A DNA stretch of 50,115 bases, filler included, from Candidatus Zhuqueibacterota bacterium (GTDB lineage: Bacteria; BS750m-G25), in NCBI GenBank assembly GCA_016783505.1. It is 4 parts of 4 records of this genome, joined end to end, with 100 filler letters (N's around TTAATTAATTAA, not from the genome) between each part and the next. Parts side by side here need not be neighbours in the genome. Positions count along the whole stretch, not along the records: positions 1 to 12,796 come from JADHWK010000064.1; positions 12,897 to 25,657 come from JADHWK010000065.1; positions 25,758 to 38,010 come from JADHWK010000066.1; positions 38,111 to 50,115 come from JADHWK010000067.1. One strand, written 5' to 3'. Under the pieces are notes generated by a model. It did no database searches. It saw only the letters and a program-made list of their open reading frames with translations, and was not told where the DNA came from. The translations under genes were made by a program, and so were the position numbers. This document shows positions 1-50,115 of this stretch, in pieces (positions within the stretch are counted from its first letter, which is position 1; every line of letters begins with the position of its first letter).

Positions 1-112
1 TTTCCATCTCTATCTGAAAGAAATCGAGTGGAGATTCAATCACAGAGATGAAAACTTGCTAAAAATCTTAAGAAAATACTTGAATCAGCCAGTTATCAAA
101 GAACAATTTTAG
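1..112 (+). mobile_element. 3' end of IS1595-family (ISXO2-like) transposase, partial
   Basis: Frame 2 reads FHLYLKEIEWRFNHRDENLLKILRKYLNQPVIKEQF*. The YLKExxxRFNHR motif is typical of IS1595 transposase C-termini. Truncated by the window edge. Confidence 0.65.
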
Positions 113-277
113 TGCAACTTTAGTGGTCAATTACCAAATTTATTACTCATATTCAACTACCCCTTTATCCATTTATCCATCTATCCATGTCTTTTTTTAT
201 TCCCCCTGTCTCCCTTGTCCCCCTTTTTCCCCCTGTTCCACTTGTGACAAGTTTAGTTACTACTTGACATCTTTCTG

Positions 278-1516
278 TCAACACTGTTTCAATTTTTCCC
301 ACAGAAGGTAAAACACCGCTTGGGCTGTCTGTGCCTTATGGGTAAGGCGATCGTTCCGGAAGATGAACTTTCTATAATCCGACCCATCTTTATCCGCATA
401 TCCGATATAAACCAACCCTACGGGTTTTTCCGGGGTCCCTCCCGAAGGACCGGCGATGCCGGTGGCAGAGACCCCGACGTCCGCTCCGGCTTTGTCCCGA
501 ACTCCAGCGGCCATGGCCCGGGCCACTTCCGCTGACACGGCCCCATGATCCTGAATCATTCTCTCCGGGACATCCAGAAGTTCCGTCTTAGCCCGGTTAG
601 AATAGGCCACCACCCCCCGCTCGAAATAATCCGAAGAGCCGGGAACGTCGGTGAACCGGTTAGCGATCAGCCCCCCGGTGCAGGATTCCGCCACAGCGAT
701 TTTCAACCCCTTCTCTCGCAGGGCTCGACCAACGACTGCCTCGATGGTTTCCCCATCGGTGCCCCAGATGTATTTTCCTATGCGGGAACGAAGCCAGTCC
801 TCCGCCTTCCCGACCCTTAGTCGGCATTCACCCTCGTCTATCCCCTGGGCGGTGATGCGGATGTCCACCCCAGCGGGATCGGGCAGAAAGGCAATCCCCA
901 CCGTCTCTTCAATTTCTTTTAAGGGGCCCAGCCGCTCGAACAGGGCTGATTCGGAAATCCCCGATGTCCTCAGGGTCCGAAAGGCCATTTGAACACGGAC
1001 CCCTTTTCCCTTAAGCTGGGGAATAACCCCCTGTTGCAACATCGCCTTCATCTCCAAGGGAACCCCGGGGAGGGCGAAAAAGAGCTTACCGTTCCTCTCA
1101 AACCGGATACCCGGGGCGGTTCCGTAGTGGTTATCAATGGGCTGAGCCCCATCAGGGAAGAGCGCCTGCTCCCGGTTAATAGCGGGCATCCCCAACCTCC
1201 GGTGTTTAAAACGACCCCTGATCTGGTCAAATAGATCTTCTCTGAAAGTAAGCCTGGTCTGAAAAAACCGGGTCAGGACCGGTTTAGTACGGTCGTCGTG
1301 GGTGGGACCCAACCCCCCGGTGGCGATGACCACATCAGCCCGATCCCAGGCTGTTTTAAAAGCCGTTTCTATAGAAGTCTCCTCATCCCCAACGGTGGTA
1401 AGCCATCGGGGCAAAACCCCGATCCGCACCAACCTGTCGGCAATATAGGCAGCGTTGGAATCCAACAACTGCCCCATCAAGATCTCATCTCCGATGGTGA
1501 TGATCTCGGCAATCAT
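278..1516 (-). CDS. cinA: Competence/damage-inducible protein CinA (MoCF-like domain + PncC NMN deamidase domain)
   Basis: IGDEILMG, TGGLGPTHDD, AESCTGG and SATGIAGPSGGT motifs. ATG at 1516 chosen; TTG at 1525 is the alternative. Confidence 0.95.
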   Translation of the reverse strand: MIAEIITIGDEILMGQLLDSNAAYIADRLVRIGVLPRWLTTVGDEETSIETAFKTAWDRADVVIATGGLGPTHDDRTKPVLTRFFQTRLTFREDLFDQIRGRFKHRRLGMPAINREQALFPDGAQPIDNHYGTAPGIRFERNGKLFFALPGVPLEMKAMLQQGVIPQLKGKGVRVQMAFRTLRTSGISESALFERLGPLKEIEETVGIAFLPDPAGVDIRITAQGIDEGECRLRVGKAEDWLRSRIGKYIWGTDGETIEAVVGRALREKGLKIAVAESCTGGLIANRFTDVPGSSDYFERGVVAYSNRAKTELLDVPERMIQDHGAVSAEVARAMAAGVRDKAGADVGVSATGIAGPSGGTPEKPVGLVYIGYADKDGSDYRKFIFRNDRLTHKAQTAQAVFYLLWEKLKQC

Positions 1517-1561
1517 CAAGTTCAATCATTTATTTTAGGAACGCACTTAGCCCTAATGCTA

Positions 1562-2002
1562 CTAACCCAAGATCAGCAAAATCAACCATAAAATTAGATT
1601 GGTATAAATTCCCGCCCCCACGTCATCCAGCATCACCCCCCAGCCCCGGGGCAGGCGCTCAAGCCTTTTTAAGGGAAAGGGCTTGACGATGTCCAGCACC
1701 CGAAAGAGCAAAAATCCCGCACCGAACAACCAAACCTTAGGCGGGATCAGGAAAAGGGCTATCCCCATACCGGTGAACTCGTCAATAACAATCCGGCGAT
1801 CGTCCGTACAGGACCATTTTTCGAATTCAGTAGCGGAAAAAACCCCGATAAAAAACAGGAGCAGTAATACTAGAAAAAATGTCCTTACACTGGCGAAGGG
1901 AAAGAGCCACAGCATTACCGCCGCCACCAGGCTCCCCGCCGTGCCCGGCGCTACGGGAAAGTAGCCTACACCAAAGAGGGTAGCAATCCATTTACTGAAC
2001 AT
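1562..2002 (-). CDS. pgpA: Phosphatidylglycerophosphatase A
   Basis: APGTAGS, IVIDE, FRVLDIVKPFP and GVMLDD motifs; adjacent to pgsA. Confidence 0.93.
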   Translation of the reverse strand: MFSKWIATLFGVGYFPVAPGTAGSLVAAVMLWLFPFASVRTFFLVLLLLFFIGVFSATEFEKWSCTDDRRIVIDEFTGMGIALFLIPPKVWLFGAGFLLFRVLDIVKPFPLKRLERLPRGWGVMLDDVGAGIYTNLILWLILLILG

Positions 2003-2057
2003 AACCCAAAGGGCAATTTCTTAGCTCTTCCTTAGAAATTCCGAAATGTTCAAATAT

Positions 2058-2651
2058 TTATAGTGCCTTGGCCCCCAATTTTACATGGGCTTTCAAGTAC
2101 TGGGCGGCCGAAATCACTGCCAAAGTCATAGCCAAAAAGACAAAAATTTCTATGAGGTAATCAAAATTTGACAGGGTCAAAAAAGAGAAGTTGACCTTAA
2201 GATCTTTTACCACATTCAGATAAACCAAAGCGAAGATAATGGAAAACAGCTGGATGACCGTTTTCCACTTGGCCAACAGCGAAGTAGCAATGGACCGCTC
2301 CCGATGGATTGCATATAACCGTAAACCTGTGATAAGGATTTCCCGGACGGCAATAACGATGACCAGCCATAACAGTATTGGGCTTTTTATACGAATAACC
2401 AAAAGGAAGAAGGCTGACAGGGCAAGGCATTTATCGGCTAACGGGTCGGCAAAGCGGCCGAACTTGGATACCTCTTTCCTCTTCCGAGCGTAGTAACCGT
2501 CGAATAGGTCGGTGAACGCCGCCACGATAAAAACAAAGGTGGCCAGCACCCTCAAATAGGGATTCCCCGAAAAAAAGAGGAAAATGAACAGGGGAACCAG
2601 GGCAAAGCGAAGAAGGGTCAGCACATTGGGTATGTTTAATATCACCATCAT
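2058..2651 (-). CDS. pgsA: CDP-diacylglycerol--glycerol-3-phosphate 3-phosphatidyltransferase
   Basis: NIPNVLTLLR and the CDP-alcohol phosphotransferase motif TDLFDGYYAR...FGRFADPLADK. Confidence 0.93.
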   Translation of the reverse strand: MMVILNIPNVLTLLRFALVPLFIFLFFSGNPYLRVLATFVFIVAAFTDLFDGYYARKRKEVSKFGRFADPLADKCLALSAFFLLVIRIKSPILLWLVIVIAVREILITGLRLYAIHRERSIATSLLAKWKTVIQLFSIIFALVYLNVVKDLKVNFSFLTLSNFDYLIEIFVFLAMTLAVISAAQYLKAHVKLGAKAL

Positions 2652-2664
2652 TATAGTATTTTAT

Positions 2665-3252
2665 TCACATTTCAACGCGATCTTCCAGGGCCCGGGCCAG
2701 GGTGACCGTATCGGTAAACTCCAGATCACCCCCTACTGAAATCCCCCTGGCGAGCCGGGTGATCTTAACCCCCTTTGCCGTCGCCAGCTTGGAAAGGTAA
2801 AGGGAGGTGGTATCCCCATCGGCGGTGGGATTTAAGGCCAGGATAACCTCCTGGACGACGCCGTCCAGGCGGGATAGTAATTCTTTGACCTTTAGATCAT
2901 CAGGACCGACCCCATCCAAGGGGGAAAGGACCCCCCCGAGCACATGATAAACCCCCTCATAACCCCCGGTTCTCTCCACCGCCTCCAGGTCTTCTGAATC
3001 CTCCACCACACAGACGGTGGTTTGGTCCCGTTTTGGGTTGCGACAGATGGAACAGGGGTCACTATCACTGATGGCAAAGCAGACGTTGCAATACCGCACC
3101 TTATCCTTGATGTTAAGCAACGCCTGGGCCAGGGCGGCCACCTCCTCCCGGGGCTTCTTCAACAGGTGGAAGGTAAGCCGCTGGGCGGTACGCCGCCCTA
3201 TTCCGGGAAGCTTGGAAAACTCAAACACCAACTGTTCTAAGGATTCGGTCAC
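2665..3252 (-). CDS. recR: Recombination mediator RecR
   Basis: HhH LPGIGRRTAQR, C4 zinc finger (CNVC...CSIC), TOPRIM YHVLGGVLSPLDG. Confidence 0.97.
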   Translation of the reverse strand: MTESLEQLVFEFSKLPGIGRRTAQRLTFHLLKKPREEVAALAQALLNIKDKVRYCNVCFAISDSDPCSICRNPKRDQTTVCVVEDSEDLEAVERTGGYEGVYHVLGGVLSPLDGVGPDDLKVKELLSRLDGVVQEVILALNPTADGDTTSLYLSKLATAKGVKITRLARGISVGGDLEFTDTVTLARALEDRVEM

Positions 3253-3455
3253 CCGCAGCCTCTAGCCGTCTATATAAGCAGAGATTTTGAAATTTAGGCC
3301 AAGTTTTTGTAGTAAAATAAAAATCTGATGCTTTAAAATCCGAAATACGATCCCGAACCTTCGGGACGAAACAGCCCAAAGCTGAGTTGCTTTGGTCATC
3401 GGTCAGGGGGGCGAAGCTTCGCTAGATCAAAACGAAACTACTGGGTTAGGGATCT

Positions 3456-3797
3456 TTAAGTTAACCCGGGAAATTTGATACCCCCGGTCAATCCTCCCAG
3501 CAGACCGCCGGTGGCGGAACTGATCTGCTCATTGGCCGCCTCCTGGGCCTTTTCCAGCCCCTGGTTGACGGCGGCCATGACAAGGTCTTCCAGCATCTCC
3601 GTATCCTGGGGGTCTACCACTTCCGGGGCAATGACAAGGCCCACCAGTTCCTGTTTACCATTTACACGCACCGTTACCATCCCCCCGCCAGCGGACCCTT
3701 CTACCACAATGTTCTCCAGTTCTTCCTGGGCCTTAAGAATTTTTTCCTGTATCTTCTGGGCCTGTTTTAAAAGGCCGGTTAAATTACCCTTGGTCAT
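3456..3797 (-). CDS. ybaB: YbaB/EbfC family nucleoid-associated protein
   Basis: LKQAQKIQE...[10 protein letters not shown]...[14 protein letters not shown]; canonical dnaX-ybaB-recR order; AGGAG RBS before ATG 3797. Confidence 0.93.
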
Positions 3798-3812
3798 TTT
3801 CACTCCTGCTTT

Positions 3813-4040
3813 TCATAATTTTACATCCTCGGTATACTGTTCTATTTCAGAAATGGCATCAAGTATATGTTGAAGTCTTGCTTTATCCCCGATATTACTT
3901 CTCATAAATCAATTCTTTTTCTTTGTCAATAATTGACGAATAAACTTTGAAACCGCTTTTTCTTAAAGTAGGTCCACTTTTCTGTTGAGTAAATCTTGTG
4001 ATTCTAATTTCATTTTGACGAATTCTAAACTAATCGGTTT
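3813..4040 (-). pseudogene. Degraded MNT (nucleotidyltransferase) / HEPN (DUF86, HepT-like) toxin-antitoxin pair
   Basis: 3905-3813 reads MRSNIGDKARLQHILDAISEIEQYTEDVKL* (DUF86-like N-terminus). Upstream reads KPISLEFVKMKLESQDLLNRKVDLL*EKAVSKFIR//IDKEKELIYE (MNT C-terminus with a stop and a frameshift). Confidence 0.7.
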
Positions 4041-4142
4041 AGGCTCTTAAAACAGGTTTGTCCTTGAAGTATCTTTTAATTTTTGAAATGTAACTTGTGT
4101 TCAAATTCATTTTAGTTAAATCCATTCTAGGTCATTTAGAAA

Positions 4143-5807
4143 TTACTCAACCAGTTCCCCTTTAAAAATCTCCATAATGTCCCCGATGATGGGCTCTTTC
4201 TGTTTTAAGCCTTCCAGCCATTTCTTTTTATCATCCCCCATCCTCGATTTGGCGGCGGGGCTTTTTACCATCTCCCCTACCACAAACTCAACTGACCATC
4301 TCTCGCCTAAGACCTTTTCCACCGCCCCAGCAATGAGGTCCCGTTCCTTCCTCAGTCGACCGATCTGAAATCCATTCCCCTGGGAAAGGGTAACCGTTAG
4401 TTTGCCTTCCTTTAAGGCAGTGGGCTCCCCCAGGACAAGAAAGACACCCAGGCTTTTTTTCCTTTCCCCCACTTCTGCAACCACCTTATTCCAAGAATCC
4501 TTAACTTTCTCTAATTTTTCCTGATCGTTCGCCCCGATAGAAGGGACCACAACAGCGACCGCCTGTTCCTCCCCCCTTTTAAGCAAACCTTCGGGAGAAG
4601 AAGCTTTTTCTCTTATCTTTTTTTTCGGGGATAAATCCTCTTTCACGCCCATGGAACAGGGCTGATCCTCCCCTGTTTTGAGCCCGACCAAACGCTCGAT
4701 CACCCCTTCAATCTGGACGCTTTCTTCTAGCTTGATCATCTTCAGAAAGGCCAGTTCGAAGGCCAGCCTCCAGTGGGGGTTTCGCCGCAGCCCCACTTCG
4801 GCGTCGGCGACGATCTTAATCAGCCGTAGCAGATCGTTCTCCTGATAAGAGGAACCTTCCTTCAGGTATCTATCTTTGTTCTCCGGGGTTGCTTCCACCA
4901 ACTCGGCGTTTCCCAGGGCTCGGGTCAAAAGCAGGTTGCGGAAATGCTCGCCCAGGCCGATCAAAAATTCCTGGGGGTCGTATCCCTGCCGGACGACCCC
5001 ATCAATCAGGGAGAGACACCCCCCCATATCCCTGGCCCTTATCCGATCGGAAACCTGAAAGAAAAGGTCCTGGGGAATAATCCCCAGCGTGTTGACTACG
5101 TCCTCTAAGCTCACCTTGTTTCCCCCGAAGGATACCATTTGATCCAGCAGTGACTGGGCGTCACGCAGGCTACCGTCGGCCTTGCGGGCCATGATCCGCA
5201 AACATTCATCGTCAACCTCTATCTGCTCCTGGGCGGCGATCTGTCGCAAGTTCTCGATCATGTCATCAATGGAAATGCGGTGAAAGTCAAACCTCTGGCA
5301 GCGGGAGAGGATGGTGGCCGGCACCCGATGGGGCTCGGTGGTAGCGAAGATGAAAACGGTGTGCCCCGGGGGTTCCTCCAGGGTCTTGAGCAGGGCGTTG
5401 AAGGCCTCCTTGGTGAGCATATGCACTTCGTCAATGATGTAAATTTTATACCGCCCCCCTACCGGCGCATACTTGATGTTCTCCCTCAGGTTGCGCACCT
5501 CATCGATCCCTCGGTTGGAAGCCCCATCAATCTCCAACACATCCAGGCTCCGGCCCTCGGTTATCTCTTTGCATCGGGTGCACTGGTTGCACGGTTCCGG
5601 AGTCACCCCCTGGGCACAGTTCAAGGCCTTGGCCAGGATGCGAGCGGTGGTGGTCTTCCCTATCCCCCGGGGCCCGGTGAAGATGTAAGCATGGGAGATG
5701 CGACTGGACTTAATGGCATTTTTAAGGGTCAGGGAGATATGTCCCTGCCCCACGATCTTTTCAAACACCTGAGGCCGCCACTTCCGGGCCATCACTAAAT
5801 AAGACAT
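4143..5807 (-). CDS. dnaX: DNA polymerase III subunit gamma/tau
   Basis: ARKWRPQ, Walker A GPRGIGKT, IIDEVHML, SRC motif, zinc cysteines. Confidence 0.98.
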   Translation of the reverse strand: MSYLVMARKWRPQVFEKIVGQGHISLTLKNAIKSSRISHAYIFTGPRGIGKTTTARILAKALNCAQGVTPEPCNQCTRCKEITEGRSLDVLEIDGASNRGIDEVRNLRENIKYAPVGGRYKIYIIDEVHMLTKEAFNALLKTLEEPPGHTVFIFATTEPHRVPATILSRCQRFDFHRISIDDMIENLRQIAAQEQIEVDDECLRIMARKADGSLRDAQSLLDQMVSFGGNKVSLEDVVNTLGIIPQDLFFQVSDRIRARDMGGCLSLIDGVVRQGYDPQEFLIGLGEHFRNLLLTRALGNAELVEATPENKDRYLKEGSSYQENDLLRLIKIVADAEVGLRRNPHWRLAFELAFLKMIKLEESVQIEGVIERLVGLKTGEDQPCSMGVKEDLSPKKKIREKASSPEGLLKRGEEQAVAVVVPSIGANDQEKLEKVKDSWNKVVAEVGERKKSLGVFLVLGEPTALKEGKLTVTLSQGNGFQIGRLRKERDLIAGAVEKVLGERWSVEFVVGEMVKSPAAKSRMGDDKKKWLEGLKQKEPIIGDIMEIFKGELVE

Positions 5808-5980
5808 GTTACGACCTATGTAAAATGATCAAAATTTATAAATCACAAGCTCCAATTCCCAAATTACAAACAAATCCTATCCCGAAGATTGGGGAACCAA
5901 ATGTTCAAAACCAACATCGTTTTGATCATCCATACGGATGATCCGTAGGAGGCTACGCTCCCAGGGGAATTTGGTGCTTC

Positions 5981-6039
5981 GGTCAGGTTAGTCAGGTCCG
6001 TCAGGCGCCGGACTGATGCCTAACTGACGCCCGACTGAT
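5981..6039. repeat. ~57-bp dispersed repeat with an inverted copy at 36074-36130
   Basis: GTCAGGTTAGTCAGGTCCGTCAGGCGCCGGACTGATGCCTAACTGACGCCCGACTGAT is the near-perfect reverse complement of 36074-36130. Shorter relatives at 15362-15384 and 36838-36852. Confidence 0.8.
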
Positions 6040-6101
6040 GTAATTTGGAATTTACTAACTTTAGTCCCGAACCTTCGGAAAAACAGGATGATGGTCAAAG
6101 G

Positions 6102-6377
6102 ACGGCTGTGCCCTACCTTCGTTCCTGTCTTACCCGACCTCCCCCACGATAGCCAGCTCCCGCCAAGCGTCCCCGGGGCAGCGGCCCAAAACGCCTACCG
6201 CTGCTACCTCCCGGTCCTGACGGGGTTTGGCGCTCCAGTCCGTCCCCGGGACTCGACGATCAACACCGCTTACCGGGAGGAACATCGGGGGACCCGGACC
6301 TCAGAGTAGGCCTTCGACCCTGCTATAGCGGATTGCAGGCTACAGGGCACCGCTAACTCCCCGTCTAGCACAGCCGT
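6102..6377 (-). ncRNA. ffs: Signal recognition particle RNA, long (Alu-containing) form
   Basis: Minus strand has the Alu domain GACGGGGAGTTAGCGGTGCCCTGTAGCCTGCAATCCGC and S-domain helix 8 CCCCGTCAGGACCGGGAGGTAGCAGC. Ends ACGGCTGTGC/GCACAGCCGT pair. Canonical position upstream of dnaX. Confidence 0.95.
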
Positions 6378-6452
6378 GGTGGAGCTGAGGGGATTTGAAC
6401 CCCTGACCTCTAGAGTGCGATTCTAGCGCTCTCCCATCTGAGCTACAGCCCC
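6377..6452 (-). tRNA. tRNA-Ala (anticodon CGC)
   Basis: GGGGCTGTAGCTCAGATGGGAGAGCGCTAGAATCGCACTCTAGAGGTCAGGGGTTCAAATCCCCTCAGCTCCACCA; G3:U70 pair; CCA encoded. Confidence 0.97.
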
Positions 6453-6523
6453 CGCGCGGTGTCTTTAAAACAAAGTTCGAACCTACCTGGTATAAAACAA
6501 TCTTTTAATAAATTCCTATTCTC

Positions 6524-6618
6524 GTATAATGTTCCCATCATAAAAGAAGTCCTGAGGGTAGCGAAGGATTTGGGTAAGTCCCGAAAAATCGGGGCGAACC
6601 TTTTATGCTGTGTTAGGC
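6524..6618 (-). repeat. attC-like site 3 (terminal, degenerate)
   Basis: Minus strand GCCTAAC-A-CAGCATAAAAG...CTTTTATGATG-GGAAC-ATTATAC. The conserved GTT reads ATT, and a CCCCGA-TTTT-TCGGGA palindrome sits in the loop. Confidence 0.75.
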
Positions 6619-6653
6619 GACAGTTTTGCGAGACGAATAACATCTTTTCAATT

Positions 6654-7670
6654 CTATTTTCTTTGACTCTCACTTTCTACACTTTTTACTTTCTCATTAT
6701 TTTTATGGGGTAGGTAGAATTCTCTTATTTCTTTGTCAAACTCAAGTGTATATTTCTCTTTATTGTAAAATAACGGAAAAGCATAAACTATCTGAGCCCT
6801 TGATGCATTGTTATTTTCCTCAAAAAATAAATATATCCCAACTGTCTGCATTTTTGTTCCGAGTGGTGCGATTGAGACCATAGAATCTTTGTATTTCTCA
6901 TCACGATACCATCTATTGAGCAAATCCTTTGTGCAAGCAGGATCCAGTGCTGAAACTTCTTCTACAACAGTATTAGGATGTTCCAAGATAGAACGGTTTG
7001 CTGAGCGTGATGGTAAATCAGCGCCGTGATAAGTAGGGGGATTGCCAATAACAGCTACTGTCAAATCGGGTTCAACATATTTCCAAATAGCATACGCCCG
7101 CTCACCCTCGTAACCAAGCAAAAGAATCAAGATATTTCTGTGAAGTTCTACACAGTCGAGATTGCCAAAATAAGGTAAATAAGTTATGTCTTTTATTCCC
7201 CAGGTTAAATTTTGTCTGACCATGTAGTATCCAGGAGTGTATAAAAGCCTTATCTTCGCATTCGGATAATTGGAACGCAGAAATCGAAGTAATAATAATA
7301 AATATTGTTTTGTAAAAGTTGAAATATCAACAGTAATTCGTTCTAATGAAGGATTTTTATGAGCAAGATCATGTAAGAATCGGGTAAATTTGGAAGAATC
7401 ATATTTATTGAAATACACAGGTTCTATTTCATGTGAAGGACTTTCTAAATAGGGTTTGAGTATTTCTTTTAATCTTAGTTGATGCTTATTTTTTAAGTTA
7501 TCTTCACCATAATACCTTACTAAAAGCATGTTGCGTGCCTTATATTCACTCTTTTTCAACCTAGCACTTACATTCAAACATCTTGGCTCAAAACTAACAC
7601 TCGCAATAAACAAATCGTCAGACTTTGAACTTTCGATGGGTCTAACTGTGCTTATCGGTATAACGCTCAT
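6654..7670 (-). CDS. Uncharacterised cassette protein, two Rossmann/CARF-like alpha-beta domains
   Basis: 338 aa with conserved-looking motifs SFEPRC, VDISTFTK, LGYEGER, IAPLGTK and QIVYAFP. Start overlaps the upstream stop (ATGA). AT-rich. Fold call is inference. Confidence 0.6.
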   Translation of the reverse strand: MSVIPISTVRPIESSKSDDLFIASVSFEPRCLNVSARLKKSEYKARNMLLVRYYGEDNLKNKHQLRLKEILKPYLESPSHEIEPVYFNKYDSSKFTRFLHDLAHKNPSLERITVDISTFTKQYLLLLLRFLRSNYPNAKIRLLYTPGYYMVRQNLTWGIKDITYLPYFGNLDCVELHRNILILLLGYEGERAYAIWKYVEPDLTVAVIGNPPTYHGADLPSRSANRSILEHPNTVVEEVSALDPACTKDLLNRWYRDEKYKDSMVSIAPLGTKMQTVGIYLFFEENNNASRAQIVYAFPLFYNKEKYTLEFDKEIREFYLPHKNNEKVKSVESESQRK

Positions 7671-8230
7671 TTTCTACTCCCTGATCTAAATTTAACCATA
7701 AAGTCTTCTAACGTATCCTCAATATTTTGTTCGTAAGTGTTTCTACGCCAAGCACAAGGGGAGGCGCTGTTCATTAATACAGGATTATCCCATAAATCAC
7801 CGTCATATGCATATATAACTGAAGACACATCTACAGCTTCAGATAATCCTAATTCTACCACATAATCTACCACTGCCTCTGTGCAATCAATAATCTTGAT
7901 AATGCAACTTTGTAGAGCAAAACACACTTGGCATGTCAAATCGTCCATTGGATAGTCCGACGAGGATATTTCAATTATATCATATTTATCTGATAGTAAA
8001 TTAATTAAAAAATCACATTGTTTCTTGTTTCTTGGTTGAAAAGCTATATATGCTTTCTCTATCCTTTGAGATATTTCGTTTTCATAATCGCAAGAAGATT
8101 TTTCTTTATCGAAAGGACATGACCAATGTTTTTTAAAAAAACTATAACCATGTTGGTGAATCGCATCCCTATACCATTCGTTAAAGGACATATTCTCAAA
8201 TTCAGGAGACGAAGGCTCCCACCTTTTCAC
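7667..8230 (-). CDS. C-terminal part of the frameshifted ATPase fusion (nucleoside deoxyribosyltransferase-like domains)
   Basis: This frame stays open upstream to the A10 run at 8369-8378, adding KRISTGVLFEIGLSLGYK. A second repeat reads IIDCTEAVVDYVVELGLSEA. Confidence 0.55.
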   Translation of the reverse strand: MKRWEPSSPEFENMSFNEWYRDAIHQHGYSFFKKHWSCPFDKEKSSCDYENEISQRIEKAYIAFQPRNKKQCDFLINLLSDKYDIIEISSSDYPMDDLTCQVCFALQSCIIKIIDCTEAVVDYVVELGLSEAVDVSSVIYAYDGDLWDNPVLMNSASPCAWRRNTYEQNIEDTLEDFMVKFRSGSRK

Positions 8231-8312
8231 ATCCCAATCTTTGAGGAGCTTAGGTAAACTTTTCTTTTCAAATTCTTCATAGCGGCAATCATTATAGAGA
8301 AAAAATGGACTT

Positions 8313-10304
8313 TTATAACCTAATGAAAGACCTATTTCGAAAAGAACGCCTGTAGAGATGCGTTTCTCTTTTTTTTTTCTGTTTACCTCTGCCTATTTCA
8401 TACTCAATAGGAGTTATATCATGTGTAGTGTAGATAGCTTTCTGGATAATCTTTGGTATATCAATAACAAAACGATGAAGGTCTCGTTTCCATAAATCTC
8501 GTGCTGTTATACATATGTCTTGTTCAACCAATCCAAGCAACCGGGGTCGATCTTTCATATCTTCTTTATGTATATCATTAACTGTACCTTTTAACAAATT
8601 ATTTCTTTCAATAACTTTTTGATCCTTCTTTATTGAAATCGAAATAAAAACAGGATGCTCTGGAAAGATTTTTTTCTGTCCATACTGTGAATCTGCATCT
8701 GGTTGATCGTTTATAGGAGAAAGCATATATTTAATAATTTTATCATTCATCAAAGGAAACTCTCCTTTATTTATCCAGCTAATGCCAAATCGTGGAGCAA
8801 ACAAAGGATTCAGCATACCATGTTCTGGAATATAATCCTTATTAGTATTTATGCTTATTAATTCCTCAGGACTGCATAAAAGAAACCGATTCAAAAAGCC
8901 TTTTCTTAATATTTTTTTAGCTGCCTCACTAATATTAAGAGGTATAGAAAATCTTGAACCTTCAAACGAATATGCTTCTATTCCTTTTTTTTCACAATCT
9001 TTGCCAAAGGAGAGAATAAATGATCTCACCTCACGGAATTCCTCCTCTGTCTCCACATTGACATCTTTATTAAAAGTTAGTGTTGCCAGAGACACAAAAG
9101 CATCAGCTTGTGATTTAGCCGAAATAAAACTAACCTCTTTCGCCTGCTTTTTACTCCGATTGATTTCATTGTCAATCGCTTTTTCACATAGGTTCAAAAA
9201 GGTCAGGATATTTCCTCCAGAAAGTTTAACTAACCTATCGAATCCATAATACAATTTTTGTCTCATATTTCGACTTGTGCCTTTTTCAAAAGTATGAAGT
9301 CGTCTAAGATTTTCACCAGGACTATTACCCTTGTCTATAATATGCTCTATTTTTTGTGGAAATTTTTCAGAAAACACTTCAGCCATATCTATTTCATCTT
9401 TTCCCTGAGGTGATAGTATCTTAATTGTAATTTTTCGAAGAAGTCTTTCATATTGAATATCATAAGGGTCATGGTCTAAAGATAAAATTCCTAAGTCTCT
9501 TGTAAGGTCAATTTTTCTACCCGAAACATCTGAACCAAAAGACTCTGGGAGATATCTTGCGGCGAATTTAACACATAGAGTCTCTTTTAAACTGTGATCT
9601 AAAAAAATATTTAAAACCTTACCTAATCCTTTCCAGTAGTCATATTTATCTACTAAGAGGCATAATCTCTGCTTTCCAATTTTGGTTAATAACTCATCAT
9701 TCATCCGTTCTATCGTAGAAATAAACATGTCCGAGTTAAGGACTCTCATATTTAATTGCTCAGAAAAATCTCTGATTAATCTATTATTTATGATGTTATT
9801 TCTAATTATACTTATTACTTTCTTAAGCCTTTCAATTAGACTATTTACATTAATATTTTCTATATTTAACATATATTCCTCATTGATAATATGAGGGAGA
9901 ATTTCTAACATTTTATAGTCATCATTTAAGAGATTATCCTTTAATTGTATAAGAAGTTCTAAAGCCGTTTTTACACTGAAAAAATGTTCAAAAGTGGCAA
10001 AGTCACTGTAGTCTTGGTATAATCGCACAAGATGTTTCAATTCGGGATTTTTAAAGCCTATATAAACTCCATAGAAAGACAAGTTTTCTAATCTATTTCT
10101 CTTTAATTGAACAGATAAAGAAAGTGCTTTTAAAACAGCAGACTTTCCGCTCCCTGTAGAGCCAATCAAAATACAGTGCCCTGGCTGTAAATATTTTTCA
10201 TAGTCTGGAGGCTCTGCAAATAATGAGTAAATTTCATTAAAATCAATATGTTCAGCGTTTTTCTCTCTCCTAAAAGGATTATCAATCAACTTAAATTTGA
10301 CCAT
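8313..10304 (-). CDS. P-loop ATPase (STAND / ORC-CDC6-like), N-terminal part of a frameshifted ~878-aa fusion
   Basis: N-terminal NPF motif, Walker A ILIGSTGSGKS, Walker B LCLLVDKYD, helical-domain motif LSGGNI. The last ~18 aa after the A10 run look out of frame. Confidence 0.7.
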   Translation of the reverse strand: MVKFKLIDNPFRREKNAEHIDFNEIYSLFAEPPDYEKYLQPGHCILIGSTGSGKSAVLKALSLSVQLKRNRLENLSFYGVYIGFKNPELKHLVRLYQDYSDFATFEHFFSVKTALELLIQLKDNLLNDDYKMLEILPHIINEEYMLNIENINVNSLIERLKKVISIIRNNIINNRLIRDFSEQLNMRVLNSDMFISTIERMNDELLTKIGKQRLCLLVDKYDYWKGLGKVLNIFLDHSLKETLCVKFAARYLPESFGSDVSGRKIDLTRDLGILSLDHDPYDIQYERLLRKITIKILSPQGKDEIDMAEVFSEKFPQKIEHIIDKGNSPGENLRRLHTFEKGTSRNMRQKLYYGFDRLVKLSGGNILTFLNLCEKAIDNEINRSKKQAKEVSFISAKSQADAFVSLATLTFNKDVNVETEEEFREVRSFILSFGKDCEKKGIEAYSFEGSRFSIPLNISEAAKKILRKGFLNRFLLCSPEELISINTNKDYIPEHGMLNPLFAPRFGISWINKGEFPLMNDKIIKYMLSPINDQPDADSQYGQKKIFPEHPVFISISIKKDQKVIERNNLLKGTVNDIHKEDMKDRPRLLGLVEQDICITARDLWKRDLHRFVIDIPKIIQKAIYTTHDITPIEYEIGRGKQKKKRETHLYRRSFRNRSFIRL

Positions 10305-10371
10305 TTCCTATCACCTATTGTTTTTGACTCTTTAATCAATTTTTGCTGGTGCAAAAGTCTCGCAAAATGTC

Positions 10372-10442
10372 GCCTAACGGTACCAGCATATACGACGTTT
10401 TGTGATAGCAAAATGTCCCGAAGCGTATATGCTGTGTTATCT
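10372..10442 (-). repeat. attC-like site 2
   Basis: Minus strand AGATAAC-A-CAGCATATACG...CGTATATGCTG-GTACC-GTTAGGC, with 11-bp perfect arms. Confidence 0.85.
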
Positions 10443-10458
10443 GCCGTTATAATAAATA

Positions 10459-11118
10459 TCAGTTGAATAAAGACCAAATAACACTTGCTAACAAAGAGGA
10501 TAGAATACCAGCTATAAAACCTATTACTATTTTCTTATTTTTATACCACCAAGTAGAAATTATAATTGCTTCCTTAATTTCACCTGCAATATTCTTCGCA
10601 TTCTCTTTGAACGCTTTATCATATGCTTCATTAATGGGCAAACTTTCGTCTTTTTCTTCAGGATCAGGTTTCTTCATTATTTTGGTTGCTTTGGTTTTAA
10701 GAATGTGAATTGCATCATCAAGTGTTCCTTTACGTGTGAAAAATAAATATGGAATAGATTTAAAATTTTGACCAATGACATATGCTAGCGTAATTCCGCC
10801 ATTAGATGATTGATTAAGCTTGGCAAGAACTGTTCGAAATTTTGTTTGCGCTTTTAGATATAATTTTCTTTCAACGTGTAATTTTTGTAATTGCTCCTCA
10901 GTTGGCCGAGAATCCATCGGATAGTATAAATCTAATACAAAAATGTCAGGCCTTTTTCTTCCCTGCTTTTTTAAATCATCTAATGCCTCAGGATAAGTTG
11001 TTCCAGCGCCAATGATAAAACCATTCTCAAGTTTATCCTTGTCAAGGTTATTCTTGAAGCGCTTAATTTCATCTTGGTCGTCATCAATAAAGCAAATTGC
11101 ATATTCTTTTTGATACAT
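10459..11118 (-). CDS. Cassette protein: receiver (REC)-like domain with C-terminal transmembrane helix
   Basis: ICFIDDD, FVLDLYYP, FFTRKG and KKP receiver-like motifs; hydrophobic tail IVIGFIAGILSSLLASVIW. Confidence 0.65.
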   Translation of the reverse strand: MYQKEYAICFIDDDQDEIKRFKNNLDKDKLENGFIIGAGTTYPEALDDLKKQGRKRPDIFVLDLYYPMDSRPTEEQLQKLHVERKLYLKAQTKFRTVLAKLNQSSNGGITLAYVIGQNFKSIPYLFFTRKGTLDDAIHILKTKATKIMKKPDPEEKDESLPINEAYDKAFKENAKNIAGEIKEAIIISTWWYKNKKIVIGFIAGILSSLLASVIWSLFN

Positions 11119-11156
11119 TTAATCACCCATTCGTAGAGTTCGTATTAGGTAATGGC

Positions 11157-11294
11157 AGATAACGGTTGGCCGGTATACGAAGTGCGTACCTTAACGAAAT
11201 CTAAGTTAATAAATATGGTTGGGTTTTCAGTGTCTGTCAAGTATGTTTGAGAAGTAGTGGAGAAGCAAGCATTTTGTATACCGGCTTGTTGTGT
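11157..11294 (-). repeat. attC-like site 1
   Basis: Minus strand ACACAAC-AA-GCCGGTATAC...GTATACCGGC-CAACC-GTTATCT; begins a few bases after the stop of 11299..11802. Confidence 0.85.
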
Positions 11295-11298
11295 GCCG

Positions 11299-11802
11299 TT
11301 AATTACCTCTAAAACCAAATTTATGTAATTTTTCAAATTCTCCATTCTTATTTTTCTCTATAGATCTGGCTAAAAATTCTTTTGAACGTTGAAACTGTTT
11401 ATTGAATATTACCATGAATTCGCTACTATCAAGATCTTTTTCTTCAATACTATTTTTTTCAAGGTAAACCCTAATTGTAGTGTGTAATTGTAAATAGAAT
11501 TGGTCAATTAGCGATTCTTGATTAGGTTTCCATGAGATTTTCCACTTTTTGTGATGAGTTTGGTAGAATAGTAACTCTTCTGCAGTAATAATTGATGAAA
11601 GAAGACCTGATACTTTGTCATTCCTCCGCGGTGGCTTGCTCAGGTTAACCGGGTCTAAGTTATTATTACATTCTTTTGCTTTATCTGCTAGCTGACTATT
11701 AAGAAGACTTACTCTTTGATATCTTAATGCTCTAACTGCAACAAATAAAGAGATCATAGCAACAATAAGCGCGAAAATTGATGTTATTAAGCTGTAATTC
11801 AT
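11299..11802 (-). CDS. Cassette hypothetical protein with N-terminal TM helix
   Basis: 167-aa ORF filling cassette 1; AAAGGA RBS-like sequence upstream; hydrophobic N-terminus. Confidence 0.65.
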   Translation of the reverse strand: MNYSLITSIFALIVAMISLFVAVRALRYQRVSLLNSQLADKAKECNNNLDPVNLSKPPRRNDKVSGLLSSIITAEELLFYQTHHKKWKISWKPNQESLIDQFYLQLHTTIRVYLEKNSIEEKDLDSSEFMVIFNKQFQRSKEFLARSIEKNKNGEFEKLHKFGFRGN

Positions 11803-11838
11803 ATTAAAAAATTATGCAATTCCTTTAAATTTATTAAT

Positions 11839-11880
11839 GGCACACAACTTGTTCATATCCGAACTAGGTTCGGATATACC
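11839..11880 (-). promoter_or_regulatory. attI-like primary recombination site with internal hairpin
   Basis: Minus strand ATATCCGAAC-CTA-GTTCGGATAT-GAACAA-G|TTGTGTGCC. GTTGTGTGCC is exactly complementary to GGCACACAAC at the far end of cassette 1. Confidence 0.65.
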
Positions 11881-11900
11881 TTCCTCTAGCCGAATCGTTT

Positions 11901-12341
11901 TTAAGATTTTCCTCCTCTCTTACGAATGCTCAAACTATCCAGCGGGCTCCTAATTCTTCCAATGCTCTGTTTGCTAACATGGGTATATATTTCGGTTGTC
12001 TTACTACTCTTATGCCCCATCCCGAAATTTCGGGACTGAATATACCGGAGGTCAGTCCCGCTTTCTAATAGGTGTGTCGCAAAACTATGTCTAAGACTGT
12101 GTACCGAAACCTGTTTTTGAGTTCCTGCTATCCGGCATGCTTTTGTGAAAATCTTCTCAACCGTTCGCGATGTTATATGTTTGTCCTTGTTCTGTCCTGG
12201 AAACAACCACTTCTTTGGTCTGTATTCCTTCCAGTATCCCCTTAGAATACCCAATGATCTCTCGGAAAGAATGGTATATCTATCCTTCCTCCCTTTAGTA
12301 TCCCTAATGTGAATAAACATCCTTTTGCTGTCAATATGTTC
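11901..12341 (-). pseudogene. 5'-truncated tyrosine recombinase (integron-integrase-like)
   Basis: [21 protein letters not shown]...[37 protein letters not shown]. Box I Arg and the N-terminal domain are absent. Canonical ELL is replaced by SRNFGM. Confidence 0.85.
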
Positions 12342-12554
12342 TTTTCGGTTCTGGATTGTACATTACGCTCTCTTCCCTTCCATACCGAAAACGGCACCAC
12401 CTTTTCAAAGTACGAATCCCCGCCGTGGACATAGTCGCCCTCCTCTTCAACGAAGCGGTGATCAGCGGTAACAACAACCTTAAATTCCGACCCGACTCGC
12501 CGAACCCAGCATTCATGAGTATTAGAGAAATCCTTTCTACTCTGCCGTCCGCCG

Positions 12555-12791
12555 TCATCCATGAGAATTAATTTCGTACAACTCAGCAGTAAACTTGCCT
12601 GATGGCTTGACTCTTCCATTTAAGATATTCTCTACAATTTTTGCTGATGACAAAGGCATTGATTCTTGCCCACACTCTGGACATACATACATAACCAAGT
12701 CCGAAATAACAATAGGCTCGCCGTTACGAAGGAATATCTTTTCTTCTTTTCTTTCCTCCATTGGGAATGGACAGCCATTTGGACACTGCAT
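12555..12791 (-). CDS. YgiT/MqsA-type zinc-finger protein
   Basis: MQCPNGC...VISDLVMYVCPECGQE pattern, 78 aa; any partner gene would lie beyond the contig end. Confidence 0.7.
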   Translation of the reverse strand: MQCPNGCPFPMEERKEEKIFLRNGEPIVISDLVMYVCPECGQESMPLSSAKIVENILNGRVKPSGKFTAELYEINSHG

Positions 12792-12796
12792 AATAA

Positions 12797-12896
12797 NNNN
12801 NNNNNNNNNNNNNNNNNNNNNNNNNNNNNNNNNNNNNNNNTTAATTAATTAANNNNNNNNNNNNNNNNNNNNNNNNNNNNNNNNNNNNNNNNNNNN
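12797..12896. other. Assembly gap / artificial contig linker
   Basis: N-run with embedded TTAATTAATTAA (stop codons in all six frames). Confidence 0.98.
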
Positions 12897-12897
12897 G

Positions 12898-13263
12898 TTG
12901 CAGCGGGATCATGCCCTGATCATAGAACTGCTTTCCAATGAGATCCGTTCCGGCTCCAGTGATTCCTCCTTTATCTATGAGGACTCTTCCAGGGTAGCCA
13001 CCGGCCCGACTGTCCAGAGCGGGAGCTGCCTAAAAATGGGCTATCCTTCAGGGGAGGATCAGGTGTTCTATCAGGGCGGGGAGGACTTTGTGCTCATCAC
13101 CCCCAGTGGGACCAAGATTCGATTGGTTACCGGGATAGTGGATAGTCTAAGGTTTTACTATGACAATGTTTCTGATTCAACCAGATACATTAATTTTAAT
13201 TTATTTGTGAATAATGGTAATCTGAATCTTTCAAGTAAAAACACGGTCTTTTTCCGTAATTAG
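12898..13263 (+). CDS. Partial minor pilin/pseudopilin-like protein (5' end in gap)
   Basis: LQRDHALIIELLSNEIRSG helix and terminal ...VFFRN resemble PilW/PulJ-type proteins; lies upstream of the prepilin peptidase. Confidence 0.45.
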   Translation: MQRDHALIIELLSNEIRSGSSDSSFIYEDSSRVATGPTVQSGSCLKMGYPSGEDQVFYQGGEDFVLITPSGTKIRLVTGIVDSLRFYYDNVSDSTRYINFNLFVNNGNLNLSSKNTVFFRN

Positions 13264-13273
13264 GTGAGTTAAA

Positions 13274-14041
13274 ATGATTATTCCATCCATTGCTTTTTTC
13301 TGTTTCGGTAGCATTGTTGGGAGCTTTCTCAATACCGTTATATATCGGGTTCCCCGTCATGAGTCTTTATTATTTTCCTTTTCATACTGTCCTCAGTGCG
13401 GTGAAAAAATACACTTCTGGGATAACATTCCCATCATAAGCTTTTTGATTCTTGGAGGGAGATGCCGCTATTGTAAGAAACCCATCCCACTCAGGTATTT
13501 TTTAGTAGAACTGGTGACCGCCTTTTTATTTATGATCTCCTATTTTAAATATGGACTGAGCTATGAACTTATCTTCTTTGCATTCCTGGCTTTCATATTG
13601 GTTATCTTAACTTTTACTGACCTGGAAAAAAGAAGAATCCCTAATTCAGTAGTCATTGCAGGAATTTTTTTTGGTCTTTACATGTCCTTGATCTTCTGGC
13701 CGCTGGCCTTTATTGATTCCTTGCTTGGCTTTTTAGTTGGGTGCGTTATGCTTCTGTTTTGGGCTGTTATGGGAAAGCTGATTTTTGGGAAGGAAAGTTT
13801 AGGATGTGGGGACATAAAACTTGCGGCTATGATCGGGATTTTTCTGGGGGCGCGGGACATCCTGTTGGCCCTGTTCTTGGGCTTTCTGTTGGCGACGGTG
13901 GGGGGGGTCCTTTTGATTTTAATGCGAAGGTTGCGATGGGACAGCCGGATGCCGTTTGCCCCCTTTTTGGCGGCTGGTTCTCTGGGAACATTATTTTTGG
14001 GTAACTCCATTTTTGCATGGTATGGAAAGTTACTGGGATAA
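13274..14041 (+). CDS. pilD: Prepilin peptidase (A24)
   Basis: GSFLNTVIYRVP, CPQC...CRYC zinc motif, catalytic Asp in FTDLE and GCGDIKL, PFAPFL. Confidence 0.95.
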   Translation: MIIPSIAFFCFGSIVGSFLNTVIYRVPRHESLLFSFSYCPQCGEKIHFWDNIPIISFLILGGRCRYCKKPIPLRYFLVELVTAFLFMISYFKYGLSYELIFFAFLAFILVILTFTDLEKRRIPNSVVIAGIFFGLYMSLIFWPLAFIDSLLGFLVGCVMLLFWAVMGKLIFGKESLGCGDIKLAAMIGIFLGARDILLALFLGFLLATVGGVLLILMRRLRWDSRMPFAPFLAAGSLGTLFLGNSIFAWYGKLLG

Positions 14042-14115
14042 AAACTTTCAGAAAAAGAATAATGCAAAATTCAAAATTATTAAAAAGGGTCACTCCAAAA
14101 GAGTTCACAATTTAC

Positions 14116-14280
14116 GTATCTGTTTAGCTAAGTGTAATCTTGTCATTGCGATCCCGAAGTTTCGGGAGAAGCAATCTGTATCATTATAAATAAAAAGATT
14201 GCTTCGTCATCCCGAATACTCGGGATTCCTCGCAATGACAGTAAAAATTTTATTTTTTCTTCAAACGGCTAAACAGTTAC
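14116..14280. mobile_element. MITE with GTAACTGTTYAGC-type terminal inverted repeats and 8-bp target duplication; REP-like doublet inside
   Basis: CAATTTAC|GTATCTGTTTAGC...GGCTAAACAGTTAC|CAATTTAC. Internal TGTCATTGCGA...GAAGCAATCT / AGATTGCTTC...TCGCAATGACA inverted pair. Confidence 0.8.
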
Positions 14281-14359
14281 CAATTTACAGTGACATTTTT
14301 GGTCAATCATTTTGCAATTTGCCTGCCTATGGGTCGCACGCAGACAGGCAATTTAAATT

Positions 14360-15337
14360 TTGAAATTTGAATTTCCTGGTGTATTCGTGGCTTCATGGCT
14401 AAGCAGCTACAAATCTGAAGAAGGTAGTATCCTGGGGATGGTCTTGATTTTCTTCGTGATCCTGACCATTGTCGGTACTGCATTTCTTAGCATGGCTTCC
14501 CAGGAAGTGATGCTCAGCAGACGCTGGGTGCTGCGGGTGCAGGCGATGGGCTTGGCTGAGGGTGGAATAAATATTGGTTTATGGCGAATAAATCATGGGC
14601 CAGATTTATGTGGTACATTTTCTAATAGTTTTATGTCGGTTACTTATGATTCTTTATCCATGACCTTAACCTCCAATGGTACATCTGGAAATGTATCAAA
14701 AACGGTATCTGTGGAATTGTATAAAGATCATCCGTTTAACCATGTTGTCGCTTACAATACTCTATTGGACACCAGTAATTATCATATAAATTATCTGAAA
14801 GGGCACGGCATTAAGTATTTCAATCCGTTACCTCAAGTTAGTATGGATTACTACGATACTTCAGGTGTTGGTAATTATCACCATGCTGGGGACACCACCT
14901 TTAGCGCTACGCTTGATAGTGGGATTCACTACATAGTTGGCGATGTGTGGATGAGGAGCGGAAGTAGTCTAAATGGTACAATAGTCGTTATGGGTGGTAT
15001 AAAATTTACTGGAAGTGTAACTATACAGGCACAACAGATGCCTGACAGCTCTCTCTATTATCCTGCCATAATAGTTAGGGATACGGCGGAGACAGATATT
15101 TCCGGTACTCCTCTGCTGACTATAAAAGGAGCGGTATTTTCAACGGGGTACGTGAATTTCAAAGGGGATACCCTTACGGGACCCATTGTGGCGGACAGGG
15201 TAGAACTTAAAAGCAATGTAGTAATTACTGATTATGGCAGTGATACCTATTACCAATATCCCCCGGGCTTTGTGGGGCCGGATAATTACGATTGGGATAA
15301 ATTTATTAAAAAGGGGAGCTGGCAGAGCTTCGATTGA
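14360..15337 (+). CDS. PilX/GspK-like pilus assembly protein
   Basis: EEG|SILGMVLIFFVILTIVG prepilin-like site, AMGLAEGGI motif, beta-solenoid-like C-terminus; start uncertain. Confidence 0.7.
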   Translation: MKFEFPGVFVASWLSSYKSEEGSILGMVLIFFVILTIVGTAFLSMASQEVMLSRRWVLRVQAMGLAEGGINIGLWRINHGPDLCGTFSNSFMSVTYDSLSMTLTSNGTSGNVSKTVSVELYKDHPFNHVVAYNTLLDTSNYHINYLKGHGIKYFNPLPQVSMDYYDTSGVGNYHHAGDTTFSATLDSGIHYIVGDVWMRSGSSLNGTIVVMGGIKFTGSVTIQAQQMPDSSLYYPAIIVRDTAETDISGTPLLTIKGAVFSTGYVNFKGDTLTGPIVADRVELKSNVVITDYGSDTYYQYPPGFVGPDNYDWDKFIKKGSWQSFD

Positions 15338-15339
15338 AT

Positions 15340-15520
15340 GTAACAGTTCACCACGGAATCTCATCAGTCGGGCGCCTGACTGACGGAACTACACAGAAGT
15401 GTTCCGCTATCAGCAATCAGTCATCAGATATCAGCAATAAGTAATCAACAACAGCCATCTTTGTTCCCGAACCATCGGGAACTTGTCCCGACACCTCGGG
15501 ATTAGTGGCTTAACTGTTAC
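15340..15520. mobile_element. MITE, same terminal repeat family, 8-bp target duplication
   Basis: GATTGAAT|GTAACAGTTCACCAC...GTGGCTTAACTGTTAC|GATTGAAT. Confidence 0.8.
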
Positions 15521-15532
15521 GATTGAATAAAC

Positions 15533-16603
15533 ATGCTGTTCAAGGAGAAAAGAACTGTCGGGCTGGACATCGGGAGCAACGCCATAAAGGCGGTCGGCTT
15601 GAGGAAGGGGAAGAAAATTCAGGTGGATTTTCTGAAAGCAATTGATCTATATCAAAGCCGAAAGGTAAGCCGACCCGGGGACTTAAGCGATACTTTATTA
15701 GTGCAGGTGGTTCGGGAATTATTAGGGGGAATAAAAGGGGGATTAAAAAAAGTGAAGACTTCCGTTTCAAGCACCACCGCTTTAACCCGGATGATGGAAT
15801 TGCCCCTCCTGCCTGACGATGAACTAAAGGCCGCCATCCGGTGGGACGTGGCCCACATCATTCCCTTCGATATGGAAGGGGTTGAGTTTGACTACCACGT
15901 TTTAGATGTAGATAAGAACCGAAACCGGCAGATGGTGATCGTTGGTCTGGTGGCCGGGGAGGAGATGAACAGACATCTGGACATCCTCTCCCGGACGAAT
16001 CTGGAGCCCGAGATCGTGGACATTGATACCCTGTCCGTGTATAACTGTTTTGTGGCCCTGCATGACCTCCAAGAAGGGGAAACGGAGGCCGTCCTGGATA
16101 TAGGATCGGAGCGGACAAACCTAATCATGCTTAATCCCCCCCATAACCCCTTCTTCAAGGTCATTACCCTTGGGGGTAACACCCTCACCCGGGCCATTGA
16201 GAAACATTTTCATACCCCCTTTATCAATGCGGAAAAGCGGAAGCTTTTGGTGGACTGCCAACGGGTCAACGATGCCTGGCTTATGGAGCAGAGTCAGGAC
16301 TTTCAGTGGGTGAAATCCCTGCTGGGGATGGTGGCAGGGCTCGCCGAGGGGGTAAAAAGGGCGGATATTTACTACCAGATTATGCAGGGGGTGGGGGGGA
16401 TAAAAAGGGTATTCCTAACCGGGGGGGGATCGAAGCTGAAAAACCTTGATGTCCTGCTGGCCAACGACCTTCAGATCCCCGTCATCCACTGGAACCCCCT
16501 TAAGGAGGAAAAACTGGGGATTAACGATCAGCAAGATGAGGTTGAGGAGTGGGGACCCCATTTCGCCGTTGCTTTAGGGCTGGCCCTGCGGGAGGAGGTA
16601 TGA
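15533..16603 (+). CDS. pilM: Type IV pilus assembly protein PilM
   Basis: Actin-like motifs VGLDIGSNAIK, LDIGSERT and FLTGGGSKL; C-terminal FAVALGLALR. Confidence 0.92.
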   Translation: MLFKEKRTVGLDIGSNAIKAVGLRKGKKIQVDFLKAIDLYQSRKVSRPGDLSDTLLVQVVRELLGGIKGGLKKVKTSVSSTTALTRMMELPLLPDDELKAAIRWDVAHIIPFDMEGVEFDYHVLDVDKNRNRQMVIVGLVAGEEMNRHLDILSRTNLEPEIVDIDTLSVYNCFVALHDLQEGETEAVLDIGSERTNLIMLNPPHNPFFKVITLGGNTLTRAIEKHFHTPFINAEKRKLLVDCQRVNDAWLMEQSQDFQWVKSLLGMVAGLAEGVKRADIYYQIMQGVGGIKRVFLTGGGSKLKNLDVLLANDLQIPVIHWNPLKEEKLGINDQQDEVEEWGPHFAVALGLALREEV

Positions 16604-17196
16604 GATTGATCCAGTTGAATCTTTTGGGAACCACCGCCATCAGGAAGAAACGGAAAAAGATCAGGTTTTATATCACATTTGCCTACATCTGTGTCTGGCT
16701 GTTTTCCATCTACACCCTTTTTTATATCTATAAGACCAATCTCTTTATTTCGACGGTCTATCAAAAGGAGATTCAAAAAATCCATACTGACATCGCTTCG
16801 TTGAGGCCTAAGTTTGCCAACATTGATAAATTATATCAGGAGAAGAAGACCATTGAAGCTAAAAAGAGCCTCTATCGGCAGGATTTTTATCGGCCGGGCA
16901 GTTGGTTGGATAAGATGATGGCCCTCTCAAGGAAAATTCCCGAAAATATCAGGCTGGAGGAACTATCAGTGAACACTAAACCCGATAAAGGTAAAGGAAA
17001 GGAGAAAATCAAACTCGTAGGATATACCCTTATTGACCGGGAGCAACAGGACGTGACCCAGCTCAATGTCTTTAAACGATTTCTTGAGGATGATGGGCGA
17101 TTTATGGAGGGTCTGGAGAAAATCGAGGTGCTTCAGGGTCGGATCGGAAAGAAAGGAAAGGACCCGGTGATGACGTTTGTCCTCGGGGTCTATTAG
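16600..17196 (+). CDS. pilN: PilN-like protein
   Basis: N-terminal IQLNLL motif, single TM, coiled coil, IPENIRLEEL; ATGA overlap with pilM and GGAGG RBS. Confidence 0.75.
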   Translation: MRLIQLNLLGTTAIRKKRKKIRFYITFAYICVWLFSIYTLFYIYKTNLFISTVYQKEIQKIHTDIASLRPKFANIDKLYQEKKTIEAKKSLYRQDFYRPGSWLDKMMALSRKIPENIRLEELSVNTKPDKGKGKEKIKLVGYTLIDREQQDVTQLNVFKRFLEDDGRFMEGLEKIEVLQGRIGKKGKDPVMTFVLGVY

Positions 17197-17210
17197 ATTC
17201 AGGAGGAACC

Positions 17211-17777
17211 TTGAAGAAGAGAACATCGGTTTTAAAAAATATCTTTAAACTTCACTGGATGTTGATGGCTATTTTCGTGTATTCCGGTGCCTTAGCCTTC
17301 GGGAATTTTGTGATTATCAAACCGCAAATACGGAAATACGAAACCCTGAAAAAGCAGCGAGAGTCCCTGGATGATATCTACCTCAGGGTTCGATCCATTG
17401 ATGTGGAACAGGTCCTGAAGTACCTCCAGGCCGAACTGGAAGAATCCCAGAAGCTTAAAACCGCTTTTGAATCCCGTACGATAAGGAAAGAGGATTTTTC
17501 GACGGTTCTGGGTGAGCTGAACCGAATCGTGCAAAAAACCGGGGTTAAGCTCCAGTCTATTGATCCCTCAAATGAGTCGGATGGGATTCTCGGTAGCTTT
17601 CAAAAAAAGCCAGTACGGATCAGCTTTCAGGGTTCTTATCCCCAGTTCTTGACTTTTCTGGGGGAGCTGGAGCAGTCCCGATTTTGGCTGTTGATTGACT
17701 CTTACAGCGTTATGGACGATCCCAAAGATCGGAAGAATCATATCTTCAAAATCGTCGTTTATTCTATTGTATCTTAA
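17211..17777 (+). CDS. pilO: PilO-like protein
   Basis: TM plus coiled coil; PVRISFQGSYPQFLTFLGELE signature. Confidence 0.8.
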   Translation: MKKRTSVLKNIFKLHWMLMAIFVYSGALAFGNFVIIKPQIRKYETLKKQRESLDDIYLRVRSIDVEQVLKYLQAELEESQKLKTAFESRTIRKEDFSTVLGELNRIVQKTGVKLQSIDPSNESDGILGSFQKKPVRISFQGSYPQFLTFLGELEQSRFWLLIDSYSVMDDPKDRKNHIFKIVVYSIVS

Positions 17778-17781
17778 ATAT

Positions 17782-18297
17782 ATGGAAGGGAAGAAAAAAA
17801 TTATCATTCTGATGGCCCTGGTTTTCTTTTTGGCCCTTGCCTGGTTTCTGGTTTTGAGAAATCCGGGGCAGGGGGCCACCGTTCAGACTTGGGTCAGCGA
17901 CGACGACCAGAGGATCGAAGTGGCCCTAATTGACAATATTATCCAGGAAATCCAGGACCTGAAGGGACCGGTGGAGGGCGATTTGGGGTCTGAGCTCACT
18001 ACCTTGGCTACCCTGGATTTGGGACGGGTGCGGGATCCCTTTACCTTCGTCGAACAAAAGAAATCCATCGGTAGGAAGAAACCACCCGGGGGTAAAAAAA
18101 GGAATATGCGAATCCCCCGGCTTGACCTCACCGGCATAATTTTTGACCGGGAGAAACCGGCGGCCATCATCAACGGTGAGGTGTATATCGAAGGGAACAT
18201 CGTTAAAGGGTTTCGAGTGGTGCGAATATCCAAAAGTGGGGTTAAACTGGTCTCCAAGGAGATCCAGATTTACTTAAAAGCCCCCGAATTTGATTGA
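17782..18297 (+). CDS. PilP/GspB-like protein
   Basis: N-terminal TM, RDPF motif, LTGIIFDREKPAAIINGEVY...V.GFRVVRI; follows pilO. Confidence 0.65.
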   Translation: MEGKKKIIILMALVFFLALAWFLVLRNPGQGATVQTWVSDDDQRIEVALIDNIIQEIQDLKGPVEGDLGSELTTLATLDLGRVRDPFTFVEQKKSIGRKKPPGGKKRNMRIPRLDLTGIIFDREKPAAIINGEVYIEGNIVKGFRVVRISKSGVKLVSKEIQIYLKAPEFD

Positions 18298-18300
18298 GGA

Positions 18301-18687
18301 GTGGAAGTGATAACAAAGAAACAGCGGTTGATCAAACTGGCACTTATTTACCTCATATTGTGTATAATTCCTCTCTTTATTTTTCAGTTTGGTTCTCATT
18401 CAAAAAGTCAAAAGAAACTCATTGACGTTGGGAAAATCAGAGAATCTTTTGTTCAAAAAGTTTAAGAAACGATTAAAGAGAAAGGATTGGAGCAGTCTAT
18501 TTCCAAACTGGTTTTTGATAAAAAGTCTTTCGGTTTGACCACGGGTGATAGGGATTGTCTAAAAGTTGGTGATGTTGTGATGGGTTATAAGATAGTGAAA
18601 ATTGATTCAAATAAAGTCACTTTGGTAAATGGCGAGCAGAAAATTGAACTATCTGTAAATGATTTGTTTGTAAGATCATTTGAATAG
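18301..18687 (+). pseudogene. Degenerate paralogue of the PilP/GspB-like gene with an internal stop
   Basis: A single frame from GTG 18301/18307 to 18687 is interrupted by TAA at 18463-18465. IDVGKIRESF and VGDVVMGYKIVKIDSNKVTL align by eye to the upstream gene. Confidence 0.55.
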
Positions 18688-18697
18688 GGGGGGAGAT

Positions 18698-19357
18698 ATG
18701 AAAAAATCAATAATATTTTTTATCCTACTTCTAATACCAGTGTTGCTCACCTGCGATAAAGACATCTTAGACCCGAAGAGTATATCTCTGGCGACCTTGA
18801 AAGGAAGTGTGGTGGAATCGGTGCTTCAAAATCCATTATCTGGGGTTACGGTGGGGGTTTCCAACCATACCGAGTCTGTACAGACCGATTCGATGGGACA
18901 GTATGCCTTAGAAGTGGAGTTGGAAACCTCCATCTCTTCTGAGGTAGTGACGCTAACCGCCCAGAAAGCGGGTTACGACCCCTTTGAACTTAAAGATGTG
19001 ACTGTCGAAGCTAATAAAACGGTAGAGATCCCTAAAATTTCACTGGATCCAGAGACATATATTGCCCAAATGACCGGTTCGGTGGTGGACACGGGGGGAA
19101 TTGCTCTGGAGGGGGTCTTGATTACGGTTTTCAACCATGCGGAGACCAGCCTTACCGATAGTTCCGGGGTGTTCAGTTTTATTGTGGTGATTGATGATCC
19201 AGTTGAAGATGTATTTGTAGGGGCCACTAAGGCGGGTTACGGGTATGCGGATCCTAATATTGATCCTGAGAAGGGGATTATGGTTACCCTAGAGTCCGAA
19301 GAGACTACTGTAGTTCCTACTGTTGTTTTAAAACCCACATCGTGGGGAAAACAATAA
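18698..19357 (+). CDS. Lipoprotein with two carboxypeptidase-regulatory-like (Ig-like) domains
   Basis: Lipobox VLLT-C; internal repeat GSVV...L.GV.....NH.E...TDS.G...KAGY occurs twice. Confidence 0.7.
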   Translation: MKKSIIFFILLLIPVLLTCDKDILDPKSISLATLKGSVVESVLQNPLSGVTVGVSNHTESVQTDSMGQYALEVELETSISSEVVTLTAQKAGYDPFELKDVTVEANKTVEIPKISLDPETYIAQMTGSVVDTGGIALEGVLITVFNHAETSLTDSSGVFSFIVVIDDPVEDVFVGATKAGYGYADPNIDPEKGIMVTLESEETTVVPTVVLKPTSWGKQ

Positions 19358-19360
19358 GGA

Positions 19361-20782
19361 TTGGATAAGATGATAAAACCTTCCAGAAGAAAACAATTTC
19401 TGCTTATTCCCTTCTGTCTTGGTATTAGCTTTTTGATTTCCACCGGGGGGGGATATCCCCCTAACCCCTTGTGGGCGCAGGAGGGTGTTAAAACCCAGGA
19501 AACGACTTTAATATCCATAAACCTGAAAAGGGTTTCCATCAATAATGTGCTGAAGGTGCTGGGTGAAAAAACAGGCCTTAAGTTTGTCGCCGACCCCGCC
19601 ATTCAGGACCGAAGGATTACCGTGAATTTAAATAGGGTCCTTCCCGACGAAGCAATTTCCGTCATCATGGAATCTAACGGTCTTGGCTATCGTAGGATCG
19701 AAGGGGTGGACGTTTACATGGTAAGCGATTTAAGCAAGATCATGGCCCATACGATCCTCACAAGCGTTCCCTGTCAATTTGCCGACGCTGTGAAACTGCA
19801 GCAGATACTTAACCAGATCGTTACCAAGGGTGTTGGTGTAGTATTGGCTGACGAGCGTACCAACACCATCATTATTAAAGAGAGCCCCGGGGTTATTGCT
19901 TATCTGGAAAAGTTAATCCAGGAGTTGGATCAGCCAACGCCCCAGGTATACATTCAGGCGGCGATCGCTGAGATATCACTGACCAAAGGAAAAGAGACAG
20001 GGGTGGAATGGCTGTGGAAGGACCCTCGATTATTGAGTCCATCAGACAAGGTGGGGACCCGGTTTGATCTGAGATCGCCCGCCCTCGAAGATGAGATAAA
20101 ATACTTTGACAACGAAGGCAATCCCCTCGGGAGGGGCCTGCCCATTGGCCAGGGGCTGGGGATTGGTGTCATAAACCTCCATATTGATGCCGTCCTTTAC
20201 TTCCTGCAGACGGATTATGAATTGAATCTCCTCTCCCGTCCCTATTTAGTAACACTAGACAACCAGGTAGCAACTATTGAGGTCGGTGACCAAATTCCCT
20301 ATAAGGTTTTAAGCCAGTATGGGATAACCTCATATGAATTTAAGGCGGCCACCATTAAACTTCTGGTGAGACCACATATCAACAATGACTCGACGATTAC
20401 CATAGAGCTGGAGCCCAGCGCGGATTTTCAAAGCGGTATGACACCTGATGGGGTGCCCATAATCGCCACCCGAAGGGCCAAAACCCGGATTACGGTGGAC
20501 AATGGGAATACCATTGTCATCGGGGGACTCATGCGGGAGTCGGAGACCAAGACGGTAAGCAAGGTGCCTTTGTTGGGTTCCATACCTTTATTAGGGATCC
20601 CCTTTAGAAGCCGGGTCTATAAAAAGGAGAAAACCGAATTGGTGATTCTTATTACCCCAATGATAGTTACCAAAGAAGTGGTTGAGAAGGTCCTTCAACC
20701 CGAGGGGGAACTGTCGAAGAAAGTTTACCAAAAAACAAAGAAAACTGACATTAATAAAGATACCCTAAAAGTACCCCAATAA
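19361..20782 (+). CDS. Secretin (PilQ/GspD family)
   Basis: STN-like N0 domain, DERTNTIII, LDQPTPQVYIQAAIAE, VIGGL, KVPLLGSIPLLG, ELVILITP. Confidence 0.92.
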   Translation: MDKMIKPSRRKQFLLIPFCLGISFLISTGGGYPPNPLWAQEGVKTQETTLISINLKRVSINNVLKVLGEKTGLKFVADPAIQDRRITVNLNRVLPDEAISVIMESNGLGYRRIEGVDVYMVSDLSKIMAHTILTSVPCQFADAVKLQQILNQIVTKGVGVVLADERTNTIIIKESPGVIAYLEKLIQELDQPTPQVYIQAAIAEISLTKGKETGVEWLWKDPRLLSPSDKVGTRFDLRSPALEDEIKYFDNEGNPLGRGLPIGQGLGIGVINLHIDAVLYFLQTDYELNLLSRPYLVTLDNQVATIEVGDQIPYKVLSQYGITSYEFKAATIKLLVRPHINNDSTITIELEPSADFQSGMTPDGVPIIATRRAKTRITVDNGNTIVIGGLMRESETKTVSKVPLLGSIPLLGIPFRSRVYKKEKTELVILITPMIVTKEVVEKVLQPEGELSKKVYQKTKKTDINKDTLKVPQ

Positions 20783-20815
20783 TGAATCATCAGGTTATTT
20801 CAAAGGGGGTTTATT

Positions 20816-21232
20816 ATGAGGGAAAGCCAAACCATTCGGGTCATGGTTATTGACGATGAAAAGGCGACCCGGGATGTATTTGAGGAGATCTTTGAAGGGG
20901 AGAACTTTTCTGTCTTTCCAGCGGAGGACGGACTTAAGGCCATCGCTGAGATGAAAAAAAGACAGTACGACTTGGCGTTTATAGATATTCGCATGCCCCA
21001 GATAGATGGTCTGGAAACGCTGAGGAGGCTCAAGAAAATCCACCCCGATCTAATGGCAGTTATGATATCCGGATTTCGGGATGAGGATATCATAGAAAAG
21101 GCCCTGAAGATTGGGGCGGTGGGTTATCTATATAAGCCCCTCGATATTCAGGACATTCTGGGGGTGGCGCTTAAATGTTCCCATCAGTTGGGGGTACCTA
21201 ATCAGGTAGAAATAGTGGAAACTAATTCTTAG
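20816..21232 (+). CDS. Single-domain response regulator
   Basis: VIDDE, DIRMPQIDG, ISG, YKP. Confidence 0.9.
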   Translation: MRESQTIRVMVIDDEKATRDVFEEIFEGENFSVFPAEDGLKAIAEMKKRQYDLAFIDIRMPQIDGLETLRRLKKIHPDLMAVMISGFRDEDIIEKALKIGAVGYLYKPLDIQDILGVALKCSHQLGVPNQVEIVETNS

Positions 21233-21286
21233 GAGGAATTATCCCCTGATAATCGCCGTTGAAAAAACGATGTTCTTTCCATCGGA

Positions 21287-21322
21287 AACCCGAGCCTTGA
21301 TCGGTCCTGGTTTTTTTTTTTT
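21287..21322 (+). terminator. Probable intrinsic terminator after the pilus operon
   Basis: Imperfect GC hairpin followed by a long T run (21311-21322). Confidence 0.4.
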
Positions 21323-21399
21323 ATGTGTGCCCGGCATGACACGACCACTTGGGGGTAAGAGTCCTCTACTGGCCCGGCAGGGGGAATCCGCCGCAGGCG

Positions 21400-21551
21400 G
21401 ATGAAGAATCTCGTTCTTTATTGAGCCCCTCTTCCAAATGAGATTCTTCATTCCACTACGCTTCATTCAGAATGACAAAAACGCAGGTTGTCATCCTGAC
21501 CCGAATCCCTGACCCTGAACGAAATGAAGGGAAAGGAGCAATGAAGAATCT
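21400..21551. repeat. REP-like palindromic cluster
   Basis: ATGAAGAATCTC...GAGATTCTTCAT, CAGAATGACA...TGTCATCCTG and a second ATGAAGAATCT. Confidence 0.6.
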
Positions 21552-22005
21552 GAGAAGCCTTCCCCCGACCCGTCCCGATAATTCGGGATAAATAGGGATC
21601 AGACCCGCCCTGAGTTCATTACCCAAAACTAAGGCCATTGGTGAATATTATCATCCACCGGATTTAAGGGGACATAAAAAACCCCGATTTCAATCGGGGT
21701 AACTAGACGTCTCGGAAATTCTAAAAACTTATTGAAAACATTAGAGTTATTCAAGCATTTCTGGAAGGACATCAGAATATCAGTGAATTAGTAGGAAGGT
21801 TACCAGGATATCAGAATACCAGATCGTTTTCTCGGGGCTATGTTTATCCCATTTACTTGTCCGTCTGGTTTTCTGGCTTTTCTGATACTCTTCCCATCCC
21901 GAACCTTCGGGACTGATAAACTGATATACTTATTCCCACCGTCCCATTGTTCCAGTTGGGGCGTAGCCCCTAAGTTCATGAATCAAAGATGTTTTGGGTC
22001 ATGGG

Positions 22006-23682
22006 TTATCTGATAGTACCCTGGTAGATGGTGGTGAGCTGTTTTTCCCTGACTAAGGGGTTGCTGTAGTCCGGCAGGATCATGGGGGCGATCCTATCGG
22101 TTATAATGCCCGCTTCCTCCATCTCCTTATGATATCGTCTCACATGATCCAGGGTTAGTTCTCCGTCTTCTGGGGTTTCTTTTGCATAGATGGCCGCATT
22201 CTTGCCGGCAATCTGACCGAAGACGGTGACACCGAGCAGGGAGTTGCCCATCAGTCTGTTTTCACCGTGAACCCCGCCGGAGACCTCGCCCGCCACAAAC
22301 AAGCCGGGTATGGTTGTCTCGCATTTAGGATTGATCTCCAGACCACCATTCTGGTAATGAAGGGTGGGATAGATCAACATGGGCGCTTTGGAGATATCAA
22401 TTTCATATCTTTTGAAGAGGATAAATTTGCCCGGAAAATCTTTTTTCACTGTCCCTTCACCGTGCAACAAATCTATCATCGGCGAATCCAGCCAGACCCC
22501 AACCTTGCCGGTGGGGGTGGGGACCCCCTTCTCCACATCAGGGAGGCACTCCCGAATTATGCTGGCTGCTTCCACATCCCGGGGCTCCCTTTCGTAGACG
22601 AACTGTTCCCCATCTATGTTCACCAGGTTGGCTCCGGCACCCCTGAATTTTTCCGTGATCAGGAGTCCCTCTGCCTGTTCGGGGAATACCGCTCCGGTGG
22701 GATGGTACTGAACCGTATGCAGAAAGCACAGTTTCACCCCGGCTCGATAGCCTATAACAACCCCATCCCCGGTGGCTCCATAATGATTGGTGGTCATATA
22801 ATTTTGTATGTGCAGCCTGCCGGAACCCCCGGTGGCAAAGATGACCGCTCTCGCCTTAATTACCAGGTATTCTTCTGTTTCCAGGTTATAAGCAACGACG
22901 CCGGCGCAGTGGCCCTTTTCATTCAGAACCAACTCTATCACGGGGCAGAATTCCAACACCTTGATGTCCTCGGCTCGATTTCTGGCTTCGTCCCGAAGAG
23001 TGCGCATAATCTCCGCACCGGTAATGTCGGCCGCGTAGTGCATTCGCTTTCGGCTGGTTCCCCCCCCATGCAAGGCCTTTAATCTTCCATCAGTGAACTT
23101 GGTGAACATGCATCCCAGGCTCTCCAGCCAGGCAATCGTCCTGGGGGCCTCGGTTACCAGGGTGTAGACCAACTCCGGGTCGTTGACGAAATGACCACCT
23201 CCCATTATATCTAAATAATGGTAATAGGGAGAATCCTTTTCCTGCTTGATGGCCGCCTGAATGCCCCCTTCGGCCATCATCGTATTGGCATCACCATGCC
23301 TGAGCTTGGTAACGATCATTACCTTGGCCCCCTGTTCCTGGGCCCGAAGGGCAGCGGCTGTCCCCGCCCCTCCCCCCCCAACGATCAAAATATCGGTCTG
23401 GTAGGTCACTTCGGAGAGATCCAGTTTGTCCGGGTCAACCCGACTCTTGGCTTCCAGCAGGTCAACGAACTCGTTACTTATGGCATAACCCTTGTTAGGA
23501 CCTACCCTGATCTCCCTTCGATTTCCCTTGATAAAATCCGGATGGTGCTTTTTCAATATTTTTTCCCTTTCGGCGAGGGGGAGGGCGGGAAATTCTTCCC
23601 CCCTTTTCTTCCTTTCCAGCCGGGCCGGTCTTGTCTTTTCAACCTTCTTGATCAGTTCTTTTAAATCCGGCGTATAAGGCAT
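22006..23682 (-). CDS. Soluble fumarate reductase/succinate dehydrogenase-like flavoprotein (TfrA/NadB-related)
   Basis: GGGGAG FAD motif, ATGG, QYHPT, TEKFRG, HYQNGG and HGENRLMGNSL active-site motifs; AGGAGG RBS before ATG 23682. Confidence 0.85.
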   Translation of the reverse strand: MPYTPDLKELIKKVEKTRPARLERKKRGEEFPALPLAEREKILKKHHPDFIKGNRREIRVGPNKGYAISNEFVDLLEAKSRVDPDKLDLSEVTYQTDILIVGGGGAGTAAALRAQEQGAKVMIVTKLRHGDANTMMAEGGIQAAIKQEKDSPYYHYLDIMGGGHFVNDPELVYTLVTEAPRTIAWLESLGCMFTKFTDGRLKALHGGGTSRKRMHYAADITGAEIMRTLRDEARNRAEDIKVLEFCPVIELVLNEKGHCAGVVAYNLETEEYLVIKARAVIFATGGSGRLHIQNYMTTNHYGATGDGVVIGYRAGVKLCFLHTVQYHPTGAVFPEQAEGLLITEKFRGAGANLVNIDGEQFVYEREPRDVEAASIIRECLPDVEKGVPTPTGKVGVWLDSPMIDLLHGEGTVKKDFPGKFILFKRYEIDISKAPMLIYPTLHYQNGGLEINPKCETTIPGLFVAGEVSGGVHGENRLMGNSLLGVTVFGQIAGKNAAIYAKETPEDGELTLDHVRRYHKEMEEAGIITDRIAPMILPDYSNPLVREKQLTTIYQGTIR

Positions 23683-23854
23683 GGTAATCCTCCTGTCTCT
23701 TTCTACGTAATAGTCCACTACAGAATATCACGGAACTGAATAAGCAATCAGCAATCAGCTTTTGGTGTTCAACCCTTATTCAAGTTTCTTATATATCTTT
23801 GTGTCTTGGTGTCTTTCAGTCAAATGCCCGACTGAAGTGCCAGAACTGTCTCCT

Positions 23855-24634
23855 TTACAAATACTGGGTATTTTGCGGGGTCCAGAACTCATCGGCGCCC
23901 TCCGGTTCTGTTTCCCTCTCAACATATAATTTCTTCAGTTCGTCAGTGTCGGATTCCATCAGCTTTTTCAACCCCCCTTTGTATTTCCCCCCATCGAGGA
24001 CGGAAACCATCTGGGCCAGATGCTCGGCTCTGGGGGCAAGGTATTTGGCGTAGAGTCTTCGGCATAGGATGGCTACATTAAACTGCACCTCCTCAGCCGG
24101 ACATCGAGAGGCACAGAGGCCGCACATCACACAGTCAAAGGAGAGCTCCGCCACCCGCTCGACATTCCCCCGGATGGCCTGGGACATGTATTCCATAACC
24201 TCAATGTCCATCGGGCATGACCGGGTGCAGGTATTGCAGCCTACACATTTGAATACCTCCGGATACAACTGGGCAATAGTGGACCCAGTGGGTTGAAGCT
24301 CGTCTATGTTGTAAATGGTTTTGTTGGCCGGGAAAAAGGGGATCTGGGTCAGGTACATGTTCGGTTTGACCACCGTCTGACAGGCCAGGCCCACCTCAAT
24401 TCGGTAGGTGTCCGGCATCCGATATACGGTGCCGCAGGCCCCACAGATTCCTCCCCGGCATCCGCAGCCCCGAATGAGCTGGTAACCCGCATACTCCATG
24501 GCTTTCTGGATGGTTAAGGTATCGGGGACCTCATATCTTTTCCCCATAATAAAGACGGGGATCAAGCTTTCCCCCGCCGGGGCTTGGGCTTCTCCGCCCG
24601 CTTTCATTTTTTCTTGTGCTTCCCTATAGGCCAT
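23855..24634 (-). CDS. Iron-sulfur subunit (2Fe-2S plus two 4Fe-4S)
   Basis: GCRGGICGAC...LAC; CVGCNTCTRSCP; CVMCGLCASRCP. Confidence 0.88.
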   Translation of the reverse strand: MAYREAQEKMKAGGEAQAPAGESLIPVFIMGKRYEVPDTLTIQKAMEYAGYQLIRGCGCRGGICGACGTVYRMPDTYRIEVGLACQTVVKPNMYLTQIPFFPANKTIYNIDELQPTGSTIAQLYPEVFKCVGCNTCTRSCPMDIEVMEYMSQAIRGNVERVAELSFDCVMCGLCASRCPAEEVQFNVAILCRRLYAKYLAPRAEHLAQMVSVLDGGKYKGGLKKLMESDTDELKKLYVERETEPEGADEFWTPQNTQYL

Positions 24635-24638
24635 TTTG

Positions 24639-25076
24639 TTACCTCCTCTCCTCAGTCCTCAGTTTTAGGGGGCCCAAGGATCTTATCTGTTCGGTAAATT
24701 CATTCATTACTTCCACAAATTTATTCCCCTCTGCGGCTGAGATCCATTCCAACCGAAGTCTCCCCTTTTCCAACCCAAACTGGATTAATAATTTCTCAAG
24801 CAGGGTCATTCTCCGTAGAGTCTTGTAATTTCCCTCTTGATAATGGCAATCTCCGGGGTGACAACCGCCGACAAGGACCCCGTCTGCCCCCTGCTCAAAC
24901 GCCCACAGGATGTGTTGTGGGTCAAGCCGACTGGAACACATGAGGCGGATGTTTACCCCGTTGGGGGCATATTGCATTCGGGAAGTTCCCGCCAGATCGG
25001 CTCCGGCATAAGTACACCATTTGCACAGAAAACAGATAATCTTCGGCTCAAATCCGTTGCTATCGGTATTAGGCAT
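24639..25076 (-). CDS. mvhD: MvhD/FlxD-type 2Fe-2S subunit
   Basis: FLCKWCTYAGADLAGTSR, MCSSR, GGCHPGDCHYQEGN, WISAAEG. Confidence 0.9.
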   Translation of the reverse strand: MPNTDSNGFEPKIICFLCKWCTYAGADLAGTSRMQYAPNGVNIRLMCSSRLDPQHILWAFEQGADGVLVGGCHPGDCHYQEGNYKTLRRMTLLEKLLIQFGLEKGRLRLEWISAAEGNKFVEVMNEFTEQIRSLGPLKLRTEERR

Positions 25077-25468
25077 TTTTTGCTTTCTCCCTAACGAAAG
25101 TTTCATTTAGCGTTTGATCCCATAACATTTTTTGATAAGTTAATCAAAATAAAATAAAAAGTCAAGCCTTTTTACTCAGCATCGTAGATCGAAAATGTCC
25201 CGTCCCGAGACCACGGAATCGGAACTTTCCGACTTCCCTTTCAATGATCGAAAGTCCCAAGGGATCGGGACATTTCGGACCTAAAAAAATCATATGAATC
25301 TCCATCAGTAATAGCATATCACAATGTGGAAAAAATTGAAAAGAATTTTTTGAACTATCCCATATGTTGAAATTTACAACAGATGGACATAAGGACAAAA
25401 ACTTTAAAAGAGAATAAAAACAGGTTTAAGTATTTGTTATTGGGAGGCTTAAAGTATCTATCAGTTTA

Positions 25469-25484
25469 TGGCACATAAATTGCA
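25469..25484 (+). promoter_or_regulatory. Sigma-54 (-24/-12) promoter
   Basis: TGGCAC-ATAAA-TTGCA, about 70 nt upstream of an ORF with an AAGGAGGT RBS. Confidence 0.75.
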
Positions 25485-25553
25485 ATATGGTATAACGTAA
25501 TTAACCCCGCTCACGACCGGGGTATCCTGCCATATTTTTTATGAAAGGAGGTA

Positions 25554-25657
25554 ATGATGCAGTGTCCATTTTTAGAAGAGGTTTTGGTAAGATATTGTGA
25601 AGCTTATCCAGTGAAGAAGATGATTCCTTCGAGTAGCTCAGATAAGCTCAGTTTATG
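25554..25657 (+). CDS. Partial Cys-rich protein (N-terminus resembles extended GcvH-like proteins), runs into gap
   Basis: MMQCPFLEEVLVRYCEAYPVKKMIPSSSSDKLSL; strong RBS. Family call is tentative. Confidence 0.45.
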
Positions 25658-25757
25658 NNNNNNNNNNNNNNNNNNNNNNNNNNNNNNNNNNNNNNNNNNN
25701 NTTAATTAATTAANNNNNNNNNNNNNNNNNNNNNNNNNNNNNNNNNNNNNNNNNNNN
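25658..25757. other. Assembly gap / artificial contig linker
   Basis: N-run with TTAATTAATTAA. Confidence 0.98.
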
Positions 25758-27716
25758 CTTACTCCGACGCTTTATGGGCTGACCATGTGGGCGGCTCCGC
25801 TGCTCTGCGAGACCGCATGAGTTCCTTCCGTGCCTATTACTTCTATGAGGACAACAACAATCGCTTTCCCATTTATGCACCAGAAATCATGTGGGGGGCC
25901 ACGGTATACAAGAAAGGGGTCTGGGTGCTTCACATGCTCCGTCACGTGACCGGTGATTCCAGCTTCTTCCATCTTCTTTGAGGACTGGGCGGATCAGTTC
26001 GGTTATGCTGCTGCCACCACTGAATATATGATTGAGGTGGTATCCCAGGCCGCCGGACTGGATATGGAATGATTTATCCACCAATGGGTTTACGACGCCT
26101 GGTATCCCGAATACCAATACGCCTGGCAAGCAACCGACTTAGGCGGCGGGCAATGGCAGGTTGACCTGGTTATTGAGCAGGTTCAGGGTCCTGAAGACAA
26201 TACCCCCATCTTCAAGATGCCCATTGATATTGGCCTCTGGTACAATACGGCTTGGCATGAATTTGTGGCCTGGGATTCCCTGGAAAGCCAGCACTTTCAA
26301 TGGATTGTGGACGGCCAACCCACCAACCTGCGCTTCGATCATGATGAGTGGGTGCTTTGCACCAAGACTCAGGTCAGCATGCCCGCCGAAGTAACCCTTA
26401 GTCACTTGGATCACCGGGTAGAGGATTCACTGGGCAACGGGAATATGGGCGCCGATCCCGGCGAGACCGTTAACCTATATGTCCGCCTGATGAACCAGGG
26501 TTGGAACGAAGCGACCGCTGTGTTCGGTGAATTGAGCAGTTCCGACCCCTATATCGAGGTTATCGGTGATACTTCCAGCTATCCGGAAATCGCAGGCTAT
26601 CAAGCCCAAGAGAATCTTGATCTCTTCATCGTGCAAATTGTCCCCTCCTGTCCCACGGATTACGGGGCCGACATGCAGATCCAGGTGACCGCGGCTGGGG
26701 GGTATTCCCAGGATGTCAATTTTACCCTGCTAATCGGTGATCCACGGCTTCTGCCAGTGGGGCCCGACGCTTATGGATACATAGTCCTCGACCCGCACGA
26801 CTCCGGTGGTCCCACCTTTGAGTGGATTGAGATCAGCCCCTCCCAGGGCGGCCCGGGCACCGCCATTGAATTTACCGCTGACGACCAGACAGTCCCTGTC
26901 CCCCTGCCGTTTCCCTTCACCTTCTACGGACAATCTGGTGATACCCTGTCCGTGTGCAGCAACGGCTGGATAACCACCGCAGCGGTGGCGGAAACGGATT
27001 ACAGCAACTCTGCCATTCCCGACCCGGACGGACCCACCGGTATGATCGCCCCCTTCTGGGAGGACCTTTCACCCCAGGAACACGGCGAAGTGTCATACTA
27101 TCACGATGAACCGAAACATCGCTTTATTGTAGAGTTTTTCCAGGTGCGCCAGTATCAACCCAACTGGGCCTGGGAGAGTTTCCAGGTTGTCTTGTATGAC
27201 CCGGTATACTATCCCACCCCTACTGGCGATGGGGAAATTCTGTTCCAATACCTGGATATCACCGATCCGGCCAGCTGCACCATCGGGATTGAGAACTGGA
27301 ACGAGGATGACGGCCTGCAGTACCTCTTTAATGGTAGTAACCACGAAAATGGCTGGGTCGTCACTGATAGCTTCGCTATCAAATTGACCACCAGCCCAGC
27401 ATCCCCAGTAATTCCCGAACAACCCACCCCTGTTCCCAGCCGGTATGTCCTCTACCAGAATTATCCTAATTCCTTCAATTCTATGACAGTTATCCGATAC
27501 CAGTTGCCCGAGCCCGGGCCGGTGAGTTTGGATGTGTGCAATCTACTGGGTCAAAAGATTGCCACCTTGGTTCGGGGAAAACAGGGGGGTGGGGAACATA
27601 CGGTTGCCTGGAACGGCCGCACCGAACAGGGCGCAGAGGCTGCCTCAGGGATCTATTTTTATCGGATAAAAACTGGTAACTTTGTGCAGGTGAAGAAGAT
27701 GGTTGTTTTAAGGTAA
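25758..27716 (+). pseudogene. Disrupted M1-family aminopeptidase with C-terminal T9SS/FlgD-type sorting domain (5' end in gap)
   Basis: M1 motif VYKKGVWVLHMLR; frameshift at ~25978; in-frame TGA at 26070 (ME*FIHQW). The intact 26217..27716 part ends in YQNYPNSFN...SGIYFYRI...KKMVVLR. Confidence 0.75.
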
Positions 27717-27932
27717 AGATCAAAGTTAAAATTAGCAATTAGCAATGCAAAATTAGTCCCGATAAATTCGGGACAAAATGAGCAAGCCAAAATGGAGAAT
27801 AAAGAAAAAAGATTTTGAAATTGCTAATTGCTAATTGCTTCAGCCATAGGCTGATCCCTGCCCACGGCAGGCGGGCGCCTCAGGCGGAAATTTTACATTT
27901 TACATTGAGCCTTTTCATAGTAGTCAGCTTAA

Positions 27933-27966
27933 AGAGCCCCGGTAGTCTATGTTGGGGCTTTTTTTA
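27933..27966 (+). terminator. Intrinsic terminator
   Basis: AGCCCCG...TGGGGCT hairpin followed by a T run. Confidence 0.65.
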
Positions 27967-28032
27967 AAGCAGAAATTACATTTGGATTAAACTGAAAAAA
28001 CGGGGGATATTCAGTTAAGAATCAAAATGGGG

Positions 28033-28061
28033 TTGACTTTTAGCCTTATAATTTTTATATT
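28033..28061 (+). promoter_or_regulatory. Sigma-70-type promoter for comF
   Basis: TTGACT-17 nt-TATATT. Confidence 0.55.
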
Positions 28062-28106
28062 ATATTAAGTTGAGGAGTGAATTTTAGGGTTAATATTAAG
28101 GCTTAA

Positions 28107-28814
28107 ATGCCAAATACTTTTCATAATTTTTTTCACACAATTTTTTCATTAATTTACCCTTCATATTGCAATTTATGTGGGGATGAGTTACACGACGGGG
28201 AGAAACTGGTATGCAGAGGGTGTTGGTCAGGTTTAAAAAGGTGGGGTCGGCAAAGTATCGGGATGGACATTCCCCAGCACGAGCGGTTTGTTTCCCATCT
28301 CAGGGTTGCTTTCGAATTTGATGAGCGGTTGCAGCAAATCATACATCTGTTGAAATATGACCGAAGGCGCATTGTTGCCCGGGAGTTGGGCCGTCTCCTT
28401 GCCAATGAGGCCCTTGTGAAAGAAGAGCTGGCATCCGTTGACTTTATTGTTCCCATTCCCCTGCACCCCCGGAAACTTCGGGAGAGGGGTTATAATCAGT
28501 CCCAGCTTGTCGCCCAAGAGTTTGCCAGAGTGGTGGGTATTCCAGTGGGTAAGAATCTGGTTAAGAGACAGAGGTATACCCAGACTCAGACTCAATTAAG
28601 CGCGGAAGAAAGAAAGGTCAACGTGGACGGTGCTTTCAGGGTTATGTTGAAGGACAAGGTGAAGGGTAAATCCATTTTACTAGTGGACGACGTCCTAACG
28701 ACCGGGGCCACCCTGAACGCCTGCGCCCGGGAATTGGTGTTGAACGGGGCCAGGGAAGTGCGGGGTTTAGCCATTGCCCATCCCCCTATTGAGGGATCAA
28801 AAGAAACAAATTAG
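28107..28814 (+). CDS. comF: ComF family protein (zinc ribbon + PRTase)
   Basis: CNLC...CRGC, PIPLHPRKLRERGYNQS, LLVDDVLTTGATL. Confidence 0.92.
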   Translation: MPNTFHNFFHTIFSLIYPSYCNLCGDELHDGEKLVCRGCWSGLKRWGRQSIGMDIPQHERFVSHLRVAFEFDERLQQIIHLLKYDRRRIVARELGRLLANEALVKEELASVDFIVPIPLHPRKLRERGYNQSQLVAQEFARVVGIPVGKNLVKRQRYTQTQTQLSAEERKVNVDGAFRVMLKDKVKGKSILLVDDVLTTGATLNACARELVLNGAREVRGLAIAHPPIEGSKETN

Positions 28815-28829
28815 CTTCTCTAATTTTTC

Positions 28830-28858
28830 TTGACTTTAGATATAAAAGTTTGTATATT
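28830..28858 (+). promoter_or_regulatory. Sigma-70-type promoter for the glycolytic operon
   Basis: TTGACT-17 nt-TATATT, 40 nt before the pfk ATG. Confidence 0.6.
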
Positions 28859-28898
28859 AATTAGATTAAGATATAGTTCAAAATAGGATGATCCGTTA

Positions 28899-29930
28899 AT
28901 GAGAGTGGGTATTCTTACGGGTGGTGGTGATTGTCCGGGACTGAATGCCGCTATTCGGGCGGTGGTTCGGAAAGGATTTGACGCTTATGGGTATGACTTT
29001 TTGGGGATTCGAAACGGATGGGCGGGGTTGATCGAGGGGCAGGTGGAACCCGTCAGCCTCTATTCGGTTTCGGGAATTTTAAATAGAGGAGGGACCTTTC
29101 TGGGAACATCGAGGACAAACCCTTTTAAGGGACAGGGGGCCCTGGAACGGCTTAAGGAGAATGTAAAAAAATATGAATTGAATGTCATTGTCGCCATCGG
29201 GGGTGAGGATACCCTGGGGGTGGCTCAGAGACTATTTGAAATAGGCATCCCCACGGTTGGCATTCCCAAGACCATTGACAATGATCTGGCGGGGACGGAT
29301 TATACCTTCGGGTTTGACACTGCCGTCTCCATTGCTACCGAGGCCATTGATCGGTTGCACACTACTGCTGAATCCCATCAACGGGTTATGGTGGTTGAGG
29401 TTATGGGCCGACACACGGGTTGGATTGCCGTCGCCTCTGGCATCGCCGGGGGGGCGGATTGCATTCTCATTCCTGAGATCCCCTTCAGTATAGACGATGT
29501 TTCCAATTTGATCATTAAGCGCCATAAAAAGGGGAAAAACTTCAGTATCGTGGTGGTGGCAGAAGGGGCTAAGGCCAAGGAACAGAAGGATTACATCACC
29601 CAATCAAAGAAGGTGGACGATTTTGGCCACATCATCCTGGGTGGGGTGGGGGATTGGATTGGGAAGAGGATCGAAGAGAAGACGGGTCTGGAGACCCGGG
29701 TGACCATCCTGGGCCATATCCAGCGGGGTGGATCCCCAACCGCCTACGACCGTATCCTGGCCACCCGGTTCGGCATAAAAGCGGCCGATTTAATTCATCA
29801 AAAGAAATTTGGCCTGATGGTCAGCTTAAAAGGAAACACCGTTGATTCGGTCACGCTGGCTGAGGCGGTGGTCAAGACCAAGACGGTGGACCTGAAATTC
29901 TATGAAATTGCCAAGGTGTTCTTCGGCTGA
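28899..29930 (+). CDS. pfkA: 6-phosphofructokinase, group III / probably PPi-dependent
   Basis: TGGGDCPGLN, GGEDT, PKTIDND, EVMGR, LGHIQRGG. Confidence 0.92.
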   Translation: MRVGILTGGGDCPGLNAAIRAVVRKGFDAYGYDFLGIRNGWAGLIEGQVEPVSLYSVSGILNRGGTFLGTSRTNPFKGQGALERLKENVKKYELNVIVAIGGEDTLGVAQRLFEIGIPTVGIPKTIDNDLAGTDYTFGFDTAVSIATEAIDRLHTTAESHQRVMVVEVMGRHTGWIAVASGIAGGADCILIPEIPFSIDDVSNLIIKRHKKGKNFSIVVVAEGAKAKEQKDYITQSKKVDDFGHIILGGVGDWIGKRIEEKTGLETRVTILGHIQRGGSPTAYDRILATRFGIKAADLIHQKKFGLMVSLKGNTVDSVTLAEAVVKTKTVDLKFYEIAKVFFG

Positions 29931-29932
29931 CG

Positions 29933-30895
29933 GTGATGGAACGCATCGGTATTTTGACCAGTGGGGGGGATTGTGCCGGGATGAACGCTGCTCTGCGGTC
30001 GGCGGTGCGAACCGCCCGGAAAAAGGGGGTTGAAGTCTACGGGTTCAAACATGGATTCGTGGGAATATTGGAAAAGGACTTTATTTCCCTGGATTCCCGG
30101 CATGTCAGCGGGATTCTGCAGCGGGGGGGGACCGTTTTGCAGTCGGCCCGCTGTGAGGAGTTCAAAACCAATAAGGGTCAGGAGAAGGGATTTTCTAATT
30201 TAAAGGAACTGGGGGTGGGGGGGATGATTGTTATCGGCGGGGATGGCTCCCTGAACGGGGCTTTTGTCCTTCATCAGATGGGAATGCCCACCGTAGGGAT
30301 ACCAGCAACAATTGATAATGACATCTACGGCACCGATATGTCCATCGGTGTGGACACCGCCTTGAACACCATCACCCATGCCATTGATACCATTCGGGAC
30401 ACGGCCTCCTCCCACGACCGGGCGTTCATCATTGAGGTCATGGGGCGCCATTCTGGCTATCTGGCGTTGACTGCTGCTATTGCTTCCGGGGCTGAGGCGG
30501 CTGTCATCCCCGAGGTGCCCTACGATCTGGGAGCCATTGCTGATAACCTGCTTCAGCGGTATGAAGCCGGGAAAACGAATAGCATCATCATCGTGGCCGA
30601 GGGGGGCTCAGATGCCTATACTATCGAACGGAAATTGAAGCATCGAATAGGCTATGAGACCCGGATTACTGTGCTGGGTCACCTTCAACGGGGCGGAGAG
30701 CCTAGCGTCTTCGATAGGCTTTTAGCCTCCGAATTTGGGATGCGGGCGGTGGAGGCCCTGCTGGAAGGGAGATCGGGGGAAATGGTGGCCCTGCAGTCCA
30801 ACGAATACCTCGCCATTCCGTTTGAAGAGGTGTTCGCCCACAAGAAAGTGATCCCCCAGCGGTTATTGGAATTGGCGGAGACATTGAGCAGTTAG
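29933..30895 (+). CDS. pfkA: ATP-dependent 6-phosphofructokinase
   Basis: TSGGDCAGMN, GGDGS, PATIDND, EVMGR, LGHLQRGG. Confidence 0.95.
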   Translation: MMERIGILTSGGDCAGMNAALRSAVRTARKKGVEVYGFKHGFVGILEKDFISLDSRHVSGILQRGGTVLQSARCEEFKTNKGQEKGFSNLKELGVGGMIVIGGDGSLNGAFVLHQMGMPTVGIPATIDNDIYGTDMSIGVDTALNTITHAIDTIRDTASSHDRAFIIEVMGRHSGYLALTAAIASGAEAAVIPEVPYDLGAIADNLLQRYEAGKTNSIIIVAEGGSDAYTIERKLKHRIGYETRITVLGHLQRGGEPSVFDRLLASEFGMRAVEALLEGRSGEMVALQSNEYLAIPFEEVFAHKKVIPQRLLELAETLSS

Positions 30896-30920
30896 TTAAC
30901 GTATTGGGAAGGATAAAACA

Positions 30921-31124
30921 ATGGAAGAAATAAAAAAGCAGTATATTGTTGATGAACAGAATCGAAGAATCGCCGTGCAAATTGACCTCGAAACTTTCGA
31001 GAAGATAGAAGAAATTCTGGAAAATCATGCTTTGGTGCAACTGATGAAAGAGAATGAGAGTGACTATACTTTAGAACTCAATCAGGCCAAGGCCTATTAT
31101 CAAACACTGGAAAAAGTAGTTTGA
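30921..31124 (+). CDS. Putative antitoxin
   Basis: 67-aa acidic protein (KQYIVDEQNRRIAVQIDLETFEKIEE); its stop overlaps a RelE-like start. Confidence 0.55.
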   Translation: MEEIKKQYIVDEQNRRIAVQIDLETFEKIEEILENHALVQLMKENESDYTLELNQAKAYYQTLEKVV

Positions 31125-31186
31125 AGATAAAATACCGGAAAAAGTTTCTAAAAGAACTCTCAAAAATCCCCCCCCGAATAAGAGAA
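31121..31186 (+). pseudogene. Truncated RelE/ParE-like toxin remnant
   Basis: TTG start overlapping the antitoxin stop; MKIKYRKKFLKELSKIPPRIRE, after which similarity is lost. Confidence 0.5.
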
Positions 31187-31283
31187 GATGATGGATATAC
31201 TGGAACTTCTGGGTGTTGGTTTCGGGATAATAACCGCTTTAATTACTATTTTCAAGTTTATTTAGCTATAAGGAGATATTGCG

Positions 31284-32357
31284 ATGATGACCATTAATGA
31301 AATCAGAAGGCTTTTAGGGAAAGAGTCGGATTATTTGTTAAATCACACCTCAACGTGTATCACAAAAGATCAACTCCATCTTCCAGGATCTGACTGGGTT
31401 GATCGTATCTTCAGTGGGTCGGATCGGCCCACACCGGTACTGCGCAATCTCCAATCCCTATTCAGCCACGGACGGCTGGGCAACACAGGGTATCTCTCCT
31501 TCCTGCCGGTGGATCAGGGAATAGAACATTCCGCGGGGGCATCTTTCGCCCCTAATCCCATTTATTTCGACCCGGAAAATATCATTAAATTGGGTATCGA
31601 AGGCGGTTGTAACGGGGTTGCTTCAACGCTTGGCGTCTTGGGAAGCGTGGCCCGAAAATACGCCCATAAAATACCTTTCATCCTGAAATTCAATCATAAC
31701 GAGCTCTTATCTTATCCTAATAAATACGATCAAATTCTTTTTGCCAGCATAAAGCAGGCCCTTGACCTGGGCGCAGTCGCTGTGGGGGCCACTATCTACT
31801 TTGGCTCTCCCGAAAGCGATCGGCAGATTATCGAAGTGAGCGAGGCTTTTCAGATAGCCCACGAGATGGGGATGGCTACCATCCTCTGGTGCTATCTGCG
31901 GAATGATGCATTTAAAGTAGAAGGAGTGGATTATCATGCTAGCGCCGATCTGACCGGGCAGGCCAACTATCTGGGTGTAACCATTGAAGCGGACATTGTT
32001 AAACAGAAACTGCCCACCAATACTGGCGGTTATAAGGCCTTGAATAGGGGTAAATCCAGTTATGGAAAGTTTGACGAACGCATGTACGCCGAATTATCCT
32101 CAGGCCATCCGATAGATTTGACCAGATACCAGGTAGCAAATAATTATATGGGTCGGGTCGGATTGATCAATTCCGGAGGGCCTTCCGGGAAGGACGATCT
32201 GGCCCAGGCGGTAAGAACAGCGGTCATCAACAAGAGGGCTGGGGGGATGGGGCTAATCAGCGGACGCAAAGCATTCCAAAGATCAATGACAGAAGGAATT
32301 AAGATCTTAAATGCCATCCAGGATATTTATCTATGCCAGGATGTCACCATTGCATAA
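31284..32357 (+). CDS. fbaB: Class I fructose-bisphosphate aldolase
   Basis: [28 protein letters not shown] (Schiff-base Lys), [10 protein letters not shown]. Confidence 0.96.
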
Positions 32358-32470
32358 ACCAGATAGTTACAAAGAGTTCCCCGAAATTTCGGGGCCTAAA
32401 TTTCAAAAATTATTTGTGACAGTTTACCACTACCTGATATTGAAAAATAGGGGATTTTAGAGGAGGATAA

Positions 32471-33469
<999 letters not shown>

Positions 33470-33471
33470 AC

Positions 33472-33877
33472 ATGAAAAAGTCCGAGCTAAAAAATTACGG
33501 ATAACTATCATCTTCGATTGATACTGCAGTTCGGGTCAGCAGTTAGCCGGATGAGTAACCGTGAAAGCGACTTGGATATTGCCGTCTTAGTGGATGGGTC
33601 TGAAGACGTATCAAAGGATAAATATCAATGGTATTTGGGCGGTGAATTCATAAGGCTTTTTATGAGGGATGACGTGGATGTGGTTATTATTAATACAGCC
33701 AATTCACTGTTGCGATATGAAATAGCGATGAATTGTAAAATTATTTTTGAGAAAGGCGATGCTTTTGCCAAATTTGCAAGCCGTGCCATGAAGGACTATG
33801 AGGATGATAAAAAGTTCTACGATCAGTTCTACAAGGATGCCATACACAGTCTGTTTGATTTTGAGGGTGTACAATGA
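33472..33877 (+). pseudogene. Orphan MntA-type nucleotidyltransferase antitoxin, apparently frameshifted near the start
   Basis: FGS...SDLDIAV motif, DVDVVIIN, LLRYEI. ATG 33472 (MKKSELK) is out of frame with the body at the A6 run 33489-33494. TTG 33518 is an alternative start. Confidence 0.7.
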
Positions 33878-35076
33878 TTAATCGCCCAATGGGGGTTGAC
33901 CATTTGAATTTTAAAGGCAAAAGGGTTTTAATTAGGGTGGACTTCAACGTTCCCTTAGATGAAGGACTTAACATTACCGATGACACTAGGATCGTGGAAG
34001 CCTTGCCGACGATCAGGAAGGTTTTGGCCGATGGGGGGAAGGCGATTTTGATGTCCCATCTGGGGCGGCCCAAGGGACAGGTTAAACCTGAGTTGAGTTT
34101 AGTACCGGTGGCCAAACGGTTATCGGAGATGTTGGATAAACAGGTTATGCTGGCTGAGGATTGTATTGGGGCTAAGGTGGAGAGTCTCATAAAGGGGCTG
34201 AAAGCCGGGGATTGTTTATTACTTGAGAACCTGAGGTTTCATCCTGAAGAGGAGAAAAACGCCCCCGATTTTTCCAGACAACTGGCCTCGCTGGGTGACA
34301 TCTACATCAACGATGCCTTCGGCTCCGCCCATCGATCCCACGCTTCCACAGTGGGGGTTACCCGATATTATGATCAGTGTGCTGCCGGCTATTTGATGCA
34401 GAAGGAAATAGCCTACCTGGGAAAAGCTTTATCCAACCCCGAACGTCCCTTTGTGGCCATCCTGGGAGGGGCGAAGGTTTCGGGAAAGATTGATGTTATC
34501 AAAAACCTACTGGATAAAGTGGATTATCTGCTCATCGGGGGGGGGATGGCGTATACCTTTTTCCGGGCCATGGGGCTTCAGACCGGGGAATCCTTAGTCG
34601 AGGAGGATAAGATCGGGCTGGCGGCTGAAATTCTGGGAGGAATTAAGGATCAGCGCATAGATTTCATCCTTCCCGACGATTGTGTAGTGGCCGAAGATTT
34701 CAGTAATGAGGCATCGTATAAAACGGTCCCCAGGGGAGAAATACCACCGGAGTGGCAGGGATTGGATGTGGGTCCTAAGACGGTGGAACGCTTCGCATTG
34801 ATTATTGGTGAGGCAAGGACAGTTTTGTGGAATGGTCCTCTGGGTGTCTTTGAGATGCCAAATTTCGCTATGGGAACCAGAAGGATCGCCCAGGCCCTGG
34901 CCAATGTCACTGACCAGGGGGCGGTGACTATCATTGGTGGGGGGGATACGGCGGCGGCGGTTAAGCAATTCGGTTTCGGGGACCGTATAAGTCATATTTC
35001 AACCGGCGGTGGGGCCTCCTTGGAATTTTTGGAGGGAAAGAAACTTCCCGGGATTGAAGCGTTAACGGATGCCTAA
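33874..35076 (+). CDS. pgk: Phosphoglycerate kinase
   Basis: RVDFNVP, SHLGRPKG, LLENLRF, GGAKVSGKI, STGGGASLEFLEG. Confidence 0.98.
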   Translation: MINRPMGVDHLNFKGKRVLIRVDFNVPLDEGLNITDDTRIVEALPTIRKVLADGGKAILMSHLGRPKGQVKPELSLVPVAKRLSEMLDKQVMLAEDCIGAKVESLIKGLKAGDCLLLENLRFHPEEEKNAPDFSRQLASLGDIYINDAFGSAHRSHASTVGVTRYYDQCAAGYLMQKEIAYLGKALSNPERPFVAILGGAKVSGKIDVIKNLLDKVDYLLIGGGMAYTFFRAMGLQTGESLVEEDKIGLAAEILGGIKDQRIDFILPDDCVVAEDFSNEASYKTVPRGEIPPEWQGLDVGPKTVERFALIIGEARTVLWNGPLGVFEMPNFAMGTRRIAQALANVTDQGAVTIIGGGDTAAAVKQFGFGDRISHISTGGGASLEFLEGKKLPGIEALTDA

Positions 35077-35086
35077 GAGGAGGAGA

Positions 35087-35857
35087 ATGAAGCGGAAATT
35101 AATCATCGCCGGCAACTGGAAGATGAACAAGACAGCCCTAGAGGCCGAAGGTTTGGTGAAAGATTTGGTCTCAAACATTGGTAGTGTTCAAAAAACCGAT
35201 GTGGTTATCTGTCCCCCTTTTACAGCGCTGGAAACCGTGGGGCGACTTATTGATGGTACCCCGATTGCCTTGGGGGCCCAGAACATGCATTGGGAAGAAA
35301 AAGGAGCCTTCACCGGGGAAATCTCCGCTGATATGTTGAAGGCGCTGGGGTGCCGGTACGTCATCTTAGGCCATTCAGAGAGGAGACAGTATTTCGGAGA
35401 GACCGATGAAGGGGTCAATAAAAAATTGCGGGCCGCTTTGGAGGCAGGATTACAACCTATTGTTTGCGTGGGTGAGACCTTAAAAGAGAGGGAAGCTAGG
35501 GTCACAGAAAAAGTTTTAAGTGATCAACTAAAAGGAGTGTTCAGGAATTTTGCCGTCGAGGAGCTTGGGGATGTGATATTAGCCTATGAGCCCGTGTGGG
35601 CCATCGGCACCGGCCGGACGGCCTCACCCCAACAGGCGGCCCAGGTCCATCGCTTTATCCGGGGGATATTGGGCGATCTCTTTACCCCCCACTGGGCGCA
35701 GGGCTTAAGGATTCAATACGGGGGAAGCGTAAAACCGGAAAACATCCGGAATTTATTGGCTGAGGTTAACATAGACGGGGCGTTGGTGGGCGGGGCCAGT
35801 CTGGATAATGGGCCATTTGCCCGGATTGTGGCAGTGGCAGAGGAAATGAGCCGATAG
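35087..35857 (+). CDS. tpiA: Triosephosphate isomerase
   Basis: AGNWKMN, GHSERR, AYEPVWAIGTG, YGGSV; AGGAGG RBS before ATG 35087. Confidence 0.98.
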   Translation: MKRKLIIAGNWKMNKTALEAEGLVKDLVSNIGSVQKTDVVICPPFTALETVGRLIDGTPIALGAQNMHWEEKGAFTGEISADMLKALGCRYVILGHSERRQYFGETDEGVNKKLRAALEAGLQPIVCVGETLKEREARVTEKVLSDQLKGVFRNFAVEELGDVILAYEPVWAIGTGRTASPQQAAQVHRFIRGILGDLFTPHWAQGLRIQYGGSVKPENIRNLLAEVNIDGALVGGASLDNGPFARIVAVAEEMSR

Positions 35858-36244
35858 TGAACTTAGCCGTTCCAAGATCGTTTTCCCCTGGCCGGGCAGG
35901 TAAGACCCTTCGGGCCGAAAGGATCGGGCAGTTGAAATAATGGAATAATGGAATGATGGGGTAATAAGTATATCAAATGATCAGGGATCAGTGGGAAGAA
36001 TATTAGAAGAACATGATAAGATAAACGAGTTAAACATCGCATGGAGAAAATTATCTGGTATTCTGATACTCTGATCAGTCCGGCGTCAGTTAGGCATCCG
36101 TCCGGCGCCTGACGGACCTGACTAACCTGAAGGATATTCTGATTTACTTTAAATTATATGAGTCTTGTCGCTATGAGTTTTTTAAAAAGTAGAAGCCTAA
36201 TATTTTCAATGATGTTAATAGTTACATACCACGGAGGATAGAAG

Positions 36245-36613
36245 ATGGGATTCTTAATCTTTATACACATTTTGGTTGCTTTTTTTCTGGTTATTGTTAT
36301 TTTACTCCAGTCAAGCAAAGGGGGGGGGTTGGCCGGGGCCTTTGGGGGAATGGGTGGGGGAGCGGTCTTTGGGGGTCGGGGAGTGGCAACCTTCCTCAGT
36401 AAAGTGACCACCGTTTTGGCGACGATTTTGCTTATTAACTGTATCATCATAGGGGTTATCGCCTCCCGGCGCGGGGAACGGGAAAGTTTGATCCAACAGG
36501 CGGCTCAGAGAGCCCGGGTAGAATCACCGGTGGCTAATCTGCCGGCCGTTCCAGGGACGGTGTCCCCGCCCGCTGAAGAAAAGCCGGCTCCCACCGGGGA
36601 GGAAGGGGAATAA
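36245..36613 (+). CDS. secG: Preprotein translocase subunit SecG
   Basis: ILLQSSKGGGLAGAFGG...FLSKVT; canonical tpiA-secG-tRNA-Leu order. Confidence 0.95.
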   Translation: MGFLIFIHILVAFFLVIVILLQSSKGGGLAGAFGGMGGGAVFGGRGVATFLSKVTTVLATILLINCIIIGVIASRRGERESLIQQAAQRARVESPVANLPAVPGTVSPPAEEKPAPTGEEGE

Positions 36614-36852
36614 ACATATTAGTTCTTCCCGAAATTTAATGGTTAATTAGGAATGGAGGTTTGTTGCAGAGCGGGATATATTGGAAAATTCGAAGCACGA
36701 TTCCGAACCTTCGGGACGAAACAAATCCGAATGACCAAAAGCCAAAATTAGAAGAAATATAATTTATAAACTTAAGAAAATAGATATTAGTTGAAGCTTC
36801 GGACTCATATAGCGTAAAGGTAACTAACGTTTTGAACATCGGTCAGGCGCCC

Positions 36853-37024
36853 GGGCCTGTTGCAGAACTATCGCATAGGAATAAATTCCTATGCTAACTC
36901 TAAGAAAGTATGTTGAAACATACTGTTATTAGTCCCGAAGTTTCGGGACTTTCGTTGAGATAGCGTGATAATTTATTATCACGCAAAGAGGAAACCAGCG
37001 ATTTCAGAGTTGTGCCACAGGCCC
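36853..37024. mobile_element. MITE with 17-bp terminal inverted repeats, inserted into another dispersed repeat
   Basis: GGGCCTGTTGCAGAACT...AGTTGTGCCACAGGCCC (15/17 match). Flanks rejoin to CATCGGTCAGGCGCCC-GACTGATG, compare 15362-15384. Confidence 0.65.
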
Positions 37025-37092
37025 TCCCGACTGATGGGAAGGGATCATAATTGACAATTTTCAATTGACAGTTGTCAATTTTTCCTAAGATT

Positions 37093-37176
37093 GCCGAAGT
37101 GGTGGAACGGGTAGACACGCCATCTTGAGGGGGTGGTGCCCTTTTGGGTGTGCCGGTTCGAGTCCGGCCTTCGGCA
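37093..37176 (+). tRNA. tRNA-Leu (anticodon GAG)
   Basis: GCCGAAG acceptor stem, CCATC-TTGAGGG-GGTGG anticodon arm, long variable arm, GGTTCGAGTCC. CCA is not encoded (CTA follows). Confidence 0.95.
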
Positions 37177-37286
37177 CTATTCGCCATATTGTTTCCCCCT
37201 GGGAGCGTAACCTCCTACGGACCGGGCATGCAAGACCCTTTGGGCCGACGGATTTAGATAGCGATGGTAAAAAAGAGGGTTTGAGA

Positions 37287-37658
37287 ATGGAAAAAAGAAG
37301 GATTTTAGTCGTTGACGATGAGATGGAAGTTTGTATCTTAGTTAAGGAATTTTTGGAAGAAAGAGGCTATCAAGTGGCGGTGGCCAATCGGGGTAAAGAT
37401 GCCGTAGAGGGGATGAAATCTTTTCGACCCCACGTGGTCCTGTTGGACATAAGGATGCCCGGTATGAGCGGTATGGAAGTGCTGGATCAGATCCGGGAGA
37501 TTGATAAGGAAGTGGGGGTAATTATGGTTACCGCTGTCAAAGATGAGAGAATCGGAAGGGAGGCCTTAAAGAAGGGGGCCACGGATTATATCGTCAAACC
37601 TATTGATCTTGATTATTTGGAGACCAGTGTACTGACAAAGATTACTCAAACTTGGTGA
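37287..37658 (+). CDS. Single-domain response regulator
   Basis: ILVVDDE, LLDIRMPGMSG, MVTA, VKP. Confidence 0.9.
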   Translation: MEKRRILVVDDEMEVCILVKEFLEERGYQVAVANRGKDAVEGMKSFRPHVVLLDIRMPGMSGMEVLDQIREIDKEVGVIMVTAVKDERIGREALKKGATDYIVKPIDLDYLETSVLTKITQTW

Positions 37659-37669
37659 TGGGAGTTTCA

Positions 37670-38010
37670 ATGAACCCTGGAAAAATATTGGTGGTGGATG
37701 ACGAGATAGAGATTACGGAGTTCGTGGGCGAGTTTCTGAAGGAGAAAGGCTACCACGTAATCACTGCTAATGACGGCTTTACGGCCTTAGAGAAGGTAAA
37801 AAGTGAAAAACCGAACTTAGTGCTTTTAGACATCAAGATGCCGAAGATGGATGGTCTAGAGACCTTGAAGAGGATTCGGGAGATCGACCTCGGGGTGGGG
37901 GTGGTTATGGTGACGGTGATAAAGGACGAGGAAATCGGCCGCCGGGCAATGGAATTGGGGGCCTTTGATTTTATCAACAAGCCCATTGATTTAACCCAGC
38001 TCGAAAATAC
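37670..38010 (+). CDS. Response regulator receiver, partial; paralogue of the upstream gene
   Basis: ILVVDDE, LLDIKMPKMDG, NKPID; runs into the gap. Confidence 0.88.
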
Positions 38011-38110
38011 NNNNNNNNNNNNNNNNNNNNNNNNNNNNNNNNNNNNNNNNNNNNTTAATTAATTAANNNNNNNNNNNNNNNNNNNNNNNNNNNNNNNNNN
38101 NNNNNNNNNN
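38011..38110. other. Assembly gap / artificial contig linker
   Basis: N-run with TTAATTAATTAA. Confidence 0.98.
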
Positions 38111-38394
38111 CGCCAGGCGGATACCTGAACCGTAAAACCGGTTCCCCGGGAATAAGTGGGAACTTCGGTGTATGGCTTCACTTCTTCAACCGTTTTCAAG
38201 GTTTCTTCAGGAACAATCGCCGGGGGGAACCCTTCTTCCTCCCCCACCACACCCGTATCCACGGGGGCAACCTCCTCGACCGGGGCTTTCTCTTCGGGCA
38301 CCACCTCCCCTTCCGGCTCCTTCTCCTTCTTCCCGCAGCCGACCAGCACCAGCAGGACCGTCGCAATCAGAACAGGCAAAACCATCTTCTTCAT
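38111..38394 (-). CDS. SPOR-domain lipoprotein, partial
   Basis: Lipobox LVG-C, acidic Pro-rich linker, GFTVQVSAW (SPOR first strand); GGAGGG RBS. Confidence 0.7.
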
Positions 38395-38491
38395 TGTTTA
38401 CCCCTCCCTTAATCAAAGCTTTAATTACTAAGCATTTCTAAAGATTTCTAAGCAAATTAGTTTGACAAGGTCTAAAAAGTTTAATTTTTTC

Positions 38492-38712
38492 GTAACAGTT
38501 CAGCCACTCCCGAAATATCGGGATCACTTCATGACGAGTCACCAAGGTACAAAGATAAACGAATATGATAATCTTTAAATTGACTCTATGTCGTTTCCCC
38601 CCTAAATCCCCCCTAGCCCCCCTTTATTAAAGGGGGGATTTCAAAGGGGGACTTTGGTAAAGGCCAAAAAGGACAAAAGATACAGAAATAAAATTTAGTA
38701 ATGAACTGCTAC
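38492..38712. mobile_element. Third, eroded copy of the GTAAC(A/T)GTTCA MITE family
   Basis: GTAACAGTTCAGCCAC...GTAATGAACTGCTAC; no intact target duplication. Confidence 0.55.
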
Positions 38713-38720
38713 CAAGAAAT

Positions 38721-39149
38721 TTATTTCTTTGCCTTTAATCGGAGAGCCATCACGTAGGCATCTTCCCCGCTGTTGGGGTAGCAACCCCTGCGAATGGCCA
38801 CCTTTTGAAAACCCAACCGCTCGTAAAAGGTGATGGCCCCATCGTTGGATTCCCGAACATCCAGGGTCACCAAGTCCATCCCCCTTTCCCGGGACCGTGA
38901 GAGCAGTTCGTGTACCAACTTAAGTCCCAACCCTCGCCCTCGATGGTACCCCTTAACGGCAAGGTTGGAAATGTAAACCTCCTCCCCTGTCCGGTGGGCC
39001 ACTAAATAGCCGACAATCATCCCCCCGAGCTTTAACACGAATGAGAAATTGCGGTCACCGGCCATCTCCAGGAACGTCCACCGGGTCCAGGGATACCGAA
39101 AGGCCTCTCGTTCAATGGCCATTACCTCATCCAGGTCGCCTTTAGCCAA
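38721..39149 (-). CDS. rimI: Ribosomal protein S18-alanine N-acetyltransferase
   Basis: IEREAFRYPW, NLAV...RGRGLG, LDVRESN, FYERLGF, EDAYVM. Confidence 0.88.
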   Translation of the reverse strand: MAKGDLDEVMAIEREAFRYPWTRWTFLEMAGDRNFSFVLKLGGMIVGYLVAHRTGEEVYISNLAVKGYHRGRGLGLKLVHELLSRSRERGMDLVTLDVRESNDGAITFYERLGFQKVAIRRGCYPNSGEDAYVMALRLKAKK

Positions 39150-39211
39150 AGGCTCAATCTTGGCCGTTCGAATATCATCCCTTAAAAGACTATGGTTAAT
39201 TACTTTTCTCC

Positions 39212-39850
39212 CTAGCGATTAGGACGCTGGACCCAAACCTCAGTGCATTGGCGACCCTGGCGGCATAGGGGACATGTTTGGGGCGAATATTTCGAGAAAT
39301 CCACCTGCAGTAAGGAATAAGTGGGAATGGTGCCGAAATCTTCCTTCACCTCCCGCCGGTCAACGATGACCGCCACCGCTTCGATGTGAGCCCCCTGGCG
39401 TAAGATGAATTTTACCAAGGAATCGAGGGTCTGCCCTGTAAATGAAATATCGTCCACAACGATGACCTGATCGCCAGCGCCCACTTCCATGAACTGCCGA
39501 AAGGTCCAGTCATCATCCTGCCTTATGGCCCAAAGGATGCGGTCGGCCCTTAGGAATTCCCCCGTCCAGAAAGCCACCGGGATCCCGGCGTCGGTGGGGC
39601 CCACCAGAGTGAAGCTCTTGTCCTTATCCAGACGGTTCAAAATTCCAGAGCGCAACAGGACACGGCCCAGATTGACGCACAGGGTCCTGGCGTTCTTCAC
39701 CTTCTGCAAGGCGAGGGGAAGCTGAAAGAACTTGTCGTAGTGAAAACCGGTCACCGACAAGGAAAAATGCCCTTCCCTAAAGGCGCCAGTTGATTTCAAA
39801 ATATTCCAGGTAAGATTGACCTCCTCTTCTGTGGCTAACCCCATACTCAT
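39212..39850 (-). CDS. pyrE: Orotate phosphoribosyltransferase-like protein (divergent)
   Basis: GAFREGHF, PRPP loop VIVVDDISFTGQT, IVDRR, C-terminal CPLC. Confidence 0.6.
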   Translation of the reverse strand: MSMGLATEEEVNLTWNILKSTGAFREGHFSLSVTGFHYDKFFQLPLALQKVKNARTLCVNLGRVLLRSGILNRLDKDKSFTLVGPTDAGIPVAFWTGEFLRADRILWAIRQDDDWTFRQFMEVGAGDQVIVVDDISFTGQTLDSLVKFILRQGAHIEAVAVIVDRREVKEDFGTIPTYSLLQVDFSKYSPQTCPLCRQGRQCTEVWVQRPNR

Positions 39851-40225
39851 CTCCTTATTTAATGATACGAAGGTTGCCTTTCATTAAATATACAAAATAT
39901 TCCCATAAAAGCAAGGATTTTTTAATAGAGTCTGAGTATCCCCCATTTTTCGGGTCATTTCCCAAGACCCTTCGGGCCCACAGAAGCTAATCAAACATTG
40001 CTTCAAGGTCGTAGCTTGAAACATCACAAAAACCTTTGGGTTAATTTATAGTAGACATCCCCAATTTTCTGTCTGCAGGATTTGGCAAAGCAGGCTAATT
40101 ACCTCATCCTGCATTTGGAAAATTTATTTATGACGTTAGTGTTAGGTGCTGAAATCCTCAAGGGAAAAAACACCACGATTTTAATCGTGGATACCTAAGA
40201 AGGTTGTTTTCCGAATCTGGGATAA

Positions 40226-40262
40226 AAACAAAAGCCCCGACCATCGGCCAAGGCTTTTTTGT
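40226..40262. terminator. Probable terminator downstream of ppdK
   Basis: AAAAGCC...GGCTTTTTT hairpin flanked by A/T runs. Confidence 0.55.
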
Positions 40263-40278
40263 TTTTCGTGTTGTGCTT

Positions 40279-43035
40279 TTATTCTTTATCCTTAAGCGCC
40301 GCCTGAGCTGCTGCTAACCGGGCGATGGGCACCCGGAAGGGGGAACAGGAGGCGTAGTCCAGTCCAATGCGGTGGCAGAACTCCACCGAGGCCGGCTCCC
40401 CCCCGTGCTCCCCGCAGATGCCGATCTTAAGCCCGGGTCTACCCCGCCTCCCCTTCTCCACCCCTATCTTCATCAACAACCCCACCCCCTCTTGATCAAT
40501 GGTTTGAAAGGGATCGGCCGGGAGGATCTTCTCCTGGACGTATTTGGGTAAAAATTTCCCGGCATCGTCCCGGGAGAGACCGAATGTAGTCTGGGTGAGA
40601 TCGTTGGTTCCATAAGAAAAAAACTCAGCCTCCCGGGCGATCTGGTCAGCCGTCAGCGCCGCCCGGGGCAGCTCAATCATTGTCCCCACCGTATATTCAA
40701 ACTCGATTCCGGACTCCTTCTTTACCTGTTTGGCAACCCGGTCCACGATCTCCCGCTGCACCTTTAGCTCATTCACGTGCCCCACTAAGGGGACCATCAC
40801 CTCGGGAAGGACTTTGGTTCCCTCCTTTTTTACCTGGGCCGCAGCTTCAAAGATGGCCCGGGCCTGCATCTCGGTGATCTCAGGGTAGGCTATCCCCAAG
40901 CGACAGCCCCGATGACCGAGCATGGGATTTAATTCCCTCAGACTTTCTATTTTGGCTTCCAGCCGCGCTGTATCAACACCCATGCTCCGGGCCAGTTGGG
41001 CAATTTCCCCCTCCTCGTGGGGCAAGAACTCGTGCAGGGGGGGGTCGAGGGTGCGGATGGTTACCGGTTTCCCTTCCATGGCCCGGAATATGCCGATAAA
41101 ATCATGCCTCTGCATGGGGAGGAGTTTCGCCAAAGCTCGGCGGCGGCCCTCGGCGTCCTCGGCTAAGATCATCTTCCGGACCGAGTTGATGCGGTCGCCG
41201 CCGAAGAACATGTGCTCGGTGCGGCACAATCCGATGCCCTCGGCCCCGAAGGCGACCGCCTGAGCCGCCTGATCGGGCTGGTCGGCATTGGTCCTGATCT
41301 TCAAGCGACGATAGCGATCGGCCCAGGACATGAGCCGCTCATACTGGCGGTAAACGAGCGAATCCTCAGGCTTCAGTGTATCCTCAAACAACACCTGAAG
41401 CACCTCAGAAGGACTTGTTTTTATCTCCCCCAGAAGGACTTCCCCCGTGGTCCCATCAATGGAGAGGAAATCTCCCTCTTTGACAATCTGATCCTTAACC
41501 CCCATCTGCCGCTTGGCGTAGTTGATCTGGAGGGCTCCACAGCCGGCCACGCAGACCTTTCCCATCTGCCGGGCTACCAAGGCGGCGTGGGAGGTCATCC
41601 CCCCCCGGGCGGTCAGGATCCCCTGAGCCGCGTTCATCCCCCGAATGTCCTCGGGGGATGTCTCCAGCCTCACCAAAATGACCCTCTCCCCCCGCCGGAC
41701 CCACTCCACCGCATCCTCGGCGTTGAAGACCACCCTCCCGGTGGCCGCCCCGGGGCCGGCGTTCAAGCCCCGGGCTAAAAGCCTCCCCTGGGCTAAGGCC
41801 TCTCCCTTTTCGTCCGGGTCGAAGACCGGACGCAAGAGCTGATTAAGCTGGATCGGCTCCACCCTCATCAACGCCTCCTCTTCGGAGATCAACCCCTCGT
41901 CCACCATGTCCACCGCCATCCGGAAGGCAGCAAACCCGGTGCGCTTGCCGACCCGGGTCTGGAGCATCCACAGCTTCCCCCGCTGAATTGTGAATTCTAC
42001 ATCCTGCATATCCCGATAGTGGTGATCCAATTTTTTTTGGATTTCCTCCAGTTGCTGGTAGATTTCCGGCATCTCTTCCTCCAGCGACATAAGATCGCTT
42101 TCCCCTTTCTGCTTTTTGTTGATAGGCTGAGGAGTGCGGATGCCGGCCACCACGTCCTCGCCCTGGGCGTTCATTAGATATTCCCCGTAGAAAACGTTCT
42201 CCCCAATAGCCGGGTCCCGGGTGAAGGCCACCCCGGTGCCCGAGTTCTCCCCCATATTGCCGTAGACCATGGCCTGGACGTTCACCGCCGTACCCCAGTC
42301 AGGGGGTATGTTATTCAGCTCCCGGTAGGCCATCGCCCGGGGGTTGTCCCAGGAGCCAAATACGGCCCCGATAGCCCCCCAGAGCTGCTCATAGGGGTTT
42401 TGGGGAAATTCCTTCCCCGTCCGGGCAGTGATACACCCCTTGAAATCAGACACCAGTTCCTTCAAATCTTCCGCTGTCAATCCCATATCCGAGCTTATGC
42501 CCCGTTTCTTTTTCTTCTCATCGAGGATCGCCTCGAAGGGATCTATCTCGTCCTTCCCCCTGGGCTTAAGTCCCAACACTACGTCCCCGTACATCTGAAC
42601 GAAGCGGCGGTAGCAGTCGTAGGCGAACCTCTTATCCCCCGTCTGCTTGATCAGCCCCTGAACGGTAATGTCGTTAAGACCTAAATTTAACACCGTATCC
42701 ATCATCCCCGGCATGGACACCCGGGCCCCGGATCGGACCGACATCAGCACAGGGTTTTCCGGGTCCCCGAACCCAGCCTCCATGGCCCTCTCAACCTTTG
42801 ACAGGGCCTTTCTTACCTCCGTTTCCAGACCTGGGGGATAGGTACGGCCATGCTGGGTGAAATAGGTGCATACCCCGGTTGAAATCGTAAACCCGGCGGG
42901 GACGGGGATGCCCAGATTGGTCATCTCCGCCAGATTAGCCCCCTTTCCCCCTAATAGGTTTTTCATTTCCGCACTACCATCGGCCTTTCCGTTCCCGAAG
43001 AAGTAAACGAACTTCTCTGACATATTCACTCTCAT
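40279..43035 (-). CDS. ppdK: Pyruvate, phosphate dikinase
   Basis: [19 protein letters not shown] (phospho-His), [19 protein letters not shown]. Confidence 0.98.
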
Positions 43036-43216
43036 TTTATTTTTTCCTTACGTTCCTCATATAAATTTTAGCCACAACAAAGGCGGCCAACCAGCAAATG
43101 GCCCCCCAGGGAAAAAACACCACTCCCAGGGTGATGAGGACAAATTGAACGAGAAAAAAGACGGTCTTTTGCACGCCCAACCTCAAGGAGACCACATTGG
43201 ATCACCGCATACATAC

Positions 43217-43960
43217 CTACCCATCGTAGGTACGGCTGAGTAAGGAGGCCCCTTCTTTATCCACAATGATGGTGGCCCACTGGTGCATCTGGACGATAGT
43301 GGCCGGCACCATGGCGGTGATAGGGCCCTCCACCGTTTCCTTGATTGCCTGGGCCTTACCCCTGCCACCGGCCAATAAGACGAGCTGTCGGGCCTCCATG
43401 ATGGTACCTATGCCCATGGTGATGGCATAACGGGGTACGTCCTCAAACCGTTCAAAAAACCGGGCGTTGTCCTTGATGGTCTGCTCGGACAGGGTTTTGA
43501 TACGGGTGCGGGAGCCCAGGGAAGAACCCGGCTCGTTGAAGGCGATGTGACCATTAGCCCCGATACCCAGCACCTGGAGGTCAATGCCCCCCGCCTTCTG
43601 GATCTCCTCCTCATACCACTGGCAGAAGGCTGCCACATCTTCAGTCATCCCATGGGGGACGTAGATGTAACGGGGGTTGATGTCAATATGATCGAAGAAG
43701 TTCACCCTCATAAAGTAATGGTAACTCTGGGGATGTGTAGGGGGCAAGCCCACGTACTCGTCCAGATTAAACGTAGTTACCTTGGAAAACCGGAGGCCTT
43801 CTTCCTTGTACATCCGGATCAACTCCTTATATAATCCTAAGGGGGTACTGCCGGTGGCCAGTCCTAAGACGCAATCGGGTTTCTTTCGAATCAAGCTGGC
43901 TACCCGGCGGGCTGCTTCCCTGGTCATCTCATCGTAATCCTCCTTGACGATCACTAACAT
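43217..43960 (-). CDS. nagB: Glucosamine-6-phosphate deaminase
   Basis: GLATGSTP, FNLDEY, GIGANGHIAFNEPGSS. Confidence 0.97.
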   Translation of the reverse strand: MLVIVKEDYDEMTREAARRVASLIRKKPDCVLGLATGSTPLGLYKELIRMYKEEGLRFSKVTTFNLDEYVGLPPTHPQSYHYFMRVNFFDHIDINPRYIYVPHGMTEDVAAFCQWYEEEIQKAGGIDLQVLGIGANGHIAFNEPGSSLGSRTRIKTLSEQTIKDNARFFERFEDVPRYAITMGIGTIMEARQLVLLAGGRGKAQAIKETVEGPITAMVPATIVQMHQWATIIVDKEGASLLSRTYDG

Positions 43961-44056
43961 GATCCCTCCTTTAGACTCTAACCTTATTTGTTCATCCCGA
44001 AAAATGGAAAAATTAAAATCCTGGTGTTATTTTTTAAATCGCTCTGGGCGCAGGTT

Positions 44057-45295
44057 CTAAACTGTCTTTCTTTCCTTCCGGGTGATCTCAAACACCTGTC
44101 GCAGCACCTTCTCTTGAGCGGGACTTAGTTTTATATCCCTACGTTCCATTACCCGGCGGGCCACCTCCAGGGCTTTTTCCAGCCGGTATTCTTCAAATCC
44201 GTGGGCCCCACCCCAGGAGAAAGAGGGAATGAATTTTGGGGGAAAGCCCCCCCCGAAGATATTGGCCATCACCCCGGCGGTCGTGCCGGTGTTGAACATG
44301 GTGTTGATACCCGACTTGGCGTGATCCCCCATAAACAGGCCTACGAACTGGGAGCCGCTGTCCACCAGTCTGCCGTTAATGTAAACCTTGACGTTCCCGT
44401 AGTTGTTTTTGAGGTCCGAGTTATTGGTATCGGCCCCGATGTTGATCCAAGATCCCAGGTAGGAATGGCCCAAGAATCCGTCATGCTGCTTGTTGGAATA
44501 GGAATGAATGATGGATTCCTCCACCTCCCCGCCCACCTTGCACACCGGCCCGATGGAGGTACCCTCGTAGATCTTGGCCCCGACCTTGATCTTGGTCCCC
44601 GCCCCGATGTAGGCCGGTCCCTCAATGACGGCGTTGGGAAAGATCTCCGCCCCCTCGTCAATATAAATCGGTCCTCCCGCGGCGTCTAAGATCACCCCCG
44701 GTTTGACCTTAGCTCCTTTGCCTATGAAAATCTCATCTTTGTTAAGCAGGGTTACTTTTTCATAAATCCTTCCTTGAATTAATCCACCTTTCTTTAAAGC
44801 GTCAAAATCTTCACTTATTTGCACCCCATTTTTGTGAATCAAATCCCAAGGATAGGTAATATATTCTTCACTGGCAGATTTCGAGGGAAGATCTTCAAAA
44901 ATTTCAGGAGATAGCGGTTGATTTAAGAGCCCCTTTAATTTATTCAGAAAACTGCCAGCAATCTTAGCCGCAAAAACAGTATCACCCTTTCGGTAAACTT
45001 CATTCATGTTGACCTGTTTTGAAACTTCTCTGAAATCCGAAAGGGCCAGAAGGCGACCATTAACGAAAAGGCATTCTTGTCCGCTAATCTGATTGACACT
45101 TAAACCAGGGTTTTCTTCAGACACCGCCTCTGCCAGATAATCCCGGCAGTGGAGCACGACCTCATATTCCGGAAAACAACGGGTGATTTTCTCCCGCAGG
45201 GTGGTCATCCCGCACCGGAGGTCGTACACCGGCCGGGTCAAACTCAATGGGTATAAATTTGAAAATTCCCTATCTTCAAAAATGCATAATTCCAT
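44057..45295 (-). CDS. GlmU-related sugar nucleotidyltransferase / hexapeptide-repeat acetyltransferase (Bacteroidota type)
   Basis: LYPLSLTRPVYDLRCG, hexapeptide repeats, SNKQHDGFLGHSY, TNNSDLKNNYG. Confidence 0.85.
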   Translation of the reverse strand: MELCIFEDREFSNLYPLSLTRPVYDLRCGMTTLREKITRCFPEYEVVLHCRDYLAEAVSEENPGLSVNQISGQECLFVNGRLLALSDFREVSKQVNMNEVYRKGDTVFAAKIAGSFLNKLKGLLNQPLSPEIFEDLPSKSASEEYITYPWDLIHKNGVQISEDFDALKKGGLIQGRIYEKVTLLNKDEIFIGKGAKVKPGVILDAAGGPIYIDEGAEIFPNAVIEGPAYIGAGTKIKVGAKIYEGTSIGPVCKVGGEVEESIIHSYSNKQHDGFLGHSYLGSWINIGADTNNSDLKNNYGNVKVYINGRLVDSGSQFVGLFMGDHAKSGINTMFNTGTTAGVMANIFGGGFPPKFIPSFSWGGAHGFEEYRLEKALEVARRVMERRDIKLSPAQEKVLRQVFEITRKERKTV

Positions 45296-45313
45296 GTTTT
45301 TACCGTCCCAGTT

Positions 45314-45664
45314 TTATTTTTTTGAACCCTCTAAGGCTGCTTCGGCAACCAGTCTGCGGACCCTTCGCTTCAATTTTTTGATCTCTTTCCTCAACTTTTT
45401 GGTTTCCATACGATCCTTCTTAGCAATAGCCTGTTCTTTCTGGGCTTTCAACCTCCGAATCTCTTTTTTTACCACCCCCTTATCATCAACTATTTTCTCG
45501 TCCTTCTTTTTCTCCGGAGAAATTCCCTTTGCCTCGGCCAGGGTCTGGATTAACTCGGCCTTTTTCATGGCATGCACCCCGGCGATTTCCGGATAGTTCA
45601 GGGCCTCTTCCCGCAGCTTAGTCACCGTCAGTTTCTGCAGATCTTCAAGCTTCATCTCAACCAC
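45314..45664 (-). CDS. Small basic protein with Rho N-terminal domain
   Basis: LQKLTVTKLREEA...GVHAMKKAELI followed by a Lys/Arg-rich coiled coil. Confidence 0.7.
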   Translation of the reverse strand: MVEMKLEDLQKLTVTKLREEALNYPEIAGVHAMKKAELIQTLAEAKGISPEKKKDEKIVDDKGVVKKEIRRLKAQKEQAIAKKDRMETKKLRKEIKKLKRRVRRLVAEAALEGSKK

Positions 45665-45779
45665 CTTTCCTAATAATTCTTCAAAACCATCAAATTATAG
45701 TCAATTTTTTAGTAAAGATCAAGGAAAAATGAGACACATAGATGAATATCATCCATCTTTTCAGGTCATTTCTCCATCG

Positions 45780-46301
45780 CTACAAAGCTTTTGAGGGAAT
45801 CGGTCTCAGCAGTGAGGGATCTGGTATCCGGCCTTCAGTGATCTGTTTATCCGGGATCTGGATCCGGTCCACGAACAGAATCCCTTTCAAGTGGTCAACT
45901 TCGTGTTGGAACACCCGAGCCAGTAGGTCATCGCAGGTGATGACCTGTTCTTCGCCCTCGAGGTTCTGGCATTTCAGGGTGATTTTTTCCGACCTAACGA
46001 CCTTTCCCCGTACGCCCGGGATGCAGAGACATCCCTCATCCATGACGGCCTCGCCCTCTGCTTTCAGGATCTCTGGATTCACGTAGGCTTTCGGACCGGC
46101 GCCTTTCTCAATATAGCTGTGGTCAACTATGATTAAACGGATGGACTGACCCACCTGGGGGGCGGCCAGACCGATCCCCCCCGCCTCCCCCATGGCTTCG
46201 ATCATCCTCTTAGCCAGAATTTTTATCCCCCTGTCAATTCTTTTAACCCTTTTGGTCCGTTCCCGCAGGACCGGATGCCCGATTTTTAGAATGTCCAGCA
46301 T
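45780..46301 (-). CDS. def: Peptide deformylase
   Basis: GIGLAAPQVG, EGCL, QHEVDHL. Confidence 0.96.
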   Translation of the reverse strand: MLDILKIGHPVLRERTKRVKRIDRGIKILAKRMIEAMGEAGGIGLAAPQVGQSIRLIIVDHSYIEKGAGPKAYVNPEILKAEGEAVMDEGCLCIPGVRGKVVRSEKITLKCQNLEGEEQVITCDDLLARVFQHEVDHLKGILFVDRIQIPDKQITEGRIPDPSLLRPIPSKAL

Positions 46302-46307
46302 TATTAT

Positions 46308-46336
46308 AATTTACACAATAAAAAAGAAAATGTCAA
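46308..46336 (-). promoter_or_regulatory. Sigma-70-type promoter immediately before the def ATG
   Basis: TTGACA-17 nt-TAAATT-6 nt-ATG, with no RBS. Confidence 0.55.
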
Positions 46337-46376
46337 TATCATTTCACTCTGCGGAAAATTTTTGGATCCGTACCAA

Positions 46377-46410
46377 GAAAAAACCCGAACCAAAAGGGTT
46401 CGGGTTTTTA
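46377..46410. terminator. Intrinsic terminator (potentially bidirectional)
   Basis: AAAAACCCGAACC-AAAAG-GGTTCGGGTTTTT. Confidence 0.75.
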
Positions 46411-46573
46411 GGGGGGTTGAGCTTAATTTTATTAGGTAATAACAAGCTTCTCGATGCCGGAGGCGGCCTCTCTTACGACCTTAAATATATTTTGCAAGTG
46501 ACAACAACATAACGTTTTCCTTATAACGTTTTCCTTCTTTAAAAGCGAAAAGGCAAACGGAAATAGCCCGGGT

Positions 46574-46804
46574 TTAATTCGTGCTTATTTTAAACAACCG
46601 CCAGATTACCCCCTTACCGCAGCCCCGGTGAGGGGGGAAGAATTCCCCGGCAGTGAGGGTTACCTTTCTGTCATTAGAGTTGGGATTACAACCTGGCAAG
46701 GTGATGTGACCTACGTATTCATAAATCCCGGATACCGGGGCTCTTTCCCCTGTACGAAAGGCATGGCCAACCTCTGTCATCTCTTTTTCTAATTCATTTT
46801 TCAT
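46574..46804 (-). CDS. YjzC-family small protein
   Basis: FRTGERAPVSGIYEYVG...LTAGEFFPP...WRL pattern. Confidence 0.7.
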   Translation of the reverse strand: MKNELEKEMTEVGHAFRTGERAPVSGIYEYVGHITLPGCNPNSNDRKVTLTAGEFFPPHRGCGKGVIWRLFKISTN

Positions 46805-47127
46805 GGATTTCTTCCTTTCTATTATTATCATTGAATTACGAGAAAAATTACTAAAAAAGTCTTGACAAATCAGGGAAAAATCATTATATTAACGACACGA
46901 AGTTATCGTCAATAAATGATCCTGAAAAATCATCAATTCATAACATCTTCAATATAATAATATTTTTTTACTTTGTCAAGTGTTTTTTCGCAAATTATTT
47001 TAATTTTATTTTATTCCTTATGGATGTGATTCCTAATCATTAAATTCAGTATTAATCACCCTGCAATAATTTTAAAAGATTATATGAAATTTTCATTAAA
47101 GAAAATGTCGCAATATTTATTATTTTA

Positions 47128-47156
47128 TTGACTTTTATTATAATATTTCTTATATT
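47128..47156 (+). promoter_or_regulatory. Sigma-70-type promoter for the small peptide gene
   Basis: TTGACT-17 nt-TATATT, with an AAAGGAGG RBS downstream. Confidence 0.6.
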
Positions 47157-47197
47157 ACGACTAAGACCCGAACAGAAAACCCTGAAAGGAGGGTATT

Positions 47198-47395
47198 ATG
47201 GAAAGGATAAAAACGGGCTTAGCCGTAATCCTGTCGTGTGTAGTGCTGGTCGTTGGTTTTTACTTCGTGGACAGCCCCGGTGCCATTAAGAATATTGTTG
47301 ATAAATACGACCAGACAACCCAGCAAATTGATGGAAACGATTATGCTTCATTGCAAGTTGAATATCCACTGCCCCCACGACCACCTCCAAAATAA
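47198..47395 (+). CDS. Small exported/membrane-anchored peptide with Pro-rich C-terminus
   Basis: 65 aa, strong RBS, N-terminal hydrophobic helix, ends VEYPLPPRPPPK. Confidence 0.7.
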   Translation: MERIKTGLAVILSCVVLVVGFYFVDSPGAIKNIVDKYDQTTQQIDGNDYASLQVEYPLPPRPPPK

Positions 47396-47402
47396 GTTGT
47401 TT

Positions 47403-48776
47403 ACTAAACTATTGTAAAAATCGGTTTTTGGGGTTATATTAAGCTATTTGGAATCGTTGTCCGATTTTGGATCTTGGTGCAAAGACGATAGTCAAAATCT
47501 CATTGGCACTTCTTTTCAGACTATTTTGTTTGAGAACCCAGAGGGTAAAGTCTCGTATAATCTCGCTGGCAGCCCACCGGCATTTTTCACCAATGGTTCT
47601 AACATTGGCATTAACCCATATACGGAGACTCCGATCCATAGAACTTAGTGTAAGAAGTGTATAGGATAAGAAGACCAGATACCAATGACGCTTGATACCC
47701 ACAAGGTCTCTCATCTCATAATCTTCGAGGGCTAAGTTTTGTTTGGAATTACGGTAAAAGGTCTCAATAGGCCAGCGGCCTTGGTAAACCTTGAGAATGC
47801 GCCGGGCTTCCCATCTGAGATTATTAGTCACCAGATATTTAGGGGTATCAGACAAATCTTCCTCCTCGTGCACGATGAGAAGACGGACTTTACCCAGCTT
47901 GGACATTTTCACGGTTTTTGTAAAGCAATAAAAGGTTTTTCCATCTATATCAATCTTTTTAAAATCGGATTTCTTCAGGGTACAGCGAAATGTTTCCAGA
48001 TTCATCCGCTGTCCACCAGGAAAGATGATACGATCGCTTTTGGCTGCACCCACCCAGTTTAGTTCTCTGGATTCTATAAACTTAACAAAGTCTTTTGAAA
48101 GGAACCAAGCATCAAAAACAACTGTTTTAAAACGAAGTCCACTTAAGAGGGCGTGTTCGACCAACTCCTGGGCCAACTCGATTTTTGTCCTGAAGGCTTT
48201 ATCTTTTTTATCCCTTTTCAGATAAAGCCGCAACCCAATGGGAAAACAACCCCGAGGGGTAACATATTGACTGGTGACAATATTATGACCCCACACATAG
48301 CGGGCCTCGGCATGATCATAATACTTGCCCGCTTCCTCGATCTGTTTGCCGAATTTCTCAAGAATGGTATCATCAATGCCCAAGCAGCCTTTTACTGGAT
48401 TCAGATGCCCGATACGGCTCTTGATAAGTTCAATCCGGCGACGGTCAACTTTTTCTTCCGGCCATCGAGCTCGGGTCATAAAACGGTCTTTGTTGCTATA
48501 CTCACGATGACCAACAAAAGAATTATTGATCTGTTTTATATTGGCTCGATCACAAACGATCAACCCAGTTAAGTATTCCGCAAAATGGCTTAGCTGTGGT
48601 TTTGAAAAGAGATCCTTAAATTGATCAAGATGATCTTTCACAACTACCGGATAATCTGTGATTCTAAACATCTGTGGGCCTCCATTTACCTAATCAAGAA
48701 TTAACTAAATATAACCTAAATATCGGTAAATGCCAAGCCCAATATACCACGTTTAGGAAAAATACAATAGTTTAGT
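47403..48776 (-). mobile_element. Complete IS701-family insertion sequence
   Basis: Perfect 14-bp terminal IR ACTAAACTATTGTA/TACAATAGTTTAGT with TGTTT on both flanks. Ends drawn 1 bp inward give a 7-bp TTGTTTA duplication instead. Confidence 0.88.
47439..48671 (-). CDS. IS701-family DDE transposase
   Basis: IDDT, VFDAWF, YQGRWPIETFYRNSKQ DDE motifs. Confidence 0.9.
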   Translation of the reverse strand: MFRITDYPVVVKDHLDQFKDLFSKPQLSHFAEYLTGLIVCDRANIKQINNSFVGHREYSNKDRFMTRARWPEEKVDRRRIELIKSRIGHLNPVKGCLGIDDTILEKFGKQIEEAGKYYDHAEARYVWGHNIVTSQYVTPRGCFPIGLRLYLKRDKKDKAFRTKIELAQELVEHALLSGLRFKTVVFDAWFLSKDFVKFIESRELNWVGAAKSDRIIFPGGQRMNLETFRCTLKKSDFKKIDIDGKTFYCFTKTVKMSKLGKVRLLIVHEEEDLSDTPKYLVTNNLRWEARRILKVYQGRWPIETFYRNSKQNLALEDYEMRDLVGIKRHWYLVFLSYTLLTLSSMDRSLRIWVNANVRTIGEKCRWAASEIIRDFTLWVLKQNSLKRSANEILTIVFAPRSKIGQRFQIA

Positions 48777-48825
48777 TGTTTACTAGAATTAATCTTGTAA
48801 ATATCCTAATTAATTTGAATAGGTT

Positions 48826-49938
48826 ATGTTCGGGTCTTCCATGAAAATTAAGCAGAATGTTTATCATAAAATCGGTATGGCTTTTCTTATCTGGTTGGGG
48901 ATTATTTTCTTAACCTCTAACTTACCCCATGAACCAATCCCCTGGTCAAGTTACGTGAACTTTTGTCTTTATTTTTTAGCCGCAATCCTTGCGTTTTCTA
49001 TCTTCAGGGCGGACATTTATTATAAAAATATTTTCCTGAACTTTTCCATCTACTTCCTGTACATTTCTTTACAATATTTCATCAGTTTTATCGGTTCTGA
49101 TAATCTTTTTGGGAATTTTTATATATATCTGTATATATATCAATACCATATCGTCGGTTTATATTTCCTTAAAATTCTGGTGGTACTTTATCCCCTCCTC
49201 TTCATCCTTTTTCCCAACAAGCCACCAAAATTTATTTACTTAATCGCCTTTTCAATCATCACCCCGGTTATCTTTTTAATTTATCACGGTTTTTTTCTGG
49301 ATAAGAATTTTCTTTATCAGCTCGGTCTAAACAATTTTTACGCCCCTCTTTTCAGGGAAAATATCTATTCAAACCTGGTTATCCTCTCCATCCTGTTAGG
49401 ATTTTGGCAGAATTATGTTCGCAACGACCCGGTATTAGGTGAATACATAAATGTGATTATAGTGATTTTTACTTATGAAGTTCTAATTAGTATTCTGCAT
49501 CATATCAGCCTTCTGTATAATACGGAACTTTTTTCGCTGGGTCAACATATCTATACCGGTCTTTTAATCCTGTTATCTCTGGTGCTTTTTCTGAAACTGA
49601 GCTACAGCTTAAGTCCTTTTTGGAGACAATATGAGGAGGTCGTTCAATCGGGGTCAGACTGGATAGGAAGGAGAAGGGGTATCTGGTTTAAACTTATCAA
49701 GAGGTTCCGGCATCTCTTAAATGATCCCATCGTCCTTCTAATTAATATCTTATTTCCCCTGTTTGGATTCTCCACCATTCTATATCTCAACGTCATTCAG
49801 AAAAAACTGATAAATCCCTGGACTTTTGTATTTGCCCATATGTTTCTGGTGGTTGCCATCACTTACACGGTGATCATGATATACCAGATTTTGGCAAAAA
49901 GAAGGGAAAAGATAGGTTTGTTAATAAAAGGAGCTTAA
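48826..49938 (+). CDS. Polytopic membrane protein (about 10 TM helices), unknown function
   Basis: 370 aa, very hydrophobic, AT-rich; stop lies directly before the next ATG. Confidence 0.75.
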   Translation: MFGSSMKIKQNVYHKIGMAFLIWLGIIFLTSNLPHEPIPWSSYVNFCLYFLAAILAFSIFRADIYYKNIFLNFSIYFLYISLQYFISFIGSDNLFGNFYIYLYIYQYHIVGLYFLKILVVLYPLLFILFPNKPPKFIYLIAFSIITPVIFLIYHGFFLDKNFLYQLGLNNFYAPLFRENIYSNLVILSILLGFWQNYVRNDPVLGEYINVIIVIFTYEVLISILHHISLLYNTELFSLGQHIYTGLLILLSLVLFLKLSYSLSPFWRQYEEVVQSGSDWIGRRRGIWFKLIKRFRHLLNDPIVLLINILFPLFGFSTILYLNVIQKKLINPWTFVFAHMFLVVAITYTVIMIYQILAKRREKIGLLIKGA

Positions 49939-49939
49939 A

Positions 49940-50115
49940 ATGAAGAGTTCTAACACCCATGAGGAACGCCTTACCACTGAAGACCTGATCTGTAATAGTG
50001 ACGTCATGAAAAAGGTCCGGCAGGAAGTCAGGCTGGTTGTAGATGGCGAAGATCCCGTTCTGATAACCGGTGAGGAGGGCAACGGCAAGAGGCTGCTGGC
50101 CAGAACCATCCATAA
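49940..50115 (+). CDS. Sigma-54 interaction (bEBP-type AAA+) protein lacking an N-terminal sensor domain, partial
   Basis: MKSSNTHEERLTTEDLICNSDVMKKVRQEVRLVVDGEDPVLITGEEGNGKRLLARTIH; AAGGAG RBS; runs off the window. Confidence 0.8.
   Translation, partial: MKSSNTHEERLTTEDLICNSDVMKKVRQEVRLVVDGEDPVLITGEEGNGKRLLARTIH

Follow-up and report, generated by a model that had tools for sequence, protein, structure and literature searches.

A 16-bp hairpin that overwrites short stretches of a Candidatus Zhuqueibacterota genome, and its probable relation to tRNA-lodged GIY-YIG nuclease cassettes

The palindrome TCCCGA-N4-TCGGGA, found throughout the genome of Candidatus Zhuqueibacterota bacterium BS750m-G25 (GCA_016783505.1), is probably the free-standing form of a hairpin that borders small GIY-YIG nuclease cassettes lodged at tRNA genes, and sequence comparison suggests that this hairpin has multiplied alone as a minimal non-autonomous mobile unit. 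Because the 16-mer is scattered, replaces stretches that are present at sister sites, and borders nuclease genes at tRNAs, it resembles a mobile element of extremely small size, for which a candidate driver can be named. What is new is the link between tRNA-lodged GIY-YIG cassettes and nested mini-palindromes in one genome, together with pairs of filled and empty sites.

The window, i.e., the whole stretch of 50,115 nt that was analyzed, is made of at least four small contigs rather than one locus, with N spacers at 12797-12896, 25658-25757 and 38011-38110, and the genome assembly is ~60% complete. The exact motif occurs 10 times in the window, compared with a mean of 0.01 in 100 dinucleotide shuffles, none of which reached 10. 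With up to one mismatch, 15 matches were found (0.16 expected), the additional ones being at 5880, 6065, 6579, 36701 and 25255; the last of these, absent from the list in the preliminary description of this DNA, is not distinguishable from chance. The 16 sites on that list all exist (10 exact copies, 4 with one mismatch, and the 2 variants at 27757 and 32379), and their reported confinement to non-coding or dead DNA was confirmed, in that all window copies lie between open reading frames except the one at 12020. The copies, two empty sites and the recombinase frame are as follows.

3351..3366, exact copy with loop ACCT, between open reading frames
5862..5866, minus strand, empty site with AATTA (TAATT on the minus strand); two sister repeats, C1:193930 and C50:4309, have the 16-mer
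5880..5895, TCCCGAAGATTGGGGA, which has a single mismatch in its arms; its sister at C27:14992 matches exactly
6065..6080, one-mismatch copy shortly downstream of the SRP RNA gene (6106-6373, minus strand)
6579..6594, one-mismatch copy with outer pair T..G; tRNA-Ala is ~130 nt away
11901..12320, minus strand, open frame encoding the catalytic C-terminal portion of a tyrosine recombinase (PF00589, E 3.9e-25)
12020..12035, exact copy within the recombinase frame, 16 nt vs 7 nt in the G061 homologue
14152..14167, exact copy located in an arm of an extended, imperfect palindrome (tgtcattgcga ... tcgcaatgaca)
14210..14225, exact copy in the opposite arm of that palindrome, with cgtca before it
15465..15480, exact copy, first of a pair 5 nt apart
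15486..15501, exact copy, second of this pair
21573..21588, exact copy, retained in a diverged strain (run X5, a single contig covering 21357-22072)
21715..21721, plus strand, empty site with GAAATTC between ACGTCTCG and TAAAAACT
21897..21912, exact copy
27757..27773, variant of 17 nt whose loop has 5 nt, TCCCGATAAATTCGGGA
32379..32394, member of the CCCCGA-N4-TCGGGG subfamily
36701..36716, one-mismatch copy (TTCCGA...)
36933..36948, exact copy in a repeat family, ~145 nt upstream of tRNA-Leu; the family member C18:6300 has TCCATTTTAATGGA instead
38508..38523, exact copy, between open reading frames

In the whole genome (2.51 Mb), 226 exact copies were counted. The 4-nt loop is strongly preferred, since any other loop length from 0 to 12 nt gave at most 10 copies, and this is by far the commonest perfect 6-bp hairpin of the genome. 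The runner-up, CCCCGA with the same N4 loop, differs in the outer pair; this change was found 52 times as a matched double change vs 13 times in a single arm, which argues that whole hairpins were propagated. Genes are avoided: only 20 of the 226 copies lie inside open frames of at least 200 aa, compared with 77% of random positions, and when the longest 12 in-frame cases were inspected, the 16-mer was truly internal in only 2.

The claim that the motif overwrites existing sequence holds. Filled and empty sites were aligned at the base level in 15 repeat families and in the recombinase, and, as had been proposed, the 16-mer replaces a short stretch without any target duplication. The empty sister sites, in repeat copies and in the recombinase homologue, hold 0-36 other bases exactly at the place of the 16-mer. 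It appears via a change in length and not by substitution. An example is the repeat family of 21715..21721, in which five sister repeats have TCCCGAATATTCGGGA at the site and six, 21715 included, have a 7-mer. The junctions follow a simple rule, i.e., a purine (A/G) at -1 and a pyrimidine (T/C) at +17, at 189 of the 226 copies in this genome and at all 17 copies examined in G061, and this flanking purine and pyrimidine are already there in the empty sites. Furthermore, the site occupied by 13 of the 226 copies is the loop of a further copy (fewer than 1 such case estimated by chance). When pairing between the two flanks was compared with 600 non-coding purine-pyrimidine control sites in which the motif was inserted in silico, no general excess was observed (P = 0.17), and it is only in certain classes of target that hairpin tips are demonstrably preferred. 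No clean filled-vs-empty case of strain polymorphism emerged from the contigs of four public runs.

The recombinase provides a pair of this kind inside a reading frame. Its N-terminal part lies at 12242-12619 in a different frame from the C-terminal part at 11901..12320, hence the gene is probably dead. At 12020 the 16-mer stands where the G061 homologue has GAACCGT (coding strand). The 9 nt gained on balance preserve the reading frame, and nothing is duplicated. The earlier estimate of about 7 nt replaced by 16 nt is thus borne out: the closest homologue found reads YIQEPLGH at this spot, and the residues SRNFGM, whose native presence in close homologues would have spoken against an insertion, are absent from it. 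The 16-mer gives rise both to short insertions that keep the frame (three codons in this recombinase) and to broken tRNA copies, either of which annotation pipelines may misread.

A profile search of this genome revealed four small GIY-YIG open frames (84-96 aa), all above the PF01541 cut-off. Three of these four genes have an exact motif within 300 nt on both sides, compared with 0.11% of random 260-nt intervals, and among the enzyme classes suggested for a co-occurrence check (HUH, GIY-YIG or reverse transcriptase), it is GIY-YIG that accompanies the motif. The three motif-flanked cassettes are lodged in broken or partial tRNA copies, with the hairpin standing in for a tRNA arm: it replaces the T arm in the tRNA-Pro cassette, and the 3′ anticodon stem plus the variable loop in the tRNA-Asp and tRNA-Asn cassettes. 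In addition, 14 of the 35 tRNA genes have a motif copy within 300 nt (5% of random intervals). The best solved relatives of the GIY-YIG proteins belong to UPF0213 (1zg2, 9.6e-12, and 1ywl, 3.9e-10). Y5, Y16 and E62 are invariant across the four proteins and correspond, by position number only, to Y6, Y17 and E64, which the 94-aa meningococcal SsnA requires for cutting (PMC11893778).

The link between nuclease, tRNA and hairpin was also seen across phyla. Among the loci encoding relatives of at least 55% identity, the exact motif was present at 25/28 and tRNA-Asp adjoined 23/28; at more distant nuclease loci the exact motif was present at only 2/52. The ten genomes examined with a relative of at least 55% identity have 127, 96, 35, 19, 17, 16, 14, 4, 4 and 1 motif copies, and the 60 other genomes have 0-8, with none in 43 of them. 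The GIY-YIG matches of Sunxiuqinia dokdonensis, which has 17 motif copies, consist of one open frame of 613 aa and seven small ones; among the latter is the nuclease relative, which shares 64% identity with the C5 protein of BS750m-G25.

Among published systems, the nearest match is that of the Ssn nucleases, known from Neisseria meningitidis and others and accompanied by NTS/SRM (and dRS3) hairpin repeats (Chenal et al., Nat Commun 2025, PMC11893778). Both systems have a single-domain GIY-YIG protein of ~90 aa, a gene flanked by hairpins on both sides, and hundreds of mostly intergenic hairpin copies; the core geometry is nearly identical (TCCCGC-N4-GCGGGA in NTS vs TCCCGA-N4-TCGGGA here), and in the tRNA-Asp cassettes the hairpin is preceded by GTCA and followed by C, much as the NTS is by CGTCA and C. 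Ssn nucleases cleave only single-stranded DNA, adjacent to the hairpin, and this cleavage is directed by oriented, non-palindromic flanks. There are, however, differences. The published degenerate SRM pattern gave 23 matches in this genome (8-14 in five shuffles), none of which contains the motif. The oriented upstream GTCA that SsnA needs (PMC11893778), or its complement, is found at only 4 of the 226 copies, and in the tRNA-Asp cassette copies this GTCA is the tRNA anticodon loop. The main text of PMC11893778 does not mention tRNA, in contrast to the tRNA-lodged cassettes found here, and where the paper discusses mobility, it does so only as an analogy to insertion sequences, without filled and empty sites. 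The same paper tabulates S. dokdonensis with a cd10448 homologue and without SRM enrichment (0.82-fold); pattern-based surveys undercount Ssn-like systems. That the SRM pattern misses the motif, that GTCA is rare and that three diverged paralogues share one hairpin are points against the GIY-YIG reading. The Ssn paper shows nuclease targets, and leaves open how hairpins reach hundreds of copies and what their role is outside Neisseria (PMC11893778). The present genome unites nuclease cassettes, solo-hairpin copy number, junction rules and filled/empty pairs. With base-precise before and after sites, a purine/pyrimidine junction rule, self-nesting and a cross-phylum tRNA-cassette link, repeat spread becomes an experiment with defined substrates.

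We propose that the 16-mer is the solo form of the hairpin that borders the GIY-YIG cassettes at tRNA genes, whose layout is that of the Ssn nuclease and its NTS/SRM hairpins. At least one of the GIY-YIG proteins may recognize the folded hairpin on single-stranded DNA and cut nearby, and host replication or repair would then copy the hairpin into the gap. Writing would take place between a purine and a pyrimidine, with 0-36 nt replaced and no target duplication, and the targets would include the loops of its own copies, the tips of REP hairpins and the arms of broken tRNA copies. The arms would be copied or corrected faithfully, with the two central bases free to vary. The preliminary description had envisaged a very small mobile or templated element, spread in trans by an unknown mechanism; the element and its spread in trans are supported by the filled and empty sites, the avoidance of genes and the co-occurrence with GIY-YIG, from which we infer the mobilization and its enzyme. 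The mechanism now has a candidate driver in the small GIY-YIG nuclease, and the way in which the hairpin is copied is an inference. A bolder version, which we regard as possible but doubtful, is that the 16-nt hairpin is itself the mobile element, the smallest known, and moves by “hairpin grafting”: a single-strand-specific GIY-YIG enzyme would open a purine/pyrimidine junction and a repair polymerase would write both arms, and the same element family would colonize tRNA genes across bacterial phyla. If true, this would be transposition without transposase, terminal repeats or target duplication.

Alternatively, the hairpin might owe its spread to the host only, for instance through template switching or through palindrome-driven repair at replication forks, and the GIY-YIG cassettes would just carry it or land beside it, e.g., as a recognition or immunity site. 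We consider this unlikely, although several observations point that way. In one REP lineage, 4 loop variants are found in 10 copies with only 1 change in 120 arm positions, and such perfect arms with a free center are expected from self-templated palindrome correction. One hairpin is common to three paralogous nucleases that are only 33-45% identical. Among the control genomes, G003, G049 and G060 combine the best nuclease matches with the highest copy numbers; no listed copy there shares a contig with a nuclease match, which also tells against the GIY-YIG reading, and the copies do not adjoin nuclease genes. However, a host process leaves unexplained why one specific 12-nt arm sequence is common to cassettes in several phyla, and why a high copy number occurs only in genomes with a close nuclease relative.

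A functional site selected by the host, whether as terminator, as RNA-stabilizing hairpin or as operator for a protein, and arisen repeatedly by selection and not by movement, is improbable. The motif is intergenic, folds stably as DNA (mean -5.2 kcal/mol vs -0.6 for shuffled 16-mers), and is a 7-2-7 palindrome of the type bound by dimeric proteins. However, T accounts for 9-52% at positions +17 to +24, so that the 3′ T run of an intrinsic terminator is absent. An operator would be expected at a fixed position relative to promoters; judged from the sequence context of the copies, they lie instead inside repeats, broken tRNA copies, the dead recombinase and each other's loops. Arrival via a length change and the excess of matched double variants also argue against repeated selection.

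Spread as a REP by a RAYT-type transposase (IS200/IS605-like, HUH) appears very doubtful. As in the REP/RAYT descriptions of PMC3116915, the 16-mer is a short intergenic palindrome that flanks, and is tied to, a single-copy enzyme gene, but there the enzyme is HUH and not GIY-YIG, and REPs, which are imperfect palindromes of greater length, spread as doublets. Three Y1 genes exceed the Pfam cut-off in this genome. Around one of them (C80), four copies, divided between the two sides of the gene, lie within 1.5 kb; the 16-mer is within 1.5 kb of neither of the other two. Even at C80 the motif is a passenger on the tip of a longer REP hairpin (GAACC...GGTTC), and the same REP also occurs with its tip occupied by TCTAAAGA or TCTTTAGA, as in a copy beside the C80 Y1 gene. 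A separate REP/RAYT family is present, whose tips the 16-mer invades, and for 53 of the 226 copies the DNA on either side is unique. As for the pasting of short cDNA hairpins into the genome by a reverse transcriptase, UG27 systems do make such hairpins according to a 2026 preprint, but no RVT_1 match was found in this 60% complete genome and we give this explanation next to no credence.

The 16-mer also has a parallel in the small dispersed repeats (SDR) of heterocyst-forming cyanobacteria, which are said to have been described by Elhai et al. in Genome Res in 2008 and reportedly measure 21-27 nt. They differ from the 16-mer in that length and in phylum, and we know of no enzyme described in association with them. 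Like the 16-mer, SDRs are tiny, dispersed and presumed to be mobile, and they are inserted precisely within other repeats; SDR5, for example, inserts between the third and fourth bases of HIP1 (PMC4390886).

All sixteen sites that the preliminary description listed for the TCCCGA-N4-TCGGGA palindrome were present in the window: ten were exact, four carried one mismatch, the site at 27757 had a 5-nt loop, and the site at 32379 read CCCCGA...TCGGGG. The mean number of exact copies in 100 dinucleotide shuffles of the window was 0.01, and ten were never reached; when one mismatch was tolerated, 15 matches were found against 0.16 expected. The window does not represent one locus: N spacers at 12797-12896, 25658-25757 and 38011-38110 separate the small contigs of which it is composed (C82, C83, C86, C88 and a short piece), and therefore distances between features on different pieces are meaningless. 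The source genome that was searched (2.51 Mb in 89 contigs, 60% complete) contains 226 exact copies of the 16-mer, while no other loop length between 0 and 12 nt gave more than 10. Among all the perfect 6-bp hairpins of this genome TCCCGA/N4 is by far the commonest stem, followed by CCCCGA/N4 with 52. When folded as single-stranded DNA the 16-mer had a mean energy of -5.2 kcal/mol, compared with -0.6 for shuffled 16-mers; no T run follows the hairpin, and hence it is not a terminator. The sister subfamily CCCCGA-N4-TCGGGG is found at window 32379-32394 and in 51 other places, and changes confined to a single arm are rare (13), which looks like separate propagation of the two forms.

The copies avoid genes: open frames of at least 200 aa contain 20 of the 226, against 77% of random positions. 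When the 12 longest in-frame cases were inspected, 10 lay where a stop-to-stop frame opens, before any likely start codon, and 2 were truly protein-internal. The in-gene copies were as follows.

In-gene copies of the 16-mer in the source genome (G000)
G000:C25:3157, in frame in an apparently intact PpiD/SurA-like chaperone gene, reads IPK(L/F)RD
G000:C19:25630, in frame in an apparently intact NTP_transf_5 gene, reads IPK(L/F)RD

The PpiD-like protein of G061, a comparison genome, is only 25-32% identical to that of the source genome. Both flanks were unique for 53 of the 226 copies, one flank was repeated for 92 and both were repeated for 81. In the window, adjacent SRP RNA (152 bits) and tRNA-Ala genes (6106-6452, minus strand) have motif copies on either side (6065 and 6579).

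The palindrome had been proposed to overwrite existing sequence without target duplication. The 60-nt flanks of every copy were blasted against the genome, and the places where both flanks recurred close together were then aligned. In 15 families the flanks could be aligned to the exact base and only the middle differed, and a duplication was absent in all 15; the preliminary description was right both in its observation and in its reading of it as overwriting. The empty sites held middles of very different lengths.

Middles of empty sites, from flank alignment
0 nt, C43:1021 compared with C1:3753
5 nt, TAATT, window 5862-5866
7 nt, GCCTCGC
8 nt, TCTTTAGA, tip of a REP hairpin
11 nt, CCAAGTCTTGG
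14 nt
36 nt

In a further family, ACGTCTCG-X-TAAGAAT, five copies have TCCCGAATATTCGGGA as X and six have a 7-mer (GAAATTC, GAATTTC or GAACTTC); window 21715-21721 belongs to the six. Replacement was also borne out for the recombinase copy at 12020-12035, where 16 nt in the window stand for 7 nt in the G061 homologue (DNA identity about 72%), so that the frame is kept with 9 nt more. This homologue reads YIQEPLGH at that place and does not have the SRNFGM residues of the window copy. The window frame corresponds to the C-terminal part of Phage_integrase (E 3.9e-25) and the N-terminal part is in another frame. In both genomes the tyrosine recombinase is divided into separate N- and C-terminal open frames (window 11901-12619; G061, locus L096:682-1773), and in G061 the two are nearly adjacent, the first stopping three bases ahead of the start codon of the second; judged from this arrangement, the split may be something beyond decay. 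The two genomes have mobile genes in common. We also considered whether the loop is inherited from the target, and did not adopt this idea, as most filled/empty pairs gave no sign of it; the suggestive pairs were an AGGT kept in the tRNA-Asn copy, AGGT versus TGGT in the tRNA-Asp copy, and GAAATTC opposite GAATATTC.

In 189 of 226 copies a purine (A or G) precedes the 16-mer and a pyrimidine (T or C) follows it (AT 67, AC 48, GT 43, GC 31), and the same rule held for 17 of the 17 copies examined in G061. Since the two bases vary independently, the rule is not an extension of the stem, and since they are found in the empty sites as well, it is a property of the target. Furthermore, 13 of the 226 copies were nested in the loop of another copy, with the loop and one stem base replaced, where less than one was estimated by chance. 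A general preference for hairpin tips was not supported: 25-nt flanks were folded, with 600 matched non-coding purine-pyrimidine sites into which the motif had been placed in silico as controls, and the means were 4.7 flank pairs for the real sites and 4.2 for the controls (P = 0.17). Tip targeting is therefore claimed solely for the loops of the element itself, the tips of REP hairpins and the arms of tRNAs.

A GIY-YIG gene was among the companions suggested in the preliminary description, and the genome search returned six domain matches, four of them high-scoring small open frames and a fifth a small frame with a weak score. An exact 16-mer was located within 300 nt on both sides of three of the four strong genes, those on contigs C5, C81 and C85, compared with 0.11% of random intervals, and all four adjoin an intact tRNA gene together with partial copies of that tRNA. 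At the three flanked genes the 16-mer substitutes for a tRNA hairpin within the partial copies.

tRNA parts replaced by the 16-mer
tRNA-Pro, T arm
tRNA-Asp, 3' half of the anticodon stem and variable loop
tRNA-Asn, 3' half of the anticodon stem and variable loop

Over the whole genome, a 16-mer lies no more than 300 nt from 14 of the 35 tRNA genes, whereas 5% of random intervals have one so close. The hairpin of the fourth nuclease gene (C81b) is a different one, GTCCGAC-N7-GTCGGAC, and occurs once in the genome; there (G000:C81:27000-27400, locus L003) the gene is placed between an intact tRNA and a tRNA copy in which that hairpin stands in for the anticodon arm.

The 85-aa protein of contig C5 was then used as query in a scan of reference genomes, and 80 loci were kept, of which 51 had a tRNA within 400 nt, on the same strand in all but one. 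Among the 28 loci at 55-85% identity, which come from Bacteroidota, Ignavibacteria, an Aminicenantia genome and one Roizmanbacteria genome, the exact motif was found in 25 and an adjacent tRNA-Asp in 23. Among the 52 more distant loci the motif was found in 2 and the Neisseria-like core TCCCGC...GCGGGA in 2 others. In the layout shared by the source genome and others, the nuclease gene stands after a tRNA-Asp copy, whose anticodon loop is followed by the hairpin, and before the intact tRNA; there are also lineages in which the hairpin takes the place of the T loop of a 3' tRNA fragment. The base pair formed by base 7 and its partner depends on the genome, being mostly A-T in the source genome and G-C in G061 and most cassettes. 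Ten genomes with a close relative of the nuclease held 127, 19, 4, 17, 96, 14, 35, 1, 16 and 4 copies of the motif, and 60 other genomes held 0-8, with zero in 43; the kinship of the comparison set of 60 "relatives" to the source genome is only at the domain level. The three best nuclease matches among these 60 were also the three highest motif counts, an agreement to which we give little weight because none of their listed copies shares a contig with a nuclease match. In a Sediminibacterium genome (L019:1900-2650) the entire cassette, i.e., a hairpin-bearing tRNA-Asp copy and a nuclease gene, is found twice in tandem ahead of the intact tRNA.

SsnA of Neisseria meningitidis is described as a GIY-YIG protein of 94 aa whose target is single-stranded DNA, cut beside the NTS hairpin; its gene is flanked by NTS copies, and it belongs to a wide nuclease family with related motifs, the SRMs (main text of Chenal et al. 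2025, PMC11893778). The 16-mer and the NTS core, TCCCGC-N4-GCGGGA, are distinguished solely by the loop-closing pair, and Y5, Y16 and E62 are kept in the source-genome proteins, where SsnA, according to the same text, requires Y6, Y17 and E64 (PMC11893778). The best solved relatives of the nuclease proteins are UPF0213 proteins, and a putative membership in cd10448 is indirectly favoured by Supplementary Data 4 (PMC11893778) and the S. dokdonensis gene list. The 16-mer departs from the published system in two features: the published SRM pattern had 23 matches in the source genome and the motif was in none of them, and the dispersed 16-mer copies lack the oriented flank of SsnA substrates. In the tRNA-Asp cassettes (L002:1423-2034; L012 and L013) the hairpin comes after CTGTCA, the loop of the anticodon arm, giving GTCA-hairpin-C, similar to the flanks that are conserved around the NTS in Neisseria (CGTCA ... 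C); by this likeness, the upstream element of the SRM may have descended from a tRNA-Asp anticodon loop. The main text of Chenal et al. 2025 does not mention tRNA and treats mobility only by analogy with insertion sequences (PMC11893778). Our literature search returned no description of bacterial GIY-YIG genes that lie at tRNA genes together with hairpins, and for SsnA/NTS from 2025 on only a preprint in which SsnA loci serve as a benchmark. The 16-mer is best filed as a solo hairpin of the Ssn/SRM kind, derived from tRNA-lodged GIY-YIG cassettes, which has burst to more than 200 copies in the source genome; the agents that would cut and copy it are inferred.

The spread of the 16-mer may also have been due purely to host processes. 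Among 10 copies of one REP lineage there are 4 variants of the two central bases, whereas the arms have 1 change in 120 positions; a variable centre with constant arms would be expected both if the palindrome corrects itself and if a protein that recognises the arms exerts selection. The nearest parallel to the behaviour of the 16-mer is that of the small dispersed repeats reported from cyanobacteria (Elhai, 2008). Another candidate is a RAYT-type (Y1) transposase that would spread the 16-mer as a REP, since a gene of this type on contig C80 has motif copies on its flanks; at this locus, however, the motif is the tip of a longer REP hairpin, which is also known with a TCTAAAGA tip, once beside the same gene, and the remaining two Y1 genes have no motif copy nearby. 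The REP in question is a separate family, GAACC..A - tip - T..GGTTC, found at G000:C80:1960-2760, where it flanks the RAYT-like Y1 gene, and in 12 other places, and its tips are either TCTAAAGA or the 16-mer. A reverse transcriptase was likewise considered as the source of the 16-mer, but the search of the 60%-complete genome returned none. That the copies arose convergently by point mutation is unlikely, because matched double changes to the outer-pair C-G form (52) far outnumber single-arm changes (only 13) and because copies arise through length change.

In the assembled contigs of four public sequencing runs, which break at repeats, no clean case of a strain polymorphism between filled and empty sites was found, and contigs ended at hairpin copies. 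The contigs of two of these runs (X5 and X7) carry six extra bases within window 21722-21735 (G after 21725 and TCGGG after 21730), which create a motif half-site that is absent from the window. In addition, tandem heptamers (CAATCAG and relatives) are present at window 23742, G000:C75:2086, C36:25458 and elsewhere; their number differs between sister repeats and between strains, and the 16-mer is inserted between the tandem units.

Follow-up and report, generated by a model that had tools for sequence, protein, structure and literature searches.

The window is the whole stretch of DNA that was analysed, 50,115 nucleotides with filler included. At positions 6522-11848, on the minus strand, it holds a block of three AT-rich cassettes with attC-like hairpin borders. 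The remnant of a tyrosine recombinase gene lies upstream of the block on the same strand, and a chromosomal flank with a tRNA gene lies on the far side. The features are given from the upstream end of the minus strand.

12555-12791, minus strand: ORF for a YgiT-type zinc-finger protein, an MqsA-like antitoxin (NCBIfam TIGR03831, 1.2e-4)
12242-12619, minus strand: overlapping ORF without identity, upstream of the remnant
11901-12347, minus strand: IntI-related tyrosine recombinase remnant without the IntI insert, C-terminal 148 codons only
11849-11900, minus strand: attI-like junction, from the fold of 11835-11905 and comparison with related loci
11163-11847, minus strand: cassette 1, one ORF and attC-like site 1 (11154-11297, 144 nt)
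11299-11802, minus strand: ORF of cassette 1, 167 aa, no family match
10378-11162, minus strand: cassette 2, one ORF and attC-like site 2 (10369-10445, 77 nt)
10459-11118, minus strand: ORF of cassette 2, 219 aa, sub-threshold receiver-domain match
6530-10377, minus strand: cassette 3, three genes and attC-like site 3 (6522-6621)
8313-10304, minus strand: cassette 3, ORC/CDC6-like P-loop ATPase (Pfam PF24389, 1.7e-43)
7667-8230, minus strand: cassette 3, 187-aa protein without known identity
6654-7670, minus strand: cassette 3, CARF6-type protein (PADLOC CARF6, 1.5e-35)
6377-6452, minus strand: tRNA-Ala(CGC), in the chromosomal flank beyond the array
6106-6373: SRP RNA

An Rfam scan at gathering thresholds returned nothing besides the SRP RNA and the tRNA. 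The GC content is 0.31-0.35 within the block and 0.47-0.54 outside it. Three core pairs are exact over 10 nt: GGCACACAAC (11839-11848) is the complement of GTTGTGTGCC (11288-11297), GGCAGATAAC (11154-11163) pairs with GTTATCTGCC (10436-10445), and GTCGCCTAAC (10369-10378) pairs with GTTAGGCGAC (6612-6621). Because these pairs are exact, the limits that the preliminary description had given to three AT-rich cassettes, each with a GTT core complementary to its own far end, hold; the GC content and the covariance matches below agree with them. After every inner core comes an imperfect hairpin that extends to the next GTT, and the GTT/AAC cores of the sites are chained exactly as the insertion of circular cassettes would predict. 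The last core of site 3 is ATT instead of GTT (6528-6530). The DNA folds of the three hairpins have z scores of -4.18, -6.14 (site 2) and -1.56, and the spacers of the sites are (2,5), (1,5) and (1,5).

The hairpins could instead be terminators or genome-wide repeats whose cores match by chance. The sites do stand at ORF 3' ends, the place expected for terminators, and at least three 10-nt closures occur in 23 of 1000 mononucleotide shuffles (mean 0.62 per shuffle), so that by themselves the three closures are modestly unusual and the context is decisive. That context was searched with a covariance model, R1, which was trained on 19 sites of similar length from other loci and on no window site. 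On the minus strand, R1 recovers site 3 at 6522-6620 (58.9 bits, E 3.3e-13), site 2 at 10370-10444 (46.6 bits, E 5.4e-10) and, weakly, site 1 at 11155-11296 (13.5 bits, E 0.27). The sole additional match below E 0.1 in the 50-kb window is the reverse strand of site 2, so the model finds the sites only in the block. Words of the long inner (L) stem of sites 2 and 3 are shared with sites at four related loci (L067, L069, L071 and L073). In unrelated metagenomes, members of the site family again lie behind related recombinases, without exception on the recombinase strand, and their cores are chained from site to site. We give a terminator or repeat origin almost no credence; it is effectively refuted by the R1 results in the window and the metagenomes and by the quadrant census described below.

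The recombinase remnant is co-oriented with the cassettes, and 52 nt separate its downstream end from the first one. An in-frame TAA precedes the remnant, which corresponds to residues ~176-320 of a 325-aa relative. With the full-length relative P0004 as a tblastn query, residues 170-320 match window positions 12377-11916; the N-terminal ~175 residues were found nowhere in the window, and neither was another recombinase. The remnant covers profile positions 47-171 of 172 in Pfam Phage_integrase. Its alignment to NCBIfam XerA_Arch runs through the insert region (105 bits), and that to the integron-integrase model TIGR02249 begins only after the insert (positions 231-315, 97 bits). These alignments, with that of P0004 to IntI4 below, bear out the earlier claim of an upstream recombinase on the same strand that lacks the IntI insert. 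The broken state of the gene, with its in-frame TAA, and the ATT end of the last site are additions to that account.

Between the remnant and the first cassette, the attI-like junction contains one palindrome with 10-bp arms (11855-11877), followed by 6 nt and the first G|TT at 11848/11847. Related loci have two such palindromes after the recombinase stop codon, so one has apparently been lost here. With the N-terminal part of the recombinase gone, a single palindrome in the attI and ATT at the end of the last site, the window copy is broken, and its three cassettes are most likely frozen, as in a fossil element. Upstream of the remnant, R1 finds no site up to the contig end at 12796. The locus sequence is identical in public-run contigs of X1 and X4, which come from two studies. 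The short contigs of X7 cover the remnant and its upstream part only, leaving the cassettes uncovered. Joints in public-run contigs at 6615/12569, 10453/11150, 11862/12273 and 7998/11427 have sides of 20-34 letters and are untrustworthy; these contigs revealed no recombination event. In tblastn searches of all related loci with the seven window proteins, no cassette genes in common were found.

Integron integrases are told apart by an additional domain of ~35-40 residues near patch III that contains helix I2. The full-length relatives of the remnant match TIGR02249 in two pieces and skip model positions ~179-239; five of them score 217-241 bits, below the 265-bit cut-off. On XerA_Arch (NF040815, a model titled 'site-specific tyrosine recombinase/integron integrase') the full-length relatives reach 230-245 bits, above its 220-bit cut-off. 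The recombinase of L004, for example, reaches 240.8 bits on TIGR02249, split over two stretches, as against 230.3 on XerA_Arch and ~188 on XerC/D. Among PDB sequences, P0004 is matched best by IntI4 (2a3v, E 6.9e-43). Residues 49-212 align to 10-175 of the 2a3v chain and residues 234-315 to 239-320, which leaves a gap of ~42 residues at the insert. As 21 residues stand where IntI4 has 63, the I2-bearing insert is absent. The best Foldseek match of the AlphaFold model (pLDDT 85.8) is also 2a3v (E 1.6e-17).

In a quick tree of 122 rows, the six canonical IntIs form a clade with support of 99 that excludes all insert-less rows; deeper branching is unresolved, which leaves a sister relation to IntI unproven. 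The insert-less recombinases also stand apart from the Xer-like genes of their own hosts. The suggestion that the recombinase is unlike IntI agrees with the position of its full-length relatives outside the IntI clade, their skipped insert and their sub-cut-off TIGR02249 scores.

Most array-linked members carry an extra N-terminal domain of ~70 aa, present in 18 of 26 assessable array-linked rows versus none of 16 IntI and Xer reference rows. In a structural comparison (VIA) this domain resembles UvsW-N (Z 7.7 and 7.4), the XPB N-terminus (Z 6.7 and 6.1) and HARP (Z 4.1). Pfam HARP matches 4 of 18 members below threshold, and Foldseek gave no match to the domain below E 0.04. The resemblance is a lead only, its Z values lying in a range that is commonly met. 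The HARP / XPB damage-recognition / UvsW-N fold is known from branched-DNA-binding proteins.

Closed cassettes, defined by exact 9-nt closures, were counted around 127 related loci, over 428 kb of downstream and 470 kb of upstream sequence. The downstream stretches hold 51 on the recombinase strand, in 31 of the 127 loci. The control quadrants contain 3 (downstream, opposite strand), 9 (upstream, same strand) and 2 (upstream, opposite strand), an approximately tenfold enrichment of the first quadrant. At 20 loci the first cassette begins 8-125 nt past the recombinase stop codon, and cores are chained from site to site as in the window. Across 80 metagenome loci, all 37 R1 matches at E<=0.01 are on the recombinase strand; 19 are the training sites, and 16 of the 18 new ones lie downstream. 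Among the 89 loci that have 1 kb or more of downstream sequence, 41 showed no strict site, and 44 of the 127 loci are classed as 'none' under a stricter closure test.

The homology between related platforms stops exactly at the G|TT junction. L067 and L069 are 91% identical up to the junction and different after it, as are L099 and L100 at 96% identity. L002 and L003 are similar up to the junction, and L142 and L143 diverge at a cassette boundary. Thus in four locus pairs a conserved platform of recombinase gene and attI is followed by cassettes that differ from the crossover point onwards. Variable arrays behind homologues, as supposed in the preliminary description, are therefore found, as the 51 closed cassettes in 31 loci and the end of homology at G|TT indicate. 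Neither of the two outcomes by which that description would have been refuted was observed.

Arrays of this kind might still be ordinary CALINs that a canonical IntI elsewhere in the genome makes and serves, the adjoining insert-less recombinase being incidental. Three of the nine host genomes do encode canonical IntIs above the cut-off, namely G001, with two copies, G002 and G004; these IntIs score 381-462 bits, run continuously over model positions 1-315, and make action in trans possible in these genomes. CALINs without a nearby intI are also common, and Cury 2016 (PMC4889954) gives 95% of CALINs as being without a recognisable intI pseudogene. An incidental neighbour, however, would not account for the recurring orientation and spacing of recombinase and array (8-125 nt in 20 loci), the enrichment in a single quadrant or the end of homology at G|TT directly after the recombinase gene. 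The canonical IntI of G002 has its own, separate, divergent array, whose symmetric sites are unlike those described here. R1 has no match in L060, L144 or L145, which are canonical integron loci, and finds no site in the tRNA-Ala locus of G001, in L001 or beside the canonical IntIs of G001. In the other six of the nine host genomes the search returned no canonical IntI above the cut-off, which is weak evidence because these genomes are MAGs. G001 is not close to the window organism; matches between the two are limited to the SRP RNA and the tRNA, at 70-77% identity. On this evidence we think it unlikely that a canonical IntI acting from elsewhere made these arrays, and prefer an integron-like family with its own recombinase.

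The sites of this family share a plan in which an R box (...AAC paired with GTT...) is followed by an asymmetric bulge and then the L stem. Of 51 sites, 44 have a left spacer of 1-3 nt and 48 a right spacer of 4-6 nt; here the pairing and part of the geometry are to some extent built in by selection, since the site scanner made a stem obligatory and limited the spacers to 0-4 and 3-7 nt. Ten canonical sites put through the same measurement have equal or almost equal spacers, of (7,7), (9,8), (9,9) or (3,3), and two canonical sites of L060, read by eye, are symmetric. In the L stem, changes occur on both sides in 10 of 11 pairs, and pairing is 92.9% versus 29-41% with the partner slid, a compensation test that is partly circular because the sites were picked for having a stem.

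The arrays share much with integrons. A tyrosine recombinase, whose nearest solved structure is IntI4, adjoins an attI; cassettes stand at G|TT, each closed at its end by an imperfect inverted repeat that has ...AAC / GTT... as outer cores and a stem inside; and variable cassettes with defence and resistance-family cargo follow a conserved platform. An intI co-oriented with its cassettes is found in the spirochaete group of integrons. Archaeal integrons, as reported by Ghaly 2022 (PMC9668308), have attI directly downstream of intI. The present family differs from integrons in being without the ~40-residue insert that contains helix I2, in an attI with palindromes, in the N-terminal domain of most array-linked members, and in an asymmetric bulge, of ~1 nt on one arm and 5 nt on the other, in place of the symmetric unpaired spacers of integrons.

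A CALIN is a cluster of attC sites without an integron integrase (as defined in Cury 2016, PMC4889954). The window formally fits this class, with three attC-like sites (at least two) and no insert-bearing IntI close by, but unlike a CALIN it has a cognate-looking recombinase remnant and an attI directly upstream, an arrangement that intact relatives keep. With Xer proteins (XerA, XerC and XerD, which act at dif) the recombinases share the two-domain fold, and full-length relatives exceed the XerA_Arch cut-off. Their scores on IntI4, however, exceed those on XerA and XerD, and their genes lie beside cassette arrays rather than being single-copy housekeeping genes. The same search also recovered recombinases that lie upstream of transposase-like ORFs and that we take to be IS91-family-linked. 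These have 45-53% identity and are also missing the insert, but form a clade of their own (support 99, 23 rows), in which each gene is followed by a transposase-like ORF, closed cassettes are lacking, and the N-terminal domain is present in none of 15 assessable rows. The window recombinase, by comparison, has cassettes downstream and no transposase ORF directly after it.

IS1111-attC elements and group IIC-attC introns insert into existing recombination sites. The recombinase and its palindromes might likewise be a selfish unit of this kind and not the builder of the array. At L066 there are two recombinase genes in tandem, each of which, with its promoter, starts exactly at the terminal GTT of an attC-like site (6063-6155 and 10041-10132), and at L071 an attC-like site is also immediately upstream of the recombinase gene. 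The nine closed cassettes upstream on the same strand, in six loci, point the same way. Such insertion leaves unexplained the downstream arrays in 31 loci and the change of cassettes exactly at the junction after the palindromes, and we consider a purely selfish unit improbable. It is compatible with an integron-like family nonetheless, because a cassette-mobile platform could still capture cassettes.

The block in the window probably belongs, in decayed form, to a widespread integron-like family with an insert-less recombinase. Array association, the absent insert and the tree position support the earlier proposal of a distinct integron-like gene-capture system. In intact members, the gene of an insert-less tyrosine recombinase closest to integron integrases lies directly upstream of the array, on the same strand. 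It is followed after the stop codon by a short attI, usually of two palindromes and then the conserved G|TT, at which cassettes would be inserted successively. Each cassette is terminated by an attC-like imperfect hairpin with a bulge of 1-3 nt in one arm and 4-6 nt in the other. Recombination by the family is predicted: the insert-less recombinase, rather than a canonical IntI, would move the cassettes, and the sites would function as folded single strands. The bulge and, in most members, the HARP / XPB damage-recognition-like N-terminal domain may replace the reading of extrahelical bases by I2 in IntI.

A wider reading is possible, although we hold it only tentatively and as a whole. Helix I2 would be dispensable for cassette capture by way of folded hairpin sites, and a large, phylum-spanning sister group of IntI would read the asymmetric bulge, perhaps assisted by the N-terminal domain. 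Promoter, recombinase and attI would form a platform that is bounded by crossover points and mobile as a cassette, and in the origin of integrons the family would stand either for 'missing intermediates' or for an independent solution.

As described by Escudero et al. 2020 (PMC7790495), I2 is held to be necessary for cassette capture and to confer single-strand recombination, and reconstruction of the origin of IntI suffers from a 'lack of intermediates'. If the reading is true, a natural, abundant, I2-less clade with its own arrays makes that question directly testable. Integron surveys, by the accounts in Nemergut 2008 (PMC2426708), Cury 2016 (PMC4889954) and Neron 2022 (PMC9024848), pick integrases by the additional domain, and arrays of this family would therefore be filed as orphan CALINs. 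Part of the unexpected abundance of CALINs may then be explained, and the known reservoir of mobile cassettes would be enlarged. Literature searches returned no earlier description of an insert-less integron family, and the family is apparently undescribed; the lists of tyrosine-recombinase subgroups of Smyshlyaev 2021 may bear on its novelty. The cargo includes the CARF/ATPase set, a ThsB-TIR protein, an aminoglycoside-2''-adenylyltransferase-family protein and a pterin-binding (DHPS-type) protein.

The window joins four contigs of ~12–12.8 kb by N-runs around a TTAATTAATTAA linker; it is therefore not one molecule, and adjacency across the joints is meaningless. Contig 1 (1–12796) contains a low-GC block (31–35% GC against a background of 47–54%) that spans from a tRNA-Ala/SRP RNA flank to the contig end. 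The ORFs in this block are all on the minus strand. In minus-strand order, a recombinase remnant is followed by a short spacer and then by three units, each with a GTT core at its start and, at its end, an imperfect hairpin extending into the GTT core that comes next.

Features of the window
6106–6373: SRP RNA, beside tRNA-Ala on the same flank
6377–6452: tRNA-Ala, one flank of the low-GC block
12347–11901, minus: recombinase remnant, first in minus-strand order
52 nt between remnant and first cassette, minus: one perfect palindrome with 10-bp arms, 11877–11855
11839–11848/11288–11297: core pair 1, exact 10-mers
11154–11163/10436–10445: core pair 2, exact 10-mers
10369–10378/6612–6621: core pair 3, exact 10-mers
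12797–12896, 25658–25757, 38011–38110: contig joints, N-runs and TTAATTAATTAA linker

The three complementary core pairs of the preliminary description are each an exact 10-mer pair. These closures by themselves are not overwhelming, since three or more occur by chance in 23 of 1000 shuffles. The three hairpins fold well (z of -4.18, -6.14 and -1.56). R1, a covariance model trained on 19 attC-like sites from other loci, matches exactly these three sites on the minus strand (58.9, 46.6 and 13.5 bits) and nothing else of note across the 50-kb window. The array is thus confirmed by exact cores, fold z values and R1 matches. The terminal core of the last site is ATT, where relatives have GTT.

Cassette 3 (6654–10304, minus) contains three genes, for an ORC/CDC6-like P-loop ATPase (Pfam, 1.7e-43), a 187-aa protein with no assigned identity, and a CARF6-type protein (PADLOC, 1.5e-35). 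The set is a probable module of anti-phage defence within a single cassette. Where the 5' half of the recombinase gene should be, 12242–12791 (minus) contains two overlapping ORFs, one of the YgiT/MqsA zinc-finger type and one unknown. These may be a toxin–antitoxin pair such as integron arrays often carry, but the search for attC-like sites found none at 12242–12791.

The recombinase ORF has only 148 codons, with an in-frame TAA just before it, and corresponds to residues ~176–320 of a 325-residue relative. The N-terminal part is absent anywhere in the window. The family is very large (at least 8000 matches of 260–430 aa), and its members are often annotated as XerD or "site-specific tyrosine recombinase/integron integrase". 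Full-length relatives score 217–241 bits on the NCBIfam integron-integrase model, under its cut-off of 265, 230–245 bits on XerA_Arch, and about 180–197 on XerC/D. For a relative, the solved structure with the best sequence match is Vibrio cholerae IntI4 (2a3v, E 6.9e-43), and the best Foldseek match of the relative's AlphaFold model (pLDDT 85.8) is also 2a3v, followed by XerA. That the I2-bearing insert is missing, as first proposed, is borne out twice: the relatives match the integron-integrase model in two pieces, skipping positions ~179–239, and the insert region has 21 residues in the relative versus 63 in IntI4 in the 2a3v alignment. From these profile, sequence and structure matches, the enzyme is therefore IntI-like without the I2-bearing insert.

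The section of Ghaly 2022 (PMC9668308) on archaeal IntIs describes the additional domain as present and attI as just downstream of intI. Cassette capture is described in part of Escudero 2020 (PMC7790495) as needing I2, with intermediates lacking. Full-text searches of openly available papers found none that connects insert-less recombinases to cassette arrays; an earlier description is possible.

In a quick IQ-TREE phylogeny (122 rows, SH-aLRT support), a check suggested in the preliminary description, the six canonical IntIs form one clade with a support of 99 and the insert-less rows fall outside it. A split with a support of 95 sets the IntIs and the Xer-like genes of the hosts apart from every insert-less row. 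The window remnant is in a 30-row clade (support 100), 7 rows of which are array-linked. One clade (support 99, 23 rows), which is without arrays, consists of the recombinases that precede an IS91-type transposase ORF, and array-linked rows are spread over all other insert-less clades. Because the tree backbone is not resolved, the absence of I2 could be ancestral or a loss. In the insert-less sister clade (L009–L012, L021–L045, L118 and L138), the ORF with IS91-type transposase motifs directly follows the recombinase; neither arrays nor an N-terminal domain were found in these rows.

Related loci, 47 from species genomes and 80 from metagenomes, were scanned for sites (AAC, 0–4 nt, stem of at least 8–9 bp, loop, stem partner, 3–7 nt, GTT). 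A cassette was counted as closed when the 9 nt ending in AAC and a GTT 9-mer at most 6 kb upstream are exact reverse complements.

Closed cassettes in 428 kb downstream and 470 kb upstream of the recombinase
Downstream, recombinase strand: 51 in 31 loci
Downstream, opposite strand: 3 in 2 loci
Upstream, same strand: 9 in 6 loci
Upstream, opposite strand: 2 in 1 locus

Of the 89 loci whose downstream sequence reaches 1 kb or more, 48 have one or more strict sites on the recombinase strand and 41 have none. All 37 R1 matches in metagenome loci (E ≤ 0.01) are on the recombinase strand; besides the 19 training sites there are 18 new ones, 16 downstream of the recombinase gene and 2 just upstream. 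The distance from stop codon to first closure is 8–125 nt in 20 loci and 52 nt in the window.

In all-against-all blastn, related platforms are homologous through gene and attI, and homology is then lost at the junction. Identity between L067 and L069 is 91% as far as 6134/1662, and the first cassette begins at 6124/1652; L099 and L100 are 96% identical up to 10018/1156 (cassette start 10015); and L002 and L003 are similar up to 3003 (cassette start 2999). L142 and L143 share the first cassette and diverge at 11684, with a core close by at 11677. Homologues are thus accompanied by variable arrays, given the closed cassettes in 31 loci and the divergence at the junction. L003 and L004 (57–60% identical enzymes, 386–388 aa) each have three cassettes with perfectly chained cores.

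The L003 cassettes (3121–6124) encode a putative aminoglycoside-2''-adenylyltransferase-family protein (1.3e-28), ThsB-TIR-like protein (2.1e-19) and pterin-binding, dihydropteroate-synthase-type enzyme (1.7e-59). In L016 (Chitinophagales, Chitinophagaceae), the array (4911–8217, minus) is divergent from the insert-less recombinase (9332–10399, plus), as in classical integrons; one of its core pairs, GTTAGCGGT/ACCGCTAAC, is identical to one in L004. L066 contains two tandem recombinase genes in repeat units (6063–7560 and 10041–11470), each with a TTGACT..TATAAT promoter-like pair, the gene and attI, and each starting exactly at a GTT that closes an attC-like site. In L071 (1363–1990) a site is just upstream of the recombinase gene. 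The platform (promoter, gene and attI) may itself behave as a cassette. In three Bacteroidota loci (L013, L014 and L015), the gene directly after the recombinase starts, by eye, like a single-stranded-DNA-binding protein, which would be suggestive, given the proposed use of folded single strands by the system.

In most close relatives, the attI after the stop codon appears by eye (uncounted) as two palindromes with a distance of ~13 nt between them and then GAAC-(A/G)-A-G|TT. The palindrome arms vary by lineage (CCGAAC/GTTCGG, GACGAC/GTCGTC and CGCAAT/ATTGCG types) with self-complementarity kept. The window attI has a single palindrome, as if the left half of the first had been joined to the right half of the second.

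Canonical sites have a different geometry. The Edwardsbacteria MAG G002 contains a classical divergent integron (L060, 9418–11450), whose IntI has the insert and one of whose two cassettes looks cupin-like by eye, so that the canonical and insert-less types coexist in one genome. The two attC sites of this integron consist of core, 5 nt, inner box, and then inner box, 5–6 nt, core; class 1 and Kovacikia arrays share this textbook layout. Under one rule, left and right spacers are equal or nearly so in 10 canonical sites, at (7,7) in five, (3,3) in three, and (9,8) and (9,9), whereas among the 51 closure-defined sites, within the ranges allowed in the scanner, the left spacer measures 1–3 nt in 44 and the right spacer 4–6 nt in 48. 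Symmetric (3,3) or (4,4) spacers were permitted by the scanner but none were found among closure-defined sites. The window sites have spacers of (2,5), (1,5) and (1,5). R1 has no match to the canonical sites of L060, L144 and L145. In the L stem, both sides are changed in 10 of 11 pairs, among sites that had been chosen for pairing. The proposed reading as a distinct integron-like system is supported; on sequence grounds the system would work like an integron, with two defining features missing, the IntI insert and canonical site geometry.

Matches above the integron-integrase cut-off are present in three of nine host genomes (G001, G002 and G004). None were found in G003 or in G005–G009, the latter five being Bacteroidota genomes with insert-less-type arrays; since all are MAGs, this absence is only suggestive.

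Many members begin with a ~70-residue domain predicted as beta-beta-alpha-beta-beta-alpha-beta (pLDDT ~90).

Assessable rows with the N-terminal domain (domain HMM)
Array-linked: 18 of 26
IS91-linked: 0 of 15
IntI/Xer references: 0 of 16

The domain is not essential, since eight array-linked enzymes are without it. Its best structural neighbours are two N-terminal domains, of T4 UvsW (Z 7.7) and of XPB (Z 6.7, with an rmsd of 1.8 across 55 residues), and the HARP domain of SMARCAL1 (Z 4.1, with a Foldseek probability of 0.93); these Z values are within the range that the structure-comparison tool rates common. Pfam HARP matches 4 of 18 members, all below threshold. UvsW, XPB and HARP domains belong to proteins acting on branched DNA, and the predicted likeness is a lead, not a finding.

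The window locus is letter-identical in contigs from sequencing runs of two studies. A Neomarinimicrobiota MAG (L001) has, at the end of a contig, a remnant of 79% identity that carries the same small palindromic insertion. With its truncated enzyme, halved attI and mutated terminal core, the window array is read here as a fossil. There are four occurrences of the small palindrome (CCCGAAATTTCGGG and close variants), which resembles a tiny hairpin of a mobile or recurrent kind.

Palindromes of the CCCGAAATTTCGGG type
Window 12021–12034: inside the remnant, adding three residues relative to intact relatives
L001 ~10213–10226: same place in the L001 remnant
Window 6577–6593: loop of window site 3
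L104 ~1231–1252: attI region of L104

Follow-up and report, generated by a model that had tools for sequence, protein, structure and literature searches.

A candidate CARF-regulated ATPase-effector defense module with a frameshifted effector gene in a Candidatus Zhuqueibacterota genome

Two overlapping genes, one encoding an ATPase fused to a pair of NDT/TIR-fold units and the other a stand-alone tandem-CARF protein, are best read as a CARF-regulated ATPase-effector defense module that is inactivated or dependent on slippage in this genome. We consider it probable, though well short of assured, that together they make up a module of a rare type of conflict system, independent of CRISPR and probably directed against phages, which would operate by the mechanism set out below. 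The window, namely the whole stretch of DNA that was analyzed (50,115 nucleotides), consists of four contigs of one genome with N-linkers between them, and the pair lies on a contig of 12,796 bp. The features of the locus are as follows.

10304-7667, minus strand: gene 1, encoding the ATPase-NDT protein, with its frame interrupted at the A10 run 8369-8378
8379-10304, minus strand: N-terminal part of gene 1 in frame 0, predicted to comprise an ORC/CDC6-like AAA+ ATPase, a helical/SGGN region and the first ~100 residues of NDT-like unit 1
8369-8378, minus strand: A10 homopolymer (T10 on the plus strand), with one A in excess relative to the frame of intact homologues
7667-8368, minus strand: C-terminal part of gene 1 in the +1 frame (233 codons and a stop), predicted to comprise the remainder of unit 1, a Cys-rich linker and NDT/TIR-like unit 2
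8336-8338, minus strand: codon of the conserved Glu of NDT-like unit 1, in the C-terminal part of gene 1
about 7670-8062, minus strand: NDT/TIR-like unit 2, in the C-terminal part of gene 1
6654-7670, minus strand: gene 2, encoding a stand-alone tandem-CARF protein of 338 aa, assigned to the CARF6 family
10364-10444, minus strand: attC-like imperfect hairpin upstream of gene 1, with the coding strand ending in GTTAGGC; putative cassette boundary
6516-6620, minus strand: weaker attC-like element downstream of gene 2, with the coding strand starting with GCCTAAC and a degenerate 3' box

The stop of gene 1 and the start of gene 2 overlap by 4 nt (7670-7667), so that the two genes constitute an operon. 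When the sequence of both genes was re-read, every ORF and motif was found where the earlier note on this DNA had placed it: the frame-0 ORF (10304-8313, minus strand) encodes 663 aa and contains GSTGSGKS, LLVDKYD and SGGN; the +1 frame has an open stretch of 233 codons from 8368 to 7667 and contains STGVLFEIGLSLG and YVVELGLSEA; and gene 2 (7670-6654) contains DISTFTK and APLGTK. The pair lies within a low-GC stretch (GC 0.32-0.35 as against about 0.5) that reaches the end of the contig at position 12796.

The N-terminal part of gene 1, previously described simply as a P-loop ATPase, can be identified from its profile matches as an ORC/CDC6-like AAA+ ATPase (PF24389, 149.7 bits relative to a gathering score of 27 bits, E 1.7e-43, residues 14-318); with the same profile, 146.4 bits were obtained for P0001, an intact homologue. 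Both Walker A (GSTGSGKS, residues 48-55) and the Walker B acidic residue (D219) are intact, with G48, G53 and K54 being nearly invariant and D219 invariant across 38 aligned family members. The ORC/CDC6-like clade also includes the STAND NTPases, and gene 1 resembles the STAND/NLR-like defense ATPases of the Avs type in that a switch ATPase of the AAA+ kind, from the ORC/CDC6-STAND clade, is fused to interchangeable effectors, among them TIR. The pair differs from the Avs type in having a separate tandem-CARF subunit as the constant partner, and the Pfam matches to gene 1 include no repeat-type (TPR/WD40-like) family. TIR-ORC/CDC6 fusions are mentioned in PMC10853773. Against PADLOC-DB v2.0.0, gene 1 gave only weak, P-loop-level matches (mad8, 1.2e-5; mad3, 4e-4; PtuA, 1e-3), which extend over no more than residues 40-191 of the N-terminal ATPase region, and its C-terminal part gave none. 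The ATPase-effector protein thus matches no named system in that database significantly. The earlier statement that the combination was not recognized as a named system therefore stands at the level of PADLOC systems, but needs to be qualified for the CARF partner, which falls in a catalogued family.

By model matching, gene 2 belongs to the already catalogued family CARF6: 12 CARF6 models of PADLOC-DB v2.0.0 match it, the best of which (PDLC01911) has an E-value of 1.5e-35 over residues 12-305 and model positions 16-306 of 325. Like other members, it is a stand-alone multi-CARF protein without a fused effector, and nothing sets it apart from them. The CARF6 models ('CARF6--CARF_CARF_CARF') reportedly trace to Makarova et al. 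2020 (NAR 48:8828). In a fold search (VIA, 48,161 chains) with the predicted structure of gene 2 (pLDDT 93.2), the best 16 matches were all CARF proteins (Z 8.8-13.6), followed by SAVED, which together with the CARF6 models bears out the CARF-like partner of the earlier note as a tandem CARF protein. The best match is Can1 (6sce; Z 13.6, rmsd 3.3 Å, 228 residues), a type III CRISPR cA4-activated nuclease with two CARF domains per chain, both of which align with gene 2; Can1 differs in possessing nuclease domains, which gene 2 lacks, and the two share 11% sequence identity. Given that both halves align to Can1, gene 2 is a pseudo-dimeric CARF protein that could hold one ligand. The CARF signature after strand 4, reportedly described by Makarova et al. 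in 2014 as [DN]x[ST]xxx[RK], is present in the first half as D115-I-S-T-F-T-K121 and as a variant, P269-L-G-T-K273, in the second. Among 42 homologues there is no variation at D115, T120, K273 or G278, and at least 90% retain K121. It could also be that the CARF domains of gene 2 are non-sensing.

The pairing of the two genes is conserved, as emerged from a survey of the neighborhoods of homologues of the kind that the earlier note had proposed. A homologous ATPase gene lies directly upstream of the CARF gene in 64 of the 66 loci whose upstream sequence extends for 1 kb or more, with gaps between the genes of -115 to +48 nt, and in all 7 loci from species genomes; these and the other locus counts include the near-duplicates L013/L014, L023/L024, L026/L027 and L003/L069. 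PF24389 is matched by 41 of the 44 complete upstream ORFs, the other three being split pieces of the same ATPase gene. The effector carried by this constant ATPase is swapped: 11 of the 44 have an N-terminal TIR domain and 11 a C-terminal AdoHcyase_NAD-like domain, and a search of 71 upstream ORFs found the NDT-like type in 23. Swapped effectors on a constant core are the usual pattern in defense systems. The distribution of the family is patchy across bacteria and archaea, and in 15 of 28 loci at least one neighbor within 4.5 kb matches a PADLOC family (E 1e-10 or better), a figure without a baseline. No cyclase, Cas10 or other signal maker was found among the 150 neighbor ORFs of 28 related loci, so that these loci show no link to CRISPR.

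Although the pairing holds, the description of a two-gene system does not extend to most relatives, which are three-gene loci: the gene following the CARF gene encodes a PF01555 N6/N4 DNA methylase in 42 of 59 metagenome loci, and the methylase lies directly 3' of the CARF gene in 5 of 7 species genomes. The NDT-like subfamily is an exception: a methylase was found in 0 of the 11 NDT-type loci whose downstream gene was tested, and none lies beside gene 2. Because most relatives have a methylase and the NDT-like subfamily does not, the logic of the family may center on DNA rather than on small molecules. The system could then be linked to DNA modification in the manner of restriction-modification or BREX, with the ATPase reading DNA, the methylase marking self and the CARF protein sensing methylated or damage-derived nucleotides, while the NDT-like subfamily would have lost the methylase and, like DNPH1 and MilB, attack modified nucleotides of the phage type. 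The frequency of the methylase in relatives points in this direction, as do the closeness of unit 1 in sequence to DNPH1/Rcl, the presence of MilB among its top fold matches, and a 2026 preprint (10.64898/2026.01.15.699771) reporting that m6-dAMP derived from the methylome is sensed in immunity; the consistent lack of the methylase in the NDT-type loci, including this one, makes such a link unlikely. BREX, MADS and Hma are systems that contain a methylase and have ORC/CDC6-like ATPases (BrxC, HmaC) of the same clade, and most relatives of the pair likewise have a methylase, of the N6/N4 DNA type; however, PglZ, BrxA/B and a helicase are lacking from the pair, the NDT-like subfamily has no methylase, and the ATPase is not BrxC/DUF499-like by PADLOC.

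Complex prediction supports binding of the CARF protein to the ATPase, with a score, expressing model confidence rather than a measurement, of 0.84 as against 0.00 for the best control. Of 80 solved complexes 58 attain this level, as do 2 of 110 mismatched pairs; these counts hold only roughly given that our own alignments were used in the prediction. At least 83% of the contacts are common to the runs, the partner pLDDT is at least 84, and the CARF protein is predicted to contact the ATPase core. Such a contact would fit alike a CARF subunit that acts as the sensor and one that receives a signal made by the TIR/NDT-fold domain (see below). Binding of this kind, the tight gene overlap, the cassette-like setting and the repeated breakage of copies are also compatible with a toxin-antitoxin-like addiction pair that stabilizes the cassette and has no anti-phage role, the ATPase-NDT protein acting as a toxin that the CARF protein inhibits stoichiometrically. 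We regard this as highly improbable, since a large regulated ATPase, swapped effectors, a methylase partner and defense-gene neighbors are reminiscent of an immune system and not of a simple toxin-antitoxin pair.

The C-terminus of gene 1 is predicted to form two TIR/NDT-fold units (pLDDT 91.6). In the fold search, unit 1 matched the NDT 7o62 (Z 11.7), MilB (Z 11.7) and SfSTING-TIR (Z 11.8), and unit 2 the MAL TIR (Z 12.0) and RCL (Z 10.3). For the C-terminus as a whole, NDTs and MilB (Z 11.2-11.7) and TIR domains (Z 11.8-12.0) are tied, and the modeled fold alone does not tell the one from the other; as the two rank equally, the chemistry would be that of either an NADase or a nucleotide N-glycosidase. 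A profile of 29 C-termini yielded 21 PDB matches, all marginal (E 0.003-0.06), of which 18 are NDT-superfamily chains, and the alignment with the best of them, Rcl/DNPH1 (E 0.003), centers on the catalytic-Glu motif. This Glu is kept in unit 1 of 28/28 relatives, as is the Gly (G-V-x-[FY]-E-x-G context), but in unit 2 of only 13/28. The two NDT-like units proposed earlier are thus borne out as TIR/NDT-fold units, with the NDT-type Glu motif conserved in the first and the second being degenerate. Relative to the PF05014 gathering score of 28.8 bits, the relatives L009 (36.8 bits) and L010 (32.2 bits) lie above and L013/L014 (28.6 bits) just below, and P0001 gave no match at E 0.01. The C-terminal part from this genome taken alone scores 15.4 bits, a low value attributable to the splitting of the domain by the frameshift. 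Unit 1 resembles the NDT superfamily (PF05014: NDT, Rcl/DNPH1, MilB) in its catalytic Glu motif and fold; gene 1 differs from it in the tandem duplication of the domain, with the second copy degenerate, and in the fusion to a 540-residue ATPase.

Thoeris (ThsB TIR, and ThsA with a SLOG sensor) and the TIR-SAVED and TIR-STING versions of CBASS likewise pair an enzyme of the TIR/NDT fold with a nucleotide sensor that is Rossmann-like, and the fold matches of the C-terminus include ThsB (6lhy, Z 9.7) and TIR-STING (Z 11.1-11.8). They differ from the present pair, in which sensor and enzyme reside on separate proteins with the ATPase as the bridge and no signal synthase is recognizable. By analogy with ThsB, the TIR/NDT-fold domain might itself generate a signal, with the tandem CARF protein as a receptor feeding back on the ATPase, which would be the executor, acting for example on DNA. 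TIR domains do replace the NDT-like pair in many relatives, and CARF is a nucleotide-signal receptor in every characterized case among the fold matches of gene 2. There is, however, no separate killing domain, and the AdoHcyase_NAD-like Rossmann effector is better explained by effectors that consume or bind NAD-like molecules than by a common signal chemistry, rendering this proposal distinctly unlikely.

In the CARF-regulated module that we favor, the ORC/CDC6-like AAA+ ATPase would serve as scaffold and switch and would be bound by the tandem-CARF protein, which stands alone and forms a pseudo-dimer as in Can1 or SAVED. The identities of the domains, the conservation of the Glu, the constant pairing of the genes with its swapped effectors and the frameshift at the DNA level are observed; the sensing of a ligand, the direction in which control runs, the substrate and the role in defense are inferred, as follows: the CARF subunit would sense a nucleotide-derived ligand, the source of which is not encoded in the operon, and ligand and ATP state together would turn on the fused effector. 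The latter would here consist of two NDT/TIR-fold domains paired within one chain, of which the first alone has the catalytic Glu of the NDT/DNPH1 type, and would cut an N-glycosidic bond of its substrate, a nucleotide or an NAD-like molecule, resulting in either depletion of the substrate or destruction of phage-specific nucleotides.

Deletion of one A from 8369-8378 joins the two parts of gene 1 into 878 aa (645 + 233), the repair that the earlier note had suggested, and homologues are continuous across the site: P0001 (871 aa) has no break there, and both P0001 and P0002 read KKEK across it. Residues 1-633 of the N-terminal part are 65% identical to residues 1-632 of P0001, and the C-terminal part is 67% identical to residues 644-871, placing the break in an 11-residue Lys-rich linker. 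As a consequence of the extra A, frame 0 meets a stop at 8313-8315. The break, correctly perceived earlier, is genuine: contigs of four Logan runs, which come from 2 samples and from two studies of 2020 and 2024 (word depth 6-49), match positions 8000-8800 with 0 differences and 0 gaps, where one of the two samples is possibly the source of the examined sequence and contigs hide minority variants such as A9 alleles. As four independent run assemblies from two studies have the identical A10, it is not an assembly slip, and the frameshift is present in the DNA itself rather than being a read error.

All assemblies examined show the frameshift in gene 1, and the copy in this genome may therefore have no activity. 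It is a realistic possibility, to which we nevertheless incline less than to its converse, that the module is dead in this genome, a recent slipped-strand +1A having inactivated gene 1 and left an integron-type cassette that is decaying and serves no function at present. The finding of A10 as the consensus in the run assemblies of both studies favors this, as do the broken copies in relatives (a split ATPase in L025, L029 and L038, and a truncated CARF ORF in L033) and the protein records, in which gene 2 is found at 100% identity and the 663-aa ORF of gene 1 is not. Set against it are the downstream 233 codons, which contain 0 stops and are no more diverged from P0001 than the upstream part; decay of gene 1 has not begun. 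Moreover, transcriptional slippage and phase variation classically occur at A-tracts of at least 9; slippage would yield some full-length product, and minority A9 alleles would be invisible in contigs. Gene 1 carries a true +1A frameshift in an A9 tract, and its full-length product could arise only via transcriptional slippage or reversion by slipped-strand mispairing; otherwise the copy is a recent pseudogene. A dead copy here is compatible with the family being a defense system elsewhere.

More speculatively, and in our view doubtfully, the family could represent a previously unrecognized class of CRISPR- and cyclase-independent CARF immunity, in which a tandem-CARF protein on an ORC/CDC6-like ATPase senses a nucleotide without a dedicated synthase and licenses interchangeable N-glycosidase-type effectors (TIR or an NDT-like pseudo-dimer), with the A-tract as a phase-variable on/off switch. 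If so, methylome- or phage-derived (modified) mononucleotides would be candidate ligands, which would account for the methylase in most relatives, the effector of the NDT-like branch would act like DNPH1 or MilB in destroying nucleotides, and phase variation at the A-tract would switch a costly system.

The earlier note placed both genes in a single 3.85-kb cassette. The attC consensus is an imperfect palindrome with the ends RYYYAAC ... GTTRRRY, and candidate elements were judged by sequence reading and by DNA folding against 200 shuffles. The upstream hairpin folds well (-14.8 kcal/mol, z -4.19, 0/200 shuffles as good) and the downstream element weakly (z -1.48, 16/200 shuffles as good), so that the reading as one cassette is plausible but not proven. 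No integron integrase (IntI) was found beside the array on the contig, which ends at 12796. A 139-aa C-terminal fragment of a tyrosine recombinase (PF00589, 3.9e-25) scores 93.9 bits with TIGR02249, far under its 265-bit cut-off. The upstream and downstream attC-like elements have the word TAACACAGCATA in common (direct repeat D10).

The 338-residue product of gene 2, the downstream gene of the pair, is well supported as a CARF protein, with ligand binding putative. It is matched over nearly its full length by 12 PADLOC models of the multi-CARF family termed CARF6 (best 1.5e-35), and in Pfam by a weak Card1-CARF match only. Its structural model, built from 42 homologues, has a pLDDT of 93.2 and comprises two Rossmann-like halves. 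In the structure search against representatives the top 16 matches are all CARF proteins, with SAVED domains next, bearing out the CARF-like partner proposed in the earlier note. Can1, which carries two CARF domains in one chain, spans both halves (Z 13.6, 228 residues), and the CARF proteins matched by fold are all CRISPR-associated (effectors, ring nucleases or regulators), save for the uncharacterised VC1899 and Cdn1. Among the 42 homologues, D115, T120, K273 and G278 are invariant and lie on the CARF signature positions of both halves, and K121 is kept in at least 90%. The C-terminal domains of KCC proteins, also returned by Foldseek, superimpose with an rmsd of 17-18 Å; the CARF matches at about 4 Å, together with the VIA ranking, were preferred.

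The P-loop ATPase noticed earlier in gene 1 proves to be of the ORC/CDC6-like AAA+ type, occupying at least 320 N-terminal residues (PF24389, 1.7e-43), with K54 as its Walker A Lys and D219 in Walker B. The match to the NCBIfam Sll1717 family (3.9e-10) lies below the cut-off of that model, and PADLOC models give weak matches only, none reaching beyond a portion of the N-terminal ATPase. The family is rare: a HMMER search of 1.84 billion representatives recovered 115 relatives at E<=1e-3, 44 at 1e-10 and 14 at 1e-30, almost only from uncultured bacteria and archaea, and screens in model organisms would miss it. The C-terminal region is common to 40 of 116 sequences, namely these relatives and P0002, an intact homologue.

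The association of the two genes extends well beyond the window. An alignment-based search with gene 2 gave 7 loci in species genomes, distributed among Armatimonadetes, Dehalococcoidia, Terriglobia, Clostridia, two Methanoregula and one Methanobacteriota archaeon; a search of species-genome contigs with the single sequence gave no match. From a metagenome scan that gave 179 relatives, the best 80 were carried forward. At each of the 7 genome loci the gene immediately upstream, on the same strand, belongs to PF24389, and an ATPase homologue ends between -115 and +48 nt from the CARF start in 64 of the 66 loci with at least 1 kb upstream (the exceptions being L012 and L049), these counts being of loci, some of them near-duplicates, and not of lineages. 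PF24389 is matched by 41 of 44 complete upstream ORFs among the best 80 of the 179 metagenome relatives, and the remaining 3 are pieces of split genes. The survey of neighbourhoods thus upholds the co-occurrence of the pair. The reverse pairing, from ATPase to CARF, is drawn solely from the equal source-contig sizes of two intact gene 1 homologues and two gene 2 homologues (P0001 and P0005, 10,760 bp; P0002 and P0004, 3,907 bp). No longer or fused ATPase-CARF forms were found, which by the search tool's own rating is weak evidence, and tblastn of gene 2 against plasmids and phages found no copies.

The effector attached to the ATPase varies between loci. An N-terminal TIR domain is present in 4 genome loci and in 11 of the 44 metagenome ORFs, and a C-terminal AdoHcyase_NAD-like Rossmann domain in another count of 11 of 44 (both from the best 80 of 179); the genome locus L002 has weaker matches to AdoHcyase_NAD and related NAD-binding families. 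In 5 loci some 200 N-terminal residues have no family assignment, and an HMM built for the NDT-like pair of gene 1 finds it in 23 of 71 upstream ORFs searched. The TIR-type and AdoHcyase_NAD-type branches and that with the unassigned N-terminus also bear a PF01555 N6/N4 DNA methylase after the CARF gene, forming a three-gene system; of the genome loci 5 of 7 carry it, and of the metagenome loci 42 of 59 (best 80 of 179). This methylase, of 410-460 residues, lies directly 3' of the CARF gene in L002-L006 (metagenome examples being L037:4831-6117 and L045:5503-6792). The 11 NDT-type loci that have a downstream ORF all lack it, as does the window, where a tRNA gene comes next. Other genes take this position at some loci: thyX (flavin-dependent thymidylate synthase, PF02511) lies directly 3' of the CARF gene at L022:2302-2928, L033:4050-4673 and L035:6164-6787, which are NDT-type, and PurE comes next in L028 and L029; these neighbours may point to a common site of insertion or to a connection with nucleotide metabolism. 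In 15 of the 28 loci whose neighbours were surveyed (150 ORFs), at least one neighbour belongs to a PADLOC family, a raw count without a baseline, with examples including type I R-M, NsnA, ZorD/DpdE-like, PD-Lambda-2, DrmD-like, HmaC and IetA. No Cas10 or CD-NTase is listed among these 150 ORFs; to our knowledge, the characterised CARF sensors act downstream of Cas10.

Modelled as a complex, ATPase residues 1-560 and the CARF protein gave scores of 0.84, 0.84 and 0.85, and the best of three controls gave 0.00; on this roughly calibrated scale (own alignments) 58 of 80 solved complexes attained the mark, as did 2 of 110 mismatched pairs. The runs have at least 83% of contacts in common, with a partner pLDDT of at least 84, and place ATPase residues 85-99, 165-174 and 409-424 against CARF residues 157-174 and 190-202. 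The model supports, and does not by itself show, binding of the CARF protein to the conserved ATPase core. A constant ATPase-CARF core is combined with exchangeable effectors of one chemical theme (TIR, NDT-like and NAD-binding-like). With the predicted contact and a distribution that is mobile and patchy, this combination fits a regulated system of the abortive-infection type, in which the CARF subunit would gate the ATPase switch, by activation or by restraint, and the switch would fire the effector, the candidate substrates being NAD+, NTPs and modified dNMPs.

The C-terminus of gene 1 was described in the earlier note as two NDT-like units, a reading that is supported for the first and weakened for the second. 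Unit 1 has the pattern Y-x-x-x-D-[IV]-T ... G-V-x-[FY]-E-x-G, with its Glu (E651 in P0001) and Gly both present in 28 of 28 aligned C-termini; in the same alignment unit 2 retains the Gly in 28 and the Glu (E810) in 13. A profile of the C-terminal family recovers NDT-superfamily chains in 18 of 21 PDB matches, the best being Rcl/DNPH1 (E 0.003), and these align on the stretch with their catalytic Glu. The Pfam NDT gathering score is passed by the relatives at L009 and L010, and the window's own broken piece falls below it (15.4 bits). The model of P0001 541-871 (pLDDT 91.6, pTM 0.91) has two flavodoxin-like units, the first matching NDTs, MilB and TIR domains at Z 11.2-11.8, and the second TIR, RCL and, lower down, receiver domains. 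The protein atlas provides leads only, with scores of 0.86-0.90 to NDT- and TIR-named clusters. Two-domain glycosyltransferases of the GT-B type head the Foldseek results (9iqz, E 1.1e-4), but this reading was rejected because they fit poorly (rmsd 17-19 Å, TM ~0.26) and the compact local matches are to DNPH1, SARM1 TIR and NDT. An NDT-like unit 1 is supported by the sequence pattern, NDT and TIR being inseparable by fold, and unit 2 resembles a degenerate partner. Since NDT and Rcl act as dimers, the natural inference is a tandem pseudo-dimer with one competent site. Four cysteines (P0001 722, 731, 784 and 787; about 7920-8130 in the window's portion after the A-tract) form a C-x8-C in the linker and a C-x2-C where unit 2 begins; present in 15-19 of the 28 relatives, and missing as a set from one subgroup, they may constitute a zinc site linking the two units.

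All ORFs and motifs named in the earlier note are present where it placed them, including the interruption of gene 1. From 10304, 645 codons run into an A10 tract (8369-8378), with a stop in frame 0 at 8313, and the +1 frame is open over 8368-7667 (233 codons). The proposed one-A repair at the tract joins the two parts: intact P0001 (871 residues) aligns to both, with 65% identity over 1-633 and 67% over 644-871, and the junction falls in a Lys-rich linker, so gene 1 is one A longer than the in-frame form. Logan contigs from 4 runs (2 samples from 2 studies, 2020 and 2024) show no difference over 8000-8800, the A10 included, which places the frameshift in the consensus of the DNA and makes it no peculiarity of the window's assembly; these contigs are themselves consensus sequences in which minority alleles are invisible, and one sample may be the window's source. 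Gene 2 (7670-6654) shares 4 nt with the stop of gene 1. The frame is restored only by a +1 or -2 shift, or by loss of one A from transcript or DNA. Ribosomal frameshifting at the tract was set aside because a simple -1 shift gives the wrong frame and we know of no +1 site of the A10 type. Rescue of the transcriptional slippage type is known at runs of at least 9 A. Since the downstream half is intact and equally conserved, the sequence argues for a frameshift that is either recent or rescued by slippage at the A-tract. Elsewhere in the family the ATPase gene is in two ORFs at L025, L029 and L038, and the CARF ORF is shortened at L033:3025-4047, which means either that a costly system is often inactivated or that the metagenome assemblies contain errors. 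The sole other A/T homopolymer of at least 9 in the window is a T12 at 21311-21322, on a different contig.

Parts of this system are already catalogued, PF24389 being a curated Pfam family and gene 2 falling within the CARF6 models of PADLOC. The combination remains without a name, as the earlier note had it, in that no system in PADLOC v2 matches the ATPase-effector. In the full-text literature searched (PMC12839542, 10.64898/2026.10.19.760177, PMC7159879, PMC10853773, PMC4012209 and PMC9704534), no description was found of an ORC/CDC6-like ATPase with a tandem CARF protein, with or without the methylase; this literature likewise gave no description of the three-gene ATPase-CARF-methylase system and no relevant use of the term 'CARF6'. 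The operon may already have been noted in Makarova et al. 2020 (NAR 48:8828), in which case only the NDT-like branch, the complex model and the frameshift are new. The pair represents an uncharacterised ATPase-effector fusion with a CARF sensor, and ties a whole family of stand-alone tandem-CARF proteins to an ATPase-effector, with no signal synthase in sight and a methylase often present. If the family is functional, it raises the questions of which ligand the orphan CARF recognises, by what means an ATPase of the ORC/CDC6 type passes a small-molecule signal on to nucleotide cleavage of the TIR or NDT type, and whether immunity employs NDT/DNPH1-like enzymes as effectors.

The N runs around TTAATTAATTAA at 12797-12896, 25658-25757 and 38011-38110 mark the window as four stitched contigs, so that adjacency across these linkers is not real; the pair lies on the first (1-12796), along with the following features.

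4143-5807, minus strand: dnaX
6106-6373, minus strand: SRP RNA
6377-6452, minus strand: tRNA-Ala(cgc), next after gene 2
10459-11118, minus strand: 219-aa ORF, cassette-like, in the low-GC stretch
11299-11802, minus strand: 167-aa ORF, cassette-like, in the low-GC stretch
11901-12320, minus strand: 139-aa C-terminal fragment of a tyrosine recombinase (PF00589, 3.9e-25)
12555-12791, minus strand: 78-aa ORF at the contig end, with two Cys pairs (CxxxC ... CxxC)

The low-GC stretch (0.32-0.35, against about 0.5) begins at about 6453 and extends as far as the contig does, and every gene in it (the 78-, 139-, 167- and 219-aa ORFs and genes 1 and 2) is on the minus strand. The DnaX of the window has relatives 35-51% identical across many phyla, with at most 51% identity to any species representative. 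The 219-aa ORF has a weak receiver-domain match (PF00072, 5e-6, under the cut-off) and a hydrophobic C-terminus, and the 167-aa ORF has a hydrophobic N-terminus and no family match. The 78-aa ORF looks like a zinc ribbon, and Pfam gave no match for it at E 1e-4. A promoter and terminator scan was uninformative, with 24 promoter-like sites against 16.3 ± 4.1 in shuffles.

The placement of the pair in one cassette is a plausible reading. Upstream of gene 1, a long imperfect hairpin with AAC/GTT-type ends occupies 10364-10444 (z -4.2), and a similar attC-like element lies between the 219-aa and 167-aa ORFs (11152-11300, z -4.0); the element after gene 2 (6516-6620) folds more weakly (z -1.5), and Pfam and NCBIfam searches found no intact integron integrase on the 12,796-bp contig. 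An integron-type array around the pair is hence plausible but unproven. The recombinase fragment is XerA/IntI/XerD-like, with all those models far below their cut-offs and its N-terminal half absent. Its box II region is broken by a small palindrome (AGTCCCGAAATTTCGGGACT-like), further copies of which lie at 6060-6078 and 6577-6593.
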